Assembly: GCA_963805625.1 (NCBI GenBank)
Contig: CAWDVE010000013.1
Coordinates: 288,001-352,000, forward strand
Direction: 5' to 3'
Length of the DNA stretch: 64,000 bases
From: an uncultured Candidatus Rokubacteria bacterium
GTDB lineage: Bacteria; Methylomirabilota; Methylomirabilia; Rokubacteriales; DASRDR01
The notes below the pieces were generated by a model. That model saw only the letters and a list, made by a program, of their open reading frames with translations, ran no database searches and was not told where the DNA came from. Positions 1 to 64,000 of the stretch are shown one piece after another (the stretch's first letter is position 1; each line of letters begins with the position of its first letter). Both the position numbers and the translations under genes were made by a program.

Positions 1-187
1 ACTCCATGATGTCGCCGCGCTCGACCAGCTCGGGGCTCCGCGAGCGGGCCAGGAAATAGCGGTCCGGCAGCCGCGGGTGCCGGATGCTGATGTGACCGAA
101 GGCGTCGATCACGCCTTCATTGGCGAGAATCCTGTTGGCGATGACGAGGTCGTCCAGGGCGGCGTCGTAGTCTGTCGCGTCTGACAC
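1..187 (-). CDS. class II aldolase/adducin family protein (N-terminal part, runs off window)
   Basis: Not in ORF track. Manual translation from GTG at 187 (AGGAG RBS upstream): MSDATDYDAALDDLVIANRILANEGVIDAFGHISIRHPRLPDRYFLARSRSPELV. Confidence 0.8.
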   Translation of the reverse strand, partial: MSDATDYDAALDDLVIANRILANEGVIDAFGHISIRHPRLPDRYFLARSRSPELVERGDIME

Positions 188-206
188 CGGATGGTCTCCT
201 CTCCAG

Positions 207-2210
207 CTAGCCGTACCCGAACCAGGTGAGCAGGCCGCCGGGCGGAAACGGCACCCCCAGCACCCGCTCGAACAGCCCGTACACGAAGATGAACCCGCCC
301 AGGCTCACCGCCAGGCTGGGCACCCATCGTTCACGCGCGCCGAGCTTGAGGTAGAGGAACGTCGTCAAGAGGGTAGCGCCCGCGAAACCCACCAGCCAGA
401 TGGCCACGAACATCCCGACGATCCACGCGGCGATCTCCGCGGTGCGCCACCCGGCCATCGCCGACGGCACGCTGGGTGTGGCCTCGGCCAGGCCGGGACC
501 CGGATTCTCCGGGCGCCCGGAGAGGTCGCGTACAAACTGCATGATTGCCAGACAGAGGGTCGGCACGGTCACGGCCCACGGGAAGAGACCGGCGCGCCAC
601 CCGAAGCTCCGGCTCTGCCAGAGCGCCCAGGCGAACAGAAGCACGACGGCGAGGCTGAACGCCGCCCCCTCGTCGAGCCGGAGGCGGCGGGGCGCGCCCG
701 CCCTTGCCGTCTCGGCCGGCGTCCGCCGCCGGCCCCGCCTGCGCACGAGCGGGACCACGAGGCCGACCACGGCGATCCCGATCAGGAGCAGCACCCCGGG
801 CCGGAGGAGCCAGGCCGCGCCGTAGTTGTCCGTGGACAGGAACAGCCGGTTCTCGGCGAGAGGTCCCAGGACGAGCCCGAGGAGGAGCGGCGGTCGCGGC
901 CATCCAAGCCGCGCCATCGCGAGCCCGAGCGCCCCGAACACGAGCACGACTCCGAGGTCCTGAAACACGTTCTTCTCGGCGAAGGCCCCGACGTAGACGA
1001 GCGTCAGGATGAAGGGAACGAGCAACGTGCCGCGGATCCGGGTGATGCGGGCCAGCTGGCCCATGAAGAGGAGGCAGACAGCGACCGTGATCACGTTCGA
1101 GATCACTATCGTCCACACCATCGCCAGCGTCACGGCCAGATGACCCTTGGGGGCCGGCGCGAGCATCGTCGGCCCCGGCACCAGGCCCTGGATGATGAAC
1201 GCGCCCATGAGGATGGCCGTGCTCACGCTGGCCGGCACGCCGAACGCGACGGTGGTGATCAGGCTGCCGCCGAGCGTCGAGTTGTTGGCGGCGCCCGGGC
1301 CGAGGACACCCTCGACCGCGCCCTTCCCGAACCGCACACGATCGGGTGAGCTCTGGACCGCGTGAGCATAGGCCAGCCACTGGGTGGTCGCTGCCCCCAG
1401 GCCCGGGATGATCGAGGCGAAGGTGCCAACGGCGCTGCACCGAAGCACGAGGAACCAGTGGCGGAAGGTGTCGCGGACGCCCTGCCACACCCCTCCGACC
1501 TGGCCCACGGTCACCTGGGCGATGCTCGAGCGCTGGACTGCCAGATCGACGAGCTCCGGGATCGCGTAGAAGCCGATGGTGACCGGCACGAGGCCGATCC
1601 CGTCCCAGAGGAAGAGCTGGCCGAAGGTGTACCGCTGCGTGCCGGTCATCGGATCGAGGCCGATCGTGGCCAGCCAGAGGCCAATGCCGCCCGCCACCAG
1701 CCCCCGGAGCAGCGCCTCACCGCTCAGCGAGGCCACGAAGGTGATCCCCAGCACCGACAGCATGAAGAACTCGGGGGAGCCGAAAGCAAGCACGAGCGGA
1801 CGCACGATCGGGATGGCCAGCCCGAGGACCAGCGCGCCGAAGACGGCCCCGATGAGGGAGCTCATCATGGCCGCCCCCAGGGCCCGGCCGGCTTCTCCGC
1901 GCTTCGCCATCGCGTGGCCGTCCACGATCACGGCGGCCGAGGTGGGCTCGCCCGGGATGCCGAACAGGATCGACGTGATGTCGCCGGTCGTGTTCGTCAC
2001 CGCCAGCATGCCGAGGAGGAAGGCGAATGCCTCGACCGGGTTCATCTTGAGGACGAAGGGCAGCATGAGGGCCAGCGTGGTGGGTCCGCCGAGGCCGGGG
2101 AGAATGCCGACGGCGAATCCGATGGCCACGCCGATCAGCATCAGTCCGAAAGTGGGCCAGGCGACGACCTGGGCCAGCCCGGTCAGGGCGGCGTGAACGA
2201 GATCAGCTAT
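207..2210 (-). CDS. tctA: tripartite tricarboxylate transporter permease TctA with fused C-terminal TctB-like domain
   Basis: GILPGLGGPTTLALMLP, ILFGIPGEPTSAA and GPGAANNS motifs; extra ~4 TM C-terminal region. Start uncertain (ATA at 2210 with GGGAG RBS, or a downstream ATG). Confidence 0.85.
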   Translation of the reverse strand: MADLVHAALTGLAQVVAWPTFGLMLIGVAIGFAVGILPGLGGPTTLALMLPFVLKMNPVEAFAFLLGMLAVTNTTGDITSILFGIPGEPTSAAVIVDGHAMAKRGEAGRALGAAMMSSLIGAVFGALVLGLAIPIVRPLVLAFGSPEFFMLSVLGITFVASLSGEALLRGLVAGGIGLWLATIGLDPMTGTQRYTFGQLFLWDGIGLVPVTIGFYAIPELVDLAVQRSSIAQVTVGQVGGVWQGVRDTFRHWFLVLRCSAVGTFASIIPGLGAATTQWLAYAHAVQSSPDRVRFGKGAVEGVLGPGAANNSTLGGSLITTVAFGVPASVSTAILMGAFIIQGLVPGPTMLAPAPKGHLAVTLAMVWTIVISNVITVAVCLLFMGQLARITRIRGTLLVPFILTLVYVGAFAEKNVFQDLGVVLVFGALGLAMARLGWPRPPLLLGLVLGPLAENRLFLSTDNYGAAWLLRPGVLLLIGIAVVGLVVPLVRRRGRRRTPAETARAGAPRRLRLDEGAAFSLAVVLLFAWALWQSRSFGWRAGLFPWAVTVPTLCLAIMQFVRDLSGRPENPGPGLAEATPSVPSAMAGWRTAEIAAWIVGMFVAIWLVGFAGATLLTTFLYLKLGARERWVPSLAVSLGGFIFVYGLFERVLGVPFPPGGLLTWFGYG

Positions 2211-2560
2211 CGGAGCAGCTCCCGCAGCTTCGCCACGACCGTGGCGTTGAGGCCGAACAGCTCGTTGACGACCTGTTCGAACTGCTCGCCCGCGATGGGG
2301 TCGACGTCGAGCTTGCTCCGGCCGGCGTCGGTCAGGAACTCCGGGTTCCTCAGCGTCGCCAGGAACGCGGCGCGCAGAATCCGCGCGAGCTCCGCTTGGA
2401 TCCCGGGTAGGAGTGCATAGGCTCGAGCGATCGTGCCGGGGACCATGATCCCGGCGCGGATCAGCTGTCGGGCCTCCTCGGTCCTCGCGAAGTCGAGCGC
2501 GAGAGGAACGTCGGGCAGCTCCGGCAGCGGCTTCGTGCCCGTCTGCCCGCATAGTACTCG
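2207..2560 (-). pseudogene. C-terminal remnant of TctC/Bug-family substrate-binding protein
   Basis: PELPDVPLALDFA...LRAAFLATLRNPEFLTDAGRSKLDVDPIAGEQ resembles a Bug C-terminus; N-terminal two thirds and signal peptide absent. Confidence 0.7.
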
Positions 2561-2761
2561 TCCCGGGCCGTGGCCGGCCTTGCCAGAGTGCCGAGGCTCA
2601 GGAAGACACAGCCACGGAAGCCGCGCACGCATCCCTCTCAACGGTTCACTTCCCCACGGCGAGTGGCTCGGAGTGCTGGGCGCGCAGGCGCGCGTGCGTC
2701 CCGGTTCCATCGATCCCGTGGGCATGCTAGGTTATCGAGCCGAGACGCGTCAACTCGGACG

Positions 2762-3742
2762 ATGGCCACGCTCGCGCTCACGCTCGCCTGCGGCGACTAC
2801 GACCGCACCCTTCCCCTCCGGACCGGCGCCGTGCGGCCGGACGGCGTGGAGCTCGAGGTGCTCGCGCTGGAGCCCGAGGAGATGTTCTACCGGATGGCGC
2901 GGCGTCGCGACTTCGACGTGGCGGAGTTTTCGCTGGCCACCTACACGGTGCTACGCGGTCGAGGCGAGCCATTGGTCGCCATTCCGGTCTTCCCGTCCTT
3001 CGCGTTCCGGCATTCGGCAATCTTCGTGCGCAGCGACGCGGGCATCCGGGAACCGCGCGACCTCGTCGGGAAGCGCGTGGGAGTGCCCAAGTACCACATG
3101 ACGGCCGCGGTGTGGGTGCGGGGCATCCTGGAGGACGAGTACGGCGTGTCGCCGAGCGACCTCCACTGGTTCGAGGGCGGGGAGGGCACGGCGGTGAAGG
3201 AGGTCGACGTGACGCTGCCGCCCGGGCTCCGCCACCAGGTGGTACCCGGCGACCGGAACCTCGGCCATCTCCTGGCCGCGGGAGAGCTGGACGCCTTCAT
3301 CGGCGCCCGCCGGCCAGCCAGCGCTGGCAGCGCCAAAGAGCCCCCACCCGTGCGCCGCCTGTTCCCCGACTTCCGCCGTGTGGAGCGAGCCTACTTCGAG
3401 AAGACGGGGATCTTTCCGATCATGCACACGGTCGTCCTGAAGGAGGAGCTCGTCCGGGAGCATCCCTGGCTCCCACGCTCGCTCTACGAGGCATTCGCCG
3501 AAGCCAAGCGCCTCGCCTATCGGCGAATCGCCGACACGGCGGTTCTGCCCTACGTCCTGCCGTGGCTCGTGGCCGAGGTAGAGGAGACTCGGGCGCTGAT
3601 GGGGGACGATCCCTTTCCGTACGGCGTCAGCCGGAACCGCAAGACCGTGGAGACCCTGGCCGGCTACTCGTTCCGTCAGGGCCTGGCTCCGCGCCGTCTC
3701 GCGGTGGAGGAGCTCTTCTGTGAGTCACTGCTCGACACGTAA
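2762..3742 (+). CDS. 4,5-dihydroxyphthalate decarboxylase-like protein (SBP fold)
   Basis: LTLACGDYDRT, FDVAEFSL, PVFPSFAFRHS and TGIFPIMHTVV motifs. Confidence 0.85.
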   Translation: MATLALTLACGDYDRTLPLRTGAVRPDGVELEVLALEPEEMFYRMARRRDFDVAEFSLATYTVLRGRGEPLVAIPVFPSFAFRHSAIFVRSDAGIREPRDLVGKRVGVPKYHMTAAVWVRGILEDEYGVSPSDLHWFEGGEGTAVKEVDVTLPPGLRHQVVPGDRNLGHLLAAGELDAFIGARRPASAGSAKEPPPVRRLFPDFRRVERAYFEKTGIFPIMHTVVLKEELVREHPWLPRSLYEAFAEAKRLAYRRIADTAVLPYVLPWLVAEVEETRALMGDDPFPYGVSRNRKTVETLAGYSFRQGLAPRRLAVEELFCESLLDT

Positions 3743-3812
3743 GGCACCCTTCGAGCTGAGGTCGCCCTCAGGGGCTTCGCCCGGCATGCAGACGATCGAG
3801 CTCTACGACGCT

Positions 3813-4085
3813 CTACTGGCAGGCGAGCGTGCCGCCGACCCGGGAGCAGTTCGGGGGGACGGGCGGCGGGACCGGCTGCTGCCGCTGAAGGAGCTGGAAC
3901 TGCAGGCTCCGCTCCTGCTGTTGCTGCAGGCTCCCTCCCTGGCGCTCCATCTCCCGGCGGACCTCGCCCTGCTGCGTCGTGACATCCTGTCGCTGGCGCT
4001 CTATCGCCCCCGTCAGGCCGCCCGACTGGGCGGTCGCCACCGCCGCGAAGATCATCACGAGGACCGCCGCAACAGTCAGTCTCAT
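3813..4085 (-). CDS. small secreted Gln-rich hypothetical protein
   Basis: Signal peptide MRLTVAAVLVMIFAAVATA; C-terminal CSRVGGTLAC Cys pair. Confidence 0.6.
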   Translation of the reverse strand: MRLTVAAVLVMIFAAVATAQSGGLTGAIERQRQDVTTQQGEVRREMERQGGSLQQQQERSLQFQLLQRQQPVPPPVPPNCSRVGGTLACQ

Positions 4086-4191
4086 GGCTTCATTGTCGCG
4101 CCGAAGGGCTCGGCGTCAAGTAAGCCGCGCTGACCGAGATCGCGCGTGGAGCCGAGTCGGGTGGATGCAGGCTGAGCTAGAATCGGGACCC

Positions 4192-5406
4192 ATGGCAACG
4201 GAGTCCGCACGGAACATGCGGCTGCTCGCCCACGACCAGCTGAACGGCTTCGGCAACTGCGGCGAGGGCATGGCCATCCAGCTCACCCGGGATGGCCGGC
4301 GGGTCCTGTGGCTCGCCCACGAGTCGCCGCCCAAGAACGTGACGGCGGTGGACGTGACGGAGCCGCGGAAGCCCGGAATCATCTTCCAGAGCGACCTACC
4401 CCATGGCGAGATGCGCTCGAACTCACTCGACGTGGCCGGGGACCTGCTGATCGTTGCCTATCAGACGAGCCGCCCGGGCTTGCAGCCGGCCGGATTCGAG
4501 ATCCTCGACGTGGCCGACCCTGCGCGCCCGCGGACCGTGGCGACGTTCGACGCATCGGGACCCGCATCCAGGGGGGTTCACCATCTCTGGTTCGTGGACG
4601 GGAGCTACGTCCACCTGAGCGGCGGGGCGGCCGATTTCACGCCCCGCAACCGGAAGGACGACCAGTGCTACCGGATCGTGGACGTCCGCGATCCTGTTCG
4701 GCCGCGCGAGGTCGGCCGCTGGTGGCTGCCGGGGACCCGGGACGGCGACGCGGATCCCCCGCCCGCGAGGCACCCGAAGTTCGACACCGGCTTCCGCGCC
4801 CACAACACAAACGTCTACCCCACGCGTCCGGATCGAGCGTATGTCGGCTACATCGACGGGGGCGCCGTCGTCCTCGACATCTCCGACATGGCGCACCCCC
4901 GGCTCGTCAGCCGGTGGGACTACCATCCGCCCTTCGCCGGGTTCACCCACACGCTTCTGCCGCTCTTCGACAGGGAGCTCATCGTCGTCTCCGACGAGTC
5001 CACGGCCGACGGCGCCGCCGACTGGCCGAAGCTCGTGTGGGTCCTCGACGCGCGCGACGAGACGAACCTGGTGCCGATCAGCACCTGCCCCCTGCCCCCC
5101 GTCGCCGAGTTCGGCGGACGCGGCGGCCGCTACGGGGCGCACAACCTCCACGAGAACCGGCCAGCGCCCGGGTCCTGGGTATCGGAGACGGTGATCCTGG
5201 GAACCTTCTTCAACGGCGGCGTCCGCGCGTTCGACCTCTCCGACCCCTTTCGACCGGAGGAGGTCGCGCACTTCGTGCCGCCAGCCCCGGGCGGATCGCC
5301 GCGCGGCGCCGCCCAGCTGAACGACGTATTCGTCGACGAGCGCGGGATCGTCTACACGGTCGACCGGTTCACCGGAGGCCTCTACATCCTGGAGATGCGG
5401 CTCTAG
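4192..5406 (+). CDS. LVIVD repeat protein
   Basis: Repeated (I/V)xD(V/I)xDPxxP motifs; His-rich HHLW, AHN, THT and GAHN motifs. Confidence 0.85.
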   Translation: MATESARNMRLLAHDQLNGFGNCGEGMAIQLTRDGRRVLWLAHESPPKNVTAVDVTEPRKPGIIFQSDLPHGEMRSNSLDVAGDLLIVAYQTSRPGLQPAGFEILDVADPARPRTVATFDASGPASRGVHHLWFVDGSYVHLSGGAADFTPRNRKDDQCYRIVDVRDPVRPREVGRWWLPGTRDGDADPPPARHPKFDTGFRAHNTNVYPTRPDRAYVGYIDGGAVVLDISDMAHPRLVSRWDYHPPFAGFTHTLLPLFDRELIVVSDESTADGAADWPKLVWVLDARDETNLVPISTCPLPPVAEFGGRGGRYGAHNLHENRPAPGSWVSETVILGTFFNGGVRAFDLSDPFRPEEVAHFVPPAPGGSPRGAAQLNDVFVDERGIVYTVDRFTGGLYILEMRL

Positions 5407-5473
5407 GCGACGGCAGTTCTCGGGGGGGCGAGCGCCGAATCGGGCGCGGCGTCGACGCCGCGAACGGCAGCGC

Positions 5474-5560
5474 TCAGAGGCCGAGGAACCGTGCCGCCGT
5501 GCCCCCCTCGACGAGTGCCCGCGCGCCCGGATCGAGCCCCGCCTCGCCGAAGACAAGGCC
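5474..5560 (-). pseudogene. possible amidohydrolase C-terminal remnant
   Basis: AGLDPGARALVEGGTAARFLGL-stop resembles typical amidohydrolase_2 C-termini. Confidence 0.4.
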
Positions 5561-5622
5561 TGCGCCGACGACAACTGCCTCTCCTGGTCCGCGCCCGCGG
5601 CACGCTCGCCGCCGGGCCGGGA

Positions 5623-5652
5623 TTGACACCGTCGCAGCCCCGCCCGTACGTT
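5623..5652 (+). promoter_or_regulatory. sigma70-type promoter
   Basis: TTGACA-N18-TACGTT upstream of the LLM gene. Confidence 0.5.
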
Positions 5653-5678
5653 GGACGCGCCGTGTCGAAGGGAGCCGC

Positions 5679-6923
5679 ATGAAGATCAGTGCGTTCCACC
5701 TGATGCCGCACCGCGAGCTGCCGGCGGACTTCGAACGGCGCTACGAGTCCGTCTGGGTGACGCCTCCATGGTGGGAGCTGGCCGACGCCCGCCGCGTGGG
5801 CCAATACTACAACTGGACGCTGGACGAGCTCCTGCACGCGGCCCGGTCCGGCTTCGACGGCCTCTGCACCAACGAGCATCACCAGAACGCCTACGGTTTC
5901 ATGCCGAGCCCGAACCTCATGGGGAGCGTTCTCGCGAAGCTCACACAGGGCTCGAACGTCGCCATCGTCCAGATGGGCTCCACCCTCCCCACCTCGAACC
6001 CGCCCATCCGCGTCGCCGAGGAGTACGCGATGCTGGACTGCATCAGCGGCGGGCGCCTGGTGGCCGGCCTGCCGCTCGGCAGTCCGATGGACGTGAACCT
6101 CTGCTACGGCATCACCCCGATGGAGCAGCGGGAGCGCTACCGGGAGGCCTTCGCCCTGACCCTGAAGGCCTGGCAGGCGCGGGAGCTGTTCGCCTGGAAC
6201 GGCCGGTACTACCAGCTGGCCAACGTGAACCTCTGGCCGCGCCCCGTCCAGGAACCCCATCCACCGGTGTGGGTCCCGGGCTCGGGCAGCGTCAGCACCT
6301 TCGACTTCGCCGTCGAGCACGACGTCTGCTACTGCTTCCTCAGCTACTCGGGGGCGCGGCCGGCCAAGACCCTGATGGACGCCTACTGGGAGGTGGTTTC
6401 GAGGAACGGGCGGGAGCCCAACCCCTACCGCGCCGGCTTCCTCCAGCTCGTCGCCGTGTCCGAGACGGACGCCCGCGCCGAGGAGGAGTACGCGCGGCAC
6501 GTCGAGTACTTCTACCACAAGTGCCTCCATGTGCCGGCCCCGTGGTTTTCGCCGCCCGGAAACCAGGACTACCGGAGCCTCCTCGCCACGGCGCGGAATC
6601 CGGTGCGCCGCACGGAAAACGCCAAGGACCTCCGCTACCGTGACTTCGCGGAGCGGGGCTACGTCATCGCCGGGAGCCCCGCCACCGTCCGCCAGCGCCT
6701 CGAGGAGGAGGTCGTGAAGGGTCTCCGTGTCGGGAACCTGATGCTGCTCGTGCAGATCGGGTCGATGCCCCACGAACTGACCCTGAAGAACATCACCCTC
6801 CTCGCCACCGAGGTCCTTCCGCATCTCCGTGGCATCTGGAACCACGAGGGGTGGGTGAACCACTGGTGGCCCCTGGAGCTCCGCGACGCCACGCCGGCGC
6901 CGATGGCCCGAGCAGCCGTCTGA
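5679..6923 (+). CDS. LLM class flavin-dependent oxidoreductase
   Basis: GFDGLCTNEHHQNAYG, RVAEEYAMLDCISGGRL and PRPVQEPHPPVW; GGAG RBS. Confidence 0.9.
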   Translation: MKISAFHLMPHRELPADFERRYESVWVTPPWWELADARRVGQYYNWTLDELLHAARSGFDGLCTNEHHQNAYGFMPSPNLMGSVLAKLTQGSNVAIVQMGSTLPTSNPPIRVAEEYAMLDCISGGRLVAGLPLGSPMDVNLCYGITPMEQRERYREAFALTLKAWQARELFAWNGRYYQLANVNLWPRPVQEPHPPVWVPGSGSVSTFDFAVEHDVCYCFLSYSGARPAKTLMDAYWEVVSRNGREPNPYRAGFLQLVAVSETDARAEEEYARHVEYFYHKCLHVPAPWFSPPGNQDYRSLLATARNPVRRTENAKDLRYRDFAERGYVIAGSPATVRQRLEEEVVKGLRVGNLMLLVQIGSMPHELTLKNITLLATEVLPHLRGIWNHEGWVNHWWPLELRDATPAPMARAAV

Positions 6924-7717
6924 TGGCTCCGACGGCACGGACCGTTCCCGTCTGGCAAGACCAGGTCCACATGCGCGTTCTGTCCAAAGGCCGCGGACCC
7001 ACGGTCGTCTTCTTCCACGGTCCCTGGGGCCTCACCTGGAATCCCTTCCTGGACGAGCTGGCTCGGAGCTTCACGGTCCACGCCCCGGAGCATCCCGGCA
7101 CCAGCCCCGGGCGACCCGACGACATCCACCATCTCGACGGCATATGGGATCTGGTCCTCTGCTATGACGAGCTGCTGGATGCGCTCGGGCTCTCTCGGCC
7201 CATCCTCGTGGGCCACTCCTTCGGTGGCATGGTCGCCTGCGAGGCTGCGGCCGCCCGCCCGGCTCGTGTCGACCGCCTGGTGCTCATCGACGCGCTCGGG
7301 CTCTGGCGCGACGACGTCCCGATTCCCAACTGGATGCTCCTGAATCACGGGGACCTCGTCAGCCACGTCTTTCGCGACACCGACGGCGAGGCCGCGCGGC
7401 GAATGTTCGCTCCGCCGGAGGATCCCGACGCCCGGGTCATGGCCCGCGTGGGACTCCAGTGGGCCATGGGCGCCACGGGAAAGTTCCTGTGGCCGATCCC
7501 CGACAAGGGGTTGAAGAAGCGCATCCACCGGATCCAGGTCCCCACCTTGGTCGTCTGGGGCAAGGAGGACCGGATAGTCCCCCCAATCTATGCCGAGGAG
7601 TTCGTGCGGCGCATCCCCGGGGCGCGGGCGGAGACGGTGAACCAAGCCGGGCACGCGCCCCATCTGGAGCAGCCGGATGCGGTCGTCCGCCTCGTCCGCG
7701 GCTTCCTCGGCACGTAG
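6923..7717 (+). CDS. alpha/beta fold hydrolase
   Basis: GHSFGG nucleophile elbow, WGKED, GHAPHLE; TGATG coupling to the LLM gene. Confidence 0.9.
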   Translation: MAPTARTVPVWQDQVHMRVLSKGRGPTVVFFHGPWGLTWNPFLDELARSFTVHAPEHPGTSPGRPDDIHHLDGIWDLVLCYDELLDALGLSRPILVGHSFGGMVACEAAAARPARVDRLVLIDALGLWRDDVPIPNWMLLNHGDLVSHVFRDTDGEAARRMFAPPEDPDARVMARVGLQWAMGATGKFLWPIPDKGLKKRIHRIQVPTLVVWGKEDRIVPPIYAEEFVRRIPGARAETVNQAGHAPHLEQPDAVVRLVRGFLGT

Positions 7718-7898
7718 CTCTCGGACTCCGTCGGCTCGACCGGGAAGCTCGAGAAGGCCGGCACCCGGACCCTGCCCGCCTCCTGGCGCAGTCGGTCGCA
7801 GCGAGCGTGGACCGCCCCTTCAGGCTCGGTTGTCCGGCTCGTGAGACCGCGCTAAGCTTAGGCGGCGACGGCGGGCCCATCGCGGGGGAGGCGCAGCC

Positions 7899-8771
7899 AT
7901 GGCGGACGACAGGTACGACCGGACGACCCAGGACGTCGGCAACATCGTGGCGCTGGAGCACGTCAACGTCAAGATTCCCGACCAACAGCTCGCCACCCTC
8001 TTCTACGTCGTGGGCCTCGGGCTCACCCGCGACCCGTACCTCATGACCGGCCTCGAGAACATGTGGGTGAACGCGGGGCAGCAGCAGTTCCACCTGCCGA
8101 CCGGCATGCCCCAGGTGCTTCGAGGTGACGTGGGCCTGGTCATCCCCGACTTCGACGAGCTGCCGGGTCGCCTGGCCATGGTCAAGGGGCGGCTCGGGAC
8201 GACGCAGTTCGCCTATTCGGTGGAGGACAAGCACGTTCGCGTCGTCTCGCCCTGGGGCAACGTGATCCGCTGTCATCCGCCCGGTCCCTCCTTTGGAGAC
8301 ATGACGCTCGGCATGCCATACGTGGAGTTCTCCGTCGAGCAGGGCGCGGCGGACGGCATCGCGCGCTTCTACCGGGATGGATTGGGCGCGCCGGCGGTGG
8401 TGGCGCGAAACGGTGGCGGCGGGGTGGCGCGGGTCACCGTGGGACCCCACCAGGAGCTGATCTTTCGCGAGACGCCGGAGGCGATCCCGCCCTACGACGG
8501 GCACCACATCCAGATCTACATCACGAGCTTCTCCGGCCCGCACCGATGGCTCGCCGAGCGGGGCCTCATCACCGAGGAGAGCAGCTGGTACCAGTACCGG
8601 TTCCAGGACATCGTCGATCCCGATACCGGTCGGGTACTCTTCACGATCGAGCACGAGGTCCGGAGTCTCCGCAGCCCGCTCTACCTCCGCCCGCTGGTCA
8701 ACCGGAATGTCGCCCAGCGGCAGCCCACCTACCAGCGCGGGCGCGACGCCTTCGTGCCTGGAATGAGCTAG
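7899..8771 (+). CDS. VOC/glyoxalase-like protein
   Basis: LEHVNV...FYVVGLGL, QQFHLP and duplicated VOC-like motifs. Confidence 0.7.
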   Translation: MADDRYDRTTQDVGNIVALEHVNVKIPDQQLATLFYVVGLGLTRDPYLMTGLENMWVNAGQQQFHLPTGMPQVLRGDVGLVIPDFDELPGRLAMVKGRLGTTQFAYSVEDKHVRVVSPWGNVIRCHPPGPSFGDMTLGMPYVEFSVEQGAADGIARFYRDGLGAPAVVARNGGGGVARVTVGPHQELIFRETPEAIPPYDGHHIQIYITSFSGPHRWLAERGLITEESSWYQYRFQDIVDPDTGRVLFTIEHEVRSLRSPLYLRPLVNRNVAQRQPTYQRGRDAFVPGMS

Positions 8772-8926
8772 CACGGGCTCGGGAAAGGCTCGCCCAGCCG
8801 GCCGGCGGCATCACGCTCGACACCTCACGATCGTTCCGTTTCCAGCGGCACTACATCTAGCTCGCCGGGATCGACGGCCACCATGTTGCCCCATGGCTCC
8901 TAGATGAAACGTGAGGCGATCGAGCA

Positions 8927-9847
8927 GTGAGACATGAGCTGAGGTTCCAGGTCCTCATCTTGCCGAACACGTCCTGGGCCGAGATCCTGAGTCGCTTCAG
9001 GCATGTCGAGGACCTGGGGTTCGATCTGGCGACCACCGCCGACCACTTCGTCGACTGGAACAACCCGGCGGTGCCCTGGCTGGAGGCGTGGACCGTACTG
9101 GCCGCCGCGGCGCGCGAGACGACGCGGATTCGGCTCGCGACCTACGTCAGCCAGATCCCGCTCCGCAACCCCGCGATGCTGGCGCGCCAGGCGCTCACCG
9201 TGGATCACATCTCCGGTGGGCGGCTGGAGGTCGGCCTCGGCACCGGCCTGGCCATCGATCCGGCCTACGAGATGATCGGTATCCCCAACTGGGAGTCGAG
9301 GGAGCGTGTGGCGCGCTTCAAGGAGTACGTGCAGATCGTCGATCGGCTACTCTCGCACGAGAAATCCAGCTTCGAGGGCAGCTACTATCGCGTGAAGGAC
9401 GCGGCGATGAATCCCCGCCCCGTGCAGCGGCCGAGGCCGCCGATCGTCATCGCCGCGCTCGGGCCGGCGATGCTGCGGCACGCCGCGCGCTACGCCGACA
9501 ACTGGAACAGCCTGAGCTTCGCCGCCAGCTTCGAGAAGCAGCTCGCCGAGACGGCCGAGCGCATCGCGCGGATCGACGACGCTTGCGCCGCCATCGGCCG
9601 CGATCCGTCGTCGCTCCGGCGATCCTACCTGATGTTCGACCCCGCATCGCGGGCCACCGGTGGCCGCATCGCCTACTACGAGTCCGAAGATCTCTTCGTC
9701 GACATGGTGGGCCGCATCAGGGAGCTCGGCATCTCCGAGCTCGGCCTCTACTACCCCGTCCTGGGGGCGCAACGGCCGATGTTCGAGAAGATCGCGCGCG
9801 ACATCATTCCGAAGATGAAGGCCCCTGAGGCGTTCGTGACGGGATGA
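8927..9847 (+). CDS. LLM class flavin-dependent oxidoreductase
   Basis: ADHF, LRNPAMLARQALTVDHISGGRLEVGLG and PRPVQRPRPPI. Confidence 0.9.
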   Translation: MRHELRFQVLILPNTSWAEILSRFRHVEDLGFDLATTADHFVDWNNPAVPWLEAWTVLAAAARETTRIRLATYVSQIPLRNPAMLARQALTVDHISGGRLEVGLGTGLAIDPAYEMIGIPNWESRERVARFKEYVQIVDRLLSHEKSSFEGSYYRVKDAAMNPRPVQRPRPPIVIAALGPAMLRHAARYADNWNSLSFAASFEKQLAETAERIARIDDACAAIGRDPSSLRRSYLMFDPASRATGGRIAYYESEDLFVDMVGRIRELGISELGLYYPVLGAQRPMFEKIARDIIPKMKAPEAFVTG

Positions 9848-9924
9848 GCTGGACCAGGCCCGCCTGTCCCGGTTGACCGGAAAGTTCTAGCCCTGAACCA
9901 CTCAAGCCACGATCGATGCCATCC

Positions 9925-10944
9925 CTACTGGAAGATCTCGTTGAACCGATCCTTCAGGTTCTTCGTCTCCTTCTCGATGGCGTCGTAGTCGATCGGCCAC
10001 AGTTTCACCTGGCTCAGTGGCGGGTTGCCGGGTGGGGGTGGCACGTCCACCCGCGCTGCATAGATGCCCTCGTCCGGGAAAAGCTTCTGGACCGAGTCGC
10101 CGATCATGAACTCGGCGAAGGCCTTTGCGGCGTTGGGATGAGGCGAGCCCTTGATGACGGCCGTGGGGGCCGCGACGGCGAACGCCCCGTCGGCCGGGAT
10201 GACGGTCCGGATCTTGTGCCCGGCCTTCTGGTCCACCCACGCGTACTGGTCGGCCCCCTCGGCGGCGATGAGCCGCTCACCCCGGGTCAGCACCTCCGAG
10301 ACCTGCTGGTGCCCCTGGACGACCATGACGTCGTTGGCGCGCAGCTTCTGGTAGAACTCCCACCCGTACTTGCGGGACAGCGTGCCCACCACCATGAGCT
10401 GGATCGCCGTGTACGAGGGGTCCGGCATGACGAGCACGCCCTTGTACTTCGGGTCGGTCAGATCCAGCCAGTTCTTCGGAGCCTCGAGTCCCTTGTCGGT
10501 CCGCATGATGATGGCCGCGAGGTTCACGCGCTGGGCGATGTGCTGGCCCTTCGGGTCCTTGACCGCATCGGGGATCTTGTCGAAGTTCTTCGGACGGAAC
10601 GGGACCAGCAGGTCGCGCTTGGCGAGCCCGTTGACCTCCGCGGGGTCGGACACGGTCAGCACGTCGGCCAGCACCCGCTTGGCGTCGATCTCCTGCAAGA
10701 AGCGCCGGAGGACGGCCGACCCACCGGACCGGAAGAGCTCGACCTTGATCCCCGTCTCGGCCTGGAAGAGGTTGGCGACCTTCTGCGCCGCGACGATCGG
10801 CGTCGAGGTGTACCAGCTGACCACCCCCTCGCGCTTGGCGGCCGCGAGGTCCACGGCGTCCGGGGTGAACCCGGCCGACTGGGCCGCGGCGCCGGTCGCG
10901 AGCAAGAGCAAGACGGCGCCCGCAAACCATCGAGTCCCGTGCAT
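9925..10944 (-). CDS. ABC transporter substrate-binding protein (Fe3+/polyamine-like family)
   Basis: Signal peptide, AAKREGVVSWYTS, PKNWLDLTDPKYKG, PHPNAAKAF. Confidence 0.9.
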   Translation of the reverse strand: MHGTRWFAGAVLLLLATGAAAQSAGFTPDAVDLAAAKREGVVSWYTSTPIVAAQKVANLFQAETGIKVELFRSGGSAVLRRFLQEIDAKRVLADVLTVSDPAEVNGLAKRDLLVPFRPKNFDKIPDAVKDPKGQHIAQRVNLAAIIMRTDKGLEAPKNWLDLTDPKYKGVLVMPDPSYTAIQLMVVGTLSRKYGWEFYQKLRANDVMVVQGHQQVSEVLTRGERLIAAEGADQYAWVDQKAGHKIRTVIPADGAFAVAAPTAVIKGSPHPNAAKAFAEFMIGDSVQKLFPDEGIYAARVDVPPPPGNPPLSQVKLWPIDYDAIEKETKNLKDRFNEIFQ

Positions 10945-10955
10945 GGCTGCCTCCC

Positions 10956-11873
10956 TCAGGCCCCCCGGTAGATCGGGGCCGGCTGGCTGAAGAACGCCTC
11001 GAGAATATGGTACGGGATGCGGAAGTTCTTCTGGTGGAAGCTCGCATGGGCGATGCCCGGCATGACAGCGAACTGCTTGTCGGGGTTCGGAAGGCGCCGG
11101 AAGAACTCCAGGAGGTCGTCGAGCCCGGCGATGCCGTCGTACTGTCCCCGCATGATGATCGTGGGCGCGGTGATCAGCGCGGGATCGACTACCGGCAAGT
11201 TGGCGCACATGTCGACGTACGTGCCCGTCGGGACCGAATCGTCGAGGGCGAGAATCGCGTCCGCGAACGCCTCGATCACCTCGTCGTCGGCCGTGCCCGG
11301 ATGATCCCGTGTGAAGATGCTGCGCACGAAGGCGCGGTCGATCGGGCGCCGGTTCTTCGACCGGAACTCGGGGAGCCGCTTGCGCCGCTCCACGAGCGTC
11401 GGACTCCCCTCACCTGTCCAGACGAAGGCGTCGAGCGCGAGGCGCTGGACGCGCTCCGGATGGCGCTGGGCGAACAGGGCGGCGCGGAGAGCCCCCGACG
11501 AGATGCCGTACGTCAGGTAGGCACTCACGCCACGGGTGCGGGCGATGTAGTCCGTCGCGACCGCGAGGTCGTCGGCGCCGGTCGCGATGTCGGAGTTGAT
11601 GTCGCGGTGCTTGTCCGACCGTCCGTAGCCCTCCATGTCGACGCACCACGTGTCGTAGCCGAGCCGGGCGAAATGGTCCATCGCCGAGGAGTCAGGCCGC
11701 CCCGGGACCTGGAGGTCGAAGGTCGGCTGGGAGCCCATCGAGGAGCCGTGGACGAAGAGTATCGTCCCTCGCGGCTCCGTCGATCCGACGGCGGCCTTCT
11801 CCCAGAGAAACAGGCGCACCGGCCCCTTGTGGGTCCAGTGCTCGCGTCCGAGAACGGCGGGCTCGGCAGTCAT
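10956..11873 (-). CDS. alpha/beta fold hydrolase
   Basis: FVHGSS, DMEGYGRS, YGISSG (GxSxG), RGQYD, IAH. Confidence 0.85.
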   Translation of the reverse strand: MTAEPAVLGREHWTHKGPVRLFLWEKAAVGSTEPRGTILFVHGSSMGSQPTFDLQVPGRPDSSAMDHFARLGYDTWCVDMEGYGRSDKHRDINSDIATGADDLAVATDYIARTRGVSAYLTYGISSGALRAALFAQRHPERVQRLALDAFVWTGEGSPTLVERRKRLPEFRSKNRRPIDRAFVRSIFTRDHPGTADDEVIEAFADAILALDDSVPTGTYVDMCANLPVVDPALITAPTIIMRGQYDGIAGLDDLLEFFRRLPNPDKQFAVMPGIAHASFHQKNFRIPYHILEAFFSQPAPIYRGA

Positions 11874-11920
11874 CCGGCGGCTCCTTTCTTCGTCCCAGTC
11901 TCTGGAGTCTGGGAGGTCAT

Positions 11921-13009
11921 TTAGGCTTCGAACACGGTGCAGGCGTGAGGGTCGAAGTTGATCCGTAGCGCCTGGCCGACCTGAAGTGGCGCTTCCGGAT
12001 CGGCCTGGACGCGGACGCGCGTCCCATCCTCCAGCACCAGGTGACAGTCGATGAGGTTACCGAGAAACGTCAGCTCGGCCACCTTGCCCCGCAACACGCC
12101 GGCGCCGGCGGCCGCAGCGACCGCCCCGTCGAGGGCCAGGCGAAGGCTCTCGGGGCGAATCGCCACCTGAACCTCCGCCCCCGCTTCCAGGATGGCTGCC
12201 AGGGAGACCCGGACGGGCTCGCTTCCTGCGACCGAGACCAGGCTGTCGTCGACCGCCGCGCGCACGACCCGCCCCGGGAGCAAGTTGACCAGGCCCATGA
12301 AGTCCGCCACATCGCGGCTGGCCGGCCGCGCGTAGACGTCGCGCGGTGGGCCGTCCTGGAGGAGCGAACCGCCGTGAAGCACCGCGATCCGATCGGACAG
12401 CGCCATTGCCTCGGCCTGGTCGTGGGTGACGTACACGAAGGTGATGCCGGTCCGTCGCTGGAGCTCCTTGAGCTCCCAGCGCATTCGCTCGCGGAGCTTC
12501 GCGTCGAGATTCGACAGGGGCTCGTCCAGCAGGAGGATCTTTGGCTCGACCACCAGGCTCCGGGCCAGCGCCACGCGCTGCTGCTGGCCGCCGGAGAGCT
12601 CGCTCGGGAATCGCTGCTCGAGCCCCTCGAGGTTCACGAGCTCGAGCACCCGCCCGACGCGCTCGCGGGCGTTCGCCCGAGGGATCCGCCGGACCTCGAG
12701 ACCAAACGCAACGTTCTCGTACACGGTCTTGTGGGGCCAGATCGCGTAGTTCTGGAAGACCATCCCCATTCCACGCCGCTCAGGCGGGACGACGGCGTCC
12801 GCTGAGGAGAGGGTCAGGCCGTCGACCCGGATGACCCCCGCATCGGGCTTGAGGAAGCCGGCGATGAGCCGGAGGAGCGTCGTCTTGCCACAGCCGCTCG
12901 GGCCGAGCAGGGTCAGGAACTCGCGGTCGCGAACCTCGAGGCTCAGCTCGCGCACGGCGGCCACGGGACCGTATCGCTTCGACACGCGCTCGATCGAGAT
13001 GCCGGCCAT
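11921..13009 (-). CDS. ABC transporter ATP-binding protein with TOBE domain
   Basis: GPSGCGKT, LSGGQQQR, LLLDEP. Confidence 0.95.
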   Translation of the reverse strand: MAGISIERVSKRYGPVAAVRELSLEVRDREFLTLLGPSGCGKTTLLRLIAGFLKPDAGVIRVDGLTLSSADAVVPPERRGMGMVFQNYAIWPHKTVYENVAFGLEVRRIPRANARERVGRVLELVNLEGLEQRFPSELSGGQQQRVALARSLVVEPKILLLDEPLSNLDAKLRERMRWELKELQRRTGITFVYVTHDQAEAMALSDRIAVLHGGSLLQDGPPRDVYARPASRDVADFMGLVNLLPGRVVRAAVDDSLVSVAGSEPVRVSLAAILEAGAEVQVAIRPESLRLALDGAVAAAAGAGVLRGKVAELTFLGNLIDCHLVLEDGTRVRVQADPEAPLQVGQALRINFDPHACTVFEA

Positions 13010-13026
13010 GGTTCAGGGAGGTTGGG

Positions 13027-14745
13027 CTAATGCACCACGCCCGCGCGCTCGAGGCGAGCACCGGCACGACCCAGCCGCGTCGCGAGCCAGATGGCGGCGC
13101 CGATGATCACCATCGTCACGATGGCGAGGGCCGCCACCGGCCCGAGGTACCCCGTCTCGTAGAGGTTGTACACCGCCACCGCCAGCGTCATGGAGCCGGA
13201 GCTGAAGAGGAGGACCGAAGCACTCAGCTCCTGGATGGCCGGCACGAACACGAGAAGCCACCCGGCGAAGAGCCCGGGGCGTGCCAGCGGGAGCGTGATG
13301 CTCCCGAATGTCCGGAGCCAGCCCGCCCCGGTCACCCGCGCCGTCTCCTCGAGCGAGGTGTCGACCTGGCGGAACGCGGCGTTGGCTGACCGCGTCGCGA
13401 GCGGGACGTAGCGGGCGCTGTAGGCCAGAAGGATGATGAGCAGCGTGCCGTATATGGGGACCGGTACCCGGAGCCAGAACTGGATCAGCGCCACCGCCAT
13501 CACAATGCCCGGCAGCCCGAGCGGCACGAGCGACACGTAGTCGAGCAGCTTCCGGCCGGGCAGCCGCGTCCGGAGGTCGCCCCAGGCGATCAGGCTTCCG
13601 AGGAGCACCGTCAGCGTCGCGGCCGCCGCGGCGAGCATGAGGCTGTTCACGATCGCCCGCCGGGTGACGTCGTACTCGAAGAGGATGAAGCGGTAGTGCT
13701 GCAGGGTCAGGTTCTGCCAGAAGTCGAGCCCCCACGACCGGCTCACGGAAACGGCCAGGAGCGTGAGGTACGGCGCGAGCACGGCCACGACGAAGACTCC
13801 GATGCAGAACGCGAAGGCTCCCCAGCGGGCCCCGCCGAGCGGGACGACCTGCGGCCGGTTGCCCTTACCGCCAAGGGTGACGTACGAGCGCCGGGCCAGG
13901 TAGCGGCGCTGGAGCGCGAGCGCCACGACCGTGATCGCGACGAAGACCAGCGAAAGGGCTGACGCCAATCCGTAGCGCGGCGGGTGGTCGAAGAGCGCGT
14001 AGATCCGCGTGGGCAGGGTGAAGATGCGCCCGGGCAGCCCGATGATCGCCTGGGAGCCGAAGAGCGCGATCGCGTTGACGAAGGCCACCAGGGCGCCAGC
14101 CAGGATCGCGGGGGCCACGAGCGGCAGGGTGACGGCGCGCGCGGTCCGCCAGCGTCCCGCCCCCAGGATCCGGGCCGACTCCTCCATCGACGCGTCGACG
14201 GACTCGAGCGCGCTGGCCGCCAGCAGGTACACGAACGGGAACGTGTGCAGCACGGTGACGAGGACCAGCCCGGCCATCGAGTGGATGTTGAACGTGAGCT
14301 GAGGCAGGCCCAGCACGTCACGGACCCACTGGTTGACGAGCCCTGCATTCGGGCTGAAGAGATTCACGAACGCGATCGCGGTGAGATAGGGCGGCGTGAG
14401 GTACGCGACTGTCGCCGTGGCGTGGATGAACGGCTTCGCCGGCACATCGGTGCGGCTCACCGCCCAGGCCATCGGCAGTCCGACGGCCACGCTCAGGAGC
14501 GCCGTCCAGGCGCCCAGGATCAGCGAGTTCTTGAGGGCCTGGACGTAGAGTCGCCGGGACAGGGCCTCGCGGAAGTGGCCGAGGCTCAGTCGCCCTTCCT
14601 CGGTGACACTCGCAAAGAGCAAGGAGATCAGCGGCAGGACGACGAGGATAGCGAGGGCGACCACGGCCACGGCCATCGCGACGTGCTCGCCTCGAACCGG
14701 CCACCGGACGGCCAGGGACGCCGGTGACGCGACAGCGCGGCTCAC
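13027..14745 (-). CDS. ABC transporter permease (FbpB-like, two TM modules)
   Basis: Two EAA-like loops (EESARILGA, EETARVTGA). Confidence 0.9.
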   Translation of the reverse strand: MSRAVASPASLAVRWPVRGEHVAMAVAVVALAILVVLPLISLLFASVTEEGRLSLGHFREALSRRLYVQALKNSLILGAWTALLSVAVGLPMAWAVSRTDVPAKPFIHATATVAYLTPPYLTAIAFVNLFSPNAGLVNQWVRDVLGLPQLTFNIHSMAGLVLVTVLHTFPFVYLLAASALESVDASMEESARILGAGRWRTARAVTLPLVAPAILAGALVAFVNAIALFGSQAIIGLPGRIFTLPTRIYALFDHPPRYGLASALSLVFVAITVVALALQRRYLARRSYVTLGGKGNRPQVVPLGGARWGAFAFCIGVFVVAVLAPYLTLLAVSVSRSWGLDFWQNLTLQHYRFILFEYDVTRRAIVNSLMLAAAAATLTVLLGSLIAWGDLRTRLPGRKLLDYVSLVPLGLPGIVMAVALIQFWLRVPVPIYGTLLIILLAYSARYVPLATRSANAAFRQVDTSLEETARVTGAGWLRTFGSITLPLARPGLFAGWLLVFVPAIQELSASVLLFSSGSMTLAVAVYNLYETGYLGPVAALAIVTMVIIGAAIWLATRLGRAGARLERAGVVH

Positions 14746-14805
14746 GACAGATCCCTCGGACCCACTCCTGCCGGGTGCCGCGTCACACCGGGCCCCCGCG
14801 GGACC

Positions 14806-15792
14806 TCAGATGTAGACCCCCTTCATCTGGGGCTCCGGGTATCGTGTGCCCGCGCCGGCGCCCGGCGGCATCGCCTCGTCGATCCGGCGGAGGTCGTCGG
14901 CGTCGAGATGGACACGGATGGCGCCCACGTTCTCCTCGAGGCGATCGACGCGCTTCGTGCCGGGGATGGGGACGACATCCCGTCCGCGGGCCAGGAGCCA
15001 CGCGAGCGCGAGCTGGGCGGGAGTCGCGCCCTTGGCCCGCGCAATCTCGGCCAGGCGCCGCACCAGCCGCGCGTTGTGCTCGAGATTGGGCCCCTGGAAC
15101 CGTGGGTGCTGGCGTCTGCGGTCGTCGGCGGGGATGTCGTCGGACCGCTCGACGCCCCCCGCGAGCAAGCTCCGCCCGAGCGGCGAGTACGCGACGAACG
15201 CGATCCCGAGCTCTCGGCAGACCGCGAGGGCGTCCTCCGCCGGCTCCCGGTACAGGAGCGAGTACTCCATCTGCAACGCGGCGATCGGGTGGACGGCGTG
15301 CGCCCGACGGAGGGTGGCCGGGGCCGTCTCGCACAGCCCGAGAGCCCGGATCTTGCCCTCCTCGCGAAGCCGTGCCATCGCGCCCACCGTCTCCTCGATC
15401 GAGACCTTGGGGTCCACGCGGTGCTGGTAGTAGAGGTCAATCGTGTCGACACCGAGTCGCTTCAGGCTTGCCTCGCAGGCGCTCCGGACGTATGCCGCGC
15501 TCCCATCCACGAGGTTGCCGGCGCCGTCCGGGCTCCGCACCTGCCCGAACTTGGTGGCGATGACGACGCCACCCCGGCGGCCGGCGAGCGCCTGTCGGAG
15601 GAGCTCCTCGTTGTGCCCCCACCCGTACATGTCGGAGGAGTCCAGGAAGTCGATGCCGAGATCGAGGGCGCGGTGAATCACCGCGATCGATCCCGCGTCG
15701 TCGCTCTTTCCGTAGGTCCCGGACATCGACATGCAGCCGAGTCCGATCGCCGACACCCTCAATGCGCCGTGCCCGAGCAGCCGGTATTCCAT
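14806..15792 (-). CDS. aldo/keto reductase
   Basis: [39 protein letters not shown]. Confidence 0.95.
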
Positions 15793-16063
15793 TCAGCGGT
15801 CCCCCATGTTCGTTCGAAAGCGGCGTCTCAGCCTACTCGAACTGCGCGAGGGAGATCAAGGACGAGGCCGGGCGCCGCGCACGCGGCCATCGACCGGATC
15901 ACGCCCTCGGACGCCGGTCGAGAAGAGCACCCGACCCATGCGCCCGGTCGCAGCTCACCCTGAGGCGACGATCGGGAAGCCTTCCGTGTTCTGGGAGCGC
16001 GAGCGACGGGAGGCGGCGGGCCGGCGATCGGCGTGGACGCGCCGGGCGATCCGCGTGCGGCGC

Positions 16064-19000
16064 TCAGGTGCCCTGGAGCACCCCGGCGAGCGCCTCGGCC
16101 ACAGCCTTGCGGATGTCCTCGATGCGGTAGGGCTTGGCCACCACCCCGACCACGCCAGAGGCCCTGACCCGGTCGGGGTCGAGCTGGTGCCCCCAGCCGG
16201 TCACGAGGATCACGGGCAGCCCCGGGTGGAGGGCTCGGGCCTGAGCCGCCAGCTCCCAGCCCGAGAGCACCGGCATGCCGAGGTCGGTGAACAGGAGGTC
16301 GGGGGGATCGGTGCCCACACGAGCCAGCGCCGCGCGCGCATCCGTCATGACCTCCACGACATGCCCCCCCTCGAGGCGAAGGATGTCCGCCAGCATCTGG
16401 GCAAGCACCTCCTCGTCGTCGACCACGAGGATGCGCACGCTGCCGGTCTCGACGGGTCCCGGCTCCTGCACCGGCACCGCGGGCCGCCCGCAGAAGACGG
16501 GCAGATGCAGCGTGACCGTCGTCCCCACGTTTTCGCGGCTGTCGATCCGGACCCGGCCACCGTGGCGCGAGACGATGCCGTACACGACCGACAGCCCGAG
16601 TCCCGTGCCCCGGGCCCCCTTGGTCGTGAAGAAGGGGTCGAAGGCGCGCCGCCGGACCTCCGCGGACATCCCGACGCCGGTGTCGCGCACGAAGCACTCG
16701 ACCGCCTGGCCGTCCTCCGCCTCGAGCGAGCGCACGCCGAGGGTCACGGTCCCGCCGGCTGGCATCGCGTCCAGCGCGTTCAGGAGCACGTTCAGGAACA
16801 CCTCGCGCAGCTCCGCGGCATTGCCCCGGACCGGCGGCACCGGCTCCAGAGCGAGCGCCACGTTGATGAAAGCGCCGCGCGCTTGCGCCTCGTCCTTCCA
16901 GCGCGGACGAGCGATCTCCACGACCTGCTGCAGCAACTCTGCGATCTCGACCGGCTCCGCCTGCTCCTCGCCCTTGGCGCGTGCGAACCCCAGGATCCGG
17001 CGCACCGTCTCCGCCCCGTCCAGGGCTGCCCCCTGGATGATCTTGAGGCCCTGCACGACCTGGGGATCCGATGTCCGCCGCTGCAGGAGCTCAGCCCTTC
17101 CGAGGATGGCCGCGAGGAGATTGTTGAAGTCGTGGGCAACACCGCCCGCCATCTGCCCCAGGGCTCCCAGCTTGGCCGTCTGGACCGCCTGCTCCTGCGC
17201 GGCCTCGAGCTGCGCGTAGGCGGACCGGAGGTCGGCATACAGCTTCGCGTTTCCGATGGCGATCGCCGCCTGCTGCGCCACGGCGCCGGCGAACCGGACC
17301 TCCTCGGGACTGAACTTGTACTCCTGCCGGATACAGATCCCGAGGATGCCCCAGACATCCTCACCGAGGATGACCGGGGCGGCCAGCACCGCGCGGATCC
17401 CCTCGGTGTTGAACAGAGCCAGCGCGTTGCGGCTCCCGCCGAAGCGCGGATCAGCCGGCAGGTCCGCCGTCCACACCGGCGTGCGTATCAGCGCCGCGTC
17501 ACCGGTGGGCTCCTCGCCGGACTTCAGTACGAGTGAAGTCTCGCGATCGGCAGACAGTCCGCGGGCGCGCACGTAGTGAAGGGTGTCGCCGTCCATCCGG
17601 AGGATGCTCACGGCATCGGCACCCATCGCCTCGGACACGCGCTCGACCACGAGGTCCAGCACCCGGTCGAGGTCAAGCGTCGCGGTCACGGACCGCCCGA
17701 TCTCCGCCAGGGCCTCGGCGCGCGCCCGGTGCCGTTCCGCCTCCGCCAGCAGCGCCTGCGTCTGACTGAAGAGCCGCGCGTTCTGGATGGCCGTCCCCAC
17801 CTCGAGGCCGATGCTGCCGAGGAGCCGAAGCTCGGTCTCGGTGAACTCCGGCTTCCGCTGACCGATCAGGACGACCGCACCCAGCCCCTGGCCCTTCGAC
17901 AGGATCGGGATCAACAGGACGCCCCCCACCGTCGTGCCTTCGGGAACCCGATCCCAGTACGGAGCGAGGTCGGTCGGCTCGTTCAGGAGCATGGGCTGCA
18001 GCAATCGAAGCGCCTGGCCGCTGTGGCCCTCGTCCATGCGCAAGGGAATCGGATTCGCCGCGTAGCTCGGTCTGAGACCCCGGTGCGCGACGAGGATCAG
18101 GTTGTCCCGCGACTCGTCCAGCAGCCGGATCCCACCGGCCGTGAAATCGAAGAGAGCCATCAAGCGGTCGAGGATGGCCTCGAGGCTCTCCCGCAGATCC
18201 AGCGACGTGTGAGCCGCCTGGATGATGGTATTGAGGACCTCGAGCTCCTGTCGCCGCCGCTGCGCTTCCTCGGTCCTTGCGCCCAGCTCGGCGTTCCGGC
18301 GAGCCAGGGACTCCGCCATGAGGTTGAACGAGCGGCCCAGATCGGCGACCTCGTCCGTCCCCTCGGCCGGCATGCGCAGACCGAAGTGCCCCTCCGCCAG
18401 CTGGGCGGTCGCCGCCTGGAGTCGCCGAACGCGCCGGCTGGCGCCCCGCGCGACCAGGACGACCGCCACCACGAGGACGACCGCACCGGCACTGCCGTAG
18501 ACCAGCGTGGACTGCGTGAGGGCCCGCACGGGACCTTCGATTTCAACGATCGGTGCAAGCACGCCGACCGACCAGCCGTGCGCGCCAACGACCGAGCGGA
18601 CCAGCAGTCCGTGGCCTCCATCGGCCAGGTCGACGACCTGAGGCTCGTTCGGACGAGTGCGCAGGATCGCCCCGAGCTCACCGGGCCCCTTCCAGAGCGC
18701 GGCCAGGCTCTCCGCCGCCCCCGGCGGGCCGAGAATGGCGCCGTTACCGTCCACGAGAAAGCTCGTCCCCGGACGCCCGGTCAGCGCACCCGCCAGTGTC
18801 GACGTGAAGTATGACAGCGGCAGGTCCACCATCATCACCCCACGGAATTCTTTCCATTCGTTGTAGACCGGCAGGGCCAGACGCAGGACGGTGATCTGCA
18901 AGGTGTCCGACTGCTCAACGGACACGGCAACGCCGGTGTCAGGCCGAAGTGCCTTGGCCCGCTGAAAGAAGGGCCTGCTCGCATAGCTGTGTACCGTTCC

Positions 19001-19490
19001 TCTTGGCCCCCCGGGCTGTCGCGCTGACCAGTTCCTTTCCGGTCTCGTCCAGATAGCGCGCCTCGGCCACCACCTCGTCACGGCGACTCAGAAACTGGCC
19101 GAAGTGCTCGGCCAGCTTCTTGAGCGCGACGTCGGCCTCCTGCACGAGCCGGTACTCGAGCTGGGTTTGGTAATCACGCAAGGCAGGCGAGCTGGCCAGG
19201 TCGTACAGGTCCAGCTCGCGCTCCCGGAGAAACGGCCTCAGGCGAAGCGCCACCTGACGCAGTCGCACCTGAAGCTCCTCGCGGACCTGGAGCTCGAGCG
19301 TCGCCTTCGTGCTGGAGTACCAAACATAGGCCAGCCCTCCGAGCGGAACGAGGACCAGCGGGATGACCACCAGGGTCAGCTTGGTGGCGATGCCGAACCG
19401 CACACGCCGCCACCCCGGCCGGGACGGGTTGGGGGCAGCGCGAACCCCTATCCCTTCGGGGACAACCTCAGCTCCGATTCCAGGGGTCAT
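16064..19490 (-). pseudogene. hybrid sensor histidine kinase (TM-dCache-TM-HAMP-2xGAF-HisKA-HATPase-REC) split by a 1-nt frameshift near 19007-19012
   Basis: N-terminal ORF 18939-19490 and C-terminal ORF 16064-19081 join if one G is removed from a G6 run; VAHDFNN H-box, PFFTTK, GTGLGL, REC with TDLGMP. Confidence 0.8.
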
Positions 19491-21001
19491 TGCCCCAACC
19501 CAACTCCCCCGAGACGCAGGATCGTGTCCGCGGATGGCACAAAGCCCGTGACGTGCTCGCGCACCCCGTAGAGGTCCACGACCTGGTAGAGAGGGATCGT
19601 GAGGCCCTGGTCGTGCGCGATGACCTGAACCTCGCGGAGGAGCGACGCGCGAACCGCCGGGTCCTGCTCGCTGTCGGCCCTGTTCAGGAGCTCGAGGGCG
19701 CGCGGCTGCGACGCGCGAGCCATCGGGTGAGCGGGGTCCAGGTGCACTCGCAGCTGAAACGCGGCGTCGAAGATGAGGCTCGTGGGATCCAGGATCAGGA
19801 AGTTATGCTGGTCGCGCTCCTTGATCCACCGCGACATGGTCGGTGCACGGCCTTCCACACTGAGCTCGAGCTTCACGCCGAGCTTCGCCCATTGCTGGGC
19901 CAGGGCCGTCGCCAGGGTCTGGGTGTCGTGCGTCGCGAGACCACGCAAGCGAAGCCCATTAGGATAGCCCGCCTCAGCGAGCAGCGCTTTAGCCTTGGTG
20001 GGGTCGAAGGGATAAGGCTTGAGGCCTGGGTGGAAGCCGAAGTCCTCCGGCAGCGTGACCGTAGCGATGGCTCGCCCGTTCCCCCTGGCGATGTATCGCA
20101 CTAGTCCCTCCACGTCCGTTCCATAGAGCAACGCCCGGCGAACCTCGACGCGGGCCAGCGGTCCGGTGCGATTGTCGATGAAGACGTCCATGAACCGAAT
20201 CGAGTTACGCTTGACCAGACGCACCCCCGGCGCTCGCAGCAGGGAGTCCACTTGCTGCGGGAGAAGGTTGGTGACGATGTCCACACTCCCCGTCAGTAGT
20301 TGGCGGAGGCGTTCCTCTGCCTCCGGGATGAACTGGAAGACTACTCGCGGAGTCTTGGACACACCGCCGTGGTAGTCAGCAAACGCCGTGAGCACCGCCT
20401 GCGTCGTGTTGAGCTCCGAGAGCCGGAAGGGGCCCAACCCGATTGGCTCGCGGAAGAAATCGGCTTCAGCACGACCCCGCAGCTGATCGGGTAGGATCAT
20501 GCTGAACTGGGAAAGACGCGCGGGCAGCAGCGCATAGGGGCGCTTGGTCGTGATTCGCACCGTAAGCGTATCGATCGCCACGATGGTCTCGAGTTCGCTG
20601 AACTCGTGTCGCCGAGGAGAGTTGACCTTGGGGTCCAGGATTCGCTCCAGGGAGTACACGACATCGGCCGCGGTGAGCTCGCCCCCATCGTGAAAGCGCA
20701 CGCCCGGGCGCAGCCGGAACTCCCAGGTGAGCCGGTCCACCGGTCCCCACCCCTCGAGAAGCGGGGTCCGGATCTTGCCGTCCGGATCCCGGTCGAACAG
20801 CGGCTCGAAGATGAGCCGGAAGAAGCTCTGCGCCTGGGTGCCGTAGACCTTGAACGGATCGAGCGTCGCGGGGGGGGCCGTCGCGTCGGCGACGACGAGC
20901 TCGCTCCCGGGACTACGGGGCGCGCCACTCACCACCGACGCTGGCGCGAGAAGCAGGGCCAGCACGATTGCAACCGCCCATCGATTTCCCACGGGGGCCA
21001 T
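19487..21001 (-). CDS. family 5 (DppA/OppA-like) substrate-binding protein
   Basis: FRLRPGVRFHDG, TAADVVYS, PIGLGPF, AKALLAEAGY; ATGA overlap with kinase start. Confidence 0.9.
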   Translation of the reverse strand: MAPVGNRWAVAIVLALLLAPASVVSGAPRSPGSELVVADATAPPATLDPFKVYGTQAQSFFRLIFEPLFDRDPDGKIRTPLLEGWGPVDRLTWEFRLRPGVRFHDGGELTAADVVYSLERILDPKVNSPRRHEFSELETIVAIDTLTVRITTKRPYALLPARLSQFSMILPDQLRGRAEADFFREPIGLGPFRLSELNTTQAVLTAFADYHGGVSKTPRVVFQFIPEAEERLRQLLTGSVDIVTNLLPQQVDSLLRAPGVRLVKRNSIRFMDVFIDNRTGPLARVEVRRALLYGTDVEGLVRYIARGNGRAIATVTLPEDFGFHPGLKPYPFDPTKAKALLAEAGYPNGLRLRGLATHDTQTLATALAQQWAKLGVKLELSVEGRAPTMSRWIKERDQHNFLILDPTSLIFDAAFQLRVHLDPAHPMARASQPRALELLNRADSEQDPAVRASLLREVQVIAHDQGLTIPLYQVVDLYGVREHVTGFVPSADTILRLGGVGLGQ

Positions 21002-21067
21002 ATGGCGAATTTCCCTCCCGGGTGGGGTCAAGGCTCACGGGCCCAGTCGCCCCCCGGCAGGGACGAG

Positions 21068-21083
21068 TGCAATGGGTGTGCCA
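21068..21083 (-). promoter_or_regulatory. sigma54 -24/-12 promoter
   Basis: TGGCAC-ACCCA-TTGCA on the minus strand, ~67 nt upstream of the SBP start. Confidence 0.75.
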
Positions 21084-21210
21084 CCAGTGATGCGCTTCCC
21101 CCGGGCCTGGGCAGACGGTCGCTAGTGCGGCGAATGTGGGCGATTTGAGCGGGTTTGCTTCTGATGGGCACTCCGAGGAGACGCCCAGAAGCGTGGTGCC
21201 CCGTCAGATC

Positions 21211-21650
21211 GTGGCAGTTCCCGGGCAGCTTGCATGCGTCGTTACGGCAACCTTCCTTCACTTCATGTCGCTCTACTACCTCCTACCCACTCTGCCTCTG
21301 TACGTTCAAAGTCTAGGCGGCTCCAACTCCGGGGTTGGTCTCATCATCGGCATCCTGGCACTCACCTCCCTGGCGGCGCGGCCCACGGTGCTCGCGGGAT
21401 TGGGCATCGGCAGCTCGCACACTATGCTGATCAGCTTGGTGGTGGACCGCGCACCGGGCAGGAATCGGGCCAGCAGCGTGGCGGGATTCGCCGCGTGCTG
21501 GGTGCCGGGAGTCGGGGGTGGGACGATCATCATGGGCCGCCTGGCGGACGCCGCGGGCTTCGAGGTAGTGTTCCTGGTGGCCGCCGGCTCCCGATGCTGG
21601 GTCTCGCCGGCCTCCGCAGACTCCGTGACCGTGAGGGGGGAGGCGCTCAG
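21211..21650 (+). pseudogene. MFS transporter with large internal deletion
   Basis: TM1-2 (LLPTLPLYVQSLGGS..VGLIIG..AARP) joined directly to TM10-12 (LAGLGIG..VDRAPGRNRASSVA..GRLADAAGF). Confidence 0.7.
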
Positions 21651-23407
21651 GCTCCGAAGTAGGTTCCCAGGGTCTCCAGCCGACCTCCGAATGGCGCCAC
21701 CTCGTCCGGATCGATCTCGACGTCCAGCACGGTCGGACGGCCACTCTGAAGGATCCTTCCGATGAGCTCCCGGTTGATCTCGCCCGGCTCCCGGATGCGA
21801 AAGGCCTGCGCTCCCAGCCCCTCCGCCACCCGGGCGCAGTCCACGCGCGGGTATCGAGTGGCCACGTCGGGCAGGTCCATCATCCGAAGCGCGTGATAGG
21901 CCATGCCATACCCGGCGTCGTTCAGCACAACCCAGATCACCTGTTTGCCGTAGTGGACCGCGGTCGAGACTTCCATCCCGTTCATGAGGAACCCACCGTC
22001 ACCCGTGATCGAGACGACCACGCGGTCCGGCGCCGCGAACTTCCCGCCGATCGCGCCCGCCACCCCGAAGCCCATCGAGGCCATACCGGTCGCACAGAAG
22101 AAGGTCCGCGGGTAGAGACTCTGCCAGTAGTGAATCGCCCACGACCGGTTCGCCCCCCCGTCGACAAACACCAGGGCGTCCCGCGGCAAGGCCTCCTGGA
22201 GATCCCGCATCAGGCGTTGCGGCTTGATCGGTACCGCGTTCGAGTCCATCACGCAGGCGTTCAGAACTCTCGGACGGTCCGGGGGCGGTGCGAGCTTGCC
22301 GTTGCCGCGCCGCCAGTGCAGATACCGTTGTTGCTGCCGGCGAATCTCGTAGCAGAGCTCGGTGAGTCCGGACTTGGCATCTCCGATCACTGGCACGGTG
22401 ACATCGTAGTTCTTGCCGATCTCGTACGGGTCGATGTCGACGTGAAGCAGTGCCTCGCTCGGCTGGAGCCGGCGATCCCAGCCCAACGTGCCCCATTCGC
22501 TGAAACTGGTCCCCACGGCGAGGAGGACGTCCACGCCGCTCTCCAGGAGATGCCACTGCGCTAGCGGCGACCCCGAATACCCGAAGGGTCCCACGGAGAG
22601 CCGGTGGTCCTCCGGGAACGCGCCCTTTCCCTTGGGAGTGGTCGCGACGGGGATGTCCAGCATCTCGGCGATGGCCCGGATCTCGTCGGACGCGTTCGAA
22701 AGGATCACGCCGTACCCGGCGAGGATCGCCGGCCGCCGCGCTCGGAGGAGACGCAGCGCCGCCTGCTTGATCGCCGCCCGGTCGTAGGTCCGACTCGAAT
22801 GAATGGGCGTGGTCACTTTCGTAGGCCGCTGGATCGTTTGATCCTGCACGTCGGAGGGGAGGCTCAGATGGACCGGCCCCGGGCGCCCCCCGAGCGCCAT
22901 GCGCAAGGCCTTCTGCCACACGGCGGGAAGGCGATCAGCCCTGAAGACGAGCGTGCTGTAACGGGTGACCTGCTTGAACACATCAACGATGTCGATGCCT
23001 TCGGTGCTGGACTCCTGAAGGGCTCCTCTGCCGAAGGACTTCGTAGCCACCTGGCCCGTGAACACAACGATCGGCACGGAATCGGCGTACGCGGCGGCAA
23101 CCCCCGTGATCAAGTTGGTAGCTCCGGGACCCGACGTCCCCACGCAGGCCCCGAGCCCGCCGCTCGCACGCGCGTAGCCGTCGGCCATGAACGCGGCTCC
23201 GGCCTCGTGCTTGGTCATGACGATCTGGGTCCGGCGTCCCACGGTGGCTGCGAAGAAGGGGAAGACAGCGCCGCCAATCACGCCGAAGACATACTTGACG
23301 TCTGCGTCCGCGAGGGCTTCGACGAGATACTCGGCAGCCTTGCACTCCGTCGGCGGCCTTCCCAATGCCCCGTTTCCCCTGCTCTTGGATTCAGGGGCCA
23401 CCTTCAC
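21647..23407 (-). CDS. thiamine pyrophosphate-binding protein (acetolactate synthase-like)
   Basis: KHEAGAAFMADGYAR, TSGPGATN, GDGGFLM...VLND ThDP motif. Confidence 0.9.
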   Translation of the reverse strand: MKVAPESKSRGNGALGRPPTECKAAEYLVEALADADVKYVFGVIGGAVFPFFAATVGRRTQIVMTKHEAGAAFMADGYARASGGLGACVGTSGPGATNLITGVAAAYADSVPIVVFTGQVATKSFGRGALQESSTEGIDIVDVFKQVTRYSTLVFRADRLPAVWQKALRMALGGRPGPVHLSLPSDVQDQTIQRPTKVTTPIHSSRTYDRAAIKQAALRLLRARRPAILAGYGVILSNASDEIRAIAEMLDIPVATTPKGKGAFPEDHRLSVGPFGYSGSPLAQWHLLESGVDVLLAVGTSFSEWGTLGWDRRLQPSEALLHVDIDPYEIGKNYDVTVPVIGDAKSGLTELCYEIRRQQQRYLHWRRGNGKLAPPPDRPRVLNACVMDSNAVPIKPQRLMRDLQEALPRDALVFVDGGANRSWAIHYWQSLYPRTFFCATGMASMGFGVAGAIGGKFAAPDRVVVSITGDGGFLMNGMEVSTAVHYGKQVIWVVLNDAGYGMAYHALRMMDLPDVATRYPRVDCARVAEGLGAQAFRIREPGEINRELIGRILQSGRPTVLDVEIDPDEVAPFGGRLETLGTYFGA

Positions 23408-23644
23408 CGTCGAGTCACCACGGCGTGCTCCTCGTCATAAGGGAGCTGGCCAGCCCCACCGGTCAGACCGGATGCGCCGACGACCCAGTCGCGTTCGCCT
23501 GATGCTACATCCGGGTTGCCCCGAATGTCACGATTTTGCAGCAATAATTCCCGATGCCTTGGATCAGGCCCGTATCCGAGCGGATACGTGCAGACCAGAG
23601 CGGCAGGCCACAACCGGGCGGCCGACGATCCGGGGGAAAGGCCT

Positions 23645-23890
23645 TCAGGACCCGGCGAACGCCCGCTGGACGACGCCCCGCACGTCGGCGGCCACGAAGG
23701 GCTTGCTGAGCGTCGGCGCCCCACGTTGGATCACGAACTCCATGGCGGCACCGAGCGCGTCGCCCGCGAGGAAGACGAATCGGGTGTAGAGCGTCGGATA
23801 CCGCCGCTGCACCTCGCCAAACAGCGTGGGGCCGTCCATCTCGGGCATGGGGAGATCGCTGACGACGAGGTCGTCCGTACTGGCATCGAT
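23645..23890 (-). pseudogene. response regulator receiver, N-terminally truncated
   Basis: [14 protein letters not shown]...LSKPF, but no N-terminal acidic pair/beta1. Confidence 0.6.
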
Positions 23891-23964
23891 GTTGCTCACT
23901 CTTCCGGCTCGACGGCGTGGCGGATTACATGCGAGAGAGCGGTAGACTCTCACCGGGGTCGGGG

Positions 23965-26900
23965 ATGTTCCATCGCTTGAGCCTCAAGACGATCCTGATC
24001 GGTGGCGCGGTGCTCGCCGCGGCAATTCCGGCCGTGCTGGTCGGGATTGCGCTGGTCAGCTCGCTTCACGACTCCGCGATCCAGGAAGCCACCGCGCGGT
24101 ACGAGCTGCTCGCCCAAGGGCTCGCCTCGGAGCACGACCGGTTCCTCACCTCGCACCGACAGGCGGTCCAGATGCTGACACGTCACATGGAGGACCAGCG
24201 CTCCCTCGGCGACGGCGAGGTGGCGCTGCTCCTCGCTCGAACGAGAGCCAGCTACCCTGAATTCGAAGCCATCGCGCTCGTCGATCGGTCGGGCCGGATC
24301 GTCGCGTCGAACCCTTCGACGACCGAGGACGGCCGCAGCACGACCGGGATCGACGTGTCCGACCGGGAGTGGTTCCAGGAGATCGTCCGCAGTCGCCGGA
24401 TTGTCGTGCACCCCGACGTGGAGGCGAGCCGGATCCGTCAGAGCAGTCTCGGCCTCCCGATCGGCGCCCCCATCTCTGACGGGTCCGGCGGCTTCCGGGG
24501 AGCGGTCGCCGCGTGGCTCCGGCTGGACGCGATTCAGACCCTCACCGACCGGGTCCGCTTCGGCCACACGGGGCACGCGCAGATGACGACGGCACGGGGC
24601 AGACTCCTCGCGCACGAGAGCCCGGCCTATGTCCAGGAGCGTAAGGACTTCTCCCTCCTGCCGATATGGCCCATTGTCGCGTCCCGAGACTCCGGTCAGA
24701 TTCCGCGGTACGCGGGCATGTCCGGCATCGAGCGTCTGGCGGGCTTCGCGACCGTGCCCGATGTTGGATGGAAGATCTGGGTGAACCAGGCTCATGCCGA
24801 GGTCGAAGCCGATCTGAACGCGACCTACCGCCGCCTGCTGGGCTGGACGGCGTTGGCCCTCCTGGCGACGGTGGCGCTGGCCATTTCCGTCGCCACCTAT
24901 GTGTCCCGTCCCCTCGCGGCTCTCCGCAACACGGCCGGCGCCATCGCGGCGGGCGACGCGACACCGCAGGTTCCTCAGGGCGGCCCCCCGGAGGTCGCGG
25001 CGCTGGCGCGCGCCTTCGAGGCGATGCTCGGAAGACTGACCGCCGCCCAGGCGGCCCTGGAGTCGCGGCTCGGCGAAACGGCGGCGCTCCTGGCGATCGC
25101 CAAGGTCATCGGCGGGACCCTGGACCTTCCCGAAGCGCTCCGACGCATCTGCCGGGAGCTGGCACGCCTGACGGGCGCCGGGACCGTGGCCGCCCACCTG
25201 ATCGACGCGGAGCGAACCCAGCTCGAGCCGGTTGCGGCCTATCACGTGCCCAGGCACCTGCTCGAAGCCGTCGCGGCGAGCCCGGTTCCACTCGCCGAGC
25301 AGGGATTCCGGGAAACCGTCTTCGAGAGCGGCCGAATCGCTTGGAGCAACGATGTCACACATGACCCGCGCTTTGTCTTCCCGCTCTTCCGCGCGTTTCC
25401 TCACCAGTCGGGACTGATCATCCCGCTCGTCCTCGACGATCAGGTCGCAGGCACGCTCTACCTCGTCTGGTGGGAAGAGCGCCGCCGGTTCGACGACGCG
25501 GAGCTCGCCGTCCTCCAGGCGGTCGGGCGGCAGGCCGGGACACTCCTGCGGGGCGCGCGGCTCCACGCGGCGACCGAGCGCCAGGCGCGCCAGGCCACCA
25601 AGCTCTACGAGGTCGCGGGGCAACTTGCCTCCTCCCTCGATCTCGACCGGGTCCTGGACCGGGTCGCGGAGACGACACTCGATCTCCTGGGCTGCGACGC
25701 CTCGGGCTTCTACGCCTACGACGAGGCGCGGGGCGGACTGGTCCTCCGGCGGGGGCTCCACCTCGATCCCGAGCTGAGCCGGAACCTCGTGCTCCGACCC
25801 GGGGAAGGCGTCGCGGGCCGTGCATTCGCCGAGCGGCGCCCCGTGTGGACGCGGGATCGTGAGACCGACTCCGCGCTCGAGTACTCCCCGACAACGGGCG
25901 CCCTCGTCCGTGCGAAGGCGCCCCGTGCCTATCTCGCGGTGCCGGTCGCCAGCGGCGACACCCTCCACGGCGTGCTCATCTGCCACCACCTCCGGCCACA
26001 CACCTTCACACCCACCGAAGTCGAGCTCTTCTCGATTCTCGCCGCCCACACGGCCATCGCCCTCGAGCGCGCCCGCCTCTTTCACGAGTCGGAGGCTCGA
26101 CGCCGAGACCTCGGCACGCTCGTCGCCGTCACCCAGCGCGTCACACGCGGCCTGGACCTCCACACGGTCCTCCGGGGTATCACCGAGGCGGCCGCGGAGC
26201 TGTTCCACGGTGAGGCAGGCTTCCGGCTCGTGGAGGGCGAGTTCCTCGTTCGAGTGGCGGTGACGCCCGGAGCCGAGGAGACCACCACAAGGGAGCGGAT
26301 CCGGATCGGGGAGTCGATCAGCGGCCGGGTTGCAGCCACCGGTGAGCCGATCGTCACCGCCGACAGCGCGGCGGACCCATGGCTCTTGCCCGAGCACAGA
26401 GTGCGGACACGGAGCCATCAGATCGGTGCCCAGATGTCGGTCCCGGTTCGTATCGGGCATCGGATCCTGGGAGCGCTCAACGTCTACCGCGAGCTCGGCC
26501 ATCGATTCGACGACAACGCCCTCGCGCTCGCGACCAACCTGGCCGCCCAGGCGGGCATCGCGATCGAGAACGCCCGGCTCTTCGAGGAAGCCGAGCGCCG
26601 GCGACGAGCCGCCGAGAGCTTCACCGAGGTGGGCCGCGTCATCTCGCAGTCTCTCGACCCGCGAGAGGTTGCGGAGCGGATCGTCGAGAGCGTCCGCCGG
26701 CTCTTCGATGCCAGTGTGGCTTCGCTGTATCGCGTCGACGGTCCGACGGGTGATCTCGTCGCCCTCGCCCTGTCCGGCGACCTGGGACCAGGCTGGCAGG
26801 TCGGCTTGCGGCTCCCCGGCGGGACCGGCGCATCCGGGGTCGCCGTGCGGGACCGGCGGCCGGTGATGTCCGATGACCTGCTCAAGGACGCTCGAATCCC

Positions 26901-29112
26901 GATGACTGGGGAGATCCGGGCCCTCCTCCAGACGGCAAGCTTCCGGACCGCACTGGCGGTTCCGATCATGTTTCGGAATCAGGTGATCGGCGCCCTCTCC
27001 ATCGGGCGGCTGGAGGGTCAGACCTTCCAGGGCGACGAGATCCGCATGGCCCAGGCCTTCGCCGATCAGGCCGCCCTCGCCCTGGAGAACGCCAGATCGG
27101 CCACGGAGCTCCGGACCGCCAGGGACGCCGCGGAAGCGGCCAGCCGCGCCAAGAGCGAATTCGTCGCGAACATGAGCCACGAGATCCGGACCCCCATGAA
27201 CGGAATCACGGGAATGACCGAGCTCTTGCTGGACACCGAGCTCGATCCCGAGCAGCGCGAGTATCTCCAGATGGTGAAGACGTCCGCCGATGCGCTCCTC
27301 GACATCATCAACGACATCCTCGATTTCTCGAAGGTCGAGGCGGGCAAGCTCGAGCTGGACTCGGCCCGCTTCTCCATCCGCTCCACCCTGAGCCATACGC
27401 TGAAACCGCTGGCCTTCCGCGCCCACCAGAAGGGGCTGGAGCTCGCTGTCGACGTCGCCTGGGACACGCCCGACGCGCTCGTCGGGGATCCCGGCCGCCT
27501 GCGCCAGATCGTCCTGAACCTGGTCGGGAACGCGCTCAAGTTCACGGAGCGGGGCTCGATCGTCGTTCGGGTGAACGCCGAGGGAGAGACGACCGATACG
27601 GTGGAGCTCCACGTCACGGTAACGGACACGGGGATCGGAATCCCGCCGGACAAGCAGGCGCTTGTGTTCGAGGCCTTCGAGCAGGCCGACAGCTCCACGA
27701 CGCGCCGCTACGGTGGCACGGGGCTGGGGCTGGCGATCGCGCGGCGCCTGGTAGGCATGATGGGAGGCCGGATCTGGGTCGAGAGCGCGGTCGGCAAGGG
27801 CAGCACCTTCCACTTCACGGTCCGCCTGGGTATCGGGCGGCCCGACACGGCGACGGCGCCGCTCCCTGCCGAGCGGCTCCGCGGGCTGGCTGCCCTGGTG
27901 GTCGACGATCACGCGATCAACCGGCGCATCATCCTCGACATGCTGACCCACTGGGGCATCACTCCAGCCGTGGTGAGCAGCGGCAGCGCGGCGCTGGCGG
28001 CCGTCGAGAGAGCGCGCGCCGGCGGCGCCCCCTTCGCCCTGGTGCTGACAGACTCGGAGATTCCGGGGATCGACGGCTTCACGCTCTGCGAACGGATCAA
28101 GTCCGACCCCGCCAACGCGGGTACGACCCTGATCATGCTCTCGTCCGCGGGCCGGCCGGGGGACGCTGCTCGGTGCTGCGCGATCGGCATCAGCGGATAC
28201 CTCAGCACGCCGGTCACGGAGGGAGAGCTGCTCGACGCCATCCTGACGGCCACCAGCGCTCTGCCCAAGCCGGGCCAGCAACCGCACCTCGTGACCCGTC
28301 ACGTGCTCCGGGAGCGTCGACATCGTCTCCGCATCCTGCTGGCGGAGGACAACGTCGTGAACCAGCGACTGGCCGTCCGGCTGGTGGAGCGCCAGGGGCA
28401 TGCGGTCGTGGTGGCCGGGACCGGGCGGGCCGCGCTGAAGGCTCTCGAACGCGAGCGCTTCGATCTCGTGTTGATGGACCTCCAGATGCCCGACATGGAT
28501 GGCCTCGCGGCACTGACGGCCATCCGGGATCTCGAGGCGCGGGCATCCACCGGCGACTGGCAGCCAACGGCAGGCTCCTCGTTCGCCGCGGGCGGGCGGA
28601 TTCCGGTCATTGCCGTGACGGCGCACGCCATGCAGGGCGACAAGGAGCGCTGTCTCGCGGCCGGCATGGACGGCTACGTCACGAAGCCGATCCAGCCGGC
28701 GGCGCTCGCATCCGCCATCGAGCGCTGGCTCCCCCAGGAGAGCCTGCCTGCGGCGAAGCCTGCCTCGGCCCCCGTCGATCTCGTCGCTGCGCGACGGCTC
28801 GCGGGCGGGGATGAAGAGCTCCGCGCCGAAGTAGCCGCAGCGTTCATGGAGGGCTGCCGCCAGTACCAGGCCGAGCTGCGCGATGCCGTCCAGGCAGGCG
28901 ACCCGGTGCGAATCGAGCGGATCGCTCACACCCTGAAGGGCGCGGCGGGGGCCGTCGGGGCCACGACGGCGCAGGGACTCGCAGCCGAGCTGGAGGGGCT
29001 CAGTCGGGGCCGCTATGACGACCGCGTGGCGACCCTCTCCGGGGAGCTCGAGCAAGAGCTCGGCCGTGCCACGGCGTTCCTGGCCGCTCAGATCGCGGCG
29101 CAGCCCAGCTGA
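23965..29112 (+). CDS. hybrid sensor kinase TM-dCache-TM-HAMP-4xGAF-HisKA-HATPase-2xREC-HPt
   Basis: [32 protein letters not shown], two REC domains, AHTLKGAA HPt. Confidence 0.93.
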
Positions 29113-29133
29113 CTCCCCAGCCGGCCCCGACAG

Positions 29134-29320
29134 TCAGGTCGGCTCGCCGAGCGCGTCGCGCACGGCGTCCAGCAGGGCGGCCGGATCTACGGGCTTCTTG
29201 AGAATCCGGACCGCGCCTGCTGCCGCCGCACGGTGCTCCAGGGCGGCATCGCCACTGCCCGTCACGACCATGACCGGCATGGTGCTCGTCCTGGACGACA
29301 GCGCGAGTCTCTCGGCCACC
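29134..29320 (-). pseudogene. receiver domain C-terminal remnant
   Basis: PVMVVTGSGD...AGAVRILKKPVDPAALLDAVR; no phosphoacceptor region in frame. Confidence 0.6.
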
Positions 29321-29629
29321 AGGACTCGCCTTACCGGCATGAACGCAGGGCCTCAATCGGCCCGTCGCTCGTTCGGTCGGCACGATCAGGCTCCCGGCCC
29401 CCCATGTCCACAGGGCCGGTCGAGGCCTGAGAGATCTCACAGCCCGTCGCCCTCGTTTCCTCACGTACAATGCGGCCATGGCGTCCCAGGGCAGACCAGT
29501 CGAGGCCCGGCGACCTCCGAGGAGCGGCAATCCTTGTCTGGCCGGTGATACTATGGGCGCGGTCGCCCAACCGCACCCGGAAACGAAGCAATCGAGACGC
29601 GTGACTTTCAGAGGAAGGGGAAGCTAGCG

Positions 29630-30838
29630 ATGCGCCGACCGAACCGGAGCGCCGCCGCGGCGGCCGTCGGGCTGGTCTCGCTCCTCGTGCTGGCCGCCAC
29701 ACCGCTCGGAGCCCAGGAGCGCCCGGAGCATCCCTTCGCGCTGACGTTCGCAAACCTGCGAGGCGGGCGCGTGTTCACCGACAAGGGGTGCGGTCTCTGT
29801 CACGCGATCCGTGGCCTCGGCGGGATGGCGGGTCCGGACTTGAGCCGCATCGAGCGCAAGGGCTTCTTCGATCTCGGCGCCGCCATGTCCAACCATCTGC
29901 GCGGGATCAACATCAGGAAGCCCCCTCTCAGCGCAGAGGACGTCACGGGTCTCATCTCGTTCCTCTTCACGCTCCAGTACCAGGACGTGCCCGGCGACCC
30001 CAAGGCCGGCGAGGCGCTCTTCGGTACCAAGGGCTGCGTCCAGTGCCACGAGGTGGGCGGCAAGGGAGGGCGACGCGGGCCCAGCCTGGACTTCCTGAAG
30101 AGCGCCAACTCGCCCGTGCTGGTGGCCGCCGCCCTCTGGAACCACGGTCCCGATATGGGCGCGAAGCTCGAGTCGAGCGGCATCCAGCGCCCGACGTTCG
30201 AAGGACAGGAGCTGGCTGACATCATCTCGTACATCACCGCCGCCGCCCGGGACGGTGGAGGCGGAGCCGAGCGCGTGGTTCCGGGAGTGCCGGAGCAAGG
30301 CCAGAAGGTCTTCGCGGCGAAGCGGTGCGTGGCCTGCCACTCGGCCGCTGGGAAGGGCGGGAAGGTCGGACCGGAGCTGGCCCGTGGCCATCACGTCAGC
30401 CTCACCCAGTTCGCAGGGCTCATGTGGAACCACGCGCCCGGGATGTGGGCCCAGATGGAGGCGCGTGGGATCCAGGTACCACGCCTCAAGGGCCAGGAGA
30501 TGGCGGACATCGTCGCCTTCCTCTACGTCTCCCAGTACTTCGACGAGGCCGGGAATCGCGACCGGGGCCGCGCGGTCGCTGAGACGAAGGGTTGTCTCGC
30601 CTGTCACGCCGCCGGCGGCCGGGGCGGCAAGATCGGGGCGGATCTGGGGACGTACCGGGCCGCTCGCTCGTCGTCCGCCCTCGTGGCCGCGCTGTGGAAT
30701 CACCCTCGGTATCTCGAAGCCCGCCGCCAGGAAGTGCCCTGGCCGTCGCTGACAGGGACGGAGCTGGCGGACTTGAGCACCTACCTCGGCAGCCTGCCGC
30801 GGCCGGCGGTTTCCAAGACAGGCCCACCCAGCAACTGA
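29630..30838 (+). CDS. tetraheme c-type cytochrome with four tandem class I-like domains
   Basis: Signal peptide; CGLCH, CVQCH, CVACH and CLACH, each followed by G(P/A)xL and (W/S)NH. Confidence 0.9.
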   Translation: MRRPNRSAAAAAVGLVSLLVLAATPLGAQERPEHPFALTFANLRGGRVFTDKGCGLCHAIRGLGGMAGPDLSRIERKGFFDLGAAMSNHLRGINIRKPPLSAEDVTGLISFLFTLQYQDVPGDPKAGEALFGTKGCVQCHEVGGKGGRRGPSLDFLKSANSPVLVAAALWNHGPDMGAKLESSGIQRPTFEGQELADIISYITAAARDGGGGAERVVPGVPEQGQKVFAAKRCVACHSAAGKGGKVGPELARGHHVSLTQFAGLMWNHAPGMWAQMEARGIQVPRLKGQEMADIVAFLYVSQYFDEAGNRDRGRAVAETKGCLACHAAGGRGGKIGADLGTYRAARSSSALVAALWNHPRYLEARRQEVPWPSLTGTELADLSTYLGSLPRPAVSKTGPPSN

Positions 30839-30840
30839 GC

Positions 30841-30880
30841 AGTCCCGCTGGGGCGGCATCGCCCCAGCGGGACTTGTTCT
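30841..30880 (+). terminator. stem-loop after cytochrome gene (terminator or RNA stabiliser)
   Basis: Perfect 15-bp stem AGTCCCGCTGGGGCG-GCAT-CGCCCCAGCGGGACT followed by TGTTCT. Confidence 0.65.
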
Positions 30881-30962
30881 CCATTGCCGTCCCGCGACGC
30901 TCCCGAGCTCTGCCCGATACGGTCCCCTGATTTTTCCGACACTTACCCCCGAACGAATCTAC

Positions 30963-30978
30963 TGGCACGTCCGTTGCT
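30963..30978 (+). promoter_or_regulatory. sigma54 -24/-12 promoter
   Basis: TGGCAC-GTCCG-TTGCT. Confidence 0.75.
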
Positions 30979-31027
30979 CACCTGGCAGGGACGCGCTGTC
31001 ACAGTCCACTCGAGCGGGGAGGAAGCC

Positions 31028-31168
31028 ATGGTCCGTCATTGCCCCGAACCGAAGCGGCGTCCACTGGTAGCTCACGCGCTCATCCCCATGGTAGCGCTGT
31101 CCTTGCTATTCACCGTCGCGACCTTCGTCCTGTTGAGCCTGCCAATGGGAATGCGTCACGGCATGTAA
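31028..31168 (+). CDS. small single-TM hypothetical protein (46 aa)
   Basis: GGAGG RBS; MVRHCPEPKRR followed by a hydrophobic helix; first ORF after the sigma54 site. Confidence 0.5.
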   Translation: MVRHCPEPKRRPLVAHALIPMVALSLLFTVATFVLLSLPMGMRHGM

Positions 31169-31191
31169 CGACCCGTAAGGAGAACACTCCC

Positions 31192-32220
31192 ATGAGACGA
31201 ACCTGGATCTGGACACTGGCCGCGCTCGTGCTGACGACAGGGGTCGCCCTCGGACTCCTCGTCGGGCAGCCCGAGGCCCAGCAGAAGAACGTGCTGGTCG
31301 GCAAGAAGGTCGCCGCCGGGCCGACACTAGACGGTGTCATGGACGACGTCTGGAAGACCGCCCAGCCCCTCACGGTAAAGGCCCTCGGGGGAAAGAACCT
31401 GCCGGGGGGATCGACCGAGGTGACCATGCGCTCCCTGTACACCGACGACATGGTGTACCTCTTCGTCGAGTACAAGGACGCGACCGAGAGCGTCCGCCGC
31501 GAGCCGTGGCAGAAGCAGGCCGACGGGTCGTGGCAGCAGCTGAAGGATCCGAACGACAAGGGCGGCGACAACAACCTCTACTACGAGGACAAGGTCTCGA
31601 TCTTCTGGAACATCAACTCGCCGGCCTTCGAGCAGAAGGGTTGTCTCTCGGCCTGCCACACCGGTGAAGGCAAGCCGTACGGCAACATGTACACCCCGAG
31701 CGCGGCGGAGCGCCTCGACAACTGGCACTGGAAGAGCGTGCGGACCGGGACCCTGGGCCAGGTGGACGACCAGTACGTGGACGGCACCCGGTACGACAAG
31801 GAGAAGGCCCCCGAGGCGGGTCGCAAGAGCGATCCGAAAACCGCCGGCGGCTACAACAACAACGTGAGCGACGACAAGAAGGGCCCCAAGTTCGCGCTGC
31901 CGGGGAACAAGCCGGCGCCGCCCTATTGGATCGTCGACGCCGAGAAGGAGCCCTTCGACGATTCGAAGTACAAGGCCGGGGACGAGGTGCCAGGGATCGT
32001 CGTGGCGCCCTTCACCGGCGACCGGGGGGACGTCGCAGCCAAGTCCACCTGGAAGGACGGCGTGCGCAGGCTTGAGATCGCCCGGAAGCGCGCGACCGGA
32101 AGCGATTTTGACGTGCAGTTCACCGACAAGAAGGAGTACGCTTTCGCCGTTGCGGTCTTCGACAATGTGCAGGTGCGACACGCCTACACGCCGGGCGTGC
32201 TGAAGCTCGTTCTCGAGTAG
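31192..32220 (+). CDS. ethylbenzene dehydrogenase-related (EB_dh) heme-binding periplasmic protein
   Basis: AAGGAG RBS, signal peptide, YYEDKVSIFW, CLSACH, DNWHWKSVRT, FAVAVFDN...RH. Confidence 0.8.
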   Translation: MRRTWIWTLAALVLTTGVALGLLVGQPEAQQKNVLVGKKVAAGPTLDGVMDDVWKTAQPLTVKALGGKNLPGGSTEVTMRSLYTDDMVYLFVEYKDATESVRREPWQKQADGSWQQLKDPNDKGGDNNLYYEDKVSIFWNINSPAFEQKGCLSACHTGEGKPYGNMYTPSAAERLDNWHWKSVRTGTLGQVDDQYVDGTRYDKEKAPEAGRKSDPKTAGGYNNNVSDDKKGPKFALPGNKPAPPYWIVDAEKEPFDDSKYKAGDEVPGIVVAPFTGDRGDVAAKSTWKDGVRRLEIARKRATGSDFDVQFTDKKEYAFAVAVFDNVQVRHAYTPGVLKLVLE

Positions 32221-32235
32221 GTCGACGGAGAGGAT

Positions 32236-32263
32236 CGCCGGGAGGGGCCACCCCCTCCCGGCG
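32236..32263 (+). terminator. intergenic hairpin
   Basis: 12-bp perfect stem CGCCGGGAGGGG-CCAC-CCCCTCCCGGCG; no U tract. Confidence 0.45.
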
Positions 32264-32362
32264 TCGCGCCGACGCACGGGGTGGGATGCGAAGCCACCTT
32301 CGGGCCGCGGCGCTGGTTCGCTGATCGCCTGGGACTCGGCAGGGAGGAGGGCCCTGAGTGAC

Positions 32363-33553
32363 GTGTTGGTGACGTCGCGTTTTCCCTCGTGCGTTGTCAT
32401 CCTCGTGGCGGGCTTGCTGCTCTGCCGAGTCTCGGCGGCAGCGTCCGAGCCCGTGTTCAGCTCGACGCAGGATCCGGTCGCGGGTTCCCGGATCTTCGGA
32501 GAAAAGGGCTGCGCACGCTGCCACGCGATCAACGGTGTCGGTGGTAAAGTCGGTCCGGATCTCGGGAGACTGCCCCGCGCCCGATCGTTCTACGATCTGG
32601 CCGCCGCCATGTGGAACCACCTGCCGCGCATGGCCGAACGCATGCGCCAGCTCGGGATTCCCCGCCCCCGCTTGGACGCCCGTGAAACCGGTGATCTGGT
32701 CGCGTTCCTGTACACGCTCAACTACTTCGATCCGCCCGGTAATCCCGGGGCCGGGCAGCGGCTCTTCACCGAGAAGAAGTGTGTGGTCTGCCACCAGGTA
32801 GGCGGGACCGGAGGGGTGATCGGGCCGAATCTCGACGCGCTGGGACAGTACGGGTCCCCGATCTTCGTCGCCGCGGCCATGTGGAATCACGGCCCGGGCA
32901 TGGCCGAGGCGATGCGCGCCAAGGGCGTCGCACGGCCCACGTTCAGAGATCGCGAGCTCGTCGACCTGATCGCGTACATCCGGTCCGCCGGCCCGAAAAC
33001 CGGTGACGAGCCGCTCTACGTCCTGCCGGGCCGAGCCGAGACGGGCCGACGGCTGTTCACCGAGCAGCGCTGCGCCGACTGCCACGGCCCCGCCGGAAAG
33101 GGTGGCGGGATCGGGCCGGACCTGGCGGGGCGTGGCGTGCAGCGCAGCCTCACGGAGTTCGCAACCTCCATGTGGAACAAGGCGCCGGCCATGACAGAGG
33201 CCATGCGCGCGCGGGGTATCCCCGTCCCGCAACTCTCCGCCGAGGGGATGGCCGACATCGTCGCCTACCTCTACGCGGTCGGATACTTCGCGGTCCCCGG
33301 CGATATCCAGCGAGGAGCCCGGATCGCGCGGGACAAAGGGTGCCTCCAGTGCCACACGGTCCGGGCACCGGGAGGGACGGCGCCCACCGATCTCGCGCGC
33401 GCCGCAGGGCTGGAGTCTCCGGCAGCGGTCGTCGCAGCGCTCTGGAACCACAGCTTCGCGGGGGCAGGGCGACCCGGGGCCTGGCCGGAACTCCGTCCGG
33501 CGGAGGTGGCGGACCTGGAGGCTTACCTCCGGAGTCTGGGAGGGACGCGCTAG
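32363..33553 (+). CDS. tetraheme c-type cytochrome, paralog of 29630-30838
   Basis: CARCH, CVVCH, CADCH, CLQCH with WNH/WNK motifs. Confidence 0.9.
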   Translation: MLVTSRFPSCVVILVAGLLLCRVSAAASEPVFSSTQDPVAGSRIFGEKGCARCHAINGVGGKVGPDLGRLPRARSFYDLAAAMWNHLPRMAERMRQLGIPRPRLDARETGDLVAFLYTLNYFDPPGNPGAGQRLFTEKKCVVCHQVGGTGGVIGPNLDALGQYGSPIFVAAAMWNHGPGMAEAMRAKGVARPTFRDRELVDLIAYIRSAGPKTGDEPLYVLPGRAETGRRLFTEQRCADCHGPAGKGGGIGPDLAGRGVQRSLTEFATSMWNKAPAMTEAMRARGIPVPQLSAEGMADIVAYLYAVGYFAVPGDIQRGARIARDKGCLQCHTVRAPGGTAPTDLARAAGLESPAAVVAALWNHSFAGAGRPGAWPELRPAEVADLEAYLRSLGGTR

Positions 33554-34896
33554 TGCCGCGGCGGCGGTGGCTCCCCCGGCAGATGGTGCCCTGCGCCCTC
33601 ATCTTGGCTGGTATCGGGGCCGCGTCGTTCCAGGCGGTGGCCCAGCAGCCCTCGACGGGCCCGCCGGGTGGAATCGCGCCGGTGGCAGAGAGCTGCGTCA
33701 CCTGCCACCTCGAGATCGGGGACGAGCGCCTGGCGGCGCCCGTCAAGGCGTTCCCGAAGGACATTCATGCCGCCAAGGGCTTCGGGTGCACGGCTTGCCA
33801 CGGAGGCGATCCCAAGGAAACCGGCATGGAGGCGATGGATCCCGCCAAGGGCTACATCGGCAAGCCAGGCCGACGGGAGATCCTCCAAGTCTGTGGCCGC
33901 TGTCACTCGGATGCCCGGTTCATGAAGCGCTACAATCCGAGTCTGCGCGTGGACCAGGTCTCCGAGTACTTCACCTCCGTGCACGGAAGACGGCTCCGGG
34001 AAAGCGGTGACGCCAAGGTCGCCGTCTGCACCAGCTGCCATCCCGCCCACTCGATCGCCCCCCCTTCGGATCCGCAGTCCAGCGTGCATCCGCTCCGCGT
34101 CGCAGAGACCTGTGGGCGCTGCCACGCGGACCCCGCGCACATGGCCGGCTACAAGATCCCGACCGATCAGCTGCAGAAGTACAAGGGCAGCATCCACTGG
34201 GCCACGATGTCCCAGAAGGGCGACCTCTCCGCCCCGACCTGCAACGACTGTCACGGGAACCACGGGGCCGCCCCGCCGGGCGTGTCCTGGGTCGGCAACG
34301 TGTGCGGCCAGTGCCACACGGTGATGGCGGAGCTCTTCGCCAAGAGCCCGCACGCGAAGGCCTTCACCCAGATGGGCGTGCCCGGCTGCGCCGGATGCCA
34401 CGAGAACCACGAGATCAAGGCCGCGAGCGATGCGATGCTGGGCATGGGCGACGGCGCCGTGTGCGCCGGGTGCCACGCCTCTGACGACAAGGGAGGATCG
34501 GCCGCAGTCCGGATGCGGGCGCTCATCGACGGCCTCGCGGCCGAGCATGGGCGGGCGCAGGCGATCCTGTCCCAGGCCGAGCACGCGGGGATGGAAGTGA
34601 GCCAGGCCCAGTTCGACCTCAACGGGGCGAAGGACGCGCTGGTCAAGGCGCGGGCTGCCGTCCATGCGTTCGCGCTGACCGCGGTGCAGAAGGAGGCGGA
34701 GGCCGGGGTGGCGGTGGCGACCAGGGCTCACGCCCGGGGCGTCCGAGCCCTCGAGGAGCTTCGCTTCCGCCGGGTTGGGCTGACCGTCTCCGTGGCGATC
34801 ATCGTGGCGCTGATCGCCGGCCTCGCCCTCAAGATCCGCGAACTGGATCGCCGCGCCGCGCGGCGGGAGTCGCAAGCGAAGGAGGACATGCGATGA
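33553..34896 (+). CDS. nine-heme cytochrome c with C-terminal membrane anchor
   Basis: 9 CxxCH, signal peptide, helical C-terminal region and TM VGLTVSVAIIVALIAGLAL; overlaps the Rieske start. Confidence 0.9.
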   Translation: MPRRRWLPRQMVPCALILAGIGAASFQAVAQQPSTGPPGGIAPVAESCVTCHLEIGDERLAAPVKAFPKDIHAAKGFGCTACHGGDPKETGMEAMDPAKGYIGKPGRREILQVCGRCHSDARFMKRYNPSLRVDQVSEYFTSVHGRRLRESGDAKVAVCTSCHPAHSIAPPSDPQSSVHPLRVAETCGRCHADPAHMAGYKIPTDQLQKYKGSIHWATMSQKGDLSAPTCNDCHGNHGAAPPGVSWVGNVCGQCHTVMAELFAKSPHAKAFTQMGVPGCAGCHENHEIKAASDAMLGMGDGAVCAGCHASDDKGGSAAVRMRALIDGLAAEHGRAQAILSQAEHAGMEVSQAQFDLNGAKDALVKARAAVHAFALTAVQKEAEAGVAVATRAHARGVRALEELRFRRVGLTVSVAIIVALIAGLALKIRELDRRAARRESQAKEDMR

Positions 34897-35348
34897 CGGA
34901 TGGGGTGCTGGCGGAGGAGCGGAACCGGCGGGGGTTCCTGAACTGGTTCCTGGGCACCAGCGCGGTGGGATTCGCGCTCTCCGTCCTTTATCCGCTGAGC
35001 CGCTACCTCGTTCCCCCGCCGACGGGGGAGTCCAGCGCCGTCAGCGTCACCCTGTCCATCAAGCCGGACGACGTGAAGCCGAACTCGGGGCAGATCTTCA
35101 AATTCGGGAGCCGGCCCGGCCTGCTCGTCCGGACGCCGGCCGGGGAGCTTCGGGCCTTCTCGGCCGTCTGCACCCATCTGAACTGCACCGTCCAGTACCG
35201 GCCGGACCTGAGCCACATCTGGTGCGCCTGTCACAACGGCCACTTCGACCTGAACGGCACGAACATCGCCGGGCCGCCGCCGCGTCCCCTGGAGCCGCTC
35301 GTCGTCAACGCTCGGGGAAACCAGATCGTCGTGACCAAGGGCGCCTGA
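34893..35348 (+). CDS. qcrA: Rieske 2Fe-2S subunit of Rieske/cytochrome b complex
   Basis: Tat motif RRGFL, CTHLNC, CACHNGHF, GPPPRPL. Confidence 0.93.
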   Translation: MTDGVLAEERNRRGFLNWFLGTSAVGFALSVLYPLSRYLVPPPTGESSAVSVTLSIKPDDVKPNSGQIFKFGSRPGLLVRTPAGELRAFSAVCTHLNCTVQYRPDLSHIWCACHNGHFDLNGTNIAGPPPRPLEPLVVNARGNQIVVTKGA

Positions 35349-35351
35349 GTC

Positions 35352-36449
35352 ATGGCGGCTCCTGGGACGACGCGCGGCCGGCTCTGGCACTGGCTCGACG
35401 CGCGTGTCGGGTTGGCCGACCTCGAGAAGCTCGCGAAGAAGAAAGCGGTGCCGCTGCACCGCCACGCGTTCTGGTACTACTTCGGCGGGATGACGCTCTT
35501 CCTTTTCATGGTCCAGGTTTCGACGGGAATTCTTCTCCTCCTCTACTATCGTCCCAGTGCCGAGGAGGCCTACGAATCCATTCAGTTCCTGATGGCCGAG
35601 GTGCAGTTCGGATGGCTCGTCCGCTCGATCCACGCGTGGGCCGCAAACCTGATGATCTTCGTCCTCTTCGTGCACCTCTTCAGCGTGCTGCTCCTCAAGG
35701 CCTATCGCGCACCGCGAGAGCTGACCTGGGTATCGGGCGTCGTCCTGATGGCGCTGGCGATGGCGTTCGGCTTCACCGGCTACCTCCTCCCCTGGAACGA
35801 ACTGGCCTACTTCGCGACCAAGGTCGGGACCGAGATCACGGGCGCGGTTCCTCTGGTCGGGGCGTTCCTGCTGCGGCTGCTGCGCGGAGGAAGCGAGGTC
35901 ACCGGAGCCACGCTGACGCGCTTCTACGGGATCCACGTGGCGATTCTTCCGGCCGTCACCATGCTGCTCCTCGGCCTGCACCTCTTCCTGGTGCAGAAGC
36001 ACGGGATGAGCGTGCCCCCGAGCATCGAGCGCGAGGGAAAGCCGGCCCGCACCATGCCCTTCATGCCGAACTTCCTGCTCCGCGATCTGGTGGGGTGGCT
36101 CTCGGTCCTGGCGGTTCTGGCGGCGCTCGCCGCCTTCTTCCCTGCCGAGCTGGGCAAGAAGGCCGATCCGTTCGCGTCGGCTCCGGCCGGAATCAAGCCC
36201 GAATGGTACTTCATGTTCATGTTCCAGACGCTCAAGTACCTGCCCGCCACCATCATGAAGATCGAGGGCGAGATCGTCGGGGTGCTCGGCTTCGGACTCG
36301 GCGGGCTGTTCCTCCTTCTCATCCCGTTCCTCGATCGGCGGGCTGATCGAGGAGACCGAACCAGGTTGTTCACGTGGATCGGGCTCGCGATCATCGCGTA
36401 CATGATCGTGCTGACCTATCTGGGCTACACGGCGAGCCCCACCAAGTGA
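35352..36449 (+). CDS. qcrB: cytochrome b (b6 plus subunit IV-like in one chain)
   Basis: Four heme His ligands, [13 protein letters not shown] motif. Confidence 0.93.
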
Positions 36450-37075
36450 CCTGCCGGACGATCGTCCTGGGAACCGTGCTGGCGGGCGGCGCCGCTCTGG
36501 CACTCGTCTCCGGGGCGGGCGGCGCCTCATCGCCCGGGGACCCGACGCGGGGCCAGGCGGTCTTCGCCGCCAAGCAGTGCGGGAGCTGCCATCTTCCCGG
36601 CGCGCAGGGACCGGGTCTGGGCCCGGCCCTCGAGGTCCTGCGACGGCCGCAGGGCGCGTACGAGCTCTGCGGCCGGCTCTGGAACCACGCCCCAGCGATG
36701 CTCGCCCACCTGGCGGGACGCGGAATCGAGTGGCCGGTGATCGACGCGGCCGAGATGGAGGACCTGATGGCATATCTCGGCGCCGACCCGGCCCGAGACC
36801 CCACGCCGAACCTTCAGGTCGGTCAGGTGACGCTCCTCCGCAAAGGCTGCCTGAAATGCCACAGCCTGAGGGGCGAGGGAGCGCACCTCGCGCCCGAGTT
36901 AGCCCGCTCCCGAGTCGTCGCCGATCCCCCGGCCACATGGGCGGCGCGGATGTGGCGCCACACGCCAATGATGGCGACGAAGGCCCAGGAACTCGGTATT
37001 CTGTACCCAAGATTCGCCGCGCACGAGATGACGCATCTCATCGGCTTCCTGAGAAACATGGCGGCGTTACCCTGA
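36446..37075 (+). CDS. diheme c-type cytochrome
   Basis: GTGA overlap; CGSCH and CLKCH; LWNHAPAM and MWRHTPMM. Confidence 0.85.
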
Positions 37076-37091
37076 GGGGAGGAGCGAAGCG

Positions 37092-37460
37092 ATGTCACAG
37101 TACCGATCCAGTGGTCTGACCCTCGTCGGCGGTCTCTTGCTGGCTGGGTCGCTCGTCGTGCTGGCCGATGCCCAGGTGAAGGCCCCGCCAGACTTCACGT
37201 TCGAGCAAGGAAAGGAGAGTCCCGGGACCGTCAGCTTCAGCCACGACAAGCACAAGGAGTCCGGCGTAGACAAGTGTCAGGCCTGCCACACCAAGATCTT
37301 CAAGATGAAGAAGGGCACGTCCGGGCCCCTCGTGATGGAGAAGATGAAGGCTGGCGAGCAGTGCGGCACCTGCCACAACGCCACGGCAAAGGTGGCCGAC
37401 AAAGTCGTGTTCGGGGTCTCGGACAAGGAGAACTGTGCGAGGTGCCACAAGAAGTCATAG
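37092..37460 (+). CDS. c7-type triheme periplasmic cytochrome
   Basis: Signal peptide, VSFSHDKH, CQACH, CGTCH, CARCH. Confidence 0.9.
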   Translation: MSQYRSSGLTLVGGLLLAGSLVVLADAQVKAPPDFTFEQGKESPGTVSFSHDKHKESGVDKCQACHTKIFKMKKGTSGPLVMEKMKAGEQCGTCHNATAKVADKVVFGVSDKENCARCHKKS

Positions 37461-37493
37461 CGGCGGAAGTCCGTGCACCATGCCCACCCTCCT

Positions 37494-37524
37494 CCGATCG
37501 CCCCGCCGGTGGCGGGGCGATCGG
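37494..37524 (+). terminator. intergenic hairpin
   Basis: 14-bp perfect stem CCGATCGCCCCGCC-GGT-GGCGGGGCGATCGG. Confidence 0.45.
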
Positions 37525-37694
37525 CTCGGCGGCGACGCCACCCCGGTGGTGCCGGAATTTCAGCCGTCCCCCGCGGACAACCGGGTGAGCCCGGGCTATC
37601 GGGATCTTGACGTGCCGGCCACCTGGGACCGCTGGCTCCGACCCCGGAGGCGCCTGCCATCGGGACGGGCCCGACCCGCCAAGAGACACGGCTA

Positions 37695-38627
37695 GTGTCC
37701 GAGACCGTCGCGGCTAACCCGCCGAGCCGGCGTCGCGGGCGCCGCGTGCACGTGGTCCTCATCGTGACCGTCCTCGCGCTGCTGGCGGGAGGCGTCGCCC
37801 TCACCGGGCTCTGGGAGTTCAGCTCGAGCCCCATGTTCTGCAACTCGTGCCACATCATGAAGCCCTACGTGAGCGCCTGGCAGACCTCGAAGCACAACCA
37901 AGTCGCCTGCGTCCAATGCCACTATCCGCCGGGCTTCCGTGACACGATCTGGGTCAAGTACCAAGCGCTCACCCAGGTGGTGAAGTGGGCGACCCACACG
38001 TACAGCTCGAAGCCGTTCGCCGAGGTCGAGAACGGGAGCTGCCTCCGCTCGGGCTGCCACTCGGAGCAGGCTCTCCAAGAAAAGGTCACGTACAAGCACG
38101 GCATCGCCTTCCAGCACACGCCACATCTCACCCAGGGGCGGCGCGGCCTCCAGCTCCGCTGCACGAGCTGTCATACGCAGATGGTGGTGGAGCGGCACAT
38201 CGACATCGCCGATACGACGTGCTTCCTGTGCCACTTCAAGGGCACGAAGGCAGCCCGCGAACTCACCCCGTTCGCCGGCTGTACCGGATGCCATCAGCCG
38301 CCGAAGGGAGACATCCGGATCGGCTCGCTGCGCTTCAACCACGAGGAGGTGCAGCGGCGTGGTGTGGCCTGCCAGAAGTGTCACCTGACCGTGGTGCAAG
38401 GGGACGGGGTGGCCCCCCGGGAACGCTGCTACACCTGTCACAACCAGCCCGAGAAGATCGGGAAGTACGCCGACACCGCGGTGGTCCACCACGTCCACGT
38501 GACGACCCACAACATCGAGTGCACACGGTGCCACACGGAGATCACGCACCGGCTACCGCCTCCCATAGGCCTCCCAGGGGTAGCCGACGGTGGCACGAAC
38601 CGCCTCGAAACGCTGGTGAGTCGATGA
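37695..38627 (+). CDS. NapC/NirT/NrfH-like membrane-anchored multiheme cytochrome (8 CxxCH + CX4CH)
   Basis: N-terminal TM, SSSPMFCNSCHIM (CxxCHxM), CLRSGCH. Confidence 0.88.
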   Translation: MSETVAANPPSRRRGRRVHVVLIVTVLALLAGGVALTGLWEFSSSPMFCNSCHIMKPYVSAWQTSKHNQVACVQCHYPPGFRDTIWVKYQALTQVVKWATHTYSSKPFAEVENGSCLRSGCHSEQALQEKVTYKHGIAFQHTPHLTQGRRGLQLRCTSCHTQMVVERHIDIADTTCFLCHFKGTKAARELTPFAGCTGCHQPPKGDIRIGSLRFNHEEVQRRGVACQKCHLTVVQGDGVAPRERCYTCHNQPEKIGKYADTAVVHHVHVTTHNIECTRCHTEITHRLPPPIGLPGVADGGTNRLETLVSR

Positions 38628-39967
38628 GGCGGCTGCTCGTGGCTGTCCTCGCGCTGGGACTCGCAGGGACGGCGCCGACCGGCGGCCTGCGCCCCGCCGT
38701 AGCCCAGGCGCCACCGGCCAAGTCGCCGATGGAGCGCCCGGAGGTGCGGCCACCAGAGCGCCCGCACGGACCGGGAGAGTTGGACTGCCTGTCCTGTCAC
38801 CAGGGCAAGCACCGCGGCGTGCTGAGCATGTACCTGGGGATGGGCGGGCGCGGCACCCCCATGATCCCGAGCCACATGGTCCAGGTCAGGGTAGAGTGCG
38901 TGGCCTGCCACACGGTGCCCAAGGAAGAGGCGACACAGTCGAGCATCGTCGGCCAGACGTTCAGGCCAAGCGAGCGGGCCTGCGTCGACTGTCACGGGGA
39001 GGCATACCGAGGGATGCTCGGACGGTGGAGCACCATCCTGGCCCGAATGCGGGACATCGTGGGGCCCAAGCTATCGACCGCGCGGGAGACGCTCACCGCG
39101 GCGGATCCCAAGCACGCCAGGCTCGCGCGGGCCCGACAGCTCGTGGACGATGCCGAGTTCAACCTTCGCTTCGTCGCGCTCGCCAAGGGAGTGCATAACG
39201 TCTTCTACGCCGCGGACCTCCTGAAGCTTGCCAACGGCTGGGCCGACGAGGCAGCGACCCTGGTGGGAAAGCCGCTGCCGAAGGGCGACGACCTTCTGGT
39301 GCGCGGCGGCTACTGTGCGGTGCTGTGCCATGAGCAGGCGGGCGTCAAGCCCAAGGCGACGGTGACCTTCAGAGGGCAGCAGCTGCCGCATGACCGCCAC
39401 GTGAACGAGCTTGGCGCCACTTGCACCTCGTGCCACTCGGCCGAGACCCACCGGGCCGTGACAGCGACTCCCGCGACGTGCGCCGGCTGTCACCACGCGC
39501 CCGCGAACGAGCGGTGCGAGTCCTGCCACCGGGCCCAGGCTGCGCTCTTCCGCGGACAGGTGCAGGACGCGCCGCTACAGATCGAGCCGGATGTGATGGC
39601 GGCCGCCGTGACCTGCACGGGCTGTCACGACTGGAGCCGGAAGCATTCCCGGCAAGCCGTCGGAGACAAGTGCGTGGAGTGCCATGAGGCATCGTACCGG
39701 GCGCGGCTCGCCGAGTGGACGACCGGCTTCGATCGTGGCACCGCCGACGCGGCGGCCACGCTGCGGCGTGCGGAGTCCGCGCTGGCCGTTGCGCGCCGGG
39801 CCGGCCATCGCTCCGCGGAGGGGGAACGTCTCGTCAAGGAGGCGCAGCAAGCCCTGGCCCTCGTGCGGCGGGCGCGGCCCGTCCACAATGCGCTCGCCGC
39901 CGACGCACTGCTTGACGTGGTGCGGCAGAAGGCCGAGGCGGCCAGGGCGGAGGCCGCCCGCCGCTGA
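38624..39967 (+). CDS. multiheme cytochrome c (8 CxxCH + CX3CH)
   Basis: Signal peptide, two heme clusters each followed by a helical segment ending in GVHN/PVHN; CAVLCH. Confidence 0.88.
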   Translation: MRRLLVAVLALGLAGTAPTGGLRPAVAQAPPAKSPMERPEVRPPERPHGPGELDCLSCHQGKHRGVLSMYLGMGGRGTPMIPSHMVQVRVECVACHTVPKEEATQSSIVGQTFRPSERACVDCHGEAYRGMLGRWSTILARMRDIVGPKLSTARETLTAADPKHARLARARQLVDDAEFNLRFVALAKGVHNVFYAADLLKLANGWADEAATLVGKPLPKGDDLLVRGGYCAVLCHEQAGVKPKATVTFRGQQLPHDRHVNELGATCTSCHSAETHRAVTATPATCAGCHHAPANERCESCHRAQAALFRGQVQDAPLQIEPDVMAAAVTCTGCHDWSRKHSRQAVGDKCVECHEASYRARLAEWTTGFDRGTADAAATLRRAESALAVARRAGHRSAEGERLVKEAQQALALVRRARPVHNALAADALLDVVRQKAEAARAEAARR

Positions 39968-39989
39968 TGGGCAAGGAGACGGCCCAGAC

Positions 39990-40826
39990 ATGACCCGCGG
40001 TTGGCGGCCGCCTCCGCCCGACCCCGTCCGCCCAGACTGGCTCGTCGCCGGCCTGGCGGCCGTCGGCGTGATCCTGGCCGGCTACCTCACTTGGACGAAA
40101 GCAACGGGCGGGAGCGCTCTCTTCTGCACCGCGGCGGCCGGCTGCGAGGTTGTCCAGGCAAGCCGATACGCGATGCTCCTCGGGATCCCGACGGCGGCGT
40201 GGGGCGCCGCCCTCTACACCGTCGTCGGGGGGCTCGCCCTGGCCGGGCTCACGGCACGTCGTTGGCTGATCGCTTTCCTGCTGGTCGCCGGCGGCATGGG
40301 GTTTGCGGGCTACCTCACCTACCTTGAGCTGTTCGTGATCGCGGCCGTCTGCTGGTACTGCGTGGCCTCGGCGGCGATCACGCTCGCACTCCTCGGATCC
40401 TTGCTCGGCCGATGGCCGCGAGGGCGGCGACGAACCGGGGCCGCCCGTCTGGTCACGCTGGGGGCGGGCGCCGCCGTGGTCGCGGTCGTAGTCGGCCTTT
40501 CGGTGCACGCGCTGACCGCGCCCGGCGGCGCCTACGCCTACCAGGAGGCGCTCGCCCGCCATCTGGCGCAGAGCGGTGCCGTGATGTACGGGGCGTTCTG
40601 GTGACCCGCGTGCAAAGAGCAAAAGGCCCGGTTCGGGCCCGCGGCTGACCTTCTTCCGTACGTCGAGTGCGACCCGCGCGCGCCGAGCGCACAGCCCGAG
40701 CGCTGCAAGCGGGTCGACGTTCGCGGCTACCCGACCTGGGTCCTCAGCGGGCTTCGACACGAGGGCGCGATGACACTCGACGAGCTCGCCCGAGCCTCCG
40801 GATTCGTGTGGCGGGCGCCGGGGTAG
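39990..40826 (+). CDS. vitamin K epoxide reductase-thioredoxin fusion, predicted selenoprotein (UGA 40602-40604 = Sec, UPAC)
   Basis: AAGGAG RBS; VKOR loop Cys pair and CWYC; MYGAFW-UGA-PACKEQKARFG...LPYVECD...C..VRGYPTW continues in frame to TAG 40826. Confidence 0.88.
40605..40644 (+). promoter_or_regulatory. putative bacterial SECIS element
   Basis: GGCCCG-GTT-CGGGCC hairpin with G-led loop 26 nt after UGA; lower pairing CCGCG/CGCGG. Confidence 0.7.
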
Positions 40827-40877
40827 GACCCTGCTGGACACCGGGACGGCTCCTCGTGGGCAGTTCGTCCTCCAGTG

Positions 40878-42599
40878 CTACCCGTAGGTGAAGGGCTCGT
40901 GGTTCATCCCGTGGCAGAGGAGAAAGCACCGACCGGAGCCCGATCCGTTTGTCTCATACTCCAGGCGACCCTGGTTCTGGGAGGGCTGGACAACCGTCCG
41001 GCCGTCGGGATCGCGCAGCATGAAATTGATCAGGTGGGGGTTCCGCCGGGAGCCGTGGGCGTCGTGGCACACCGCGCAGGAGGCCTGGGCTCGGACGAGG
41101 TGGGCCTGATGAGGGAACTTTCCCGCTTGGTTGGCCAGGAACGCCGCCCGGTTGTGGCACTTGTAGCAGAGCGCATAGGCATCGGGCGCCTCGGGTGATG
41201 GATCGTTGGTGCGGAACTGGCGCTCGAGGATTGGCGCGAACGTGGAGCCGTGCGGACCCCGAGGGCGGTCCGCCCCCACGGCATCGTCGCTGTGACAATC
41301 GGAGCAGGTGACTCGGCTCGCGGCGGTGTAGCCGGCCTGGAAGCCCGAAGCGCCCGGATTCCGCCCGCGGGCGGCCACCGGGTGGAACGAAGCGTTGCCA
41401 GGATCCAGCTCGAGCCGCACGTTACGGACGTTGTCCTGGCGAACCATGCCGCGGGTCGTCTGGTCGCGAAGACCGTGGCAACGGTAGCACACCTCGGCCT
41501 CGCTGGCGGCCTCGTCGACGAGGCTCGCCGACTGCGTCACACCTGCCACCCCACGGAGCGGACCGGGCAGGCCTGGAGGCGCCACCCGCTCCCCGGTGGC
41601 CTCATGCGGGTTGTGACAGTCCGCGCAGGTTGCGTGCCGGGACATCGTCCGCGGGTCCTCGACCGGATCGTGGATCCCGTCCGTGGACGCGACGGGGTGA
41701 GCGCTCGCCTTGGCGATGGACGCCTCGACGTTCTTGCTGGCGAGGTTGCCATTGTGACAGACGAGACAGACGCCGCGCTGGGTCGAACGGGCAAGGAGTC
41801 GCGCAGCCTGCCCGGCGCTATGGGGCCAGTGGCAGTTCTCGCAGGCGTTGGTCGCCACGGTTAGATAGGGCGAGGTCGGCCAGGGGTCGGTGCCCCGGCC
41901 GTTCCACTCCTTGGTCGAGGTCGCATGACTCGACCCTGGCCAGTTCGCGAGCGTGTGGCAGGCGGTGCACAGCCTCCCGCCGCGATCGTCGATGCGGAGG
42001 AAGGCGCGGAAGCGATTCTCGTGCGGATCATGACAGGTCGTGCACTGAACCTGGCGTCGGGCGTCCAGGGCGACGCCCGGTGGAAGCCCAGTGGGATCCG
42101 CCAGCTCCCCGTGACCCGTGCTGAGGGCGCGCCCGTACTCGAACGAGATGGGGTGGTCGTCAGAGAGGTCGGTCCCCAGGTCGGCCCGCCCGCGGAGAGG
42201 GCCCAACGCCGGCCGCCCAGACCGCGGTGCGACTCGGAGGAGCCCGAGTGCGGTCGTGCCGTCATGGCACGACAGACACAGGCGGGAGGCACCGTTGGGC
42301 TGCCTCGGTTTCACCTGCAGGGTGGAGCTCCCATAGAGCCGGTAGGTTACGGGCGGCAGGGCGCGGTTCCACAGGGCGCGCGTCGTCGCGGCCCGGTGCG
42401 GGACATGGCAGAAGATACAGAGCTCCGTCGTCCCGGTGGCGCGCACCGGCCCGCGCCCAGTGGCCGACAGGTTGTGCACCGTGTCCACGATCGCGGCCCG
42501 TACCGCGCCAGGCACGAGGAAGAGAAGTGCGAGCACGATCAAAGCCGGGAGCGTCCCTCTCCTGTCCACGGCCAATGGCGAGGCCTCGCCCCTAACCAC
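40878..42599 (-). CDS. 12-heme cytochrome (11 CxxCH + CX3CH) with N-terminal OmcE-like tetraheme module
   Basis: Signal peptide; HNLS..CIFCHVPH..LWNR..CLSCHDG..LGTDLSDDHPISF..CTTCHDPH..FLR..LCTACH, then 8 more motifs. Confidence 0.88.
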   Translation of the reverse strand: MVRGEASPLAVDRRGTLPALIVLALLFLVPGAVRAAIVDTVHNLSATGRGPVRATGTTELCIFCHVPHRAATTRALWNRALPPVTYRLYGSSTLQVKPRQPNGASRLCLSCHDGTTALGLLRVAPRSGRPALGPLRGRADLGTDLSDDHPISFEYGRALSTGHGELADPTGLPPGVALDARRQVQCTTCHDPHENRFRAFLRIDDRGGRLCTACHTLANWPGSSHATSTKEWNGRGTDPWPTSPYLTVATNACENCHWPHSAGQAARLLARSTQRGVCLVCHNGNLASKNVEASIAKASAHPVASTDGIHDPVEDPRTMSRHATCADCHNPHEATGERVAPPGLPGPLRGVAGVTQSASLVDEAASEAEVCYRCHGLRDQTTRGMVRQDNVRNVRLELDPGNASFHPVAARGRNPGASGFQAGYTAASRVTCSDCHSDDAVGADRPRGPHGSTFAPILERQFRTNDPSPEAPDAYALCYKCHNRAAFLANQAGKFPHQAHLVRAQASCAVCHDAHGSRRNPHLINFMLRDPDGRTVVQPSQNQGRLEYETNGSGSGRCFLLCHGMNHEPFTYG

Positions 42600-43662
42600 C
42601 AGCCTCCTCCGGTTCGCCTGGGGTCCGCGGCAGGTACTCGAAGACCTGGATGCGGCCGTTGTAGGCATCGGCTACGTAGATGCGGTCCATCGGGTCGATG
42701 AACAGGCCTCCGGGCAGCCAGAACTGCCCACGCCCGGCCCCGGCCTCGCCAAAGGTCAGGAGGAGACTGCCCTGCCGGTCAAACACCTGGACGGCGTCGA
42801 ACAGGGCCTCGACCACGTACACGTGCCCGTCGCTATCGAGAGCCACTCCTTTGGGGCTCGCGAAGTCGCCGGCGGTGTCGCCTTGGCGGCCGAAGTAGCC
42901 GCGCAGCACGCCGTCGGGCCCGAGCGCTTGCACACGGTAGCCCAGCGCGTCCGTCACCCAGAGGGTGCCGTCGGGCGCCAGCGCCAGGTGGGTGGGGTAA
43001 TTGAACTCTCCCGGATCCGTGCCCCGCACACCATAGGCGCCCACGGGACGACCGGCACCGTCGAGCACCCAGATCTGATGGGCCGCACTGTCGGCCACGT
43101 AGAGGCGGTCACGCGCGGCGTCGTAGGCCAGGCCGGCCGGCCGGCGAAAGCGAGGATCCGCGATGACGACCAGGGGCTGTCCGTCCGCCGCGTGGACCGA
43201 CACCACGGCCAGCGCGGAGTCAGCCAGGAATACGTGACCGCTCCGGGGGCCCGCCCCCAAGGCGAGGGCCACCGGCGAGGACAGCGGGCGTCCGCCCACC
43301 TCAGTCACGCGGGTCACCCGCTTGTTCGGTGCGTCCCAGACCCACAGCGCCGGCGCCCCGGGGTCGGCCATGTAGAGAATGCCGTCACGTGCGGCGATGC
43401 CGGTCGGCCGCACCAGCCTACGGCCCTCGGCGCCGGCCACGACGCGCACCGCCCGATCCCAGAGCGATGGCTGAATGCCGAGGTCCTCGGGTGCGGCCAC
43501 GGCGGCCACCCAGCGGATGCGCGGGCGAGCCGGCGGGGCTGGCCACGCCACCGGCCCGCCTCCAGTCTCCTGCGCGGGGTCGGGCGGCCGGGCGGCTCGC
43601 TCGCAGGCGGGCGCGAGCAGGGTCACCCCCGCCAGGAGGGCCAGGACTAGGCGTCTGGACAT
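42592..43662 (-). CDS. NHL-repeat beta-propeller lipoprotein
   Basis: Lipobox-like LLAPAC; repeats such as FNYPTHLA, FASPKGVA, FWLPGGL. Confidence 0.9.
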   Translation of the reverse strand: MSRRLVLALLAGVTLLAPACERAARPPDPAQETGGGPVAWPAPPARPRIRWVAAVAAPEDLGIQPSLWDRAVRVVAGAEGRRLVRPTGIAARDGILYMADPGAPALWVWDAPNKRVTRVTEVGGRPLSSPVALALGAGPRSGHVFLADSALAVVSVHAADGQPLVVIADPRFRRPAGLAYDAARDRLYVADSAAHQIWVLDGAGRPVGAYGVRGTDPGEFNYPTHLALAPDGTLWVTDALGYRVQALGPDGVLRGYFGRQGDTAGDFASPKGVALDSDGHVYVVEALFDAVQVFDRQGSLLLTFGEAGAGRGQFWLPGGLFIDPMDRIYVADAYNGRIQVFEYLPRTPGEPEEAGG

Positions 43663-43675
43663 GGCGGTCCCCGCC

Positions 43676-45724
43676 TCAGAAGCGGCGGATGACCTGGACG
43701 GTCACCCGGTACTCGCGTGTGTCGGTGTCCCCGCGCTGCCGGTCGAATAGCTCGACGGCGGGGGCCACTTCCAGCTTGCGGAAGCGCCAACGGACGCGCA
43801 CGCGAGCCTCCCAGGCCTCCTCCGTGGGGAACAAGGTGTCCTGGAGCCGCTGATAGCCGCCCCCGGCCTCGGCGATCAGATCGCCAGGCAGCAGCCAGGT
43901 GAAGAGCGCCCGGCCAGCCAGCCGCTGGCTTGTCCGGTCCTCGCTCCGGTAATATTCCACGGACTCCTCGCCAGTCAGGGTCAGCGTCACGTCCCGCGCC
44001 AGGGTGATGGTGACCAGCTCCGTTGCCAGCAGGCGGTCGTAAGCCAGCTGTGTCGAGTCGTACCGTCGGGCCTCGCCGAGAAGGCTGGCGGTCAACCAGG
44101 GCCCGTCGTGGCGCAGCTCGACGCCCACGGCACTCGTCTCCTGGTCGTCCAGGAAGCGGTCGTCGTGCCCCGAGAGGAGGTGCTCGTCGGAGCGGTCGTA
44201 GAGGGCGAACGCTCGGATCCAGCCATAGTCCACAGAGACGTCGGCACGGAACCCGACAGTTGCGAAAGTGAGGGAGGGCGAGACCTCGAACCGATAGTCG
44301 ACCGCGATGATGTCGCCAGGATTCAGGCCGGGCGTCGTCCCCGCACAGGGCAACGGCACGATCTCCGTGCGACTCCCCACCGTCCGCAGCGTGTAGTCAC
44401 GACCCTCGACCAGCGGCGTGGGTGGCCCCGGCGCCGGGAAGCACCCCAACGGGAGTGGCCCCGTAGCGACCTTCGTCACTACCACGGACGTCTCGATCAC
44501 GAACGGGTTCCGGAGGCTGATGGGGAGGGCGAACGGACTGGTCAGTGTGTGGGGTTCCTGAGGCACGAAGGTTTCCGGGCTCTCGAAGTGGTCGGCCTCG
44601 TACTCGAGGTTCCCGCCGAGACCAACCTGGAGCTGCCCGTCCCCCGGCAGGCGCTTTGTATAGACCGTGGCCAGGCGCCCGGAAACCCGGTCCCGTTCGC
44701 CACCCTCGAGCTGCTGGACGGTGCCGTCGATGGCCGCCGTCGTGCGCAGGCTCTCCCACAGCTGGTGGCGCAGGGCGGCGGCGGCCGTGTGCACTGTCTC
44801 GGCTCCGCCCACCGAGTCGGTGTAGGTGAAGAAGTAACGATAGGAGCTCTGCAGGGTCGGCGTGTGGTCGATCCGGAGGCCGGCGTCGAAGAGGGCGGTC
44901 GTGAGATCGATTCCCGAGACCCCGTCGGCGTCACCGCCGTCGCGACGGTACGCGCGGGCCCGCACATCGCCGTGCCACGTGCGCTCGGGCCCCAGGTCTA
45001 TGCCGTAGGCGACGTTGGCTTCGTGGCTCTGATAGTCCAGGTTCGGGAAGACGTGGTCCACGAGGTTGAGGAACTCGTAGCGCAACTCGAGGTCGCTATC
45101 TATCCACCCGCGACGCCCCTGATAGGTGACGAACGTCCGGTCCTCGTCGCGGGTGGCCACGAAATCGACGCCTTGCGACTCCTCGTCGACCAGCTCCTGC
45201 CGCACCGTGAGCACGGAGGGGATAGGCAACCAGCGCGCCTCCAGCGTCGCGCCGCGCGTCTCCAGCTCTAGCTGGCTTGCACCCGGACGCCCGAGCGGCA
45301 ACAGCGACTGGGAGCGGGTGGCGAAAAGCCGGAGGGCCAGTGGCTCGTCCCGCAGGAAGTCGGCGGCCAGGTCGTACCCCCACAGAGTACCGTCGCTGAA
45401 CGCAATGTCGCCTCCCCCCACCCCGGTGACCCACTCCTGGGAGAGGCCGAAAGAGCCCTCGACCGAGAGGGTGAGCAGGCGCGGGTCGCGGATGTGGATG
45501 GCCGGATTCCGGATCGTCAGGATCTCTTGGAGCAGCGCGTCCTCGAAGCGCTCGGTCGACCCCCGCCCTTGCTGGGCTCGCTCGAGGTCGTAGGTGAACA
45601 GCATCTCTAGACTCCCCTCCCAGGGGCTCGGGATGATCATCTGCGCAGCTGCCGGTCCGCCCGCGACGAGCACGACGACCACCAGCGCGACCCGCGGCAG
45701 GCCCGTCGGTCTGGGCCGCCTCAC
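43676..45724 (-). CDS. predicted outer-membrane beta-barrel (porin of a porin-cytochrome complex)
   Basis: Signal peptide, alternating hydrophobic beta-strand pattern, C-terminal YRVTVQVIRRF; located between multiheme genes. Confidence 0.7.
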   Translation of the reverse strand: MRRPRPTGLPRVALVVVVLVAGGPAAAQMIIPSPWEGSLEMLFTYDLERAQQGRGSTERFEDALLQEILTIRNPAIHIRDPRLLTLSVEGSFGLSQEWVTGVGGGDIAFSDGTLWGYDLAADFLRDEPLALRLFATRSQSLLPLGRPGASQLELETRGATLEARWLPIPSVLTVRQELVDEESQGVDFVATRDEDRTFVTYQGRRGWIDSDLELRYEFLNLVDHVFPNLDYQSHEANVAYGIDLGPERTWHGDVRARAYRRDGGDADGVSGIDLTTALFDAGLRIDHTPTLQSSYRYFFTYTDSVGGAETVHTAAAALRHQLWESLRTTAAIDGTVQQLEGGERDRVSGRLATVYTKRLPGDGQLQVGLGGNLEYEADHFESPETFVPQEPHTLTSPFALPISLRNPFVIETSVVVTKVATGPLPLGCFPAPGPPTPLVEGRDYTLRTVGSRTEIVPLPCAGTTPGLNPGDIIAVDYRFEVSPSLTFATVGFRADVSVDYGWIRAFALYDRSDEHLLSGHDDRFLDDQETSAVGVELRHDGPWLTASLLGEARRYDSTQLAYDRLLATELVTITLARDVTLTLTGEESVEYYRSEDRTSQRLAGRALFTWLLPGDLIAEAGGGYQRLQDTLFPTEEAWEARVRVRWRFRKLEVAPAVELFDRQRGDTDTREYRVTVQVIRRF

Positions 45725-46113
45725 CGGGCTACGTGACAGCGGGTGCAGGTCTCGAAGCTGATGCCCCAGGCCGTGCGGCCGTCGTGGCAGCCGCCGCACG
45801 CCTGGCCCTTGGCCATAGCATCATGCGTGAGAGGTGTCGCGGCCGTCCCGATCTCCCCGGGGTGGCAGACGTAGCAGCGATAGCGGATCCGGTGGATCCA
45901 GTGTGGGAAGGTCGCGGGTGGGGGCTCCGTGGGTCCCGCAGGCGCCCGCTTGAGCACGACGAGGCCCTCTTGGGCGGTGGCGCGGGTGGCCAAGGCGCCT
46001 GCCAGGATAGCCGGGAGAACGAGCGCAGCCCATCCGAGGCGACGCGGAAACCAGGGGGAGTCGAACGGGTGACATGGGCCGTCCCCCGGCCGACCGGCAA
46101 TCGGGACGTTCAT
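45721..46113 (-). CDS. c7-type triheme cytochrome
   Basis: ATFPHWIH, CYVCH, CGGCH, CTRCH. Confidence 0.88.
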   Translation of the reverse strand: MNVPIAGRPGDGPCHPFDSPWFPRRLGWAALVLPAILAGALATRATAQEGLVVLKRAPAGPTEPPPATFPHWIHRIRYRCYVCHPGEIGTAATPLTHDAMAKGQACGGCHDGRTAWGISFETCTRCHVAR

Positions 46114-46118
46114 GGCCC

Positions 46119-47255
46119 TTAGCCTCCGAGGCCCGGATGACACTTGACGCATGCATCGGACGGGAACGCCACGGTACCGTGGCACCGCCCGCACAGCTGG
46201 CCGCCATCGATCTGAGCCATCGAGATCGGAGTGACGCCCGCCTCCTGAGCGAACGGTGTTGGGTGACAGCTGTCACAGACCAGGAGCGCAGTGTGGCTCG
46301 CGTGGCGGAACACAACCTTGAGCTCCTCTCCCCCCTTGGGTGTTCGCTCGACGTCGAGGTCGAGGACCTCGGGCGGTGCCGCTCCCCCGTCCGGCCCGTT
46401 CTTGGGGGCCAAGAGGCCGTCGGCAAGGGCGCGAGTCCAGTCGGGCACCTCCTCGTTCACCGGGATTCGTGCCTTGGCCTCCGCCCACGTACGGGCCTGC
46501 TCGAGCGGTGCCCCGGCAGGCGGGCGCTGCCAGCTGTCACGGGCGGGAATCCGCAGGTGGCAGCGCGCGCAGTTCTCGAAGGAAAACGCGACCCTGCCGT
46601 GACACACACCGCAGGCCGGGGGCTCGGGGATGGCGGACGCCGTGGTGGCGGTGGTGCGCATCTTCTGTGACCCGCCGCGCAGGTGGCCGATCCCCGCTGA
46701 GAGCCACTCCACCGGGAAGGTACCCGGATGGCAGCTCGTGCACGCCAGCCACTGGGTGTGGATGGCGTGGGGAGCCTGGACCTCGAACAGTCGGCTCGCC
46801 CGGTCGGAGACGAGGCGGACGTCCAACTCGTAGACGGGTCTGGCGGGCGAGTCGGGTGCCAGGGCGGCCTGCGGATGGAGGAGGCCCTGGCCCACAGCCG
46901 CCTCCCAGTCAGCCCCGCCACCAGGGTGGGTCGGAAGCAGTCGGCGAGCGTCCTCCCAGGTCCGGGCCTCCTCCAGAGGCGATGTCGCCCCTGTCCGGCG
47001 GGCGTCCTGGCGACGCGCTTCGGCCGCGGCCCGCAAGTCCGCCACCTCGCGCCTGAGTTCCTCCACCTCGCGAGTCAGGTCCTGCTGGATCCGGCGGGTC
47101 GGCGGGAGGGCGCCTGGCTCGGGCACCCCGTCGAAGAAATAGGGCAGGATCCGCTGCCGGGCTTCGGGGCTGCAGGCTGCGAGCGCCGCCAGGGCCAGGC
47201 CGAAGCCCACGGCCAGGCGCGCCCCCCGCTTCGCGTTGCGGCAGCCGCCGCTCAC
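46119..47255 (-). CDS. hexaheme lipoprotein with two c7-type domains
   Basis: LAAC lipobox, FFDGVP, coiled coil, duplicated PLEEARTW/PLEQARTW module, 6 CxxCH. Confidence 0.88.
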   Translation of the reverse strand: MSGGCRNAKRGARLAVGFGLALAALAACSPEARQRILPYFFDGVPEPGALPPTRRIQQDLTREVEELRREVADLRAAAEARRQDARRTGATSPLEEARTWEDARRLLPTHPGGGADWEAAVGQGLLHPQAALAPDSPARPVYELDVRLVSDRASRLFEVQAPHAIHTQWLACTSCHPGTFPVEWLSAGIGHLRGGSQKMRTTATTASAIPEPPACGVCHGRVAFSFENCARCHLRIPARDSWQRPPAGAPLEQARTWAEAKARIPVNEEVPDWTRALADGLLAPKNGPDGGAAPPEVLDLDVERTPKGGEELKVVFRHASHTALLVCDSCHPTPFAQEAGVTPISMAQIDGGQLCGRCHGTVAFPSDACVKCHPGLGG

Positions 47256-47998
47256 TTGATGTGGCACTTCAGGCAGAGGTACTCAGTACTCACCCCGCCC
47301 AGATAGCCGAGGAGGAACTTGTCATCCACGGCCGCCCGATTGTGGGGATCGTGGCACGATGAGCACTCCATGCCCGTCCGGCCGACCACCGGGCCGTTGG
47401 CCACGCGGCCGAAGCCGTCGTCGTGGTAGAGGCGGACGCCCAACGTGGTGGGGTCGGGCTGCCAGTCGCGCAGGGCCACCTCGCGCCCGGTCCGGACGCC
47501 GTTGTAGGTATTGCGGGCCTGGCGGTAGGGGTAGGGCATGGCCACCGGGTGATTCCCCGTTAGGTTGCCGCCGGACCCGATGTTGGCCGGGTTGAGCACG
47601 CCGATGCGACCCTGAGCGAAGTTTTCCGGAGCCCCGTTCCACCACCCGACGTCGCCGACCGCAACGCTGCCGTCGTGGCAGGACAGGCACTTGATGGTCG
47701 GCCCCCCGAAGGTGTCGCTACGGAAGGTGGGGAACGGTGTGCCGGCAGTGGTGGAGGGCACGTCCCAATGAAACGTGTTCGGCGATAGCCGTTGGTTCCA
47801 CAAGAGGCGCGTCGAGCTGGCCCGGTGCGGCGTGTGGCAGAAGGTGCAGAGACCCGAGGCCGGCGACCCCTGGCCGGCGAAATCGTGCCTGGTCCCGCGG
47901 ATCCCAGTCCCGGGAGCCTGGGCGACGGCCGGCGGGACGAATACGGCGCCCGCAGCGAGCAGCACCAGAACTACGACCCGGCGGTGGCAAGCGGTCAC
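47252..47998 (-). CDS. OmcE-like tetraheme cytochrome (candidate nanowire subunit)
   Basis: IRGTRHDF..CTFCHTPH..LWN..CLSCHDG..NHPV..ECSSCHDPH..FL..LCLKCHIK, the motif order of Geobacter OmcE as recalled; 248 aa with signal peptide. Confidence 0.82.
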   Translation of the reverse strand: MTACHRRVVVLVLLAAGAVFVPPAVAQAPGTGIRGTRHDFAGQGSPASGLCTFCHTPHRASSTRLLWNQRLSPNTFHWDVPSTTAGTPFPTFRSDTFGGPTIKCLSCHDGSVAVGDVGWWNGAPENFAQGRIGVLNPANIGSGGNLTGNHPVAMPYPYRQARNTYNGVRTGREVALRDWQPDPTTLGVRLYHDDGFGRVANGPVVGRTGMECSSCHDPHNRAAVDDKFLLGYLGGVSTEYLCLKCHIK

Positions 47999-49101
47999 GG
48001 GGGCACCTCCGCGCGCACGGCCTCAACCTCAGTCTCCTCGGCGGTAGTGTTGACCAGACGGTAGACCTCCACGCGGTGGTTCATGAAGTCGGCCACGTAG
48101 ATGCGGTTCTCGCGGTCAATCGCGATGGCAGTGGGATTCTTGAGCATGCCCGGAAGCGGCCCTCGGCCGCCAAAGAACAGGAGCACTCGGCCGCGCCGAT
48201 CGAAGATCTGCACATTGCTCCACCCCGAGTCCACCACGTACACGTGCCCGAACGTGTCGAGCGCCAAGCCCTTCGGTACGTCGAACATCCCCCACGCCGT
48301 CCCACGGGCACCGATCACCCCCACTGGCCGACCCTCGGGGTCGAAGATCTGTACGCGCCCGTTGATGGTGTCGGTCACGTAGAGCCTACCGTCCCGGTCC
48401 ACGGCCGCATACGTCGGGAACAGGAACTGCCCTGGGTCGACGCCCTTGCCGCGTCCGATCACGCCCACCAGGGACCCGGTCGCGTCGAAGACCTTGACCG
48501 TGTGCTCGGTCGAGCGGCTGGAGCCCGTGTCGACGACGTAGAGTCGACCTCGGGCCCGATCGAGCGCCAGGCCCACGGGGCGCTCAAGCGTCGGGTGCCC
48601 GATCGTCGCGACACGCTGACCGGCGAGGTCGAACACCTGGACGACGCGGCGCACCTGCTCGGCGACATAGAGGCGACCGTCCGCGTCCACGGCGAGCCCC
48701 GTCGGGCGCCCCAGGGGCTCGTCGCCCCCGACGCGGCTCACGCCCCCGCGCGCGAGGTCGAAGGCAAAGACGGCGCCCTGGGCGGGGTCAGCCACGTACA
48801 GACGGGTACCGTCGTCCGTGACCGCCAGCCCGAGTGGCTCGGCCAGGCGGAGGGGTGTGGGAGATTCCCCGCCCAGGAAGTCGAGCCAGCGCCGACGCGA
48901 CCCTGGGACGTCCCCCTCCCCGATCAGGCTCCGAACGTGCTCGATGCGGGCGACCTCCGGGGGTGGCGGCCAGACCGGACGGGTCGGCGGCTCCGCCACG
49001 GGTGGAGCCGCGCACCCAGCAGCCAGGAGCCCGGCGGCTAGGATCCGGGCAGCGGTGCGCGAAAGCGCCACCCTCACCTTCGGCGGACCCGACCGGGTCA
49101 T
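47995..49101 (-). CDS. NHL-repeat beta-propeller lipoprotein
   Basis: LAAGC lipobox, VWPPPPEVARI, NHL repeats. Confidence 0.9.
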   Translation of the reverse strand: MTRSGPPKVRVALSRTAARILAAGLLAAGCAAPPVAEPPTRPVWPPPPEVARIEHVRSLIGEGDVPGSRRRWLDFLGGESPTPLRLAEPLGLAVTDDGTRLYVADPAQGAVFAFDLARGGVSRVGGDEPLGRPTGLAVDADGRLYVAEQVRRVVQVFDLAGQRVATIGHPTLERPVGLALDRARGRLYVVDTGSSRSTEHTVKVFDATGSLVGVIGRGKGVDPGQFLFPTYAAVDRDGRLYVTDTINGRVQIFDPEGRPVGVIGARGTAWGMFDVPKGLALDTFGHVYVVDSGWSNVQIFDRRGRVLLFFGGRGPLPGMLKNPTAIAIDRENRIYVADFMNHRVEVYRLVNTTAEETEVEAVRAEVPP

Positions 49102-49230
49102 GGCCCCATGCTAGCGCAGCGTCCGTCTCCGCTCCAAGGTCCCGGAGCGCCGCCGCGGCTCCTCAGCTGACGAGAGCCGAATGCATCATGTGGGCGTTGG
49201 GCGGTTCGTGGGCATCTTCCACGACGGGGC

Positions 49231-49335
49231 GAGGTGCCGCCGCGCCAGCATCTCCGGATCCAGGCGGCATTCCAGCGCCACGTGGAGAATGCCCTCTCGA
49301 AGACCATTAATCTGCCCGAGGAATCGAGCGCCGAC
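49231..49335 (+). pseudogene. class II ribonucleotide reductase (NrdJ-like) fragment
   Basis: Manual translation EVPPRQHLRIQAAFQRHVENALSKTINLPEESSAD matches the RNR H..QA.FQ.HVDNA.SKT.NLP motif. Confidence 0.7.
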
Positions 49336-49480
49336 CCAAACCCCGAGCGATTGAGGAGGCGTCCTCACACCAATTCTTGCGGGCTCGGCGATCCTTGACC
49401 CTCTGAGAGCCTCCAGGTACGCTCGGTCCACTCTTGGCGTGGCAATACACTGACCGGACTGCGTGAGGGAGGTCCGGCCG

Positions 49481-50154
49481 ATGAACTGTCCCCGGTGCCA
49501 GCACGAGAACGAGGCGGGCGCGAAGTTCTGCGAGGAATGCGCCGCGCCGCTGGCCCGGGCGTGCGCCAATTGCGGTCGGCCACTGTCGCCGACAGCGAAG
49601 TTCTGCCCCGAGTGTGCGCACCCAACCGGCCCATCTGCCGCGTCGGCTCCGGCTCCGCGATTCGACGCCCCTGAGTCCTACACCCCCAAGCACCTCGCCG
49701 AGAAGATCCTCACCTCCAAGAGCGCGCTGGAGGGCGAGCGCAAGCTGGTGACGGTGCTCTTCGCCGACCTCAAGGGCTCGAGGCGCGGCGCCTGGGCGAC
49801 CGCGCGGTCGAATCCTCTCCGGAGCACCACGGGTTCGCGGCCCATGCGCGGCACCTGCTCGGCGACATCGCGAACCATCCCGACCGGTTCGACGCCCAGA
49901 GCGGCGAGGCTCACTACCGCGAGGCGCTGGCCCTCGCCGAGCCGCGCGGCATGCGCCCCCTCGTCGCGCACTGCCACCTGGGCCTCGGCGAACTCTATCG
50001 ACGTGCAAGCAAGCGCCCGCAGGCGCAGGAGCACCTCACCACCGCGACGACCATGTACCACCAGATGGGCATGAATTTCTGGCTGGAGAAGTCAGAGGCG
50101 GCGATGGGACCGCCCCATAGGGACTCACCGGTGCCCCCGGCAGTCACCCGCTGA
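49481..50154 (+). pseudogene. double-zinc-ribbon adenylate/guanylate cyclase-AAA-TPR protein with internal deletion and frameshift
   Basis: CPRC/CEEC/CANC/CPEC, ERKLVTVLFADLKGS, then a switch near 49780 to C-terminal GEAHYREALALAEPRGMRPLVAHCHLGLG. Confidence 0.85.
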
Positions 50155-50181
50155 GCCCGACCCGGTGCAGGAGGTTCGAGC

Positions 50182-50703
50182 GTGGCAGCGAGGCTTCCCT
50201 ACGTCGAGCGAGAGCAGGTGCCCGCCGAGGTGCAGGCGACGTACGACCGGGTCGCGAAGTGCGGCGGTCGGGGGCTGAACTTCTACCGGCTCATGGCCCA
50301 CCATGCCCGGTCGGTGCCCCCGTTCGCCCAGTGGTACGCAGCGCTCCGCGAGGGCGCCCTCGATCCGAAGCTGCGGCAGCTCGCCTACGTTCGGGCATCG
50401 CAGCTCAATCGGTGCCGCTACTGTATGATGCACCACTCGGCCCTCGGACAGAGGCTCGGAGTCTCTCGGGAGCAGCTCGAGGTCCTGCCCGACTTCGAGA
50501 CGAGCCCCCTGTTCTCGGAGCTCGAGCGCCTGGTGCTCCGCTACGCGGAGCAGATGACGGTGCGAGTCCAGGTCGACGGCACCCTCGTCGAGGCGCTGCG
50601 CGGCCATCTCTCGCTTGAGGCGCTGGTGCACACCCTGAGCATCGCGGCCGCGAACTTCACCAACCGATTCAACGAGGCGCTGGGGACCGAGCTGGAACCA
50701 CAT
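50182..50703 (+). CDS. carboxymuconolactone decarboxylase/AhpD family protein (no stop after the domain; frame open to 51627)
   Basis: LDPKLRQLAYVRASQLNRCRYCMMHH, NFTNRFNEALG. Confidence 0.8.
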
Positions 50704-50877
50704 CCTCGACTGGGGACCAGGCGGGCTCCTGGAGACCTTGGCGACTCTCCACAAGGCGGGGATTCAGACGGCAGGCGCCGGCCGGAACGACGGAGAGGCT
50801 GCCGCGCCCGCGCTCGTGGAGCTGCCCCGCATAACCGGATGCTCTCCCGATCGTCTACGGCTGGGCCACGCCGGGAC

Positions 50878-52044
50878 CTACCCAACCCCCCCGGGAAGTG
50901 GAAACGCCGTCGGTCGAGGCAGCGCCGGCAGGAAGTAACGGCGGAGCGCCGCGTCGCAGACCGCGTAGCCCCAGTTGATCAGCCGCTGCCGGACCTCGGG
51001 CTCCATCCGCGCGAGTCGCGTGTCGATATCGGCGAGCGCCAGCGTCTGGTTGACAGGGCACGGCAGCGCGGCAGCTGCGCCGTAGTCGGCGATGTTCGTG
51101 CGAATCCCCCAGTAGGCGCCCGTCCGCAGCTTGGCCTCGAGCGAGCCCACGACCTGGCGTTTCCGCAGACTTCGAACCTGATTGTCGATGAGCGAGTTGA
51201 TCCGGATGCTGTGGCGTACCCAGTCCCGCTCGGGTTCGGGCTCTGGTTGCATCTGGCCCCCACCATCGCTCACGAACACCGTCCGGTATCGCTTCCAGAC
51301 CGTCTCGAGACCGAGGTTGTCGTACACGCCGCCATCCGACAGCACCACGTCGGAGGTGTACGGCTCCCGGTGGAGTGGCTCCGTACCGGGCGTGAATTCG
51401 TTCGGATCCAACTCGAGGGTCGCCGGCGACAGAACCGGTGGGAACGCGGAGGAGGCCGCCACTGCGACGGCCAACTGGATCTTCGGGCTCTTGACCTCGC
51501 CGACCCGGTAATCGCGCATGTAGGGCTTCATGAAGCGCCACAGTGCTCCGGACTGGACGTTCGTCGCGTTCAACACGATCCGTGGGGGATCATCCGGCAA
51601 GTCCTGGAGAGTGGCTTCGCCGAATAGGTGGCGGCGATAGGCGTCAGTCACCCGGTCAGAGATCGTCCCCGGCAGGACCAGGCCGATGACGACGGACCCG
51701 ACGTCGATCGTGCGGCCCGCGAGCGCCCGGATGGGCCCGACCACCTCCTCGACGTAGCGGCGCGCGATGCCCGTGGCGCCATCGAAGTCTAGCCGTCCCC
51801 ACTTGAGTCCCAGCGCGGCACCGGTGATGGAGCCGCCGGAGACGCAGGAGATTCGAGCCAGCGTCTTGAGCAAGCCTGCCTCGTTGAGCCGCCATATCGC
51901 TCCTGCGTGGAACAGCATGGCGCGATACCCGCCGCCTGACAGACAGAGGCCGCGCCCGTCCTCAAGCTTGCTGGTTGCGGGTCGTTCCTCCTCCGAGAGG
52001 ACGGGAGACAGCGCCTCGGCCAGTATCGTGCCAGGGTCAGGCAT
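50878..52044 (-). CDS. patatin-like phospholipase
   Basis: SGGGYRA, VSGGS, SSAFP, DGG. Confidence 0.9.
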   Translation of the reverse strand: MPDPGTILAEALSPVLSEEERPATSKLEDGRGLCLSGGGYRAMLFHAGAIWRLNEAGLLKTLARISCVSGGSITGAALGLKWGRLDFDGATGIARRYVEEVVGPIRALAGRTIDVGSVVIGLVLPGTISDRVTDAYRRHLFGEATLQDLPDDPPRIVLNATNVQSGALWRFMKPYMRDYRVGEVKSPKIQLAVAVAASSAFPPVLSPATLELDPNEFTPGTEPLHREPYTSDVVLSDGGVYDNLGLETVWKRYRTVFVSDGGGQMQPEPEPERDWVRHSIRINSLIDNQVRSLRKRQVVGSLEAKLRTGAYWGIRTNIADYGAAAALPCPVNQTLALADIDTRLARMEPEVRQRLINWGYAVCDAALRRYFLPALPRPTAFPLPGGVG

Positions 52045-52860
52045 CGCGGTCCTCCTTGCGCGTCGAGTCGGTCCAGCTCCGCGCTTCCGCCATCATAGCC
52101 TCACCGGCGTCGTCGACTCCCAGTGCGCGAGCGCCTTCTCAGGCCCCCGGATCTTCTTGGTCTCGTCCAAGATCTCTCGCTTCCGCTTCAGCAAGTTCAG
52201 CTCGTCGCCCTTGTCGATCTTTGCCTTCTGCACCGTTGCAGCCGAGGCCGCAAGCTGAGGGTGCCGCCCCACGCCGGGATGGCGCGGGGTGAGCCGGCGC
52301 TCGGGGTCGCCCTCGGGGCCTGGGGTCCAGCCGCCGGGGGAGGCAGGAGGAGGCCGGACCTCAGCTCCGCCCGCGGAGGTGGCACCGGAGGTGTTGCTAA
52401 TCGTTCCTTCTATGCGCTGGCTATGCGCTGGCGGTGGGCCCCACTGGCAATGTGGGCACACCACACGGCGTAGGTTAGGTATTCCTAGTCCTGGAGCGCT
52501 GTCAAGCTCGGCGGGGCGCCTCGATTCTTCGCTCGGGGTCCTCGCGAGCGCGATGGATCGCGGAGGCTGCAGGGGCTGTCCAGACGACCCCCCGAACACT
52601 CGGGCCGCCGACCAGGAAGGGGCCACCGCCGCCATCACACTGAAAACCGACCTGGGTCTTGGCTTGACGGCAGTCGTGGCTTGGCGCTTAGTAGACCCCC
52701 AGACGGTGTCCGATCCGGCGAGATCCGCATGGTTCGGACGATGACTCGGAAAAGCGAGAACCGAGTATGCACCGCGACAGGTTCATCGGCGAGAGGTCCT
52801 AGCGACGCGACGCGCCCAGCTGCGTGCGTGCGGCTGGCGGCGGAACCCGAGGGAGGTGGC

Positions 52861-53643
52861 ATGGCCTACACCGACATCCTTTACGAGAAGGAGGGCGGCG
52901 TCGCCTGGATCACCATCAACCGCCCCGGAGTGCGGAACGCCTTCCGCACCCGTACGGTGGCTGAGCTGACCGACGCTTTCGTGGATGCGCGGTGGGACCG
53001 CACCGTCGGCGTGGTCGTGTTGACGGGGGCCGGCGACAAGGCGTTCTGCTCCGGCGGCGACCAGAAGGAACGGGGGCAGGGAGGCTACGCCACGGACCAG
53101 CGCCCCATGGACGTGGAGGCACTGCACAGCGCGATCCGTCACATCCCGAAGCCGGTGATCGCGATGGTCAACGGGTTCGCCATCGGCGGCGGCCACGTGC
53201 TGCACGTGCTGTGCGACCTCAGCATCGCGTCCGACACAGCCATCTTCGGCCAGACGGGGCCGCGGGTGGGGAGCGTGGACGCCGGGCACGGGACGGGTTA
53301 CCTGGCACGGGTGGTGGGGGAGAAGAAGGCGCGCGAGATCTGGTACCTCTGCCGGCAGTACACGGCGCAGGAGGCGCTCGCGATGGGGCTGGTGAACAAG
53401 GTGGTGCCGCTGTCGGAGCTCCGGGCAGAAGTGGAACGCTGGTGCGCGGAGCTCCTGGAGAAGAGCCCGACCGCGCTGGCGCTCGCCAAGCAGTCGTTCA
53501 ACATCGACTCCGAGCCGCGGGCCGGTGTCGCGCAGTTCGCCCACACCGCGCTGAACCTCTACTATCAGACCGAGGAGGCGCTGGAGGGCCGCAACGCTTT
53601 TGTGGAGAAGCGCCCCGTGAACTTCGGCAAGTTCCGGTCGTAA
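52861..53643 (+). CDS. badI: 2-ketocyclohexanecarboxyl-CoA hydrolase (MenB-like crotonase)
   Basis: [33 protein letters not shown]; context with aliA/badH/aliB. Confidence 0.75.
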
Positions 53644-53647
53644 CCTC

Positions 53648-53677
53648 TGTTGCCGCTGCATGTGTTGCCGCTGCATG
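53648..53677 (+). repeat. perfect 15-bp tandem duplication
   Basis: TGTTGCCGCTGCATG x2, covering the ligase start codon. Confidence 0.9.
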
Positions 53678-54260
53678 GAGACCACCCTCACCGAGGCGAG
53701 GATCCGGCAGGCCAGGGCCGGCGGCTTCTGGCGCGACGAGAGCGTCGAGATCTATCTCGACCGGTGGGCCTGCGAGCGGCCCGATCGCACGGCGATCGTC
53801 GACGGCGCGGGCCGGCTGAGCTACGCGGCCCTGGCCCGGCGCGTCGAGCGCGTGGCCCACGGCCTCCGCGGCCACGGAGTCGAGCAGGGCAGCGTGGTTT
53901 CCTGCCAGCAAGGACATCATCATCCGCGGGGGCGAGAACATCCCCGTGGTGGAGGTCGAGAGCCTCCTCTACACGCATCCCAAGATCGCGGGCGTGGCCA
54001 TCGTGGCCATGGCAGACCCTCGCCTCGGCGAGCGGGCGTGTGCGGTCGTGATCCCGCGCGAAGGTCAGTGCCTCACGCTCCCCGAGGTCATCGCCTTCCT
54101 CGAGCGCCACCAGCTCGCGCGCCAGAAGTTCCCCGAGCGCCTGGAGGTCGTGAGCGAGTTCCCGATGACCCCCAGCGGCAAGATCCAGAAGTATCGGCTG
54201 CGTCAGCTCGTGGCGGAGCGGATCGCGGTCGAGCGGGGCGACGCCCCCGGTCGTGGCTGA
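53675..54260 (+). pseudogene. aliA: cyclohexanecarboxylate-CoA ligase with large internal deletion and frameshift
   Basis: N-terminus (FWRD..PDRTAIVD..VVSCQ) joined near 53908 to KDIIIRGGENI..GERACA..TPSGKIQK. Confidence 0.8.
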
Positions 54261-54321
54261 TCCGCCCCGAGCCCGGCAGGCTCGTTCTCCCTGGTCGGTC
54301 GATTCGCGAGGAGAGCATGCG

Positions 54322-55119
54322 ATGGAGCTGAACCTGGCAGGCAAGAGTGTGGTCGTCACCGGCGGGGGCTCGAACATCGGTCGCGCCATCAGCCTGGCTT
54401 TCGCCCGCGAGGGCGTCCATCTGACCCTCGCGGAGATCGACGAAGGCCAGGGCCAGAAGGTGGTCGCCGAAGCCCGGAAGCGGGGCGCGTCGTCGGCGAC
54501 CCTGGTACCCACGGACGTGACGAAATGGGAATCGGTCCAGGCCATGGTCAAGGAGGTCGAGGGCCGGCTGGGCCGGGTGGACGTGCTCGTGAACAACGTC
54601 GGCTGGACCTACGACCGGCTCTTCGTCGAGAAAGAGCGGGCAGAGTGGGAGAAGGAGATCCAGCTGAACCTCTGGGGCATGATCAACTGCACTCGCGCGG
54701 TGCTCGACGGCATGATCGCGCGTAAGGCAGGCGCCATCGTGAGTCTCGGCTCCGACGCCGGCCGCATGGGCGAGTTCCGCGAGGGCGTGTACGGCGCGTG
54801 CAAGGCCGGGGTGATGGCGCTCAGCAAGAGCCTCGCCCGCGAGGTTGGGCGCCACGGCATCCGGCTCAACGTCGTCTGCCCGGGTATGACCATCCCGGCC
54901 TCGGAAGAGGACTTCGGGGCCCGAAGCATGTGGGCGGCCGAGGCGAACCGGGCATGGAGCGCGCCCGAGATGCAGGCGCGCATCGCCAAGGCCTATCCGC
55001 TCAGGCGGACTGGTAAGCCGGAGGACGTAGCGCCGGCGGTGGTTTTCCTCGCCTCCGACGCGGCCGGCTTCATCACTGGACAGACGCTCTCGGTCAGCGG
55101 CGGCTATACGATGATGTGA
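54322..55119 (+). CDS. badH: SDR, 2-hydroxycyclohexanecarboxyl-CoA dehydrogenase-like
   Basis: TGGGSNIG, NNVGW, SDAGR, YGACK, GQTLSVSGG. Confidence 0.75.
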   Translation: MELNLAGKSVVVTGGGSNIGRAISLAFAREGVHLTLAEIDEGQGQKVVAEARKRGASSATLVPTDVTKWESVQAMVKEVEGRLGRVDVLVNNVGWTYDRLFVEKERAEWEKEIQLNLWGMINCTRAVLDGMIARKAGAIVSLGSDAGRMGEFREGVYGACKAGVMALSKSLAREVGRHGIRLNVVCPGMTIPASEEDFGARSMWAAEANRAWSAPEMQARIAKAYPLRRTGKPEDVAPAVVFLASDAAGFITGQTLSVSGGYTMM

Positions 55120-55155
55120 CCCGCTCCTTGGAGCACTGAGGCGGAAGAGGACTAC

Positions 55156-56307
55156 ATGGACCTCGCGTTCACCCCCGAGCAGGAGGAGCTGGTCCGCGCC
55201 CTTCGCACCTTCGCGAAGAAGGAGCTTCAGCCCCGCTCGTCTCATTGGGATAGGACCGGCGAGTTCCCGTGGGACGCCTACCACCAGATGGCGGAGCTGG
55301 GGCTCCTGGGCCTCCGGACGCCGGCCGCCTACGGGGGCCAGGACGCCGACCTTCTCACCTTCGGCCTCGCCATGGAGGCGATCGCGCGCGGGGACTTCGG
55401 CTGCACCTACGGGATGCAGCTCGCCGGCCTCTCGGGAGAGATCCTCGGGCGGAACGCGAGCGAGGAGATCAAGGCCCGCTGGCTCCCCCCGATCGCGCAG
55501 GGGAAAGCGGTCATCGCGCTCGCCCTCACCGAGCCCGGGGTCGGCTCCGATGCGGCGAACCTCGCCTGCCGGGCGGAACGCCACGGGGACGAGTACACGA
55601 TCACCGGCGAGAAGTCCGGAATAAGCCTCGGCATGGTCGCCCAGGCGGCCATTCTGTTCGCTCGGACCGACCCGCGGGGCCGGGCCCGCGGTGTGACGGC
55701 GTTTCTCGTCCCTCTCGATGCGCCGGGCGTGTCGCGGAGCCCGCTCCGGGACATGGGGACGCGCGCGATCGCGCGCGCCGTGCTGTCCTTCGACCAGGTG
55801 CGCGTGCCGCCCTCGCACCGGCTGGGCCCCGAGGGCACCGGCTTCCACCAGGTGATGCAGGGGTTCGACTACAACCGTGTCGGAATCGCCCTCGCCTGCC
55901 TCGGCGTTGCCCAGGTCTCACTCGAGGAGACCATGGCTTACGTCAAGGAGCGAAGCGCCTTCGGACGGCGGCTCGCGACGTTCGAGGGCGTGTCCTTCCC
56001 GATCGCCGAGGCCGCAACCCACATCGACGCCTGCCGCTGGCTCTGCTATCGCGCGCTCTGGCTCGCCGACCGCGGACAGCCCTACACGAAGGAGTCGGCG
56101 ATGACCAAGTGGTGGGCGCCCCGTCTCGCGGTCGAGACCATCCACCAGTGCCTACTCCTGCATGGCCACTACGGCTACACGGACGAGCTGCCCTTCGAGC
56201 AGCGGTTGCGGGACGTCATCGGGCTCGAGATCGGCGACGGCACGGCGGAGGTCATGAAGGTGATCGTGGCCCGGGAGCTCATGGGCCGCGAGAGCCTGCC
56301 GTACTGA
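55156..56307 (+). CDS. aliB: cyclohexanecarboxyl-CoA dehydrogenase-like acyl-CoA dehydrogenase
   Basis: LTEPGVGSDA, CLLLHGHYGY, RDVIGLEIGDGT. Confidence 0.8.
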   Translation: MDLAFTPEQEELVRALRTFAKKELQPRSSHWDRTGEFPWDAYHQMAELGLLGLRTPAAYGGQDADLLTFGLAMEAIARGDFGCTYGMQLAGLSGEILGRNASEEIKARWLPPIAQGKAVIALALTEPGVGSDAANLACRAERHGDEYTITGEKSGISLGMVAQAAILFARTDPRGRARGVTAFLVPLDAPGVSRSPLRDMGTRAIARAVLSFDQVRVPPSHRLGPEGTGFHQVMQGFDYNRVGIALACLGVAQVSLEETMAYVKERSAFGRRLATFEGVSFPIAEAATHIDACRWLCYRALWLADRGQPYTKESAMTKWWAPRLAVETIHQCLLLHGHYGYTDELPFEQRLRDVIGLEIGDGTAEVMKVIVARELMGRESLPY

Positions 56308-56427
56308 CGGTGGTCATCGACCAAGACGCTCGAAGGGGGAGCCAGGCCTCCCCTTCTCGTGCGGCCGAAACCGCGGCCGGTCGACCTAGCCTTTGTTGTG
56401 CCGGGCGTAGAGGGCGGTCGCCCGGAG

Positions 56428-58170
56428 CTACTCCACGGCCATGCCGCCGCCTTGGAGGGCCGGACGGGCGCTGGCGCGCATCCTCTTGAGCAGCCGATTC
56501 GCGATGGGATGGACCTTGGGGTGGACGCCACCGTTTCGGTTGGCGGCTTCCTGCCAGGCGTTGGAGCGTTTGGCGTAGACCGCGGCGTCGTCCAGCTCCC
56601 GGCAGTCCAGTCGATCCTTGTTGATGTCCACCACGATGGTGTCGCCGTCCTCGATCAGGGCGATCGGGCCGCCGAGATAGGCTTCCGGTCCGACGTGACC
56701 GATGACCAACCCGACCGAGCCGCCGGAGAAGCGCGCATCGGTCATCAAGCCGATGGTAATGCCCTTTTGGCGGCAGAGCGTCGTGATCCGCGATGTCGGA
56801 TCGAGCATCTCCGGCATGCCGGGCGCCCCGCGCGGGCCCTCGTAGCGGATGACCACCATGTCCTGGTCGGCAAAGACCTCGGGCGTGTGCTCCAGAGCGG
56901 CGATCAGCTCGTGCTCGCGGTCGAAGACGCGAGCTCGGCCGACGAACCGGCCGTCCTTCACACCGCCTTCGACGCCCGCGACTTTGATGATAGCGCCCCC
57001 GTCAGGGGCCAGGCTCCCTTCGAGCAAACGCAGCCCGCCGGTCTTCTTGAATGGCTTGGCGACCGAGTAGATCACCTCGTGATCCGGCTTCGCCGGCGCG
57101 AGCCGCCGCACCTGCTCGGCGAGCGTTTCCCCGGTGCACGTCACGGGGCGGTCGTCGACCAGACCCGCGTCGAGCAATTCCTTGACGATGACTGGCAAGC
57201 CGCCCTTGGCGTCGACGTCGACCATCGAGTACATCCCGAACGGCCGAGCGTTCACCAGCACCGGCACGCGACGCGACAGCGCGTTGAACTCCTTCTGGCT
57301 GAGGACGTCCTTCCACAGATCGATGCCGGCCGCGCGGGCGATCTCGACGGCGTGCAGCGCCACGTTGGTGGACCCACCCATCGCGATCGCCACGATCAGC
57401 GCGTTTCTGAGCGACGTGGGCGTCACGATGTCACGCGGCTGGATGCCTCGCTTGGTCATCGTCAGGAGGCAATCGACCAGCTGGTCCGGAAACTCTCGCA
57501 GCCGCCGCTCGTCCTCGGACGGCGGCGAGACCATGTGCAGCGGCTCCATCCCCAGCACCGCGATGAACGACTGCATCGTGTTGTAGGTGAACATGCCGCC
57601 GCAGCTGCCGTATCCCGGACAGGCGTGGAGGGCGATGCGCGCGCGCTTGGCCGGATCGGCATCGCCCGCGACCTGGAACGCGGTGACGAGGTCGATACGC
57701 TCTCCAGTGGCCGGGTCGATGCCGGGCCTGATCGAGCCGTCCGAGACGATCACCGCCGGCTCGTTGTGCTCCAGTATCGCCGCCAGCGTGCCGACCGGAG
57801 GCTTGTCGCAGGCGACCACGGCGATGATCCCCTTCACGTCGTTGCCGTTCAGGTGCATGTCGACGCTGTCGTTGGTGACCTCGCGGCCGATCAGCGAAAA
57901 GCGCATGCGGTCGGTGCCGTTCAGCTGCCCGTCCGACACCCCGAGGCCATAGGCCGGGGGAATCAGGCGGATCGGCAGGTCGTCCCGAAGAACGCGGGCC
58001 GAGATCGCGGCCTGGATGGCTTCGACCTTGCGAGTGACCCCGAGGTAGCACTGGCTGTCCCCGAGAGTGCCCGTCACCGCCCAGACCGGGTGGTGGATCT
58101 TGTACGGGTCCTGGCCCAAGGAGCGCGCGGTCCCGACACGCTGCACGTCGCGCCCCGGGTTGGCTGACAC
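56428..58170 (-). CDS. ilvD: dihydroxy-acid dehydratase family protein
   Basis: ACDK, CPGYGSCGGMFTYNTM, GGSTN, YEGPRGAPGMPEM, TDARFSGG, GHVGPEA. Confidence 0.88.
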   Translation of the reverse strand: MSANPGRDVQRVGTARSLGQDPYKIHHPVWAVTGTLGDSQCYLGVTRKVEAIQAAISARVLRDDLPIRLIPPAYGLGVSDGQLNGTDRMRFSLIGREVTNDSVDMHLNGNDVKGIIAVVACDKPPVGTLAAILEHNEPAVIVSDGSIRPGIDPATGERIDLVTAFQVAGDADPAKRARIALHACPGYGSCGGMFTYNTMQSFIAVLGMEPLHMVSPPSEDERRLREFPDQLVDCLLTMTKRGIQPRDIVTPTSLRNALIVAIAMGGSTNVALHAVEIARAAGIDLWKDVLSQKEFNALSRRVPVLVNARPFGMYSMVDVDAKGGLPVIVKELLDAGLVDDRPVTCTGETLAEQVRRLAPAKPDHEVIYSVAKPFKKTGGLRLLEGSLAPDGGAIIKVAGVEGGVKDGRFVGRARVFDREHELIAALEHTPEVFADQDMVVIRYEGPRGAPGMPEMLDPTSRITTLCRQKGITIGLMTDARFSGGSVGLVIGHVGPEAYLGGPIALIEDGDTIVVDINKDRLDCRELDDAAVYAKRSNAWQEAANRNGGVHPKVHPIANRLLKRMRASARPALQGGGMAVE

Positions 58171-58314
58171 GAAACCGGCCTCGGAGCTACTGGGGCGCCC
58201 TTCACGCGCACTCGGCATCATGACCTCCGATCATGGGATTCACGCTCGATGGTTCCGTGTAGCCCCCAAAGTCGACATCGACGGTGCCGACAATCTGACC
58301 TGCGTCGTTGATTC

Positions 58315-58684
58315 GCACTTCGTCCTCGGTGAGCTTGAAATAGGATCGCGGCATCAGCATCGCCGCCGTGGCGCCCAGCTCGCCCGCGTGCCGCGCGAGC
58401 TCGATCGATTCGGCAAGGCTGTTGCCGAGATCCCGACCAGGACCGGGGCGCGCCCATTGACCGGGGCGCCCTTTGACAGCCTTCACGACGACCTGGGTGA
58501 GCGACCGGCGCTCATCGAGACCCAGATGGGCGAACTCACCGGCGGACAACTGGGTGCTGAACCCGTGAATCCCCGCCTCGACGAGCCATTCGATCCGCTC
58601 GCGCACGATGGCGAAATCGATCCGGTCGCCATCCCGGCTGAAGGGTGTTGGCAAATTCGCGAACATGCCACCGATTCTCTTCAT
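58315..58684 (-). pseudogene. dihydrodipicolinate synthase family, truncated
   Basis: LPTPFSRDG..SAGEF..ERR..ELARHAGELGA..PRSYF ends after ~120 aa, then switches to unrelated INDAGQIVG. Confidence 0.75.
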
Positions 58685-58729
58685 GGCGAGCTCCTGGCGA
58701 AGGGCTCGAACCGATACCCTAGGCTTAGA

Positions 58730-58987
58730 TCACCACACGCGGACCAGGCCCGCAACCCCACGCCGGGCGCGCCCCGCGAAGCACGGCTCGGAACGTCAAC
58801 AATCCCAGTTACTAGCGACCAACCGCAGGGCGCATGCGGTCTCACATCCGAGGCCGGCCGGCTTTCGGGGTCATTCGCGCCACTCCCACGGCGGAACCGG
58901 CCGCCTGTCGGCCCACAGTCCGGCACGCGCGGCCCGGGCCTCCGCCTCGAGCGCAGCCAGCCGGACGTCGGTGGAGTACCGCCGGAA
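58730..58987. repeat. ~260-bp direct repeat copy 1 (thermonuclease 3' end plus downstream segment)
   Basis: High similarity by eye to 61617-61877. Confidence 0.9.
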
Positions 58988-59225
58988 GAACCTAGACGGC
59001 GACGCAGCGGGATCGGGCGGATCCGGATCGTGTCGTCGTGCGCTGACGCCCACGGAACTCCAAGTAGCGGTGGCCACCCGGCAACTCTCGAGGCGAGCCA
59101 CGCGAGCCCGGTCTCCTGTGGCCGGGGCCGGGCCATCAGCGCCGCGACGCGCGTCCGCTCGGGCGGTCACGGTCCTGGCGGCCGCGCCCTCGCGCTCACA
59201 CTCCTCGCTGTGGCATAATCGGCTA

Positions 59226-59636
59226 ATGAAATCCGCTTGGAACCATCTCCAGGTCAACATCGAGCCGCGCAATCGCGCCTTCTACCAGGAGCTCTTCACG
59301 CTCCTGGGCTGGGAGAAGTGGCACGAGGACGAGAACATGCTCGGCATGGGCGTCGAAGGCAAGGGCTCGTTCTGGTTCGCCTCGGCGCCCGACAGGCAGA
59401 AGACCGACTACGATCAGCTCGGCGTGAATCATCTCGGTGTCCGGGCCGAGGAGCAGAAGGACGTGGACACCGTCGCGGCCTTCTTGAGGCGGAAGAACGT
59501 ACCGTCGCTCTTCGGGACGCCGTGCCACCGCCCAGAATTCGCCGAGGGCGAGGGGCAGACCTACTACCAGGTCATGTTCACCTCGCCGGACAACGTCCTG
59601 CTCGAGGTCGTCTACATCGGGCCGAAAGCCGCGTAG
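59226..59636 (+). CDS. VOC family protein
   Basis: NHLQVNI..FYQELFTLLGW, GVNHLG, YYQVMFTSPDNVLLEVV. Confidence 0.85.
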   Translation: MKSAWNHLQVNIEPRNRAFYQELFTLLGWEKWHEDENMLGMGVEGKGSFWFASAPDRQKTDYDQLGVNHLGVRAEEQKDVDTVAAFLRRKNVPSLFGTPCHRPEFAEGEGQTYYQVMFTSPDNVLLEVVYIGPKAA

Positions 59637-59911
59637 CCTAGGGGCGGACGCGAGTCTGCCGATCCTCCCGAAGCGGCACCGCGCGCAGCAGTCCGTAGCC
59701 AACTCCCGTCGGGCGATGCGCCCCTCGGCCTCCGGCCTGGTCCGCTCGAGCATGAGACACAAGGGTACTGGCGTCCCGTGTCGCTCACCGCGGCATGTCC
59801 CTTCGTCCTTCCGCCGGACAGCCTCCACGGTGAGCCCACCCGGCGAGGCGAGACGCCCGGCGAGGCAGGTTCTCAGGGCCCGGGCCCGAGTCCCGAAGCC
59901 GGACGCGAGTC

Positions 59912-60168
59912 CGCCGGTACTCCCACGGGGGAACCGCGCGAAGGGTCCGCCCACAGCCCCCGTCGGGCGATGCACGCATCGGCCGCCAGCCTGGCCAGGG
60001 CGAGGTCCGACGAGTACCGGCAGAACCCACCACGCGGAGCCCGCGCGGACGAGCTCCTGGTCGAGACTCCGGCCGTCGGGCAGGCGAACCTCGGCCACGA
60101 GGCGGCCGTAGCGATCGCGGTCCGTCGCCTGGACGACGACCAGCTTCCCGAACGTGAGCGCCGCCGCG
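59912..60168 (-). pseudogene. thermonuclease (SNase) remnant, frameshifted
   Basis: DRYGRLVAEVRLPDGRSLDQELVRAGSAWW, then shifted RYSSD..GLWAD..PPWEYRR. Confidence 0.8.
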
Positions 60169-60246
60169 CCTCGTCGCCGAGCTGCGGGAGCGTCCGCCGC
60201 GCCTCCGCGACGACGGTGGGGACCGGCCACTGTTATCGTGATCTCC

Positions 60247-60783
60247 ATGGGAGATGCGCCCGAACTGCATGAGCAGCTCTACGAGCGCCGCATCGTCCTC
60301 GTGACTGGCCGGCTCGACGACGGCGTGGCGGCCCGAGCCGCGGCGGCGCTCCTGAGCCTCGACGCGGCGGGGAATGCAACGATCGACGTCCACGTGGATA
60401 GCCCCGATGGCGCGCTGGAGGCCGCCTTCGTGCTCATCGACACGCTGGGCCTGATCCGGGCACCCGTGCGCGCGCTGGGTCGCGGACTGGTCGGCACGCC
60501 GGCGATCGGCGTCGTGGCCGCGGCCGGCTACCGCGCGGCCTCGCCGCACGCGCGGTTTCGGCTCGCTCAGCCCCCCGTGCGGCTCGTCGGAACACCCGAC
60601 GAGGTCGATGCCGGCAGACGCTGGCATCGCGACCTGCTCGTGAGGTTCCAGGCGCATCTCGCCCGCGCCACCGGGCGGCCGGTCGACGCGATCGCGGACG
60701 ACATGAGAGCCGGACGGACTCTCGACGCGGCGGAGGCGCTCGCCTACGGGCTGATCGACGAAATCAGCCCCACGTCACGGTGA
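60247..60783 (+). CDS. ClpP-like protein lacking catalytic Ser/His
   Basis: LYERRIVLVTG, VDSPDG, DAAEALAYGLIDEI; GLVGTP and RLAQP replace GxAAS and MIHQP. Confidence 0.8.
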   Translation: MGDAPELHEQLYERRIVLVTGRLDDGVAARAAAALLSLDAAGNATIDVHVDSPDGALEAAFVLIDTLGLIRAPVRALGRGLVGTPAIGVVAAAGYRAASPHARFRLAQPPVRLVGTPDEVDAGRRWHRDLLVRFQAHLARATGRPVDAIADDMRAGRTLDAAEALAYGLIDEISPTSR

Positions 60784-60802
60784 CGGGTCGGCCCGCCACT
60801 CC

Positions 60803-60947
60803 GCGGCTCCCGAGTTCCTAGTCCGCCGGCCCCAACGAGCTGCGAAGCTAAGACATCATCGAGCGGCTCGCGCCGGCGAAGTGGAGTTGTTTCTATCTCT
60901 ACGTCACGCTCGACATCCTCAGCCGGTACGTCGACCGGTGGATGGTC
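60803..60947 (+). mobile_element. IS3-family transposase integrase-core remnant
   Basis: PNELRS*DIIERLAPAKWSCFYLYVTLDILSRYVDRWMV resembles PNQVWSWDIT..FYLYVILDIFSRYVVGW. Confidence 0.7.
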
Positions 60948-61171
60948 AGGACGACAGCGGGCGGAACGGCGAGTAGACCCAAGGCGAGACCGAGCACGAG
61001 GACCCCGTCTAGCATGGCGTCCTTCTCCAAGCGGGCACGGAACCGCCTGCCTCACCCTATCGCCGACCCAGCCCCGGACGCCAGACGCCCTCTGAGGCCC
61101 CCAGGCAGACGGAACTCGCCACGTTCATCCAACCGATGCTTTGCACGACCCTGCGCGCCCCGAACCGTCTC

Positions 61172-61367
61172 GGTGACCCGCGTGCGGCCCTGGAGAACCC
61201 TGGTTGCCGTCCTCCTCGGGGGCTTCGTCCTGAGCGGCTGCGCCCAGCCGGTCGCCATCCCGAGGCCGACCGACGCGCTCCTGCCACCGCCGCCCGCGCC
61301 GCTCATCGAGCGTCGGTGCTGGCGTTCGAAGTCGACGTGCGTATGGGGCGACTCCTTGATCCACTAG
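61172..61367 (+). other. short lipoprotein-like ORF or fragment
   Basis: VLSGC lipobox followed by a Pro-rich segment, ending at the SDR remnant. Confidence 0.35.
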
Positions 61368-61369
61368 GG

Positions 61370-61502
61370 CTAGCCGTCGAGGGTCTCGCCCCAGGATCGC
61401 AACGCGCGCATCCTCATCAGTCAACCGCCGGGCGATTGCCAGACCGATACCGCGCGTGCCGCCGGTGACGAGCGCAATCCGCCCTGAGAAGTTCACATCC
61501 AT
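61370..61502 (-). pseudogene. SDR oxidoreductase N-terminal remnant
   Basis: GGAGG RBS; [34 protein letters not shown], after which homology is lost. Confidence 0.75.
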
Positions 61503-61616
61503 TCCTCCCGAGGCGACAAGACCCTTCGCCGCCTTTGACGCCGAAGTCAGCGCGGTTCCGCTGGCTCATAGCGTCGCAGAGGGTTCGCCGTCCGATGCGA
61601 TGCGACATGCAATAGG

Positions 61617-61877
61617 TCACCACACGCGGACCAAGCCCGCAACCCCACGCCGAACGCGCCCGCAAAAGCACGGTTCGGAACGTCAATGATCCCCAGTTAC
61701 TCGCGACCCACCGCAGGGCGCATGCGGTCTCACGTCCGAGGCCGGCCGGCTTCCGGGGGTCATTCGGCGCCACTCCCAGGGCGGAACCGGCCGCCTGTCG
61801 GCCCACAGTCCGGCACGCGCGGCCCGGGCCTCCGCCTCGAGCGCAGCCAGCCGGCCGTCGGTGGAGTATCGCCGGAA
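61617..61877. repeat. ~260-bp direct repeat copy 2
   Basis: High similarity by eye to 58730-58987. Confidence 0.9.
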
Positions 61878-62354
61878 CCACCACGCGTAGCCGGCGCGGA
61901 CGAGCTCCTGGTTCAGGCTCCGGCCGTCGGGCAACCGCACCTCCGCCAGCAGGCGGCCGTATCGATCGCGGCCCGCCGCCTCGACGGCGACCACCTGCCC
62001 GAACGCGAGCGCCGCCACGTATTGCTTCGCGCGCTCGCCCCAGGGCTGCCCACGCTCCGGCGCGTCGATGCCCCGGAGCCGGACGACCTCGCCGCGGCCG
62101 GCCCGGAGAACGGTGAGCGTGTCGCCGTCGGCGACGCCGATGACGCGAGCCGTGAACGTTTCCGCCGACGCCGCCCGAGCCGCCCGAGCCGGCAGGATCG
62201 GCGGAGCCGGTGGAATCGGCAGAGTCCGCAGAATCGGCAGATCCGACAGGGTGGGGAGAGTCAGCAGAGTTGGCAGCGTCAGCAGCGGCAGCAGCGCGGC
62301 AAAGGCGAGCGCCCGCGTTCGCGGTCGCGTGCGACGGGCCCAGGCGCGCGAGAC
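61683..62354 (-). CDS. thermonuclease (SNase) family protein, no canonical start in frame
   Basis: VIGVADGDTL..VRLRGIDAPE.GQPWG..DRYGRLLA..GLW; upstream signal-like segment begins at GTC after GGGGAG. Confidence 0.75.
   Translation of the reverse strand, partial: VSRAWARRTRPRTRALAFAALLPLLTLPTLLTLPTLSDLPILRTLPIPPAPPILPARAARAASAETFTARVIGVADGDTLTVLRAGRGEVVRLRGIDAPERGQPWGERAKQYVAALAFGQVVAVEAAGRDRYGRLLAEVRLPDGRSLNQELVRAGYAWWFRRYSTDGRLAALEAEARAARAGLWADRRPVPPWEWRRMTPGSRPASDVRPHAPCGGSRVTGDH
62185..62295. repeat. degenerate 9-bp tandem repeat
   Basis: Units such as GAATCGGCA/GAGTCAGCA, encoding LPT-LLT-LPT-LSD-LPI-LRT-LPI on the minus strand. Confidence 0.6.
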
Positions 62355-62368
62355 GGTCGCCGACTCCC

Positions 62369-63979
62369 CTACCCGCGCGGCACCCGCGGCGGGGCGGTGA
62401 CCTTCCGGTACAGTAGCCGCAGCGCGGCCGTCCCCTCGCTGCCATGGATCACGTGGACCCGCACCGAGAGGACCTGGCCGTCGACGGGGGCGCGCACCTC
62501 GACGAGACGCCGCCCCTCGTCGCCAAGCCGCGCGAGCGTCCGCCGGGCCTGCGCGACGGCGTCGCGAGCGGACAGGAGATCCGTCTCCGTCTTGGCGAGG
62601 CTTCCCGGGGTGGCCAGTCCGGCGCCCACGAGGGCGCGCGCCTGGTCGGCGGCGGTCTCTCGCAGCCGCAGGGTGGCGAGACGCTCGGCCAGCTCGGCGA
62701 TCGCCTGCTGGCGCTGCCGCTCGAGCTCGGGGTCCTTCCAGGCGAGCCGCGCGAGGAGCTGCCCCTGCTGGACGCGGTCCCCTTCCCGGACGAGGAGCTC
62801 CCTCGCTGGGTCCGTGAGGTGGCCGATGAAGAGCTCGGTCACGTCGTCGAACTCGATCGTCGTCGCTGGCGCCACGGGCGCGGCACGCAGGGGCGGGGGC
62901 GCGGGCGCCGCCTCCCCGGGCGCTGCCTCCGCCGGCCGGATCGTCTGGACCAGGACGAGCCCCGACAGGACGAACAGGGTGCCGATCCTCGGGTCCTCCA
63001 GATCGCGCGGGCGGGCGAAGCGAAGCTCCAGCGCGCTGAGGCCGGTCCTGAGCGTCTCGTAGGCCTCGGGGTCGGGCTTGAGCGTCACCGCGTCCGGCGT
63101 CCGCACGACCCCGTGGAGGTACGTCTCGCCATCGGGGGGAATCTCGCGGAGAAGGTCACGGAGCAAGCGCTGGCTCAGGCTGACGGGCCGGGTCACAACG
63201 GTCACCGCCCGCCCCGCCTGGGCGACGATGCCGCTCGGATAGACGTTCGCGCTCTCGTTCGGGCCCACGGTGTGGATCGCGCCCGTCTCGGGGTCGAGGA
63301 CGATCAGCGTGCTCACGTTCTCGATCCCGAGGATCCGGACGCGCCGGTGGAGACGGCGCTGCGAGAGCCGGAAGAGGCCGTCGAGGTCGGCCCACACCTC
63401 ACGCGTCCCTTCCCAGCGGCGGAAGTCGACGATCGCCCCGGGGGTCGTGCGCGTCAGCACGTGGAGCGACCGCGCAAAGCCCATCTGATGGAGGGGCCAG
63501 AGGACAGCCAGCCCGAGGAGGAAGCCGGCGCCGAGGATGGCCTCGCCGCGCGAGCCCTCGGCGGGACGAAGCGCCTCGCGGCCCGGGAAGACCGCGCGCA
63601 CAGGGCTCGGGTAGCACAGCGGGACGCCGGGCGGGTTGGCGGCGTCCACCAGGAGATGGCTCAGGTAGCCGAGCGCGAACGCGAGCGGCCACCGCGGGTC
63701 GAGCCACGCGAGCGGCCAAACGAGCGGCAGGACCGGGAGGGTCGCCAGGGCGAGGCCGAGGAACGAGTGGGTCAGCGTCCGGTGGCCCACCCGGCGCTCG
63801 AGCCAGCCGGCCAGCGGGCGGCAGCAGCGGCCGATCGGCGACGTGGGCGTGTCGATGTCGGGCAGCAGCGCCCCGAGGAGGACGCACGCGGCGACCACGG
63901 GCGTGAGGGTGATACCGAGCACGGTCCCGGTCGCGATCGTGAAGACCAGCCCGAAGGTCGCGTGGGTCGGCGCGCGCAT
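62369..63979 (-). CDS. YdjM-like metal-dependent membrane hydrolase fused to C-terminal lipoyl/HlyD-like hairpin
   Basis: TH, LLPDID, GHRTLTHS, SHLLVD; C-terminal LLVREGDRVQQGQLLARL-coiled coil-VRAPVDGQV. Confidence 0.8.
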   Translation of the reverse strand: MRAPTHATFGLVFTIATGTVLGITLTPVVAACVLLGALLPDIDTPTSPIGRCCRPLAGWLERRVGHRTLTHSFLGLALATLPVLPLVWPLAWLDPRWPLAFALGYLSHLLVDAANPPGVPLCYPSPVRAVFPGREALRPAEGSRGEAILGAGFLLGLAVLWPLHQMGFARSLHVLTRTTPGAIVDFRRWEGTREVWADLDGLFRLSQRRLHRRVRILGIENVSTLIVLDPETGAIHTVGPNESANVYPSGIVAQAGRAVTVVTRPVSLSQRLLRDLLREIPPDGETYLHGVVRTPDAVTLKPDPEAYETLRTGLSALELRFARPRDLEDPRIGTLFVLSGLVLVQTIRPAEAAPGEAAPAPPPLRAAPVAPATTIEFDDVTELFIGHLTDPARELLVREGDRVQQGQLLARLAWKDPELERQRQQAIAELAERLATLRLRETAADQARALVGAGLATPGSLAKTETDLLSARDAVAQARRTLARLGDEGRRLVEVRAPVDGQVLSVRVHVIHGSEGTAALRLLYRKVTAPPRVPRG

Positions 63980-64000
63980 GGGGCGTCAGGGTCCTGCGGC

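Follow-up and report, generated by a model that had tools for sequence, protein, structure and literature searches.

A Rieske/cytochrome b hub facing an OmcE/Uet-type cytochrome kit in a Rokubacteriales genome: a putative route for respiratory electrons to the cell exterior

Layout of the heme island

The window, the whole stretch of 64,000 nucleotides that was analysed, contains a heme island at 29630..49101 organized as two convergent operons, a hub on the + arm and an OmcE/Uet-type kit on the - arm. The preliminary description had counted 62 CxxCH and four atypical motifs in 12 proteins, and our recount is identical. The CxxCH motifs are distributed over 11 proteins (4, 4, 9, 2, 3, 8 and 8 on the + arm; 11, 3, 6 and 4 on the - arm), and the four CX3-4CH motifs belong to the EB_dh protein, the NapC-like protein, the octaheme and the undecaheme. 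When the 18 island proteins were shuffled 200 times, the mean was 0.2 motifs and the maximum 3. The island accounts for 62 of the 126 CxxCH in the 27 reading frames of the genome that carry at least two motifs. Atypical motifs are conserved in 13/13, 20/20 and 20/20 of the orthologs found (25 loci given), and that of the undecaheme is invariant in an undecaheme alignment of 117 rows. No molybdopterin subunit, NrfA-type CxxCK or oxidase subunit lies within the island, which agrees with the earlier statement that terminal reductase and Mo subunit are lacking.

The gap between the convergent arms is 51 nt (40827-40877). A misassembly near this junction had been considered a danger, and it is rejected because the gap is spanned by short-read contigs of three separate studies; the junction is therefore real. 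GC3 is alike in both arms (0.78-0.91), thus composition gives no sign of recent transfer. Repeats in the island are those of cytochrome and NHL domains; a repeat search found no long flanking repeats of the insertion-element type, and an Rfam search of 28500-50500 returned no match.

The hub on the + arm

The + arm opens with a secreted four-domain class I cytochrome c, copy A (29630..30838, +; PF00034/PF13442; 4 CxxCH), a paralog of which is present in the Qrc/ACIII-like locus of the same genome. It is followed by a sigma-54 (-24/-12) promoter-like site of perfect consensus (30963..30977, +) and by a small hydrophobic peptide of ~46 aa (31028..31168, +), whose C-terminal hydrophobic stretch has a similar counterpart in the same place in genome G003. 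Downstream are an EB_dh (ethylbenzene dehydrogenase gamma-like) heme protein (31192..32220, +; PF09459, 137 bits), whose CxxxCH is retained in 13/13 orthologs, and copy B of the four-domain cytochrome (32363..33553, +; PF00034; 4 CxxCH), 48% identical to copy A. The next gene encodes a nonaheme cytochrome c (33583..34896, +; 9 CxxCH) anchored by a hydrophobic helix near its C-terminus. It stands directly upstream of the Rieske gene in all loci showing both, and likely serves the Rieske/cytochrome b complex as its c-type partner. The Rieske 2Fe-2S protein (34893..35348, +; PF00355) has boxes I and II, with box II reading CACHNGH-F/Y in 28/28 hub loci. In cytochrome b (35352..36449, +; PF00033+PF00032) a b6-like N-terminal part is fused to a subunit IV-like part; it possesses the four heme histidines, a PEWY quinol site in 28/28 loci, and cytochrome b6 as its best PDB match (E=3e-60). 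Two features depart from the b6f type, namely that the chain is fused (365 aa) and that the Cys which we take to serve heme ci in b6f-type complexes is replaced by Tyr in 28/28 loci.

The remaining + arm cytochromes are a diheme class I cytochrome c (36446..37075, +; profile match; 2 CxxCH), a periplasmic c7-type triheme (37092..37460, +; TIGR04257, 56 bits against a cut-off of 40), a NapC/NrfH-like membrane-anchored cytochrome (37695..38627, +; PF03264, 57 bits; 8 CxxCH and CxxxxCH) that weakly matches NrfH 2J7A, and a secreted octaheme (38624..39967, +; 8 CxxCH and CxxxCH) whose gene comes after that of its NapC-like partner in all loci showing both. The NapC-like gene was found in 29 of 124 Rokubacteriales genomes, 28 of which also have the hub cytochrome b, and its product is likely a quinol dehydrogenase. 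The Rieske, cytochrome b, NapC/NrfH-like, c7 and nonaheme assignments of the preliminary description all hold under these profile matches.

Perfect-consensus sigma-54 sites number two in the window against 0.06 expected. In 11 of 23 relative loci a comparable intergenic site precedes the hub core on the hub strand, and in one further locus a sigma-54-like site lies 8 kb upstream. Judged from sequence and position, the site at 30963..30977 likely drives the hub operon from the gene after it onward. No promoter common to both arms was found, the - arm having only a sigma-54-like site with two mismatches. A sigma-70 scan gave 0 promoters, terminator-like sites numbered 9 against 5.6 expected, and the search upstream of either arm found no FNR or Rex sites and one weak CRP-like site. 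Short contigs of the RNA runs X18 and X20 fall on both arms and were set aside as expression evidence, as library DNA is not excluded.

The OmcE/Uet-type kit on the - arm

Read in its own direction, the - arm starts with an NHL beta-propeller (47995..49101, -; PF01436), probably a lipoprotein, with a signal peptide ending in a near-lipobox Cys. The OmcE-family tetraheme cytochrome (47252..47998, -) matches 7TFS (E=8e-14) and 9YUQ over its full length; its four CxxCH and four further His are invariant in 31 aligned homologs, and it is predicted to be a nanowire subunit. A hexaheme lipoprotein with two c7 domains (46119..47267, -; TIGR04257 in two stretches, 88 bits; lipobox LAAC) and a c7-type triheme (45721..46194, -; TIGR04257, 57 bits; 3 CxxCH) follow. 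The next protein (43676..45799, -) has no Pfam or NCBIfam match, and is modelled as a sizeable beta-barrel of the outer membrane, with ~30 long strands and a small beta-domain inserted into it. The AlphaFold2 model (pLDDT 89) is almost all beta and its Foldseek matches are outer-membrane barrels, the best TM-score among the matches listed being 0.41 for MtrB 6R2Q. This predicted barrel bears out the outer-surface parts earlier ascribed to the - arm. A second NHL propeller (42592..43662, -; PF01436) is probably also a lipoprotein, its signal peptide ending in Cys with a non-canonical lipobox.

The last gene of the arm (40878..42668, -; true start probably ~100 nt below 42668) encodes the 'undecaheme', with 11 CxxCH and one CxxxCH in a tandem of three OmcE-like units. 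The N-terminal unit matches OmcE 7TFS at E=3e-30, and profile comparison gives 100% probability for unit 1 against OmcE, 97.6% for unit 2 against OmcE and 95% for unit 3 against unit 2. The same 11+1 pattern occurs in 44 of 49 undecaheme-type proteins. A head-to-tail complex of undecaheme and OmcE was predicted with a score of 0.78 against 0.00 for the best of three controls (the mark for such scores is attained by 116/157 solved complexes and 2/215 mismatches); the runs share at least 96% of contacts, with partner pLDDT of at least 79, and the N-terminal tip of the undecaheme (residues 1-41, His33) is placed against the heme-4 end of OmcE. This pass may stem from resemblance to the solved OmcE filaments. 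A separate AlphaFold2 model of the undecaheme was discarded (pLDDT 47.6). The 2026 OmcE structure paper gives the filament anchor or tip as missing and leaves open how filaments start or end (PMC13712944). On this modelling the 11+1-heme protein is a concrete candidate for that start or end, as the missing anchor or tip.

A different arrangement of the same parts is a porin-cytochrome conduit with no long filament, in which the 11+1-heme protein would be the wire inside the barrel and OmcE a single surface subunit. The barrel is like MtrB in size, UetJ was modelled as a bar-shaped wire by the authors of the uet cluster (10.1101/2022.05.06.490989), and the complex prediction has just one OmcE docked. 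However, the tetraheme retains all histidines of filament-forming OmcE, the kit has the genes by which nanowire-forming homologs are chosen, and several relatives have two to three OmcE copies beside one kit. We consider a conduit of this kind improbable, and prefer a filament.

Likeness to known systems

The kit is of an already known type. By gene content the - arm matches the published minimal omcE cluster, in which the OmcE tetraheme, two beta-propellers, a large barrel and multihemes are shared (Geobacter sulfurreducens, Desulfuromonas soudanensis; 7TFS, 9YUQ; PMC13712944); a conductive filament is predicted here. Where that cluster is recognized by two more multiheme cytochromes, three are present here (6, 3 and 11+1 hemes), matched by content, and where it has two propeller lipoproteins there are two NHL propellers with non-canonical lipoboxes. 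The glycosylation block is absent, like in the D. soudanensis cluster. Differences are that the host lineage lies outside the five phyla named in PMC13712944, that the genes are not in a purHDE/ccsB-ffh context, and that the arm has a c7 hexaheme, a triheme and an 11+1-heme OmcE-repeat protein and faces a Rieske/cytochrome b hub. Outside Rokubacteriales, a hub-like Rieske/cytochrome b pair lies within 10 kb in only 1 of 79 OmcE loci.

The uetABCDEFGHIJ cluster of 'Ca. Tenderia electrophaga' and Gallionella (10.1101/2022.05.06.490989; PMC10734462) shares, by content, the tetraheme, the undecaheme, the barrel and two NHL proteins; its three c7 triheme domains are matched here in two genes, two of the trihemes being fused. 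Unlike the uet cluster, the - arm has no counterpart, within or beside it, of the prolyl isomerase UetB, the cupredoxin UetF or ccsAB, and gene order differs; cytochrome c assembly genes were found on another contig of this genome. The extHIJKLMNOPQS (Cbc6) cluster of Geobacter (PMC5877670) similarly combines Rieske, cytochrome b, multihemes, porin and a selenoprotein in one locus. Here, in contrast, cytochrome b is one fused chain, the predicted selenoprotein is not a cytochrome but a VKOR-thioredoxin, and the barrel is much larger than ExtI; scores with the family models of ExtP and ExtS stay under the cut-off (219 against 290; 52-55 against 100). With MtrCAB/MtoAB/PioAB, PCC3 and PCC4 (PMC5566968) the island has in common that a quinone module of the inner membrane, relays for the periplasm and a barrel are encoded close together, and PCCs containing petB/petC have been noted (PMC13264449). 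The PCC3 cytochrome of more than 20 hemes has no counterpart in this genome, where the maximum is 11 CxxCH, and no five-helix membrane protein of the PCC3/PCC4 type is among the called genes. Literature searches found no paper on OmcE or on this hub in Rokubacteria.

Hub, kit and conduits across the order

In the survey of 124 Rokubacteriales genomes the hub was scored by its cytochrome b and the kit by the undecaheme. The hub was found in 35 genomes, the kit in six and both in four (co-occurrence p=0.05; p=0.13 without this genome). The undecaheme is missing from 31 of the 35 hub genomes, and the hub cytochrome b from two of the six undecaheme genomes. This separate distribution rejects the island as one conserved unit and leaves two separable modules. 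Linkage of the arms in relatives was found in part. In G003 the first two hub genes face the same kit, with the whole - arm kept and the bc and NapC genes absent; in G039 the kit probably faces the hub, the link spanning a contig break with no sequence overlap of the contig ends; and in G031 and G131 hub and undecaheme are on different contigs.

The usual partner of the hub in relatives is MtrAB. MtrB was found in 36/124 genomes, that is in 26 of the 35 with the hub and in 10 of the 89 others (odds ratio 23, kin not being independent). Both are on the same contig in 13 of the 26, at a distance of 1.7-12.1 kb, and in 12 genomes a DmsE decaheme, mostly with MtrB, lies directly after the hub on the same strand; the DmsE and MtrB families of G039 were confirmed above cut-off. 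The gene order is octaheme, VKOR, DmsE and MtrB in G019 and G070, and octaheme, VKOR and OmcE kit here. In G129 and G131 the hub borders on a cluster that encodes a large protein of barrel size without hemes, together with a prolyl isomerase and a cytochrome of 26 hemes. The hexahemes next to the hub of G131 were tried as OmcS and rejected, there being no PDB match at E 0.01. The present genome (99.9% complete) has no PF11854 match and no match to the MtrB or DmsE of G039, and the - arm is therefore its only conduit candidate found; a lone MtrC-family decaheme is located on another contig. Because a genome without MtrB has the OmcE kit in the MtrB slot, the two arms are likely one conduit. The earlier one-conduit reading thus stands as far as the hub travels with MtrB and MtrB is lacking here, but in relatives the arms are mostly apart.

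AU tests reject vertical inheritance of the - arm from one origin within the order (p=0.004 with four rows, p<1e-70 with five); they are based on a 29-row tree under LG+G4 in which groups were named after viewing a 54-row quick tree and 25 rows were dropped. These trees indicate repeated entry of the arm into the order, and the G039 kit is not sister to that of this genome (AU p=0.004). It may be asked whether the arms are neighbours by insertion only, so that the hub would feed periplasmic reductases encoded at other loci (NrfA, nitrate reductase, ACIII-like complexes) while the kit works independently. This is consistent with the weak co-occurrence of the arms, with the polyphyly of the kit, with the intact kit of G003 although its bc and NapC genes were lost or never present, and with hub-like tetraheme and EB_dh paralogs in the Qrc/ACIII-like locus. 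On the contrary, the hub is strongly associated and physically linked with three different outer-membrane conduits, and the non-sister kit of G039 probably facing a hub would be a second, independent arrival. We give mere adjacency only a small chance, and continue with a joint conduit.

Proposed electron path and its direction

Under the reading that we favour, whose chances we rate as evenly balanced, hub and mobile kit carry respiratory electrons from the quinol pool to the outside along a predicted cytochrome filament. Quinol would be oxidized at two sites, the proton-moving Rieske/cytochrome b complex for higher-potential acceptors and, directly, the NapC-like cytochrome for lower-potential acceptors. 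The nonaheme, tetraheme, diheme, octaheme and c7 cytochromes would form the periplasmic relay, and the hexaheme lipoprotein and triheme would pass electrons to the barrel. OmcE subunits may be exported or anchored through the barrel with the NHL propellers assisting, and the 11+1-heme protein, as a covalent three-unit OmcE segment, may cap one filament end as anchor or tip. The OmcE kit would then occupy the slot that in relatives is held most often by MtrA-MtrB, or by a PCC3-like cluster. Since the kit sits where relatives keep another conduit, electron export via interchangeable wiring is likely. The OmcE midpoint of -145 mV (PMC13712944) is low for the output of a bc complex and counts against this best explanation.

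The same wiring could also run inward. The kit would then draw electrons from Fe(II) minerals, from humics in reduced form or from partner cells, and these would reach quinone, or else oxidases and nitrate reductase, by way of the hub. In gene content the kit comes nearest to the uet cluster, for which a role in electron uptake has been put forward (10.1101/2022.05.06.490989), and where relatives have a conduit next to the hub it is mostly of the two-gene MtrAB/MtoAB type. Rokubacterial PioAB homologs have been interpreted as possible iron oxidation, making Rokubacteria possible iron oxidisers (PMC10654088), and this genome encodes members of the heme-copper oxidase family as well as a periplasmic enzyme of DMSO-reductase type II. 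Against it, a search of the genome for RuBisCO and acetyl-CoA synthase found neither, an NHL/undecaheme cluster (Occ) and MtoA-like decahemes are expressed during Mn(III) reduction, and the solved OmcE filaments derive from metal reducers (PMC13712944). The genome also holds many alternative terminal modules, as in a flexible heterotroph. Inward flow appears to us rather unlikely, and outward flow is favoured.

To our knowledge, Rokubacteria lack cultured members, and extracellular respiration is not established in them. With the hub in 35/124 genomes and MtrB in 26/35 of these, the order would be a candidate for a part in the redox cycling of iron and humics. As a wider and somewhat doubtful proposal, one sigma-54-driven quinol hub in Rokubacteriales may take at least three conduits (MtrAB, PCC3-like and OmcE nanowire), and the undecaheme of OmcE/Uet kits in many phyla may be a 12-heme covalent OmcE trimer serving as filament anchor or tip. 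Conduits exchanged at one slot offer a natural test of which inner-membrane modules drive which wires.

A selenoprotein candidate between the arms

The + arm ends with a VKOR-thioredoxin fusion (39990..40826, +) interrupted by an in-frame TGA at 40602-40604. Neither this gene nor the OmcE identity of the - arm figures in the preliminary description. In domain order and full-length homology it is like the Synechococcus VKOR-thioredoxin (PDB 3KP9, 4NV2, 4NV6; E=3e-43 to 3KP9). The first Cys of the thioredoxin CxxC, present in the 3KP9 family, is here UGA followed by a conserved hairpin. Sequence comparison makes it very likely that this TGA encodes selenocysteine (UxxC). The enzyme would likely form disulfides in exported proteins, for example the Rieske protein, with electrons going to quinone. 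The genome has selA, selD (which carries a UGA too) and tRNA-Sec, and its selB is interrupted by a frameshift in a homopolymer run, which may reflect a sequencing error or a true break. Literature searches found no paper on a seleno-VKOR. Table 1 (119 families) and main text of PMC13188914 do not include VKOR, though supplements or databases may list it; the main texts of PMC13326102 and of PMC12013277 do not include it either, and their supplements may do so. At the UGA position, 24 of the 29 parsed orthologs (30 loci given) have TGA and five have Cys. A SECIS-like hairpin with a 6-bp stem and a 3-nt loop (40625..40639, +) begins 20 nt past the UGA; the single 69-nt fold of this region, taken alone, is ordinary against shuffles (z=0.16), and 6/6 stem pairs are kept in 24/24 TGA orthologs against 1-3 pairs in 5/5 Cys orthologs.

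The heme island and its host genome

The host, an uncultured member of the Rokubacteria (G000), has a genome of 7.27 Mb (completeness 99.9%, contamination 6.3%), from which the window covers C13:288001-352000, and about half of its multiheme motifs (62/126) are found in a single island bordered by a hybrid histidine kinase on one side and by zinc-ribbon and patatin genes on the other. The preliminary description reported 62 CxxCH and 4 atypical motifs over 12 proteins, and our recount gave exactly these numbers; shuffling of the island proteins gives an expectation of 0.2 motifs. The atypical motifs are kept in every ortholog found (13/13, 20/20, and 20/20), and that of the large − strand cytochrome known as the “undecaheme” is also conserved. 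It also holds, as first described, that the island lacks a catalytic reductase subunit. Directly upstream of the + arm is a 1715-aa hybrid sensor kinase with dCache, HAMP, four GAF, two receiver, and Hpt domains (23965-29112), which was not seen beside the corresponding genes in the loci of genomes G003 and G019 with called genes. A degraded double zinc-ribbon/adenylate cyclase-like gene (49463-50154) is located just upstream of the − arm.

A conserved quinol hub

The + arm (29630-40826), here called the hub, is arranged in the order of tetraheme, EB_dh, tetraheme, nonaheme, Rieske, cytochrome b, diheme, c7, NapC-like, octaheme, and VKOR-thioredoxin. Its cytochrome b carries PEWY and four heme histidines, and is found at 76-83% identity in 34 of the 123 other genomes of the order (surveyed at 85% completeness or more), with the hub spread over 25 of 49 genera. 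The NapC-like gene is present in 29 of 124 genomes, and 28 of these also possess the hub cytochrome b. Box II of the Rieske protein lacks the potential-raising serine; the potential-raising tyrosine is missing as well from 17 of the 28 loci, and we take this to be the mark of a menaquinol-type, low-potential Rieske protein. A sigma-54 consensus site is located at 30963, and of 23 relative loci, 11 show a similar intergenic site ahead of the hub core; several of those without it are truncated on the upstream side. A second perfect sigma-54 consensus (21069-21083, − strand) lies upstream of an ABC-type substrate-binding gene. A conserved diheme/octaheme/NrfC-like/NrfD-like block (L022:2424-5154 on G039:C110, also in G090, G108, G129, and G131) often joins the hub and is a possible third quinone interface.

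Outer-membrane conduits of different kinds beside the hub

Of the 35 hub genomes, 26 have MtrB, versus 10 of the 89 non-hub genomes of the order (Fisher p = 2e-11, a value overstated because related genomes are not independent). In 13 of the 26 it is encoded on the cytochrome b contig at a distance of 1.7-12.1 kb, and in two further genomes on the NapC contig. A DmsE decaheme directly follows the hub on the same strand in 12 genomes (G019, G020, G066, G068, G070, G087, G092, G093, G102, G116, G124, and G125). PCC3-like clusters adjoin the hub in G129 (L198, G129:C213) and G131 (L199:928-16115, G131:C23), the latter consisting of three related hexahemes, a propeller-like protein, an octaheme, a 728-aa heme-free protein, a prolyl isomerase, and 26-heme and 16-heme proteins. 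One of these hexahemes gave no match when searched against the PDB and could be another filament subunit. No conduit was found beside the hub within the flanks covered for G028 and G108, and many other contigs stop too near the hub to judge. MtrB was not found in the host genome, where an OmcE-type gene set, the kit, stands directly after the VKOR gene, the position of DmsE in G019, G068, and G070. A lone 1078-aa decaheme of the OmcA/MtrC family (G000:C24:105667-108900, L194:6667-9900; 366 bits, above the cut-off) is encoded in this genome without MtrAB, and may act together with the kit at the cell surface.

Known loci that unite a Rieske/cytochrome b pair with multihemes and a porin include the ext cluster (parts of PMC5877670) and PCC3/PCC4 (parts of PMC5566968), and PCCs with petB/petC are also on record (parts of PMC13264449). 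A word search of the accessible text of PMC7005843, PMC6295460, PMC8805035, and 10.64898/2026.05.27.727921 returned no description of the hub/kit system in Rokubacteria. The novelty lies in the lineage, in a hub whose conduits are swappable, and in the hypothesis of a filament cap presented below; the OmcE kit itself is of a known type.

The OmcE-type kit of the − arm

Judged by gene content, the − arm (40878-49101) belongs to the omcE cluster type and would be expected to work likewise. The minimal cluster of this type comprises OmcE, a large barrel, two multiheme cytochromes, and two propeller lipoproteins, and the five phyla named for it do not include that of the host (sections of PMC13712944). 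The uet cluster has the same kinds of parts but additionally a prolyl isomerase and a cupredoxin, both absent from the − arm (sections of 10.1101/2022.05.06.490989 and PMC10734462); the − arm is not a full uet member. Its 248-aa tetraheme aligns over its length to 7TFS and 9YUQ, both subunits of OmcE filaments, and has each of the eight OmcE histidines. The closest named OmcE relative is encoded in locus L051 (75% identity), whose gene order is that of G003, a genome of the same genus. For the 707-aa orphan, the predicted fold is a barrel with some 30 strands (pLDDT 89), and the top TM-score among the listed matches is to MtrB (0.41).

The OmcE query returned 79 loci from many phyla, and the kit is thus widespread; few genomes of the order have it (undecaheme in 6 of the 124), and there it is polyphyletic in the tree, where the host copy clusters with those of G003, G131, and two Gammaproteobacteria, and the G031 copy falls within Betaproteobacteria. 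A clade joining the host-type copies with that of G039 was rejected by a tree test. In the Betaproteobacteria-type kit of G031:C98, the undecaheme gene is followed by genes for a membrane protein and for a cytochrome with 27 hemes (L026:13001-14893). Two to three OmcE copies, tandem or facing, lie near one kit in L055, L057, L058, L060, and L080, and OmcE-like proteins with five hemes occur in L087, L093, L095, L100, and L110.

The undecaheme as a candidate filament cap

On alignment evidence, the “undecaheme” (40878..42668, − strand) reads as a 12-heme OmcE trimer. Mature residues 1-183 match OmcE (7TFS, E=3e-30; profile probability 100%), the stretch 184-345 can be aligned with four of four OmcE hemes (97.6%), and the last unit matches the second unit (95%) and, weakly, OmcE (26%). 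Among such proteins in the 79 loci, 11 CxxCH and one CxxxCH are present in 44 of 49 and 12 CxxCH in five; a short OmcE (strict pattern) is also present in 36 of 46 loci with an undecaheme-type protein, these loci having been picked by an OmcE query. The predicted complex of units 1-2 with OmcE scored 0.78, whereas none of three controls exceeded 0.00; contact agreement between runs was at least 96% and partner pLDDT at least 79. Among solved complexes 116 of 157 reach this mark, among mismatches 2 of 215, rates that are only rough for this job. The predicted interface is head-to-tail: undecaheme residues 1-41, among them His33, contact the heme-4 motif and His120 of OmcE, and the pass may reflect likeness to solved OmcE filaments. 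The anchor and tip of OmcE filaments are unknown, and OmcE operons show no apparent tip candidate (sections of PMC13712944). We hypothesize that the undecaheme would serve as a filament cap, either anchor or tip.

Linkage of the two arms

The expectation that the arms co-occur in related genomes was borne out only in part, as the hub is present in 4 of 6 undecaheme genomes (p=0.05), and in 3 of 5 (p=0.13) excluding the host. In G003 the full kit faces the first tetraheme and EB_dh genes only, across a gap of 128 bp, and the hub cytochrome b and NapC genes are absent. One contig of G039 stops just past the NapC-like gene and another starts inside the partner octaheme, continuing through NrfCD-like genes, DmsE-MtrB, hemA, and a kinase to the kit in facing orientation, from which we infer that hub and kit are joined across the two contigs. 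In G031 and G131 they lie on separate contigs. The arms are thus separable modules, which probably met twice.

The junction at 40830-40880, earlier flagged for possible misassembly, is confirmed by contigs from short-read runs of three studies: a 587-nt contig of X2 spans 40295-40881 with one difference, one of X4 spans 40701-40906, and a 317-nt contig of X6 links 40708-40822 with 40877-41058, the spacer between them being shorter than the host's and different from it. The adjacency of the arms is therefore natural, and more than one strain has it. Both arms are covered by contigs in all four DNA runs compared with the whole island.

A probable selenoprotein VKOR-thioredoxin between the arms

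In the VKOR-thioredoxin gene (39990-40826, + strand), a TGA (40602-40604) replaces the first thioredoxin cysteine and is very probably decoded as selenocysteine. Orthologs could be parsed in 29 of 30 loci; 24 have the TGA, all with the same 6-bp hairpin, and the five with Cys have all lost it. Of the 35 hub genomes, 18 carry the TGA form, compared with 12 of the 89 remaining genomes. From general VKOR biology, its role here is presumably to form the disulfides of exported proteins, the Rieske protein being one example. The host genome contains selA, selD, and tRNA-Sec; in selB (G000:C21:223609-225488, L001/L003), a frameshift located at a homopolymer run breaks the gene in two, with an intact selA adjacent and tRNA-Sec near, and the split is either a sequencing error or a real break. 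VKOR is missing from the 119-family table of PMC13188914 and, by word search, from the main texts of PMC13326102 and PMC12013277. On the − strand, the SECIS-like hairpin (40624-40640) is followed by a T-rich run and was called terminator-like; it could end − arm transcripts about 240 nt beyond the undecaheme stop.

Direction of electron flow

The host genome encodes heme-copper oxidase family genes, a periplasmic DMSO-reductase type II enzyme, NrfAH-like genes, and Qrc/ACIII-like loci, and neither RuBisCO nor acetyl-CoA synthase was found in it; with these alternative terminal modules, we favor a heterotroph that adds solid acceptors. Electron uptake through the same parts is less favored: it would agree with the role proposed for the uet cluster and with the reading of rokubacterial PioAB homologs as possible iron oxidation (part of PMC10654088), whereas the Occ undecaheme cluster was expressed in Mn(III)-reducing cultures (part of 10.1101/695007). 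For output to solid acceptors, an OmcE potential near -145 mV (sections of PMC13712944) would make it likelier that the filament is fed by the NapC-like route, and that the bc complex serves acceptors of higher potential. One Qrc/ACIII-like locus (G000:C10:1780368-1787965, L189), composed of pentaheme, molybdopterin-like, Fe-S, and NrfD-like genes, ends in paralogs of the hub tetraheme and EB_dh genes. The DMSO-reductase type II operon (nitrate reductase/nitrite oxidoreductase-like; G000:C19:308000-322000, L190) adjoins NrfA/NrfH-like genes and a heme-copper oxidase family gene.
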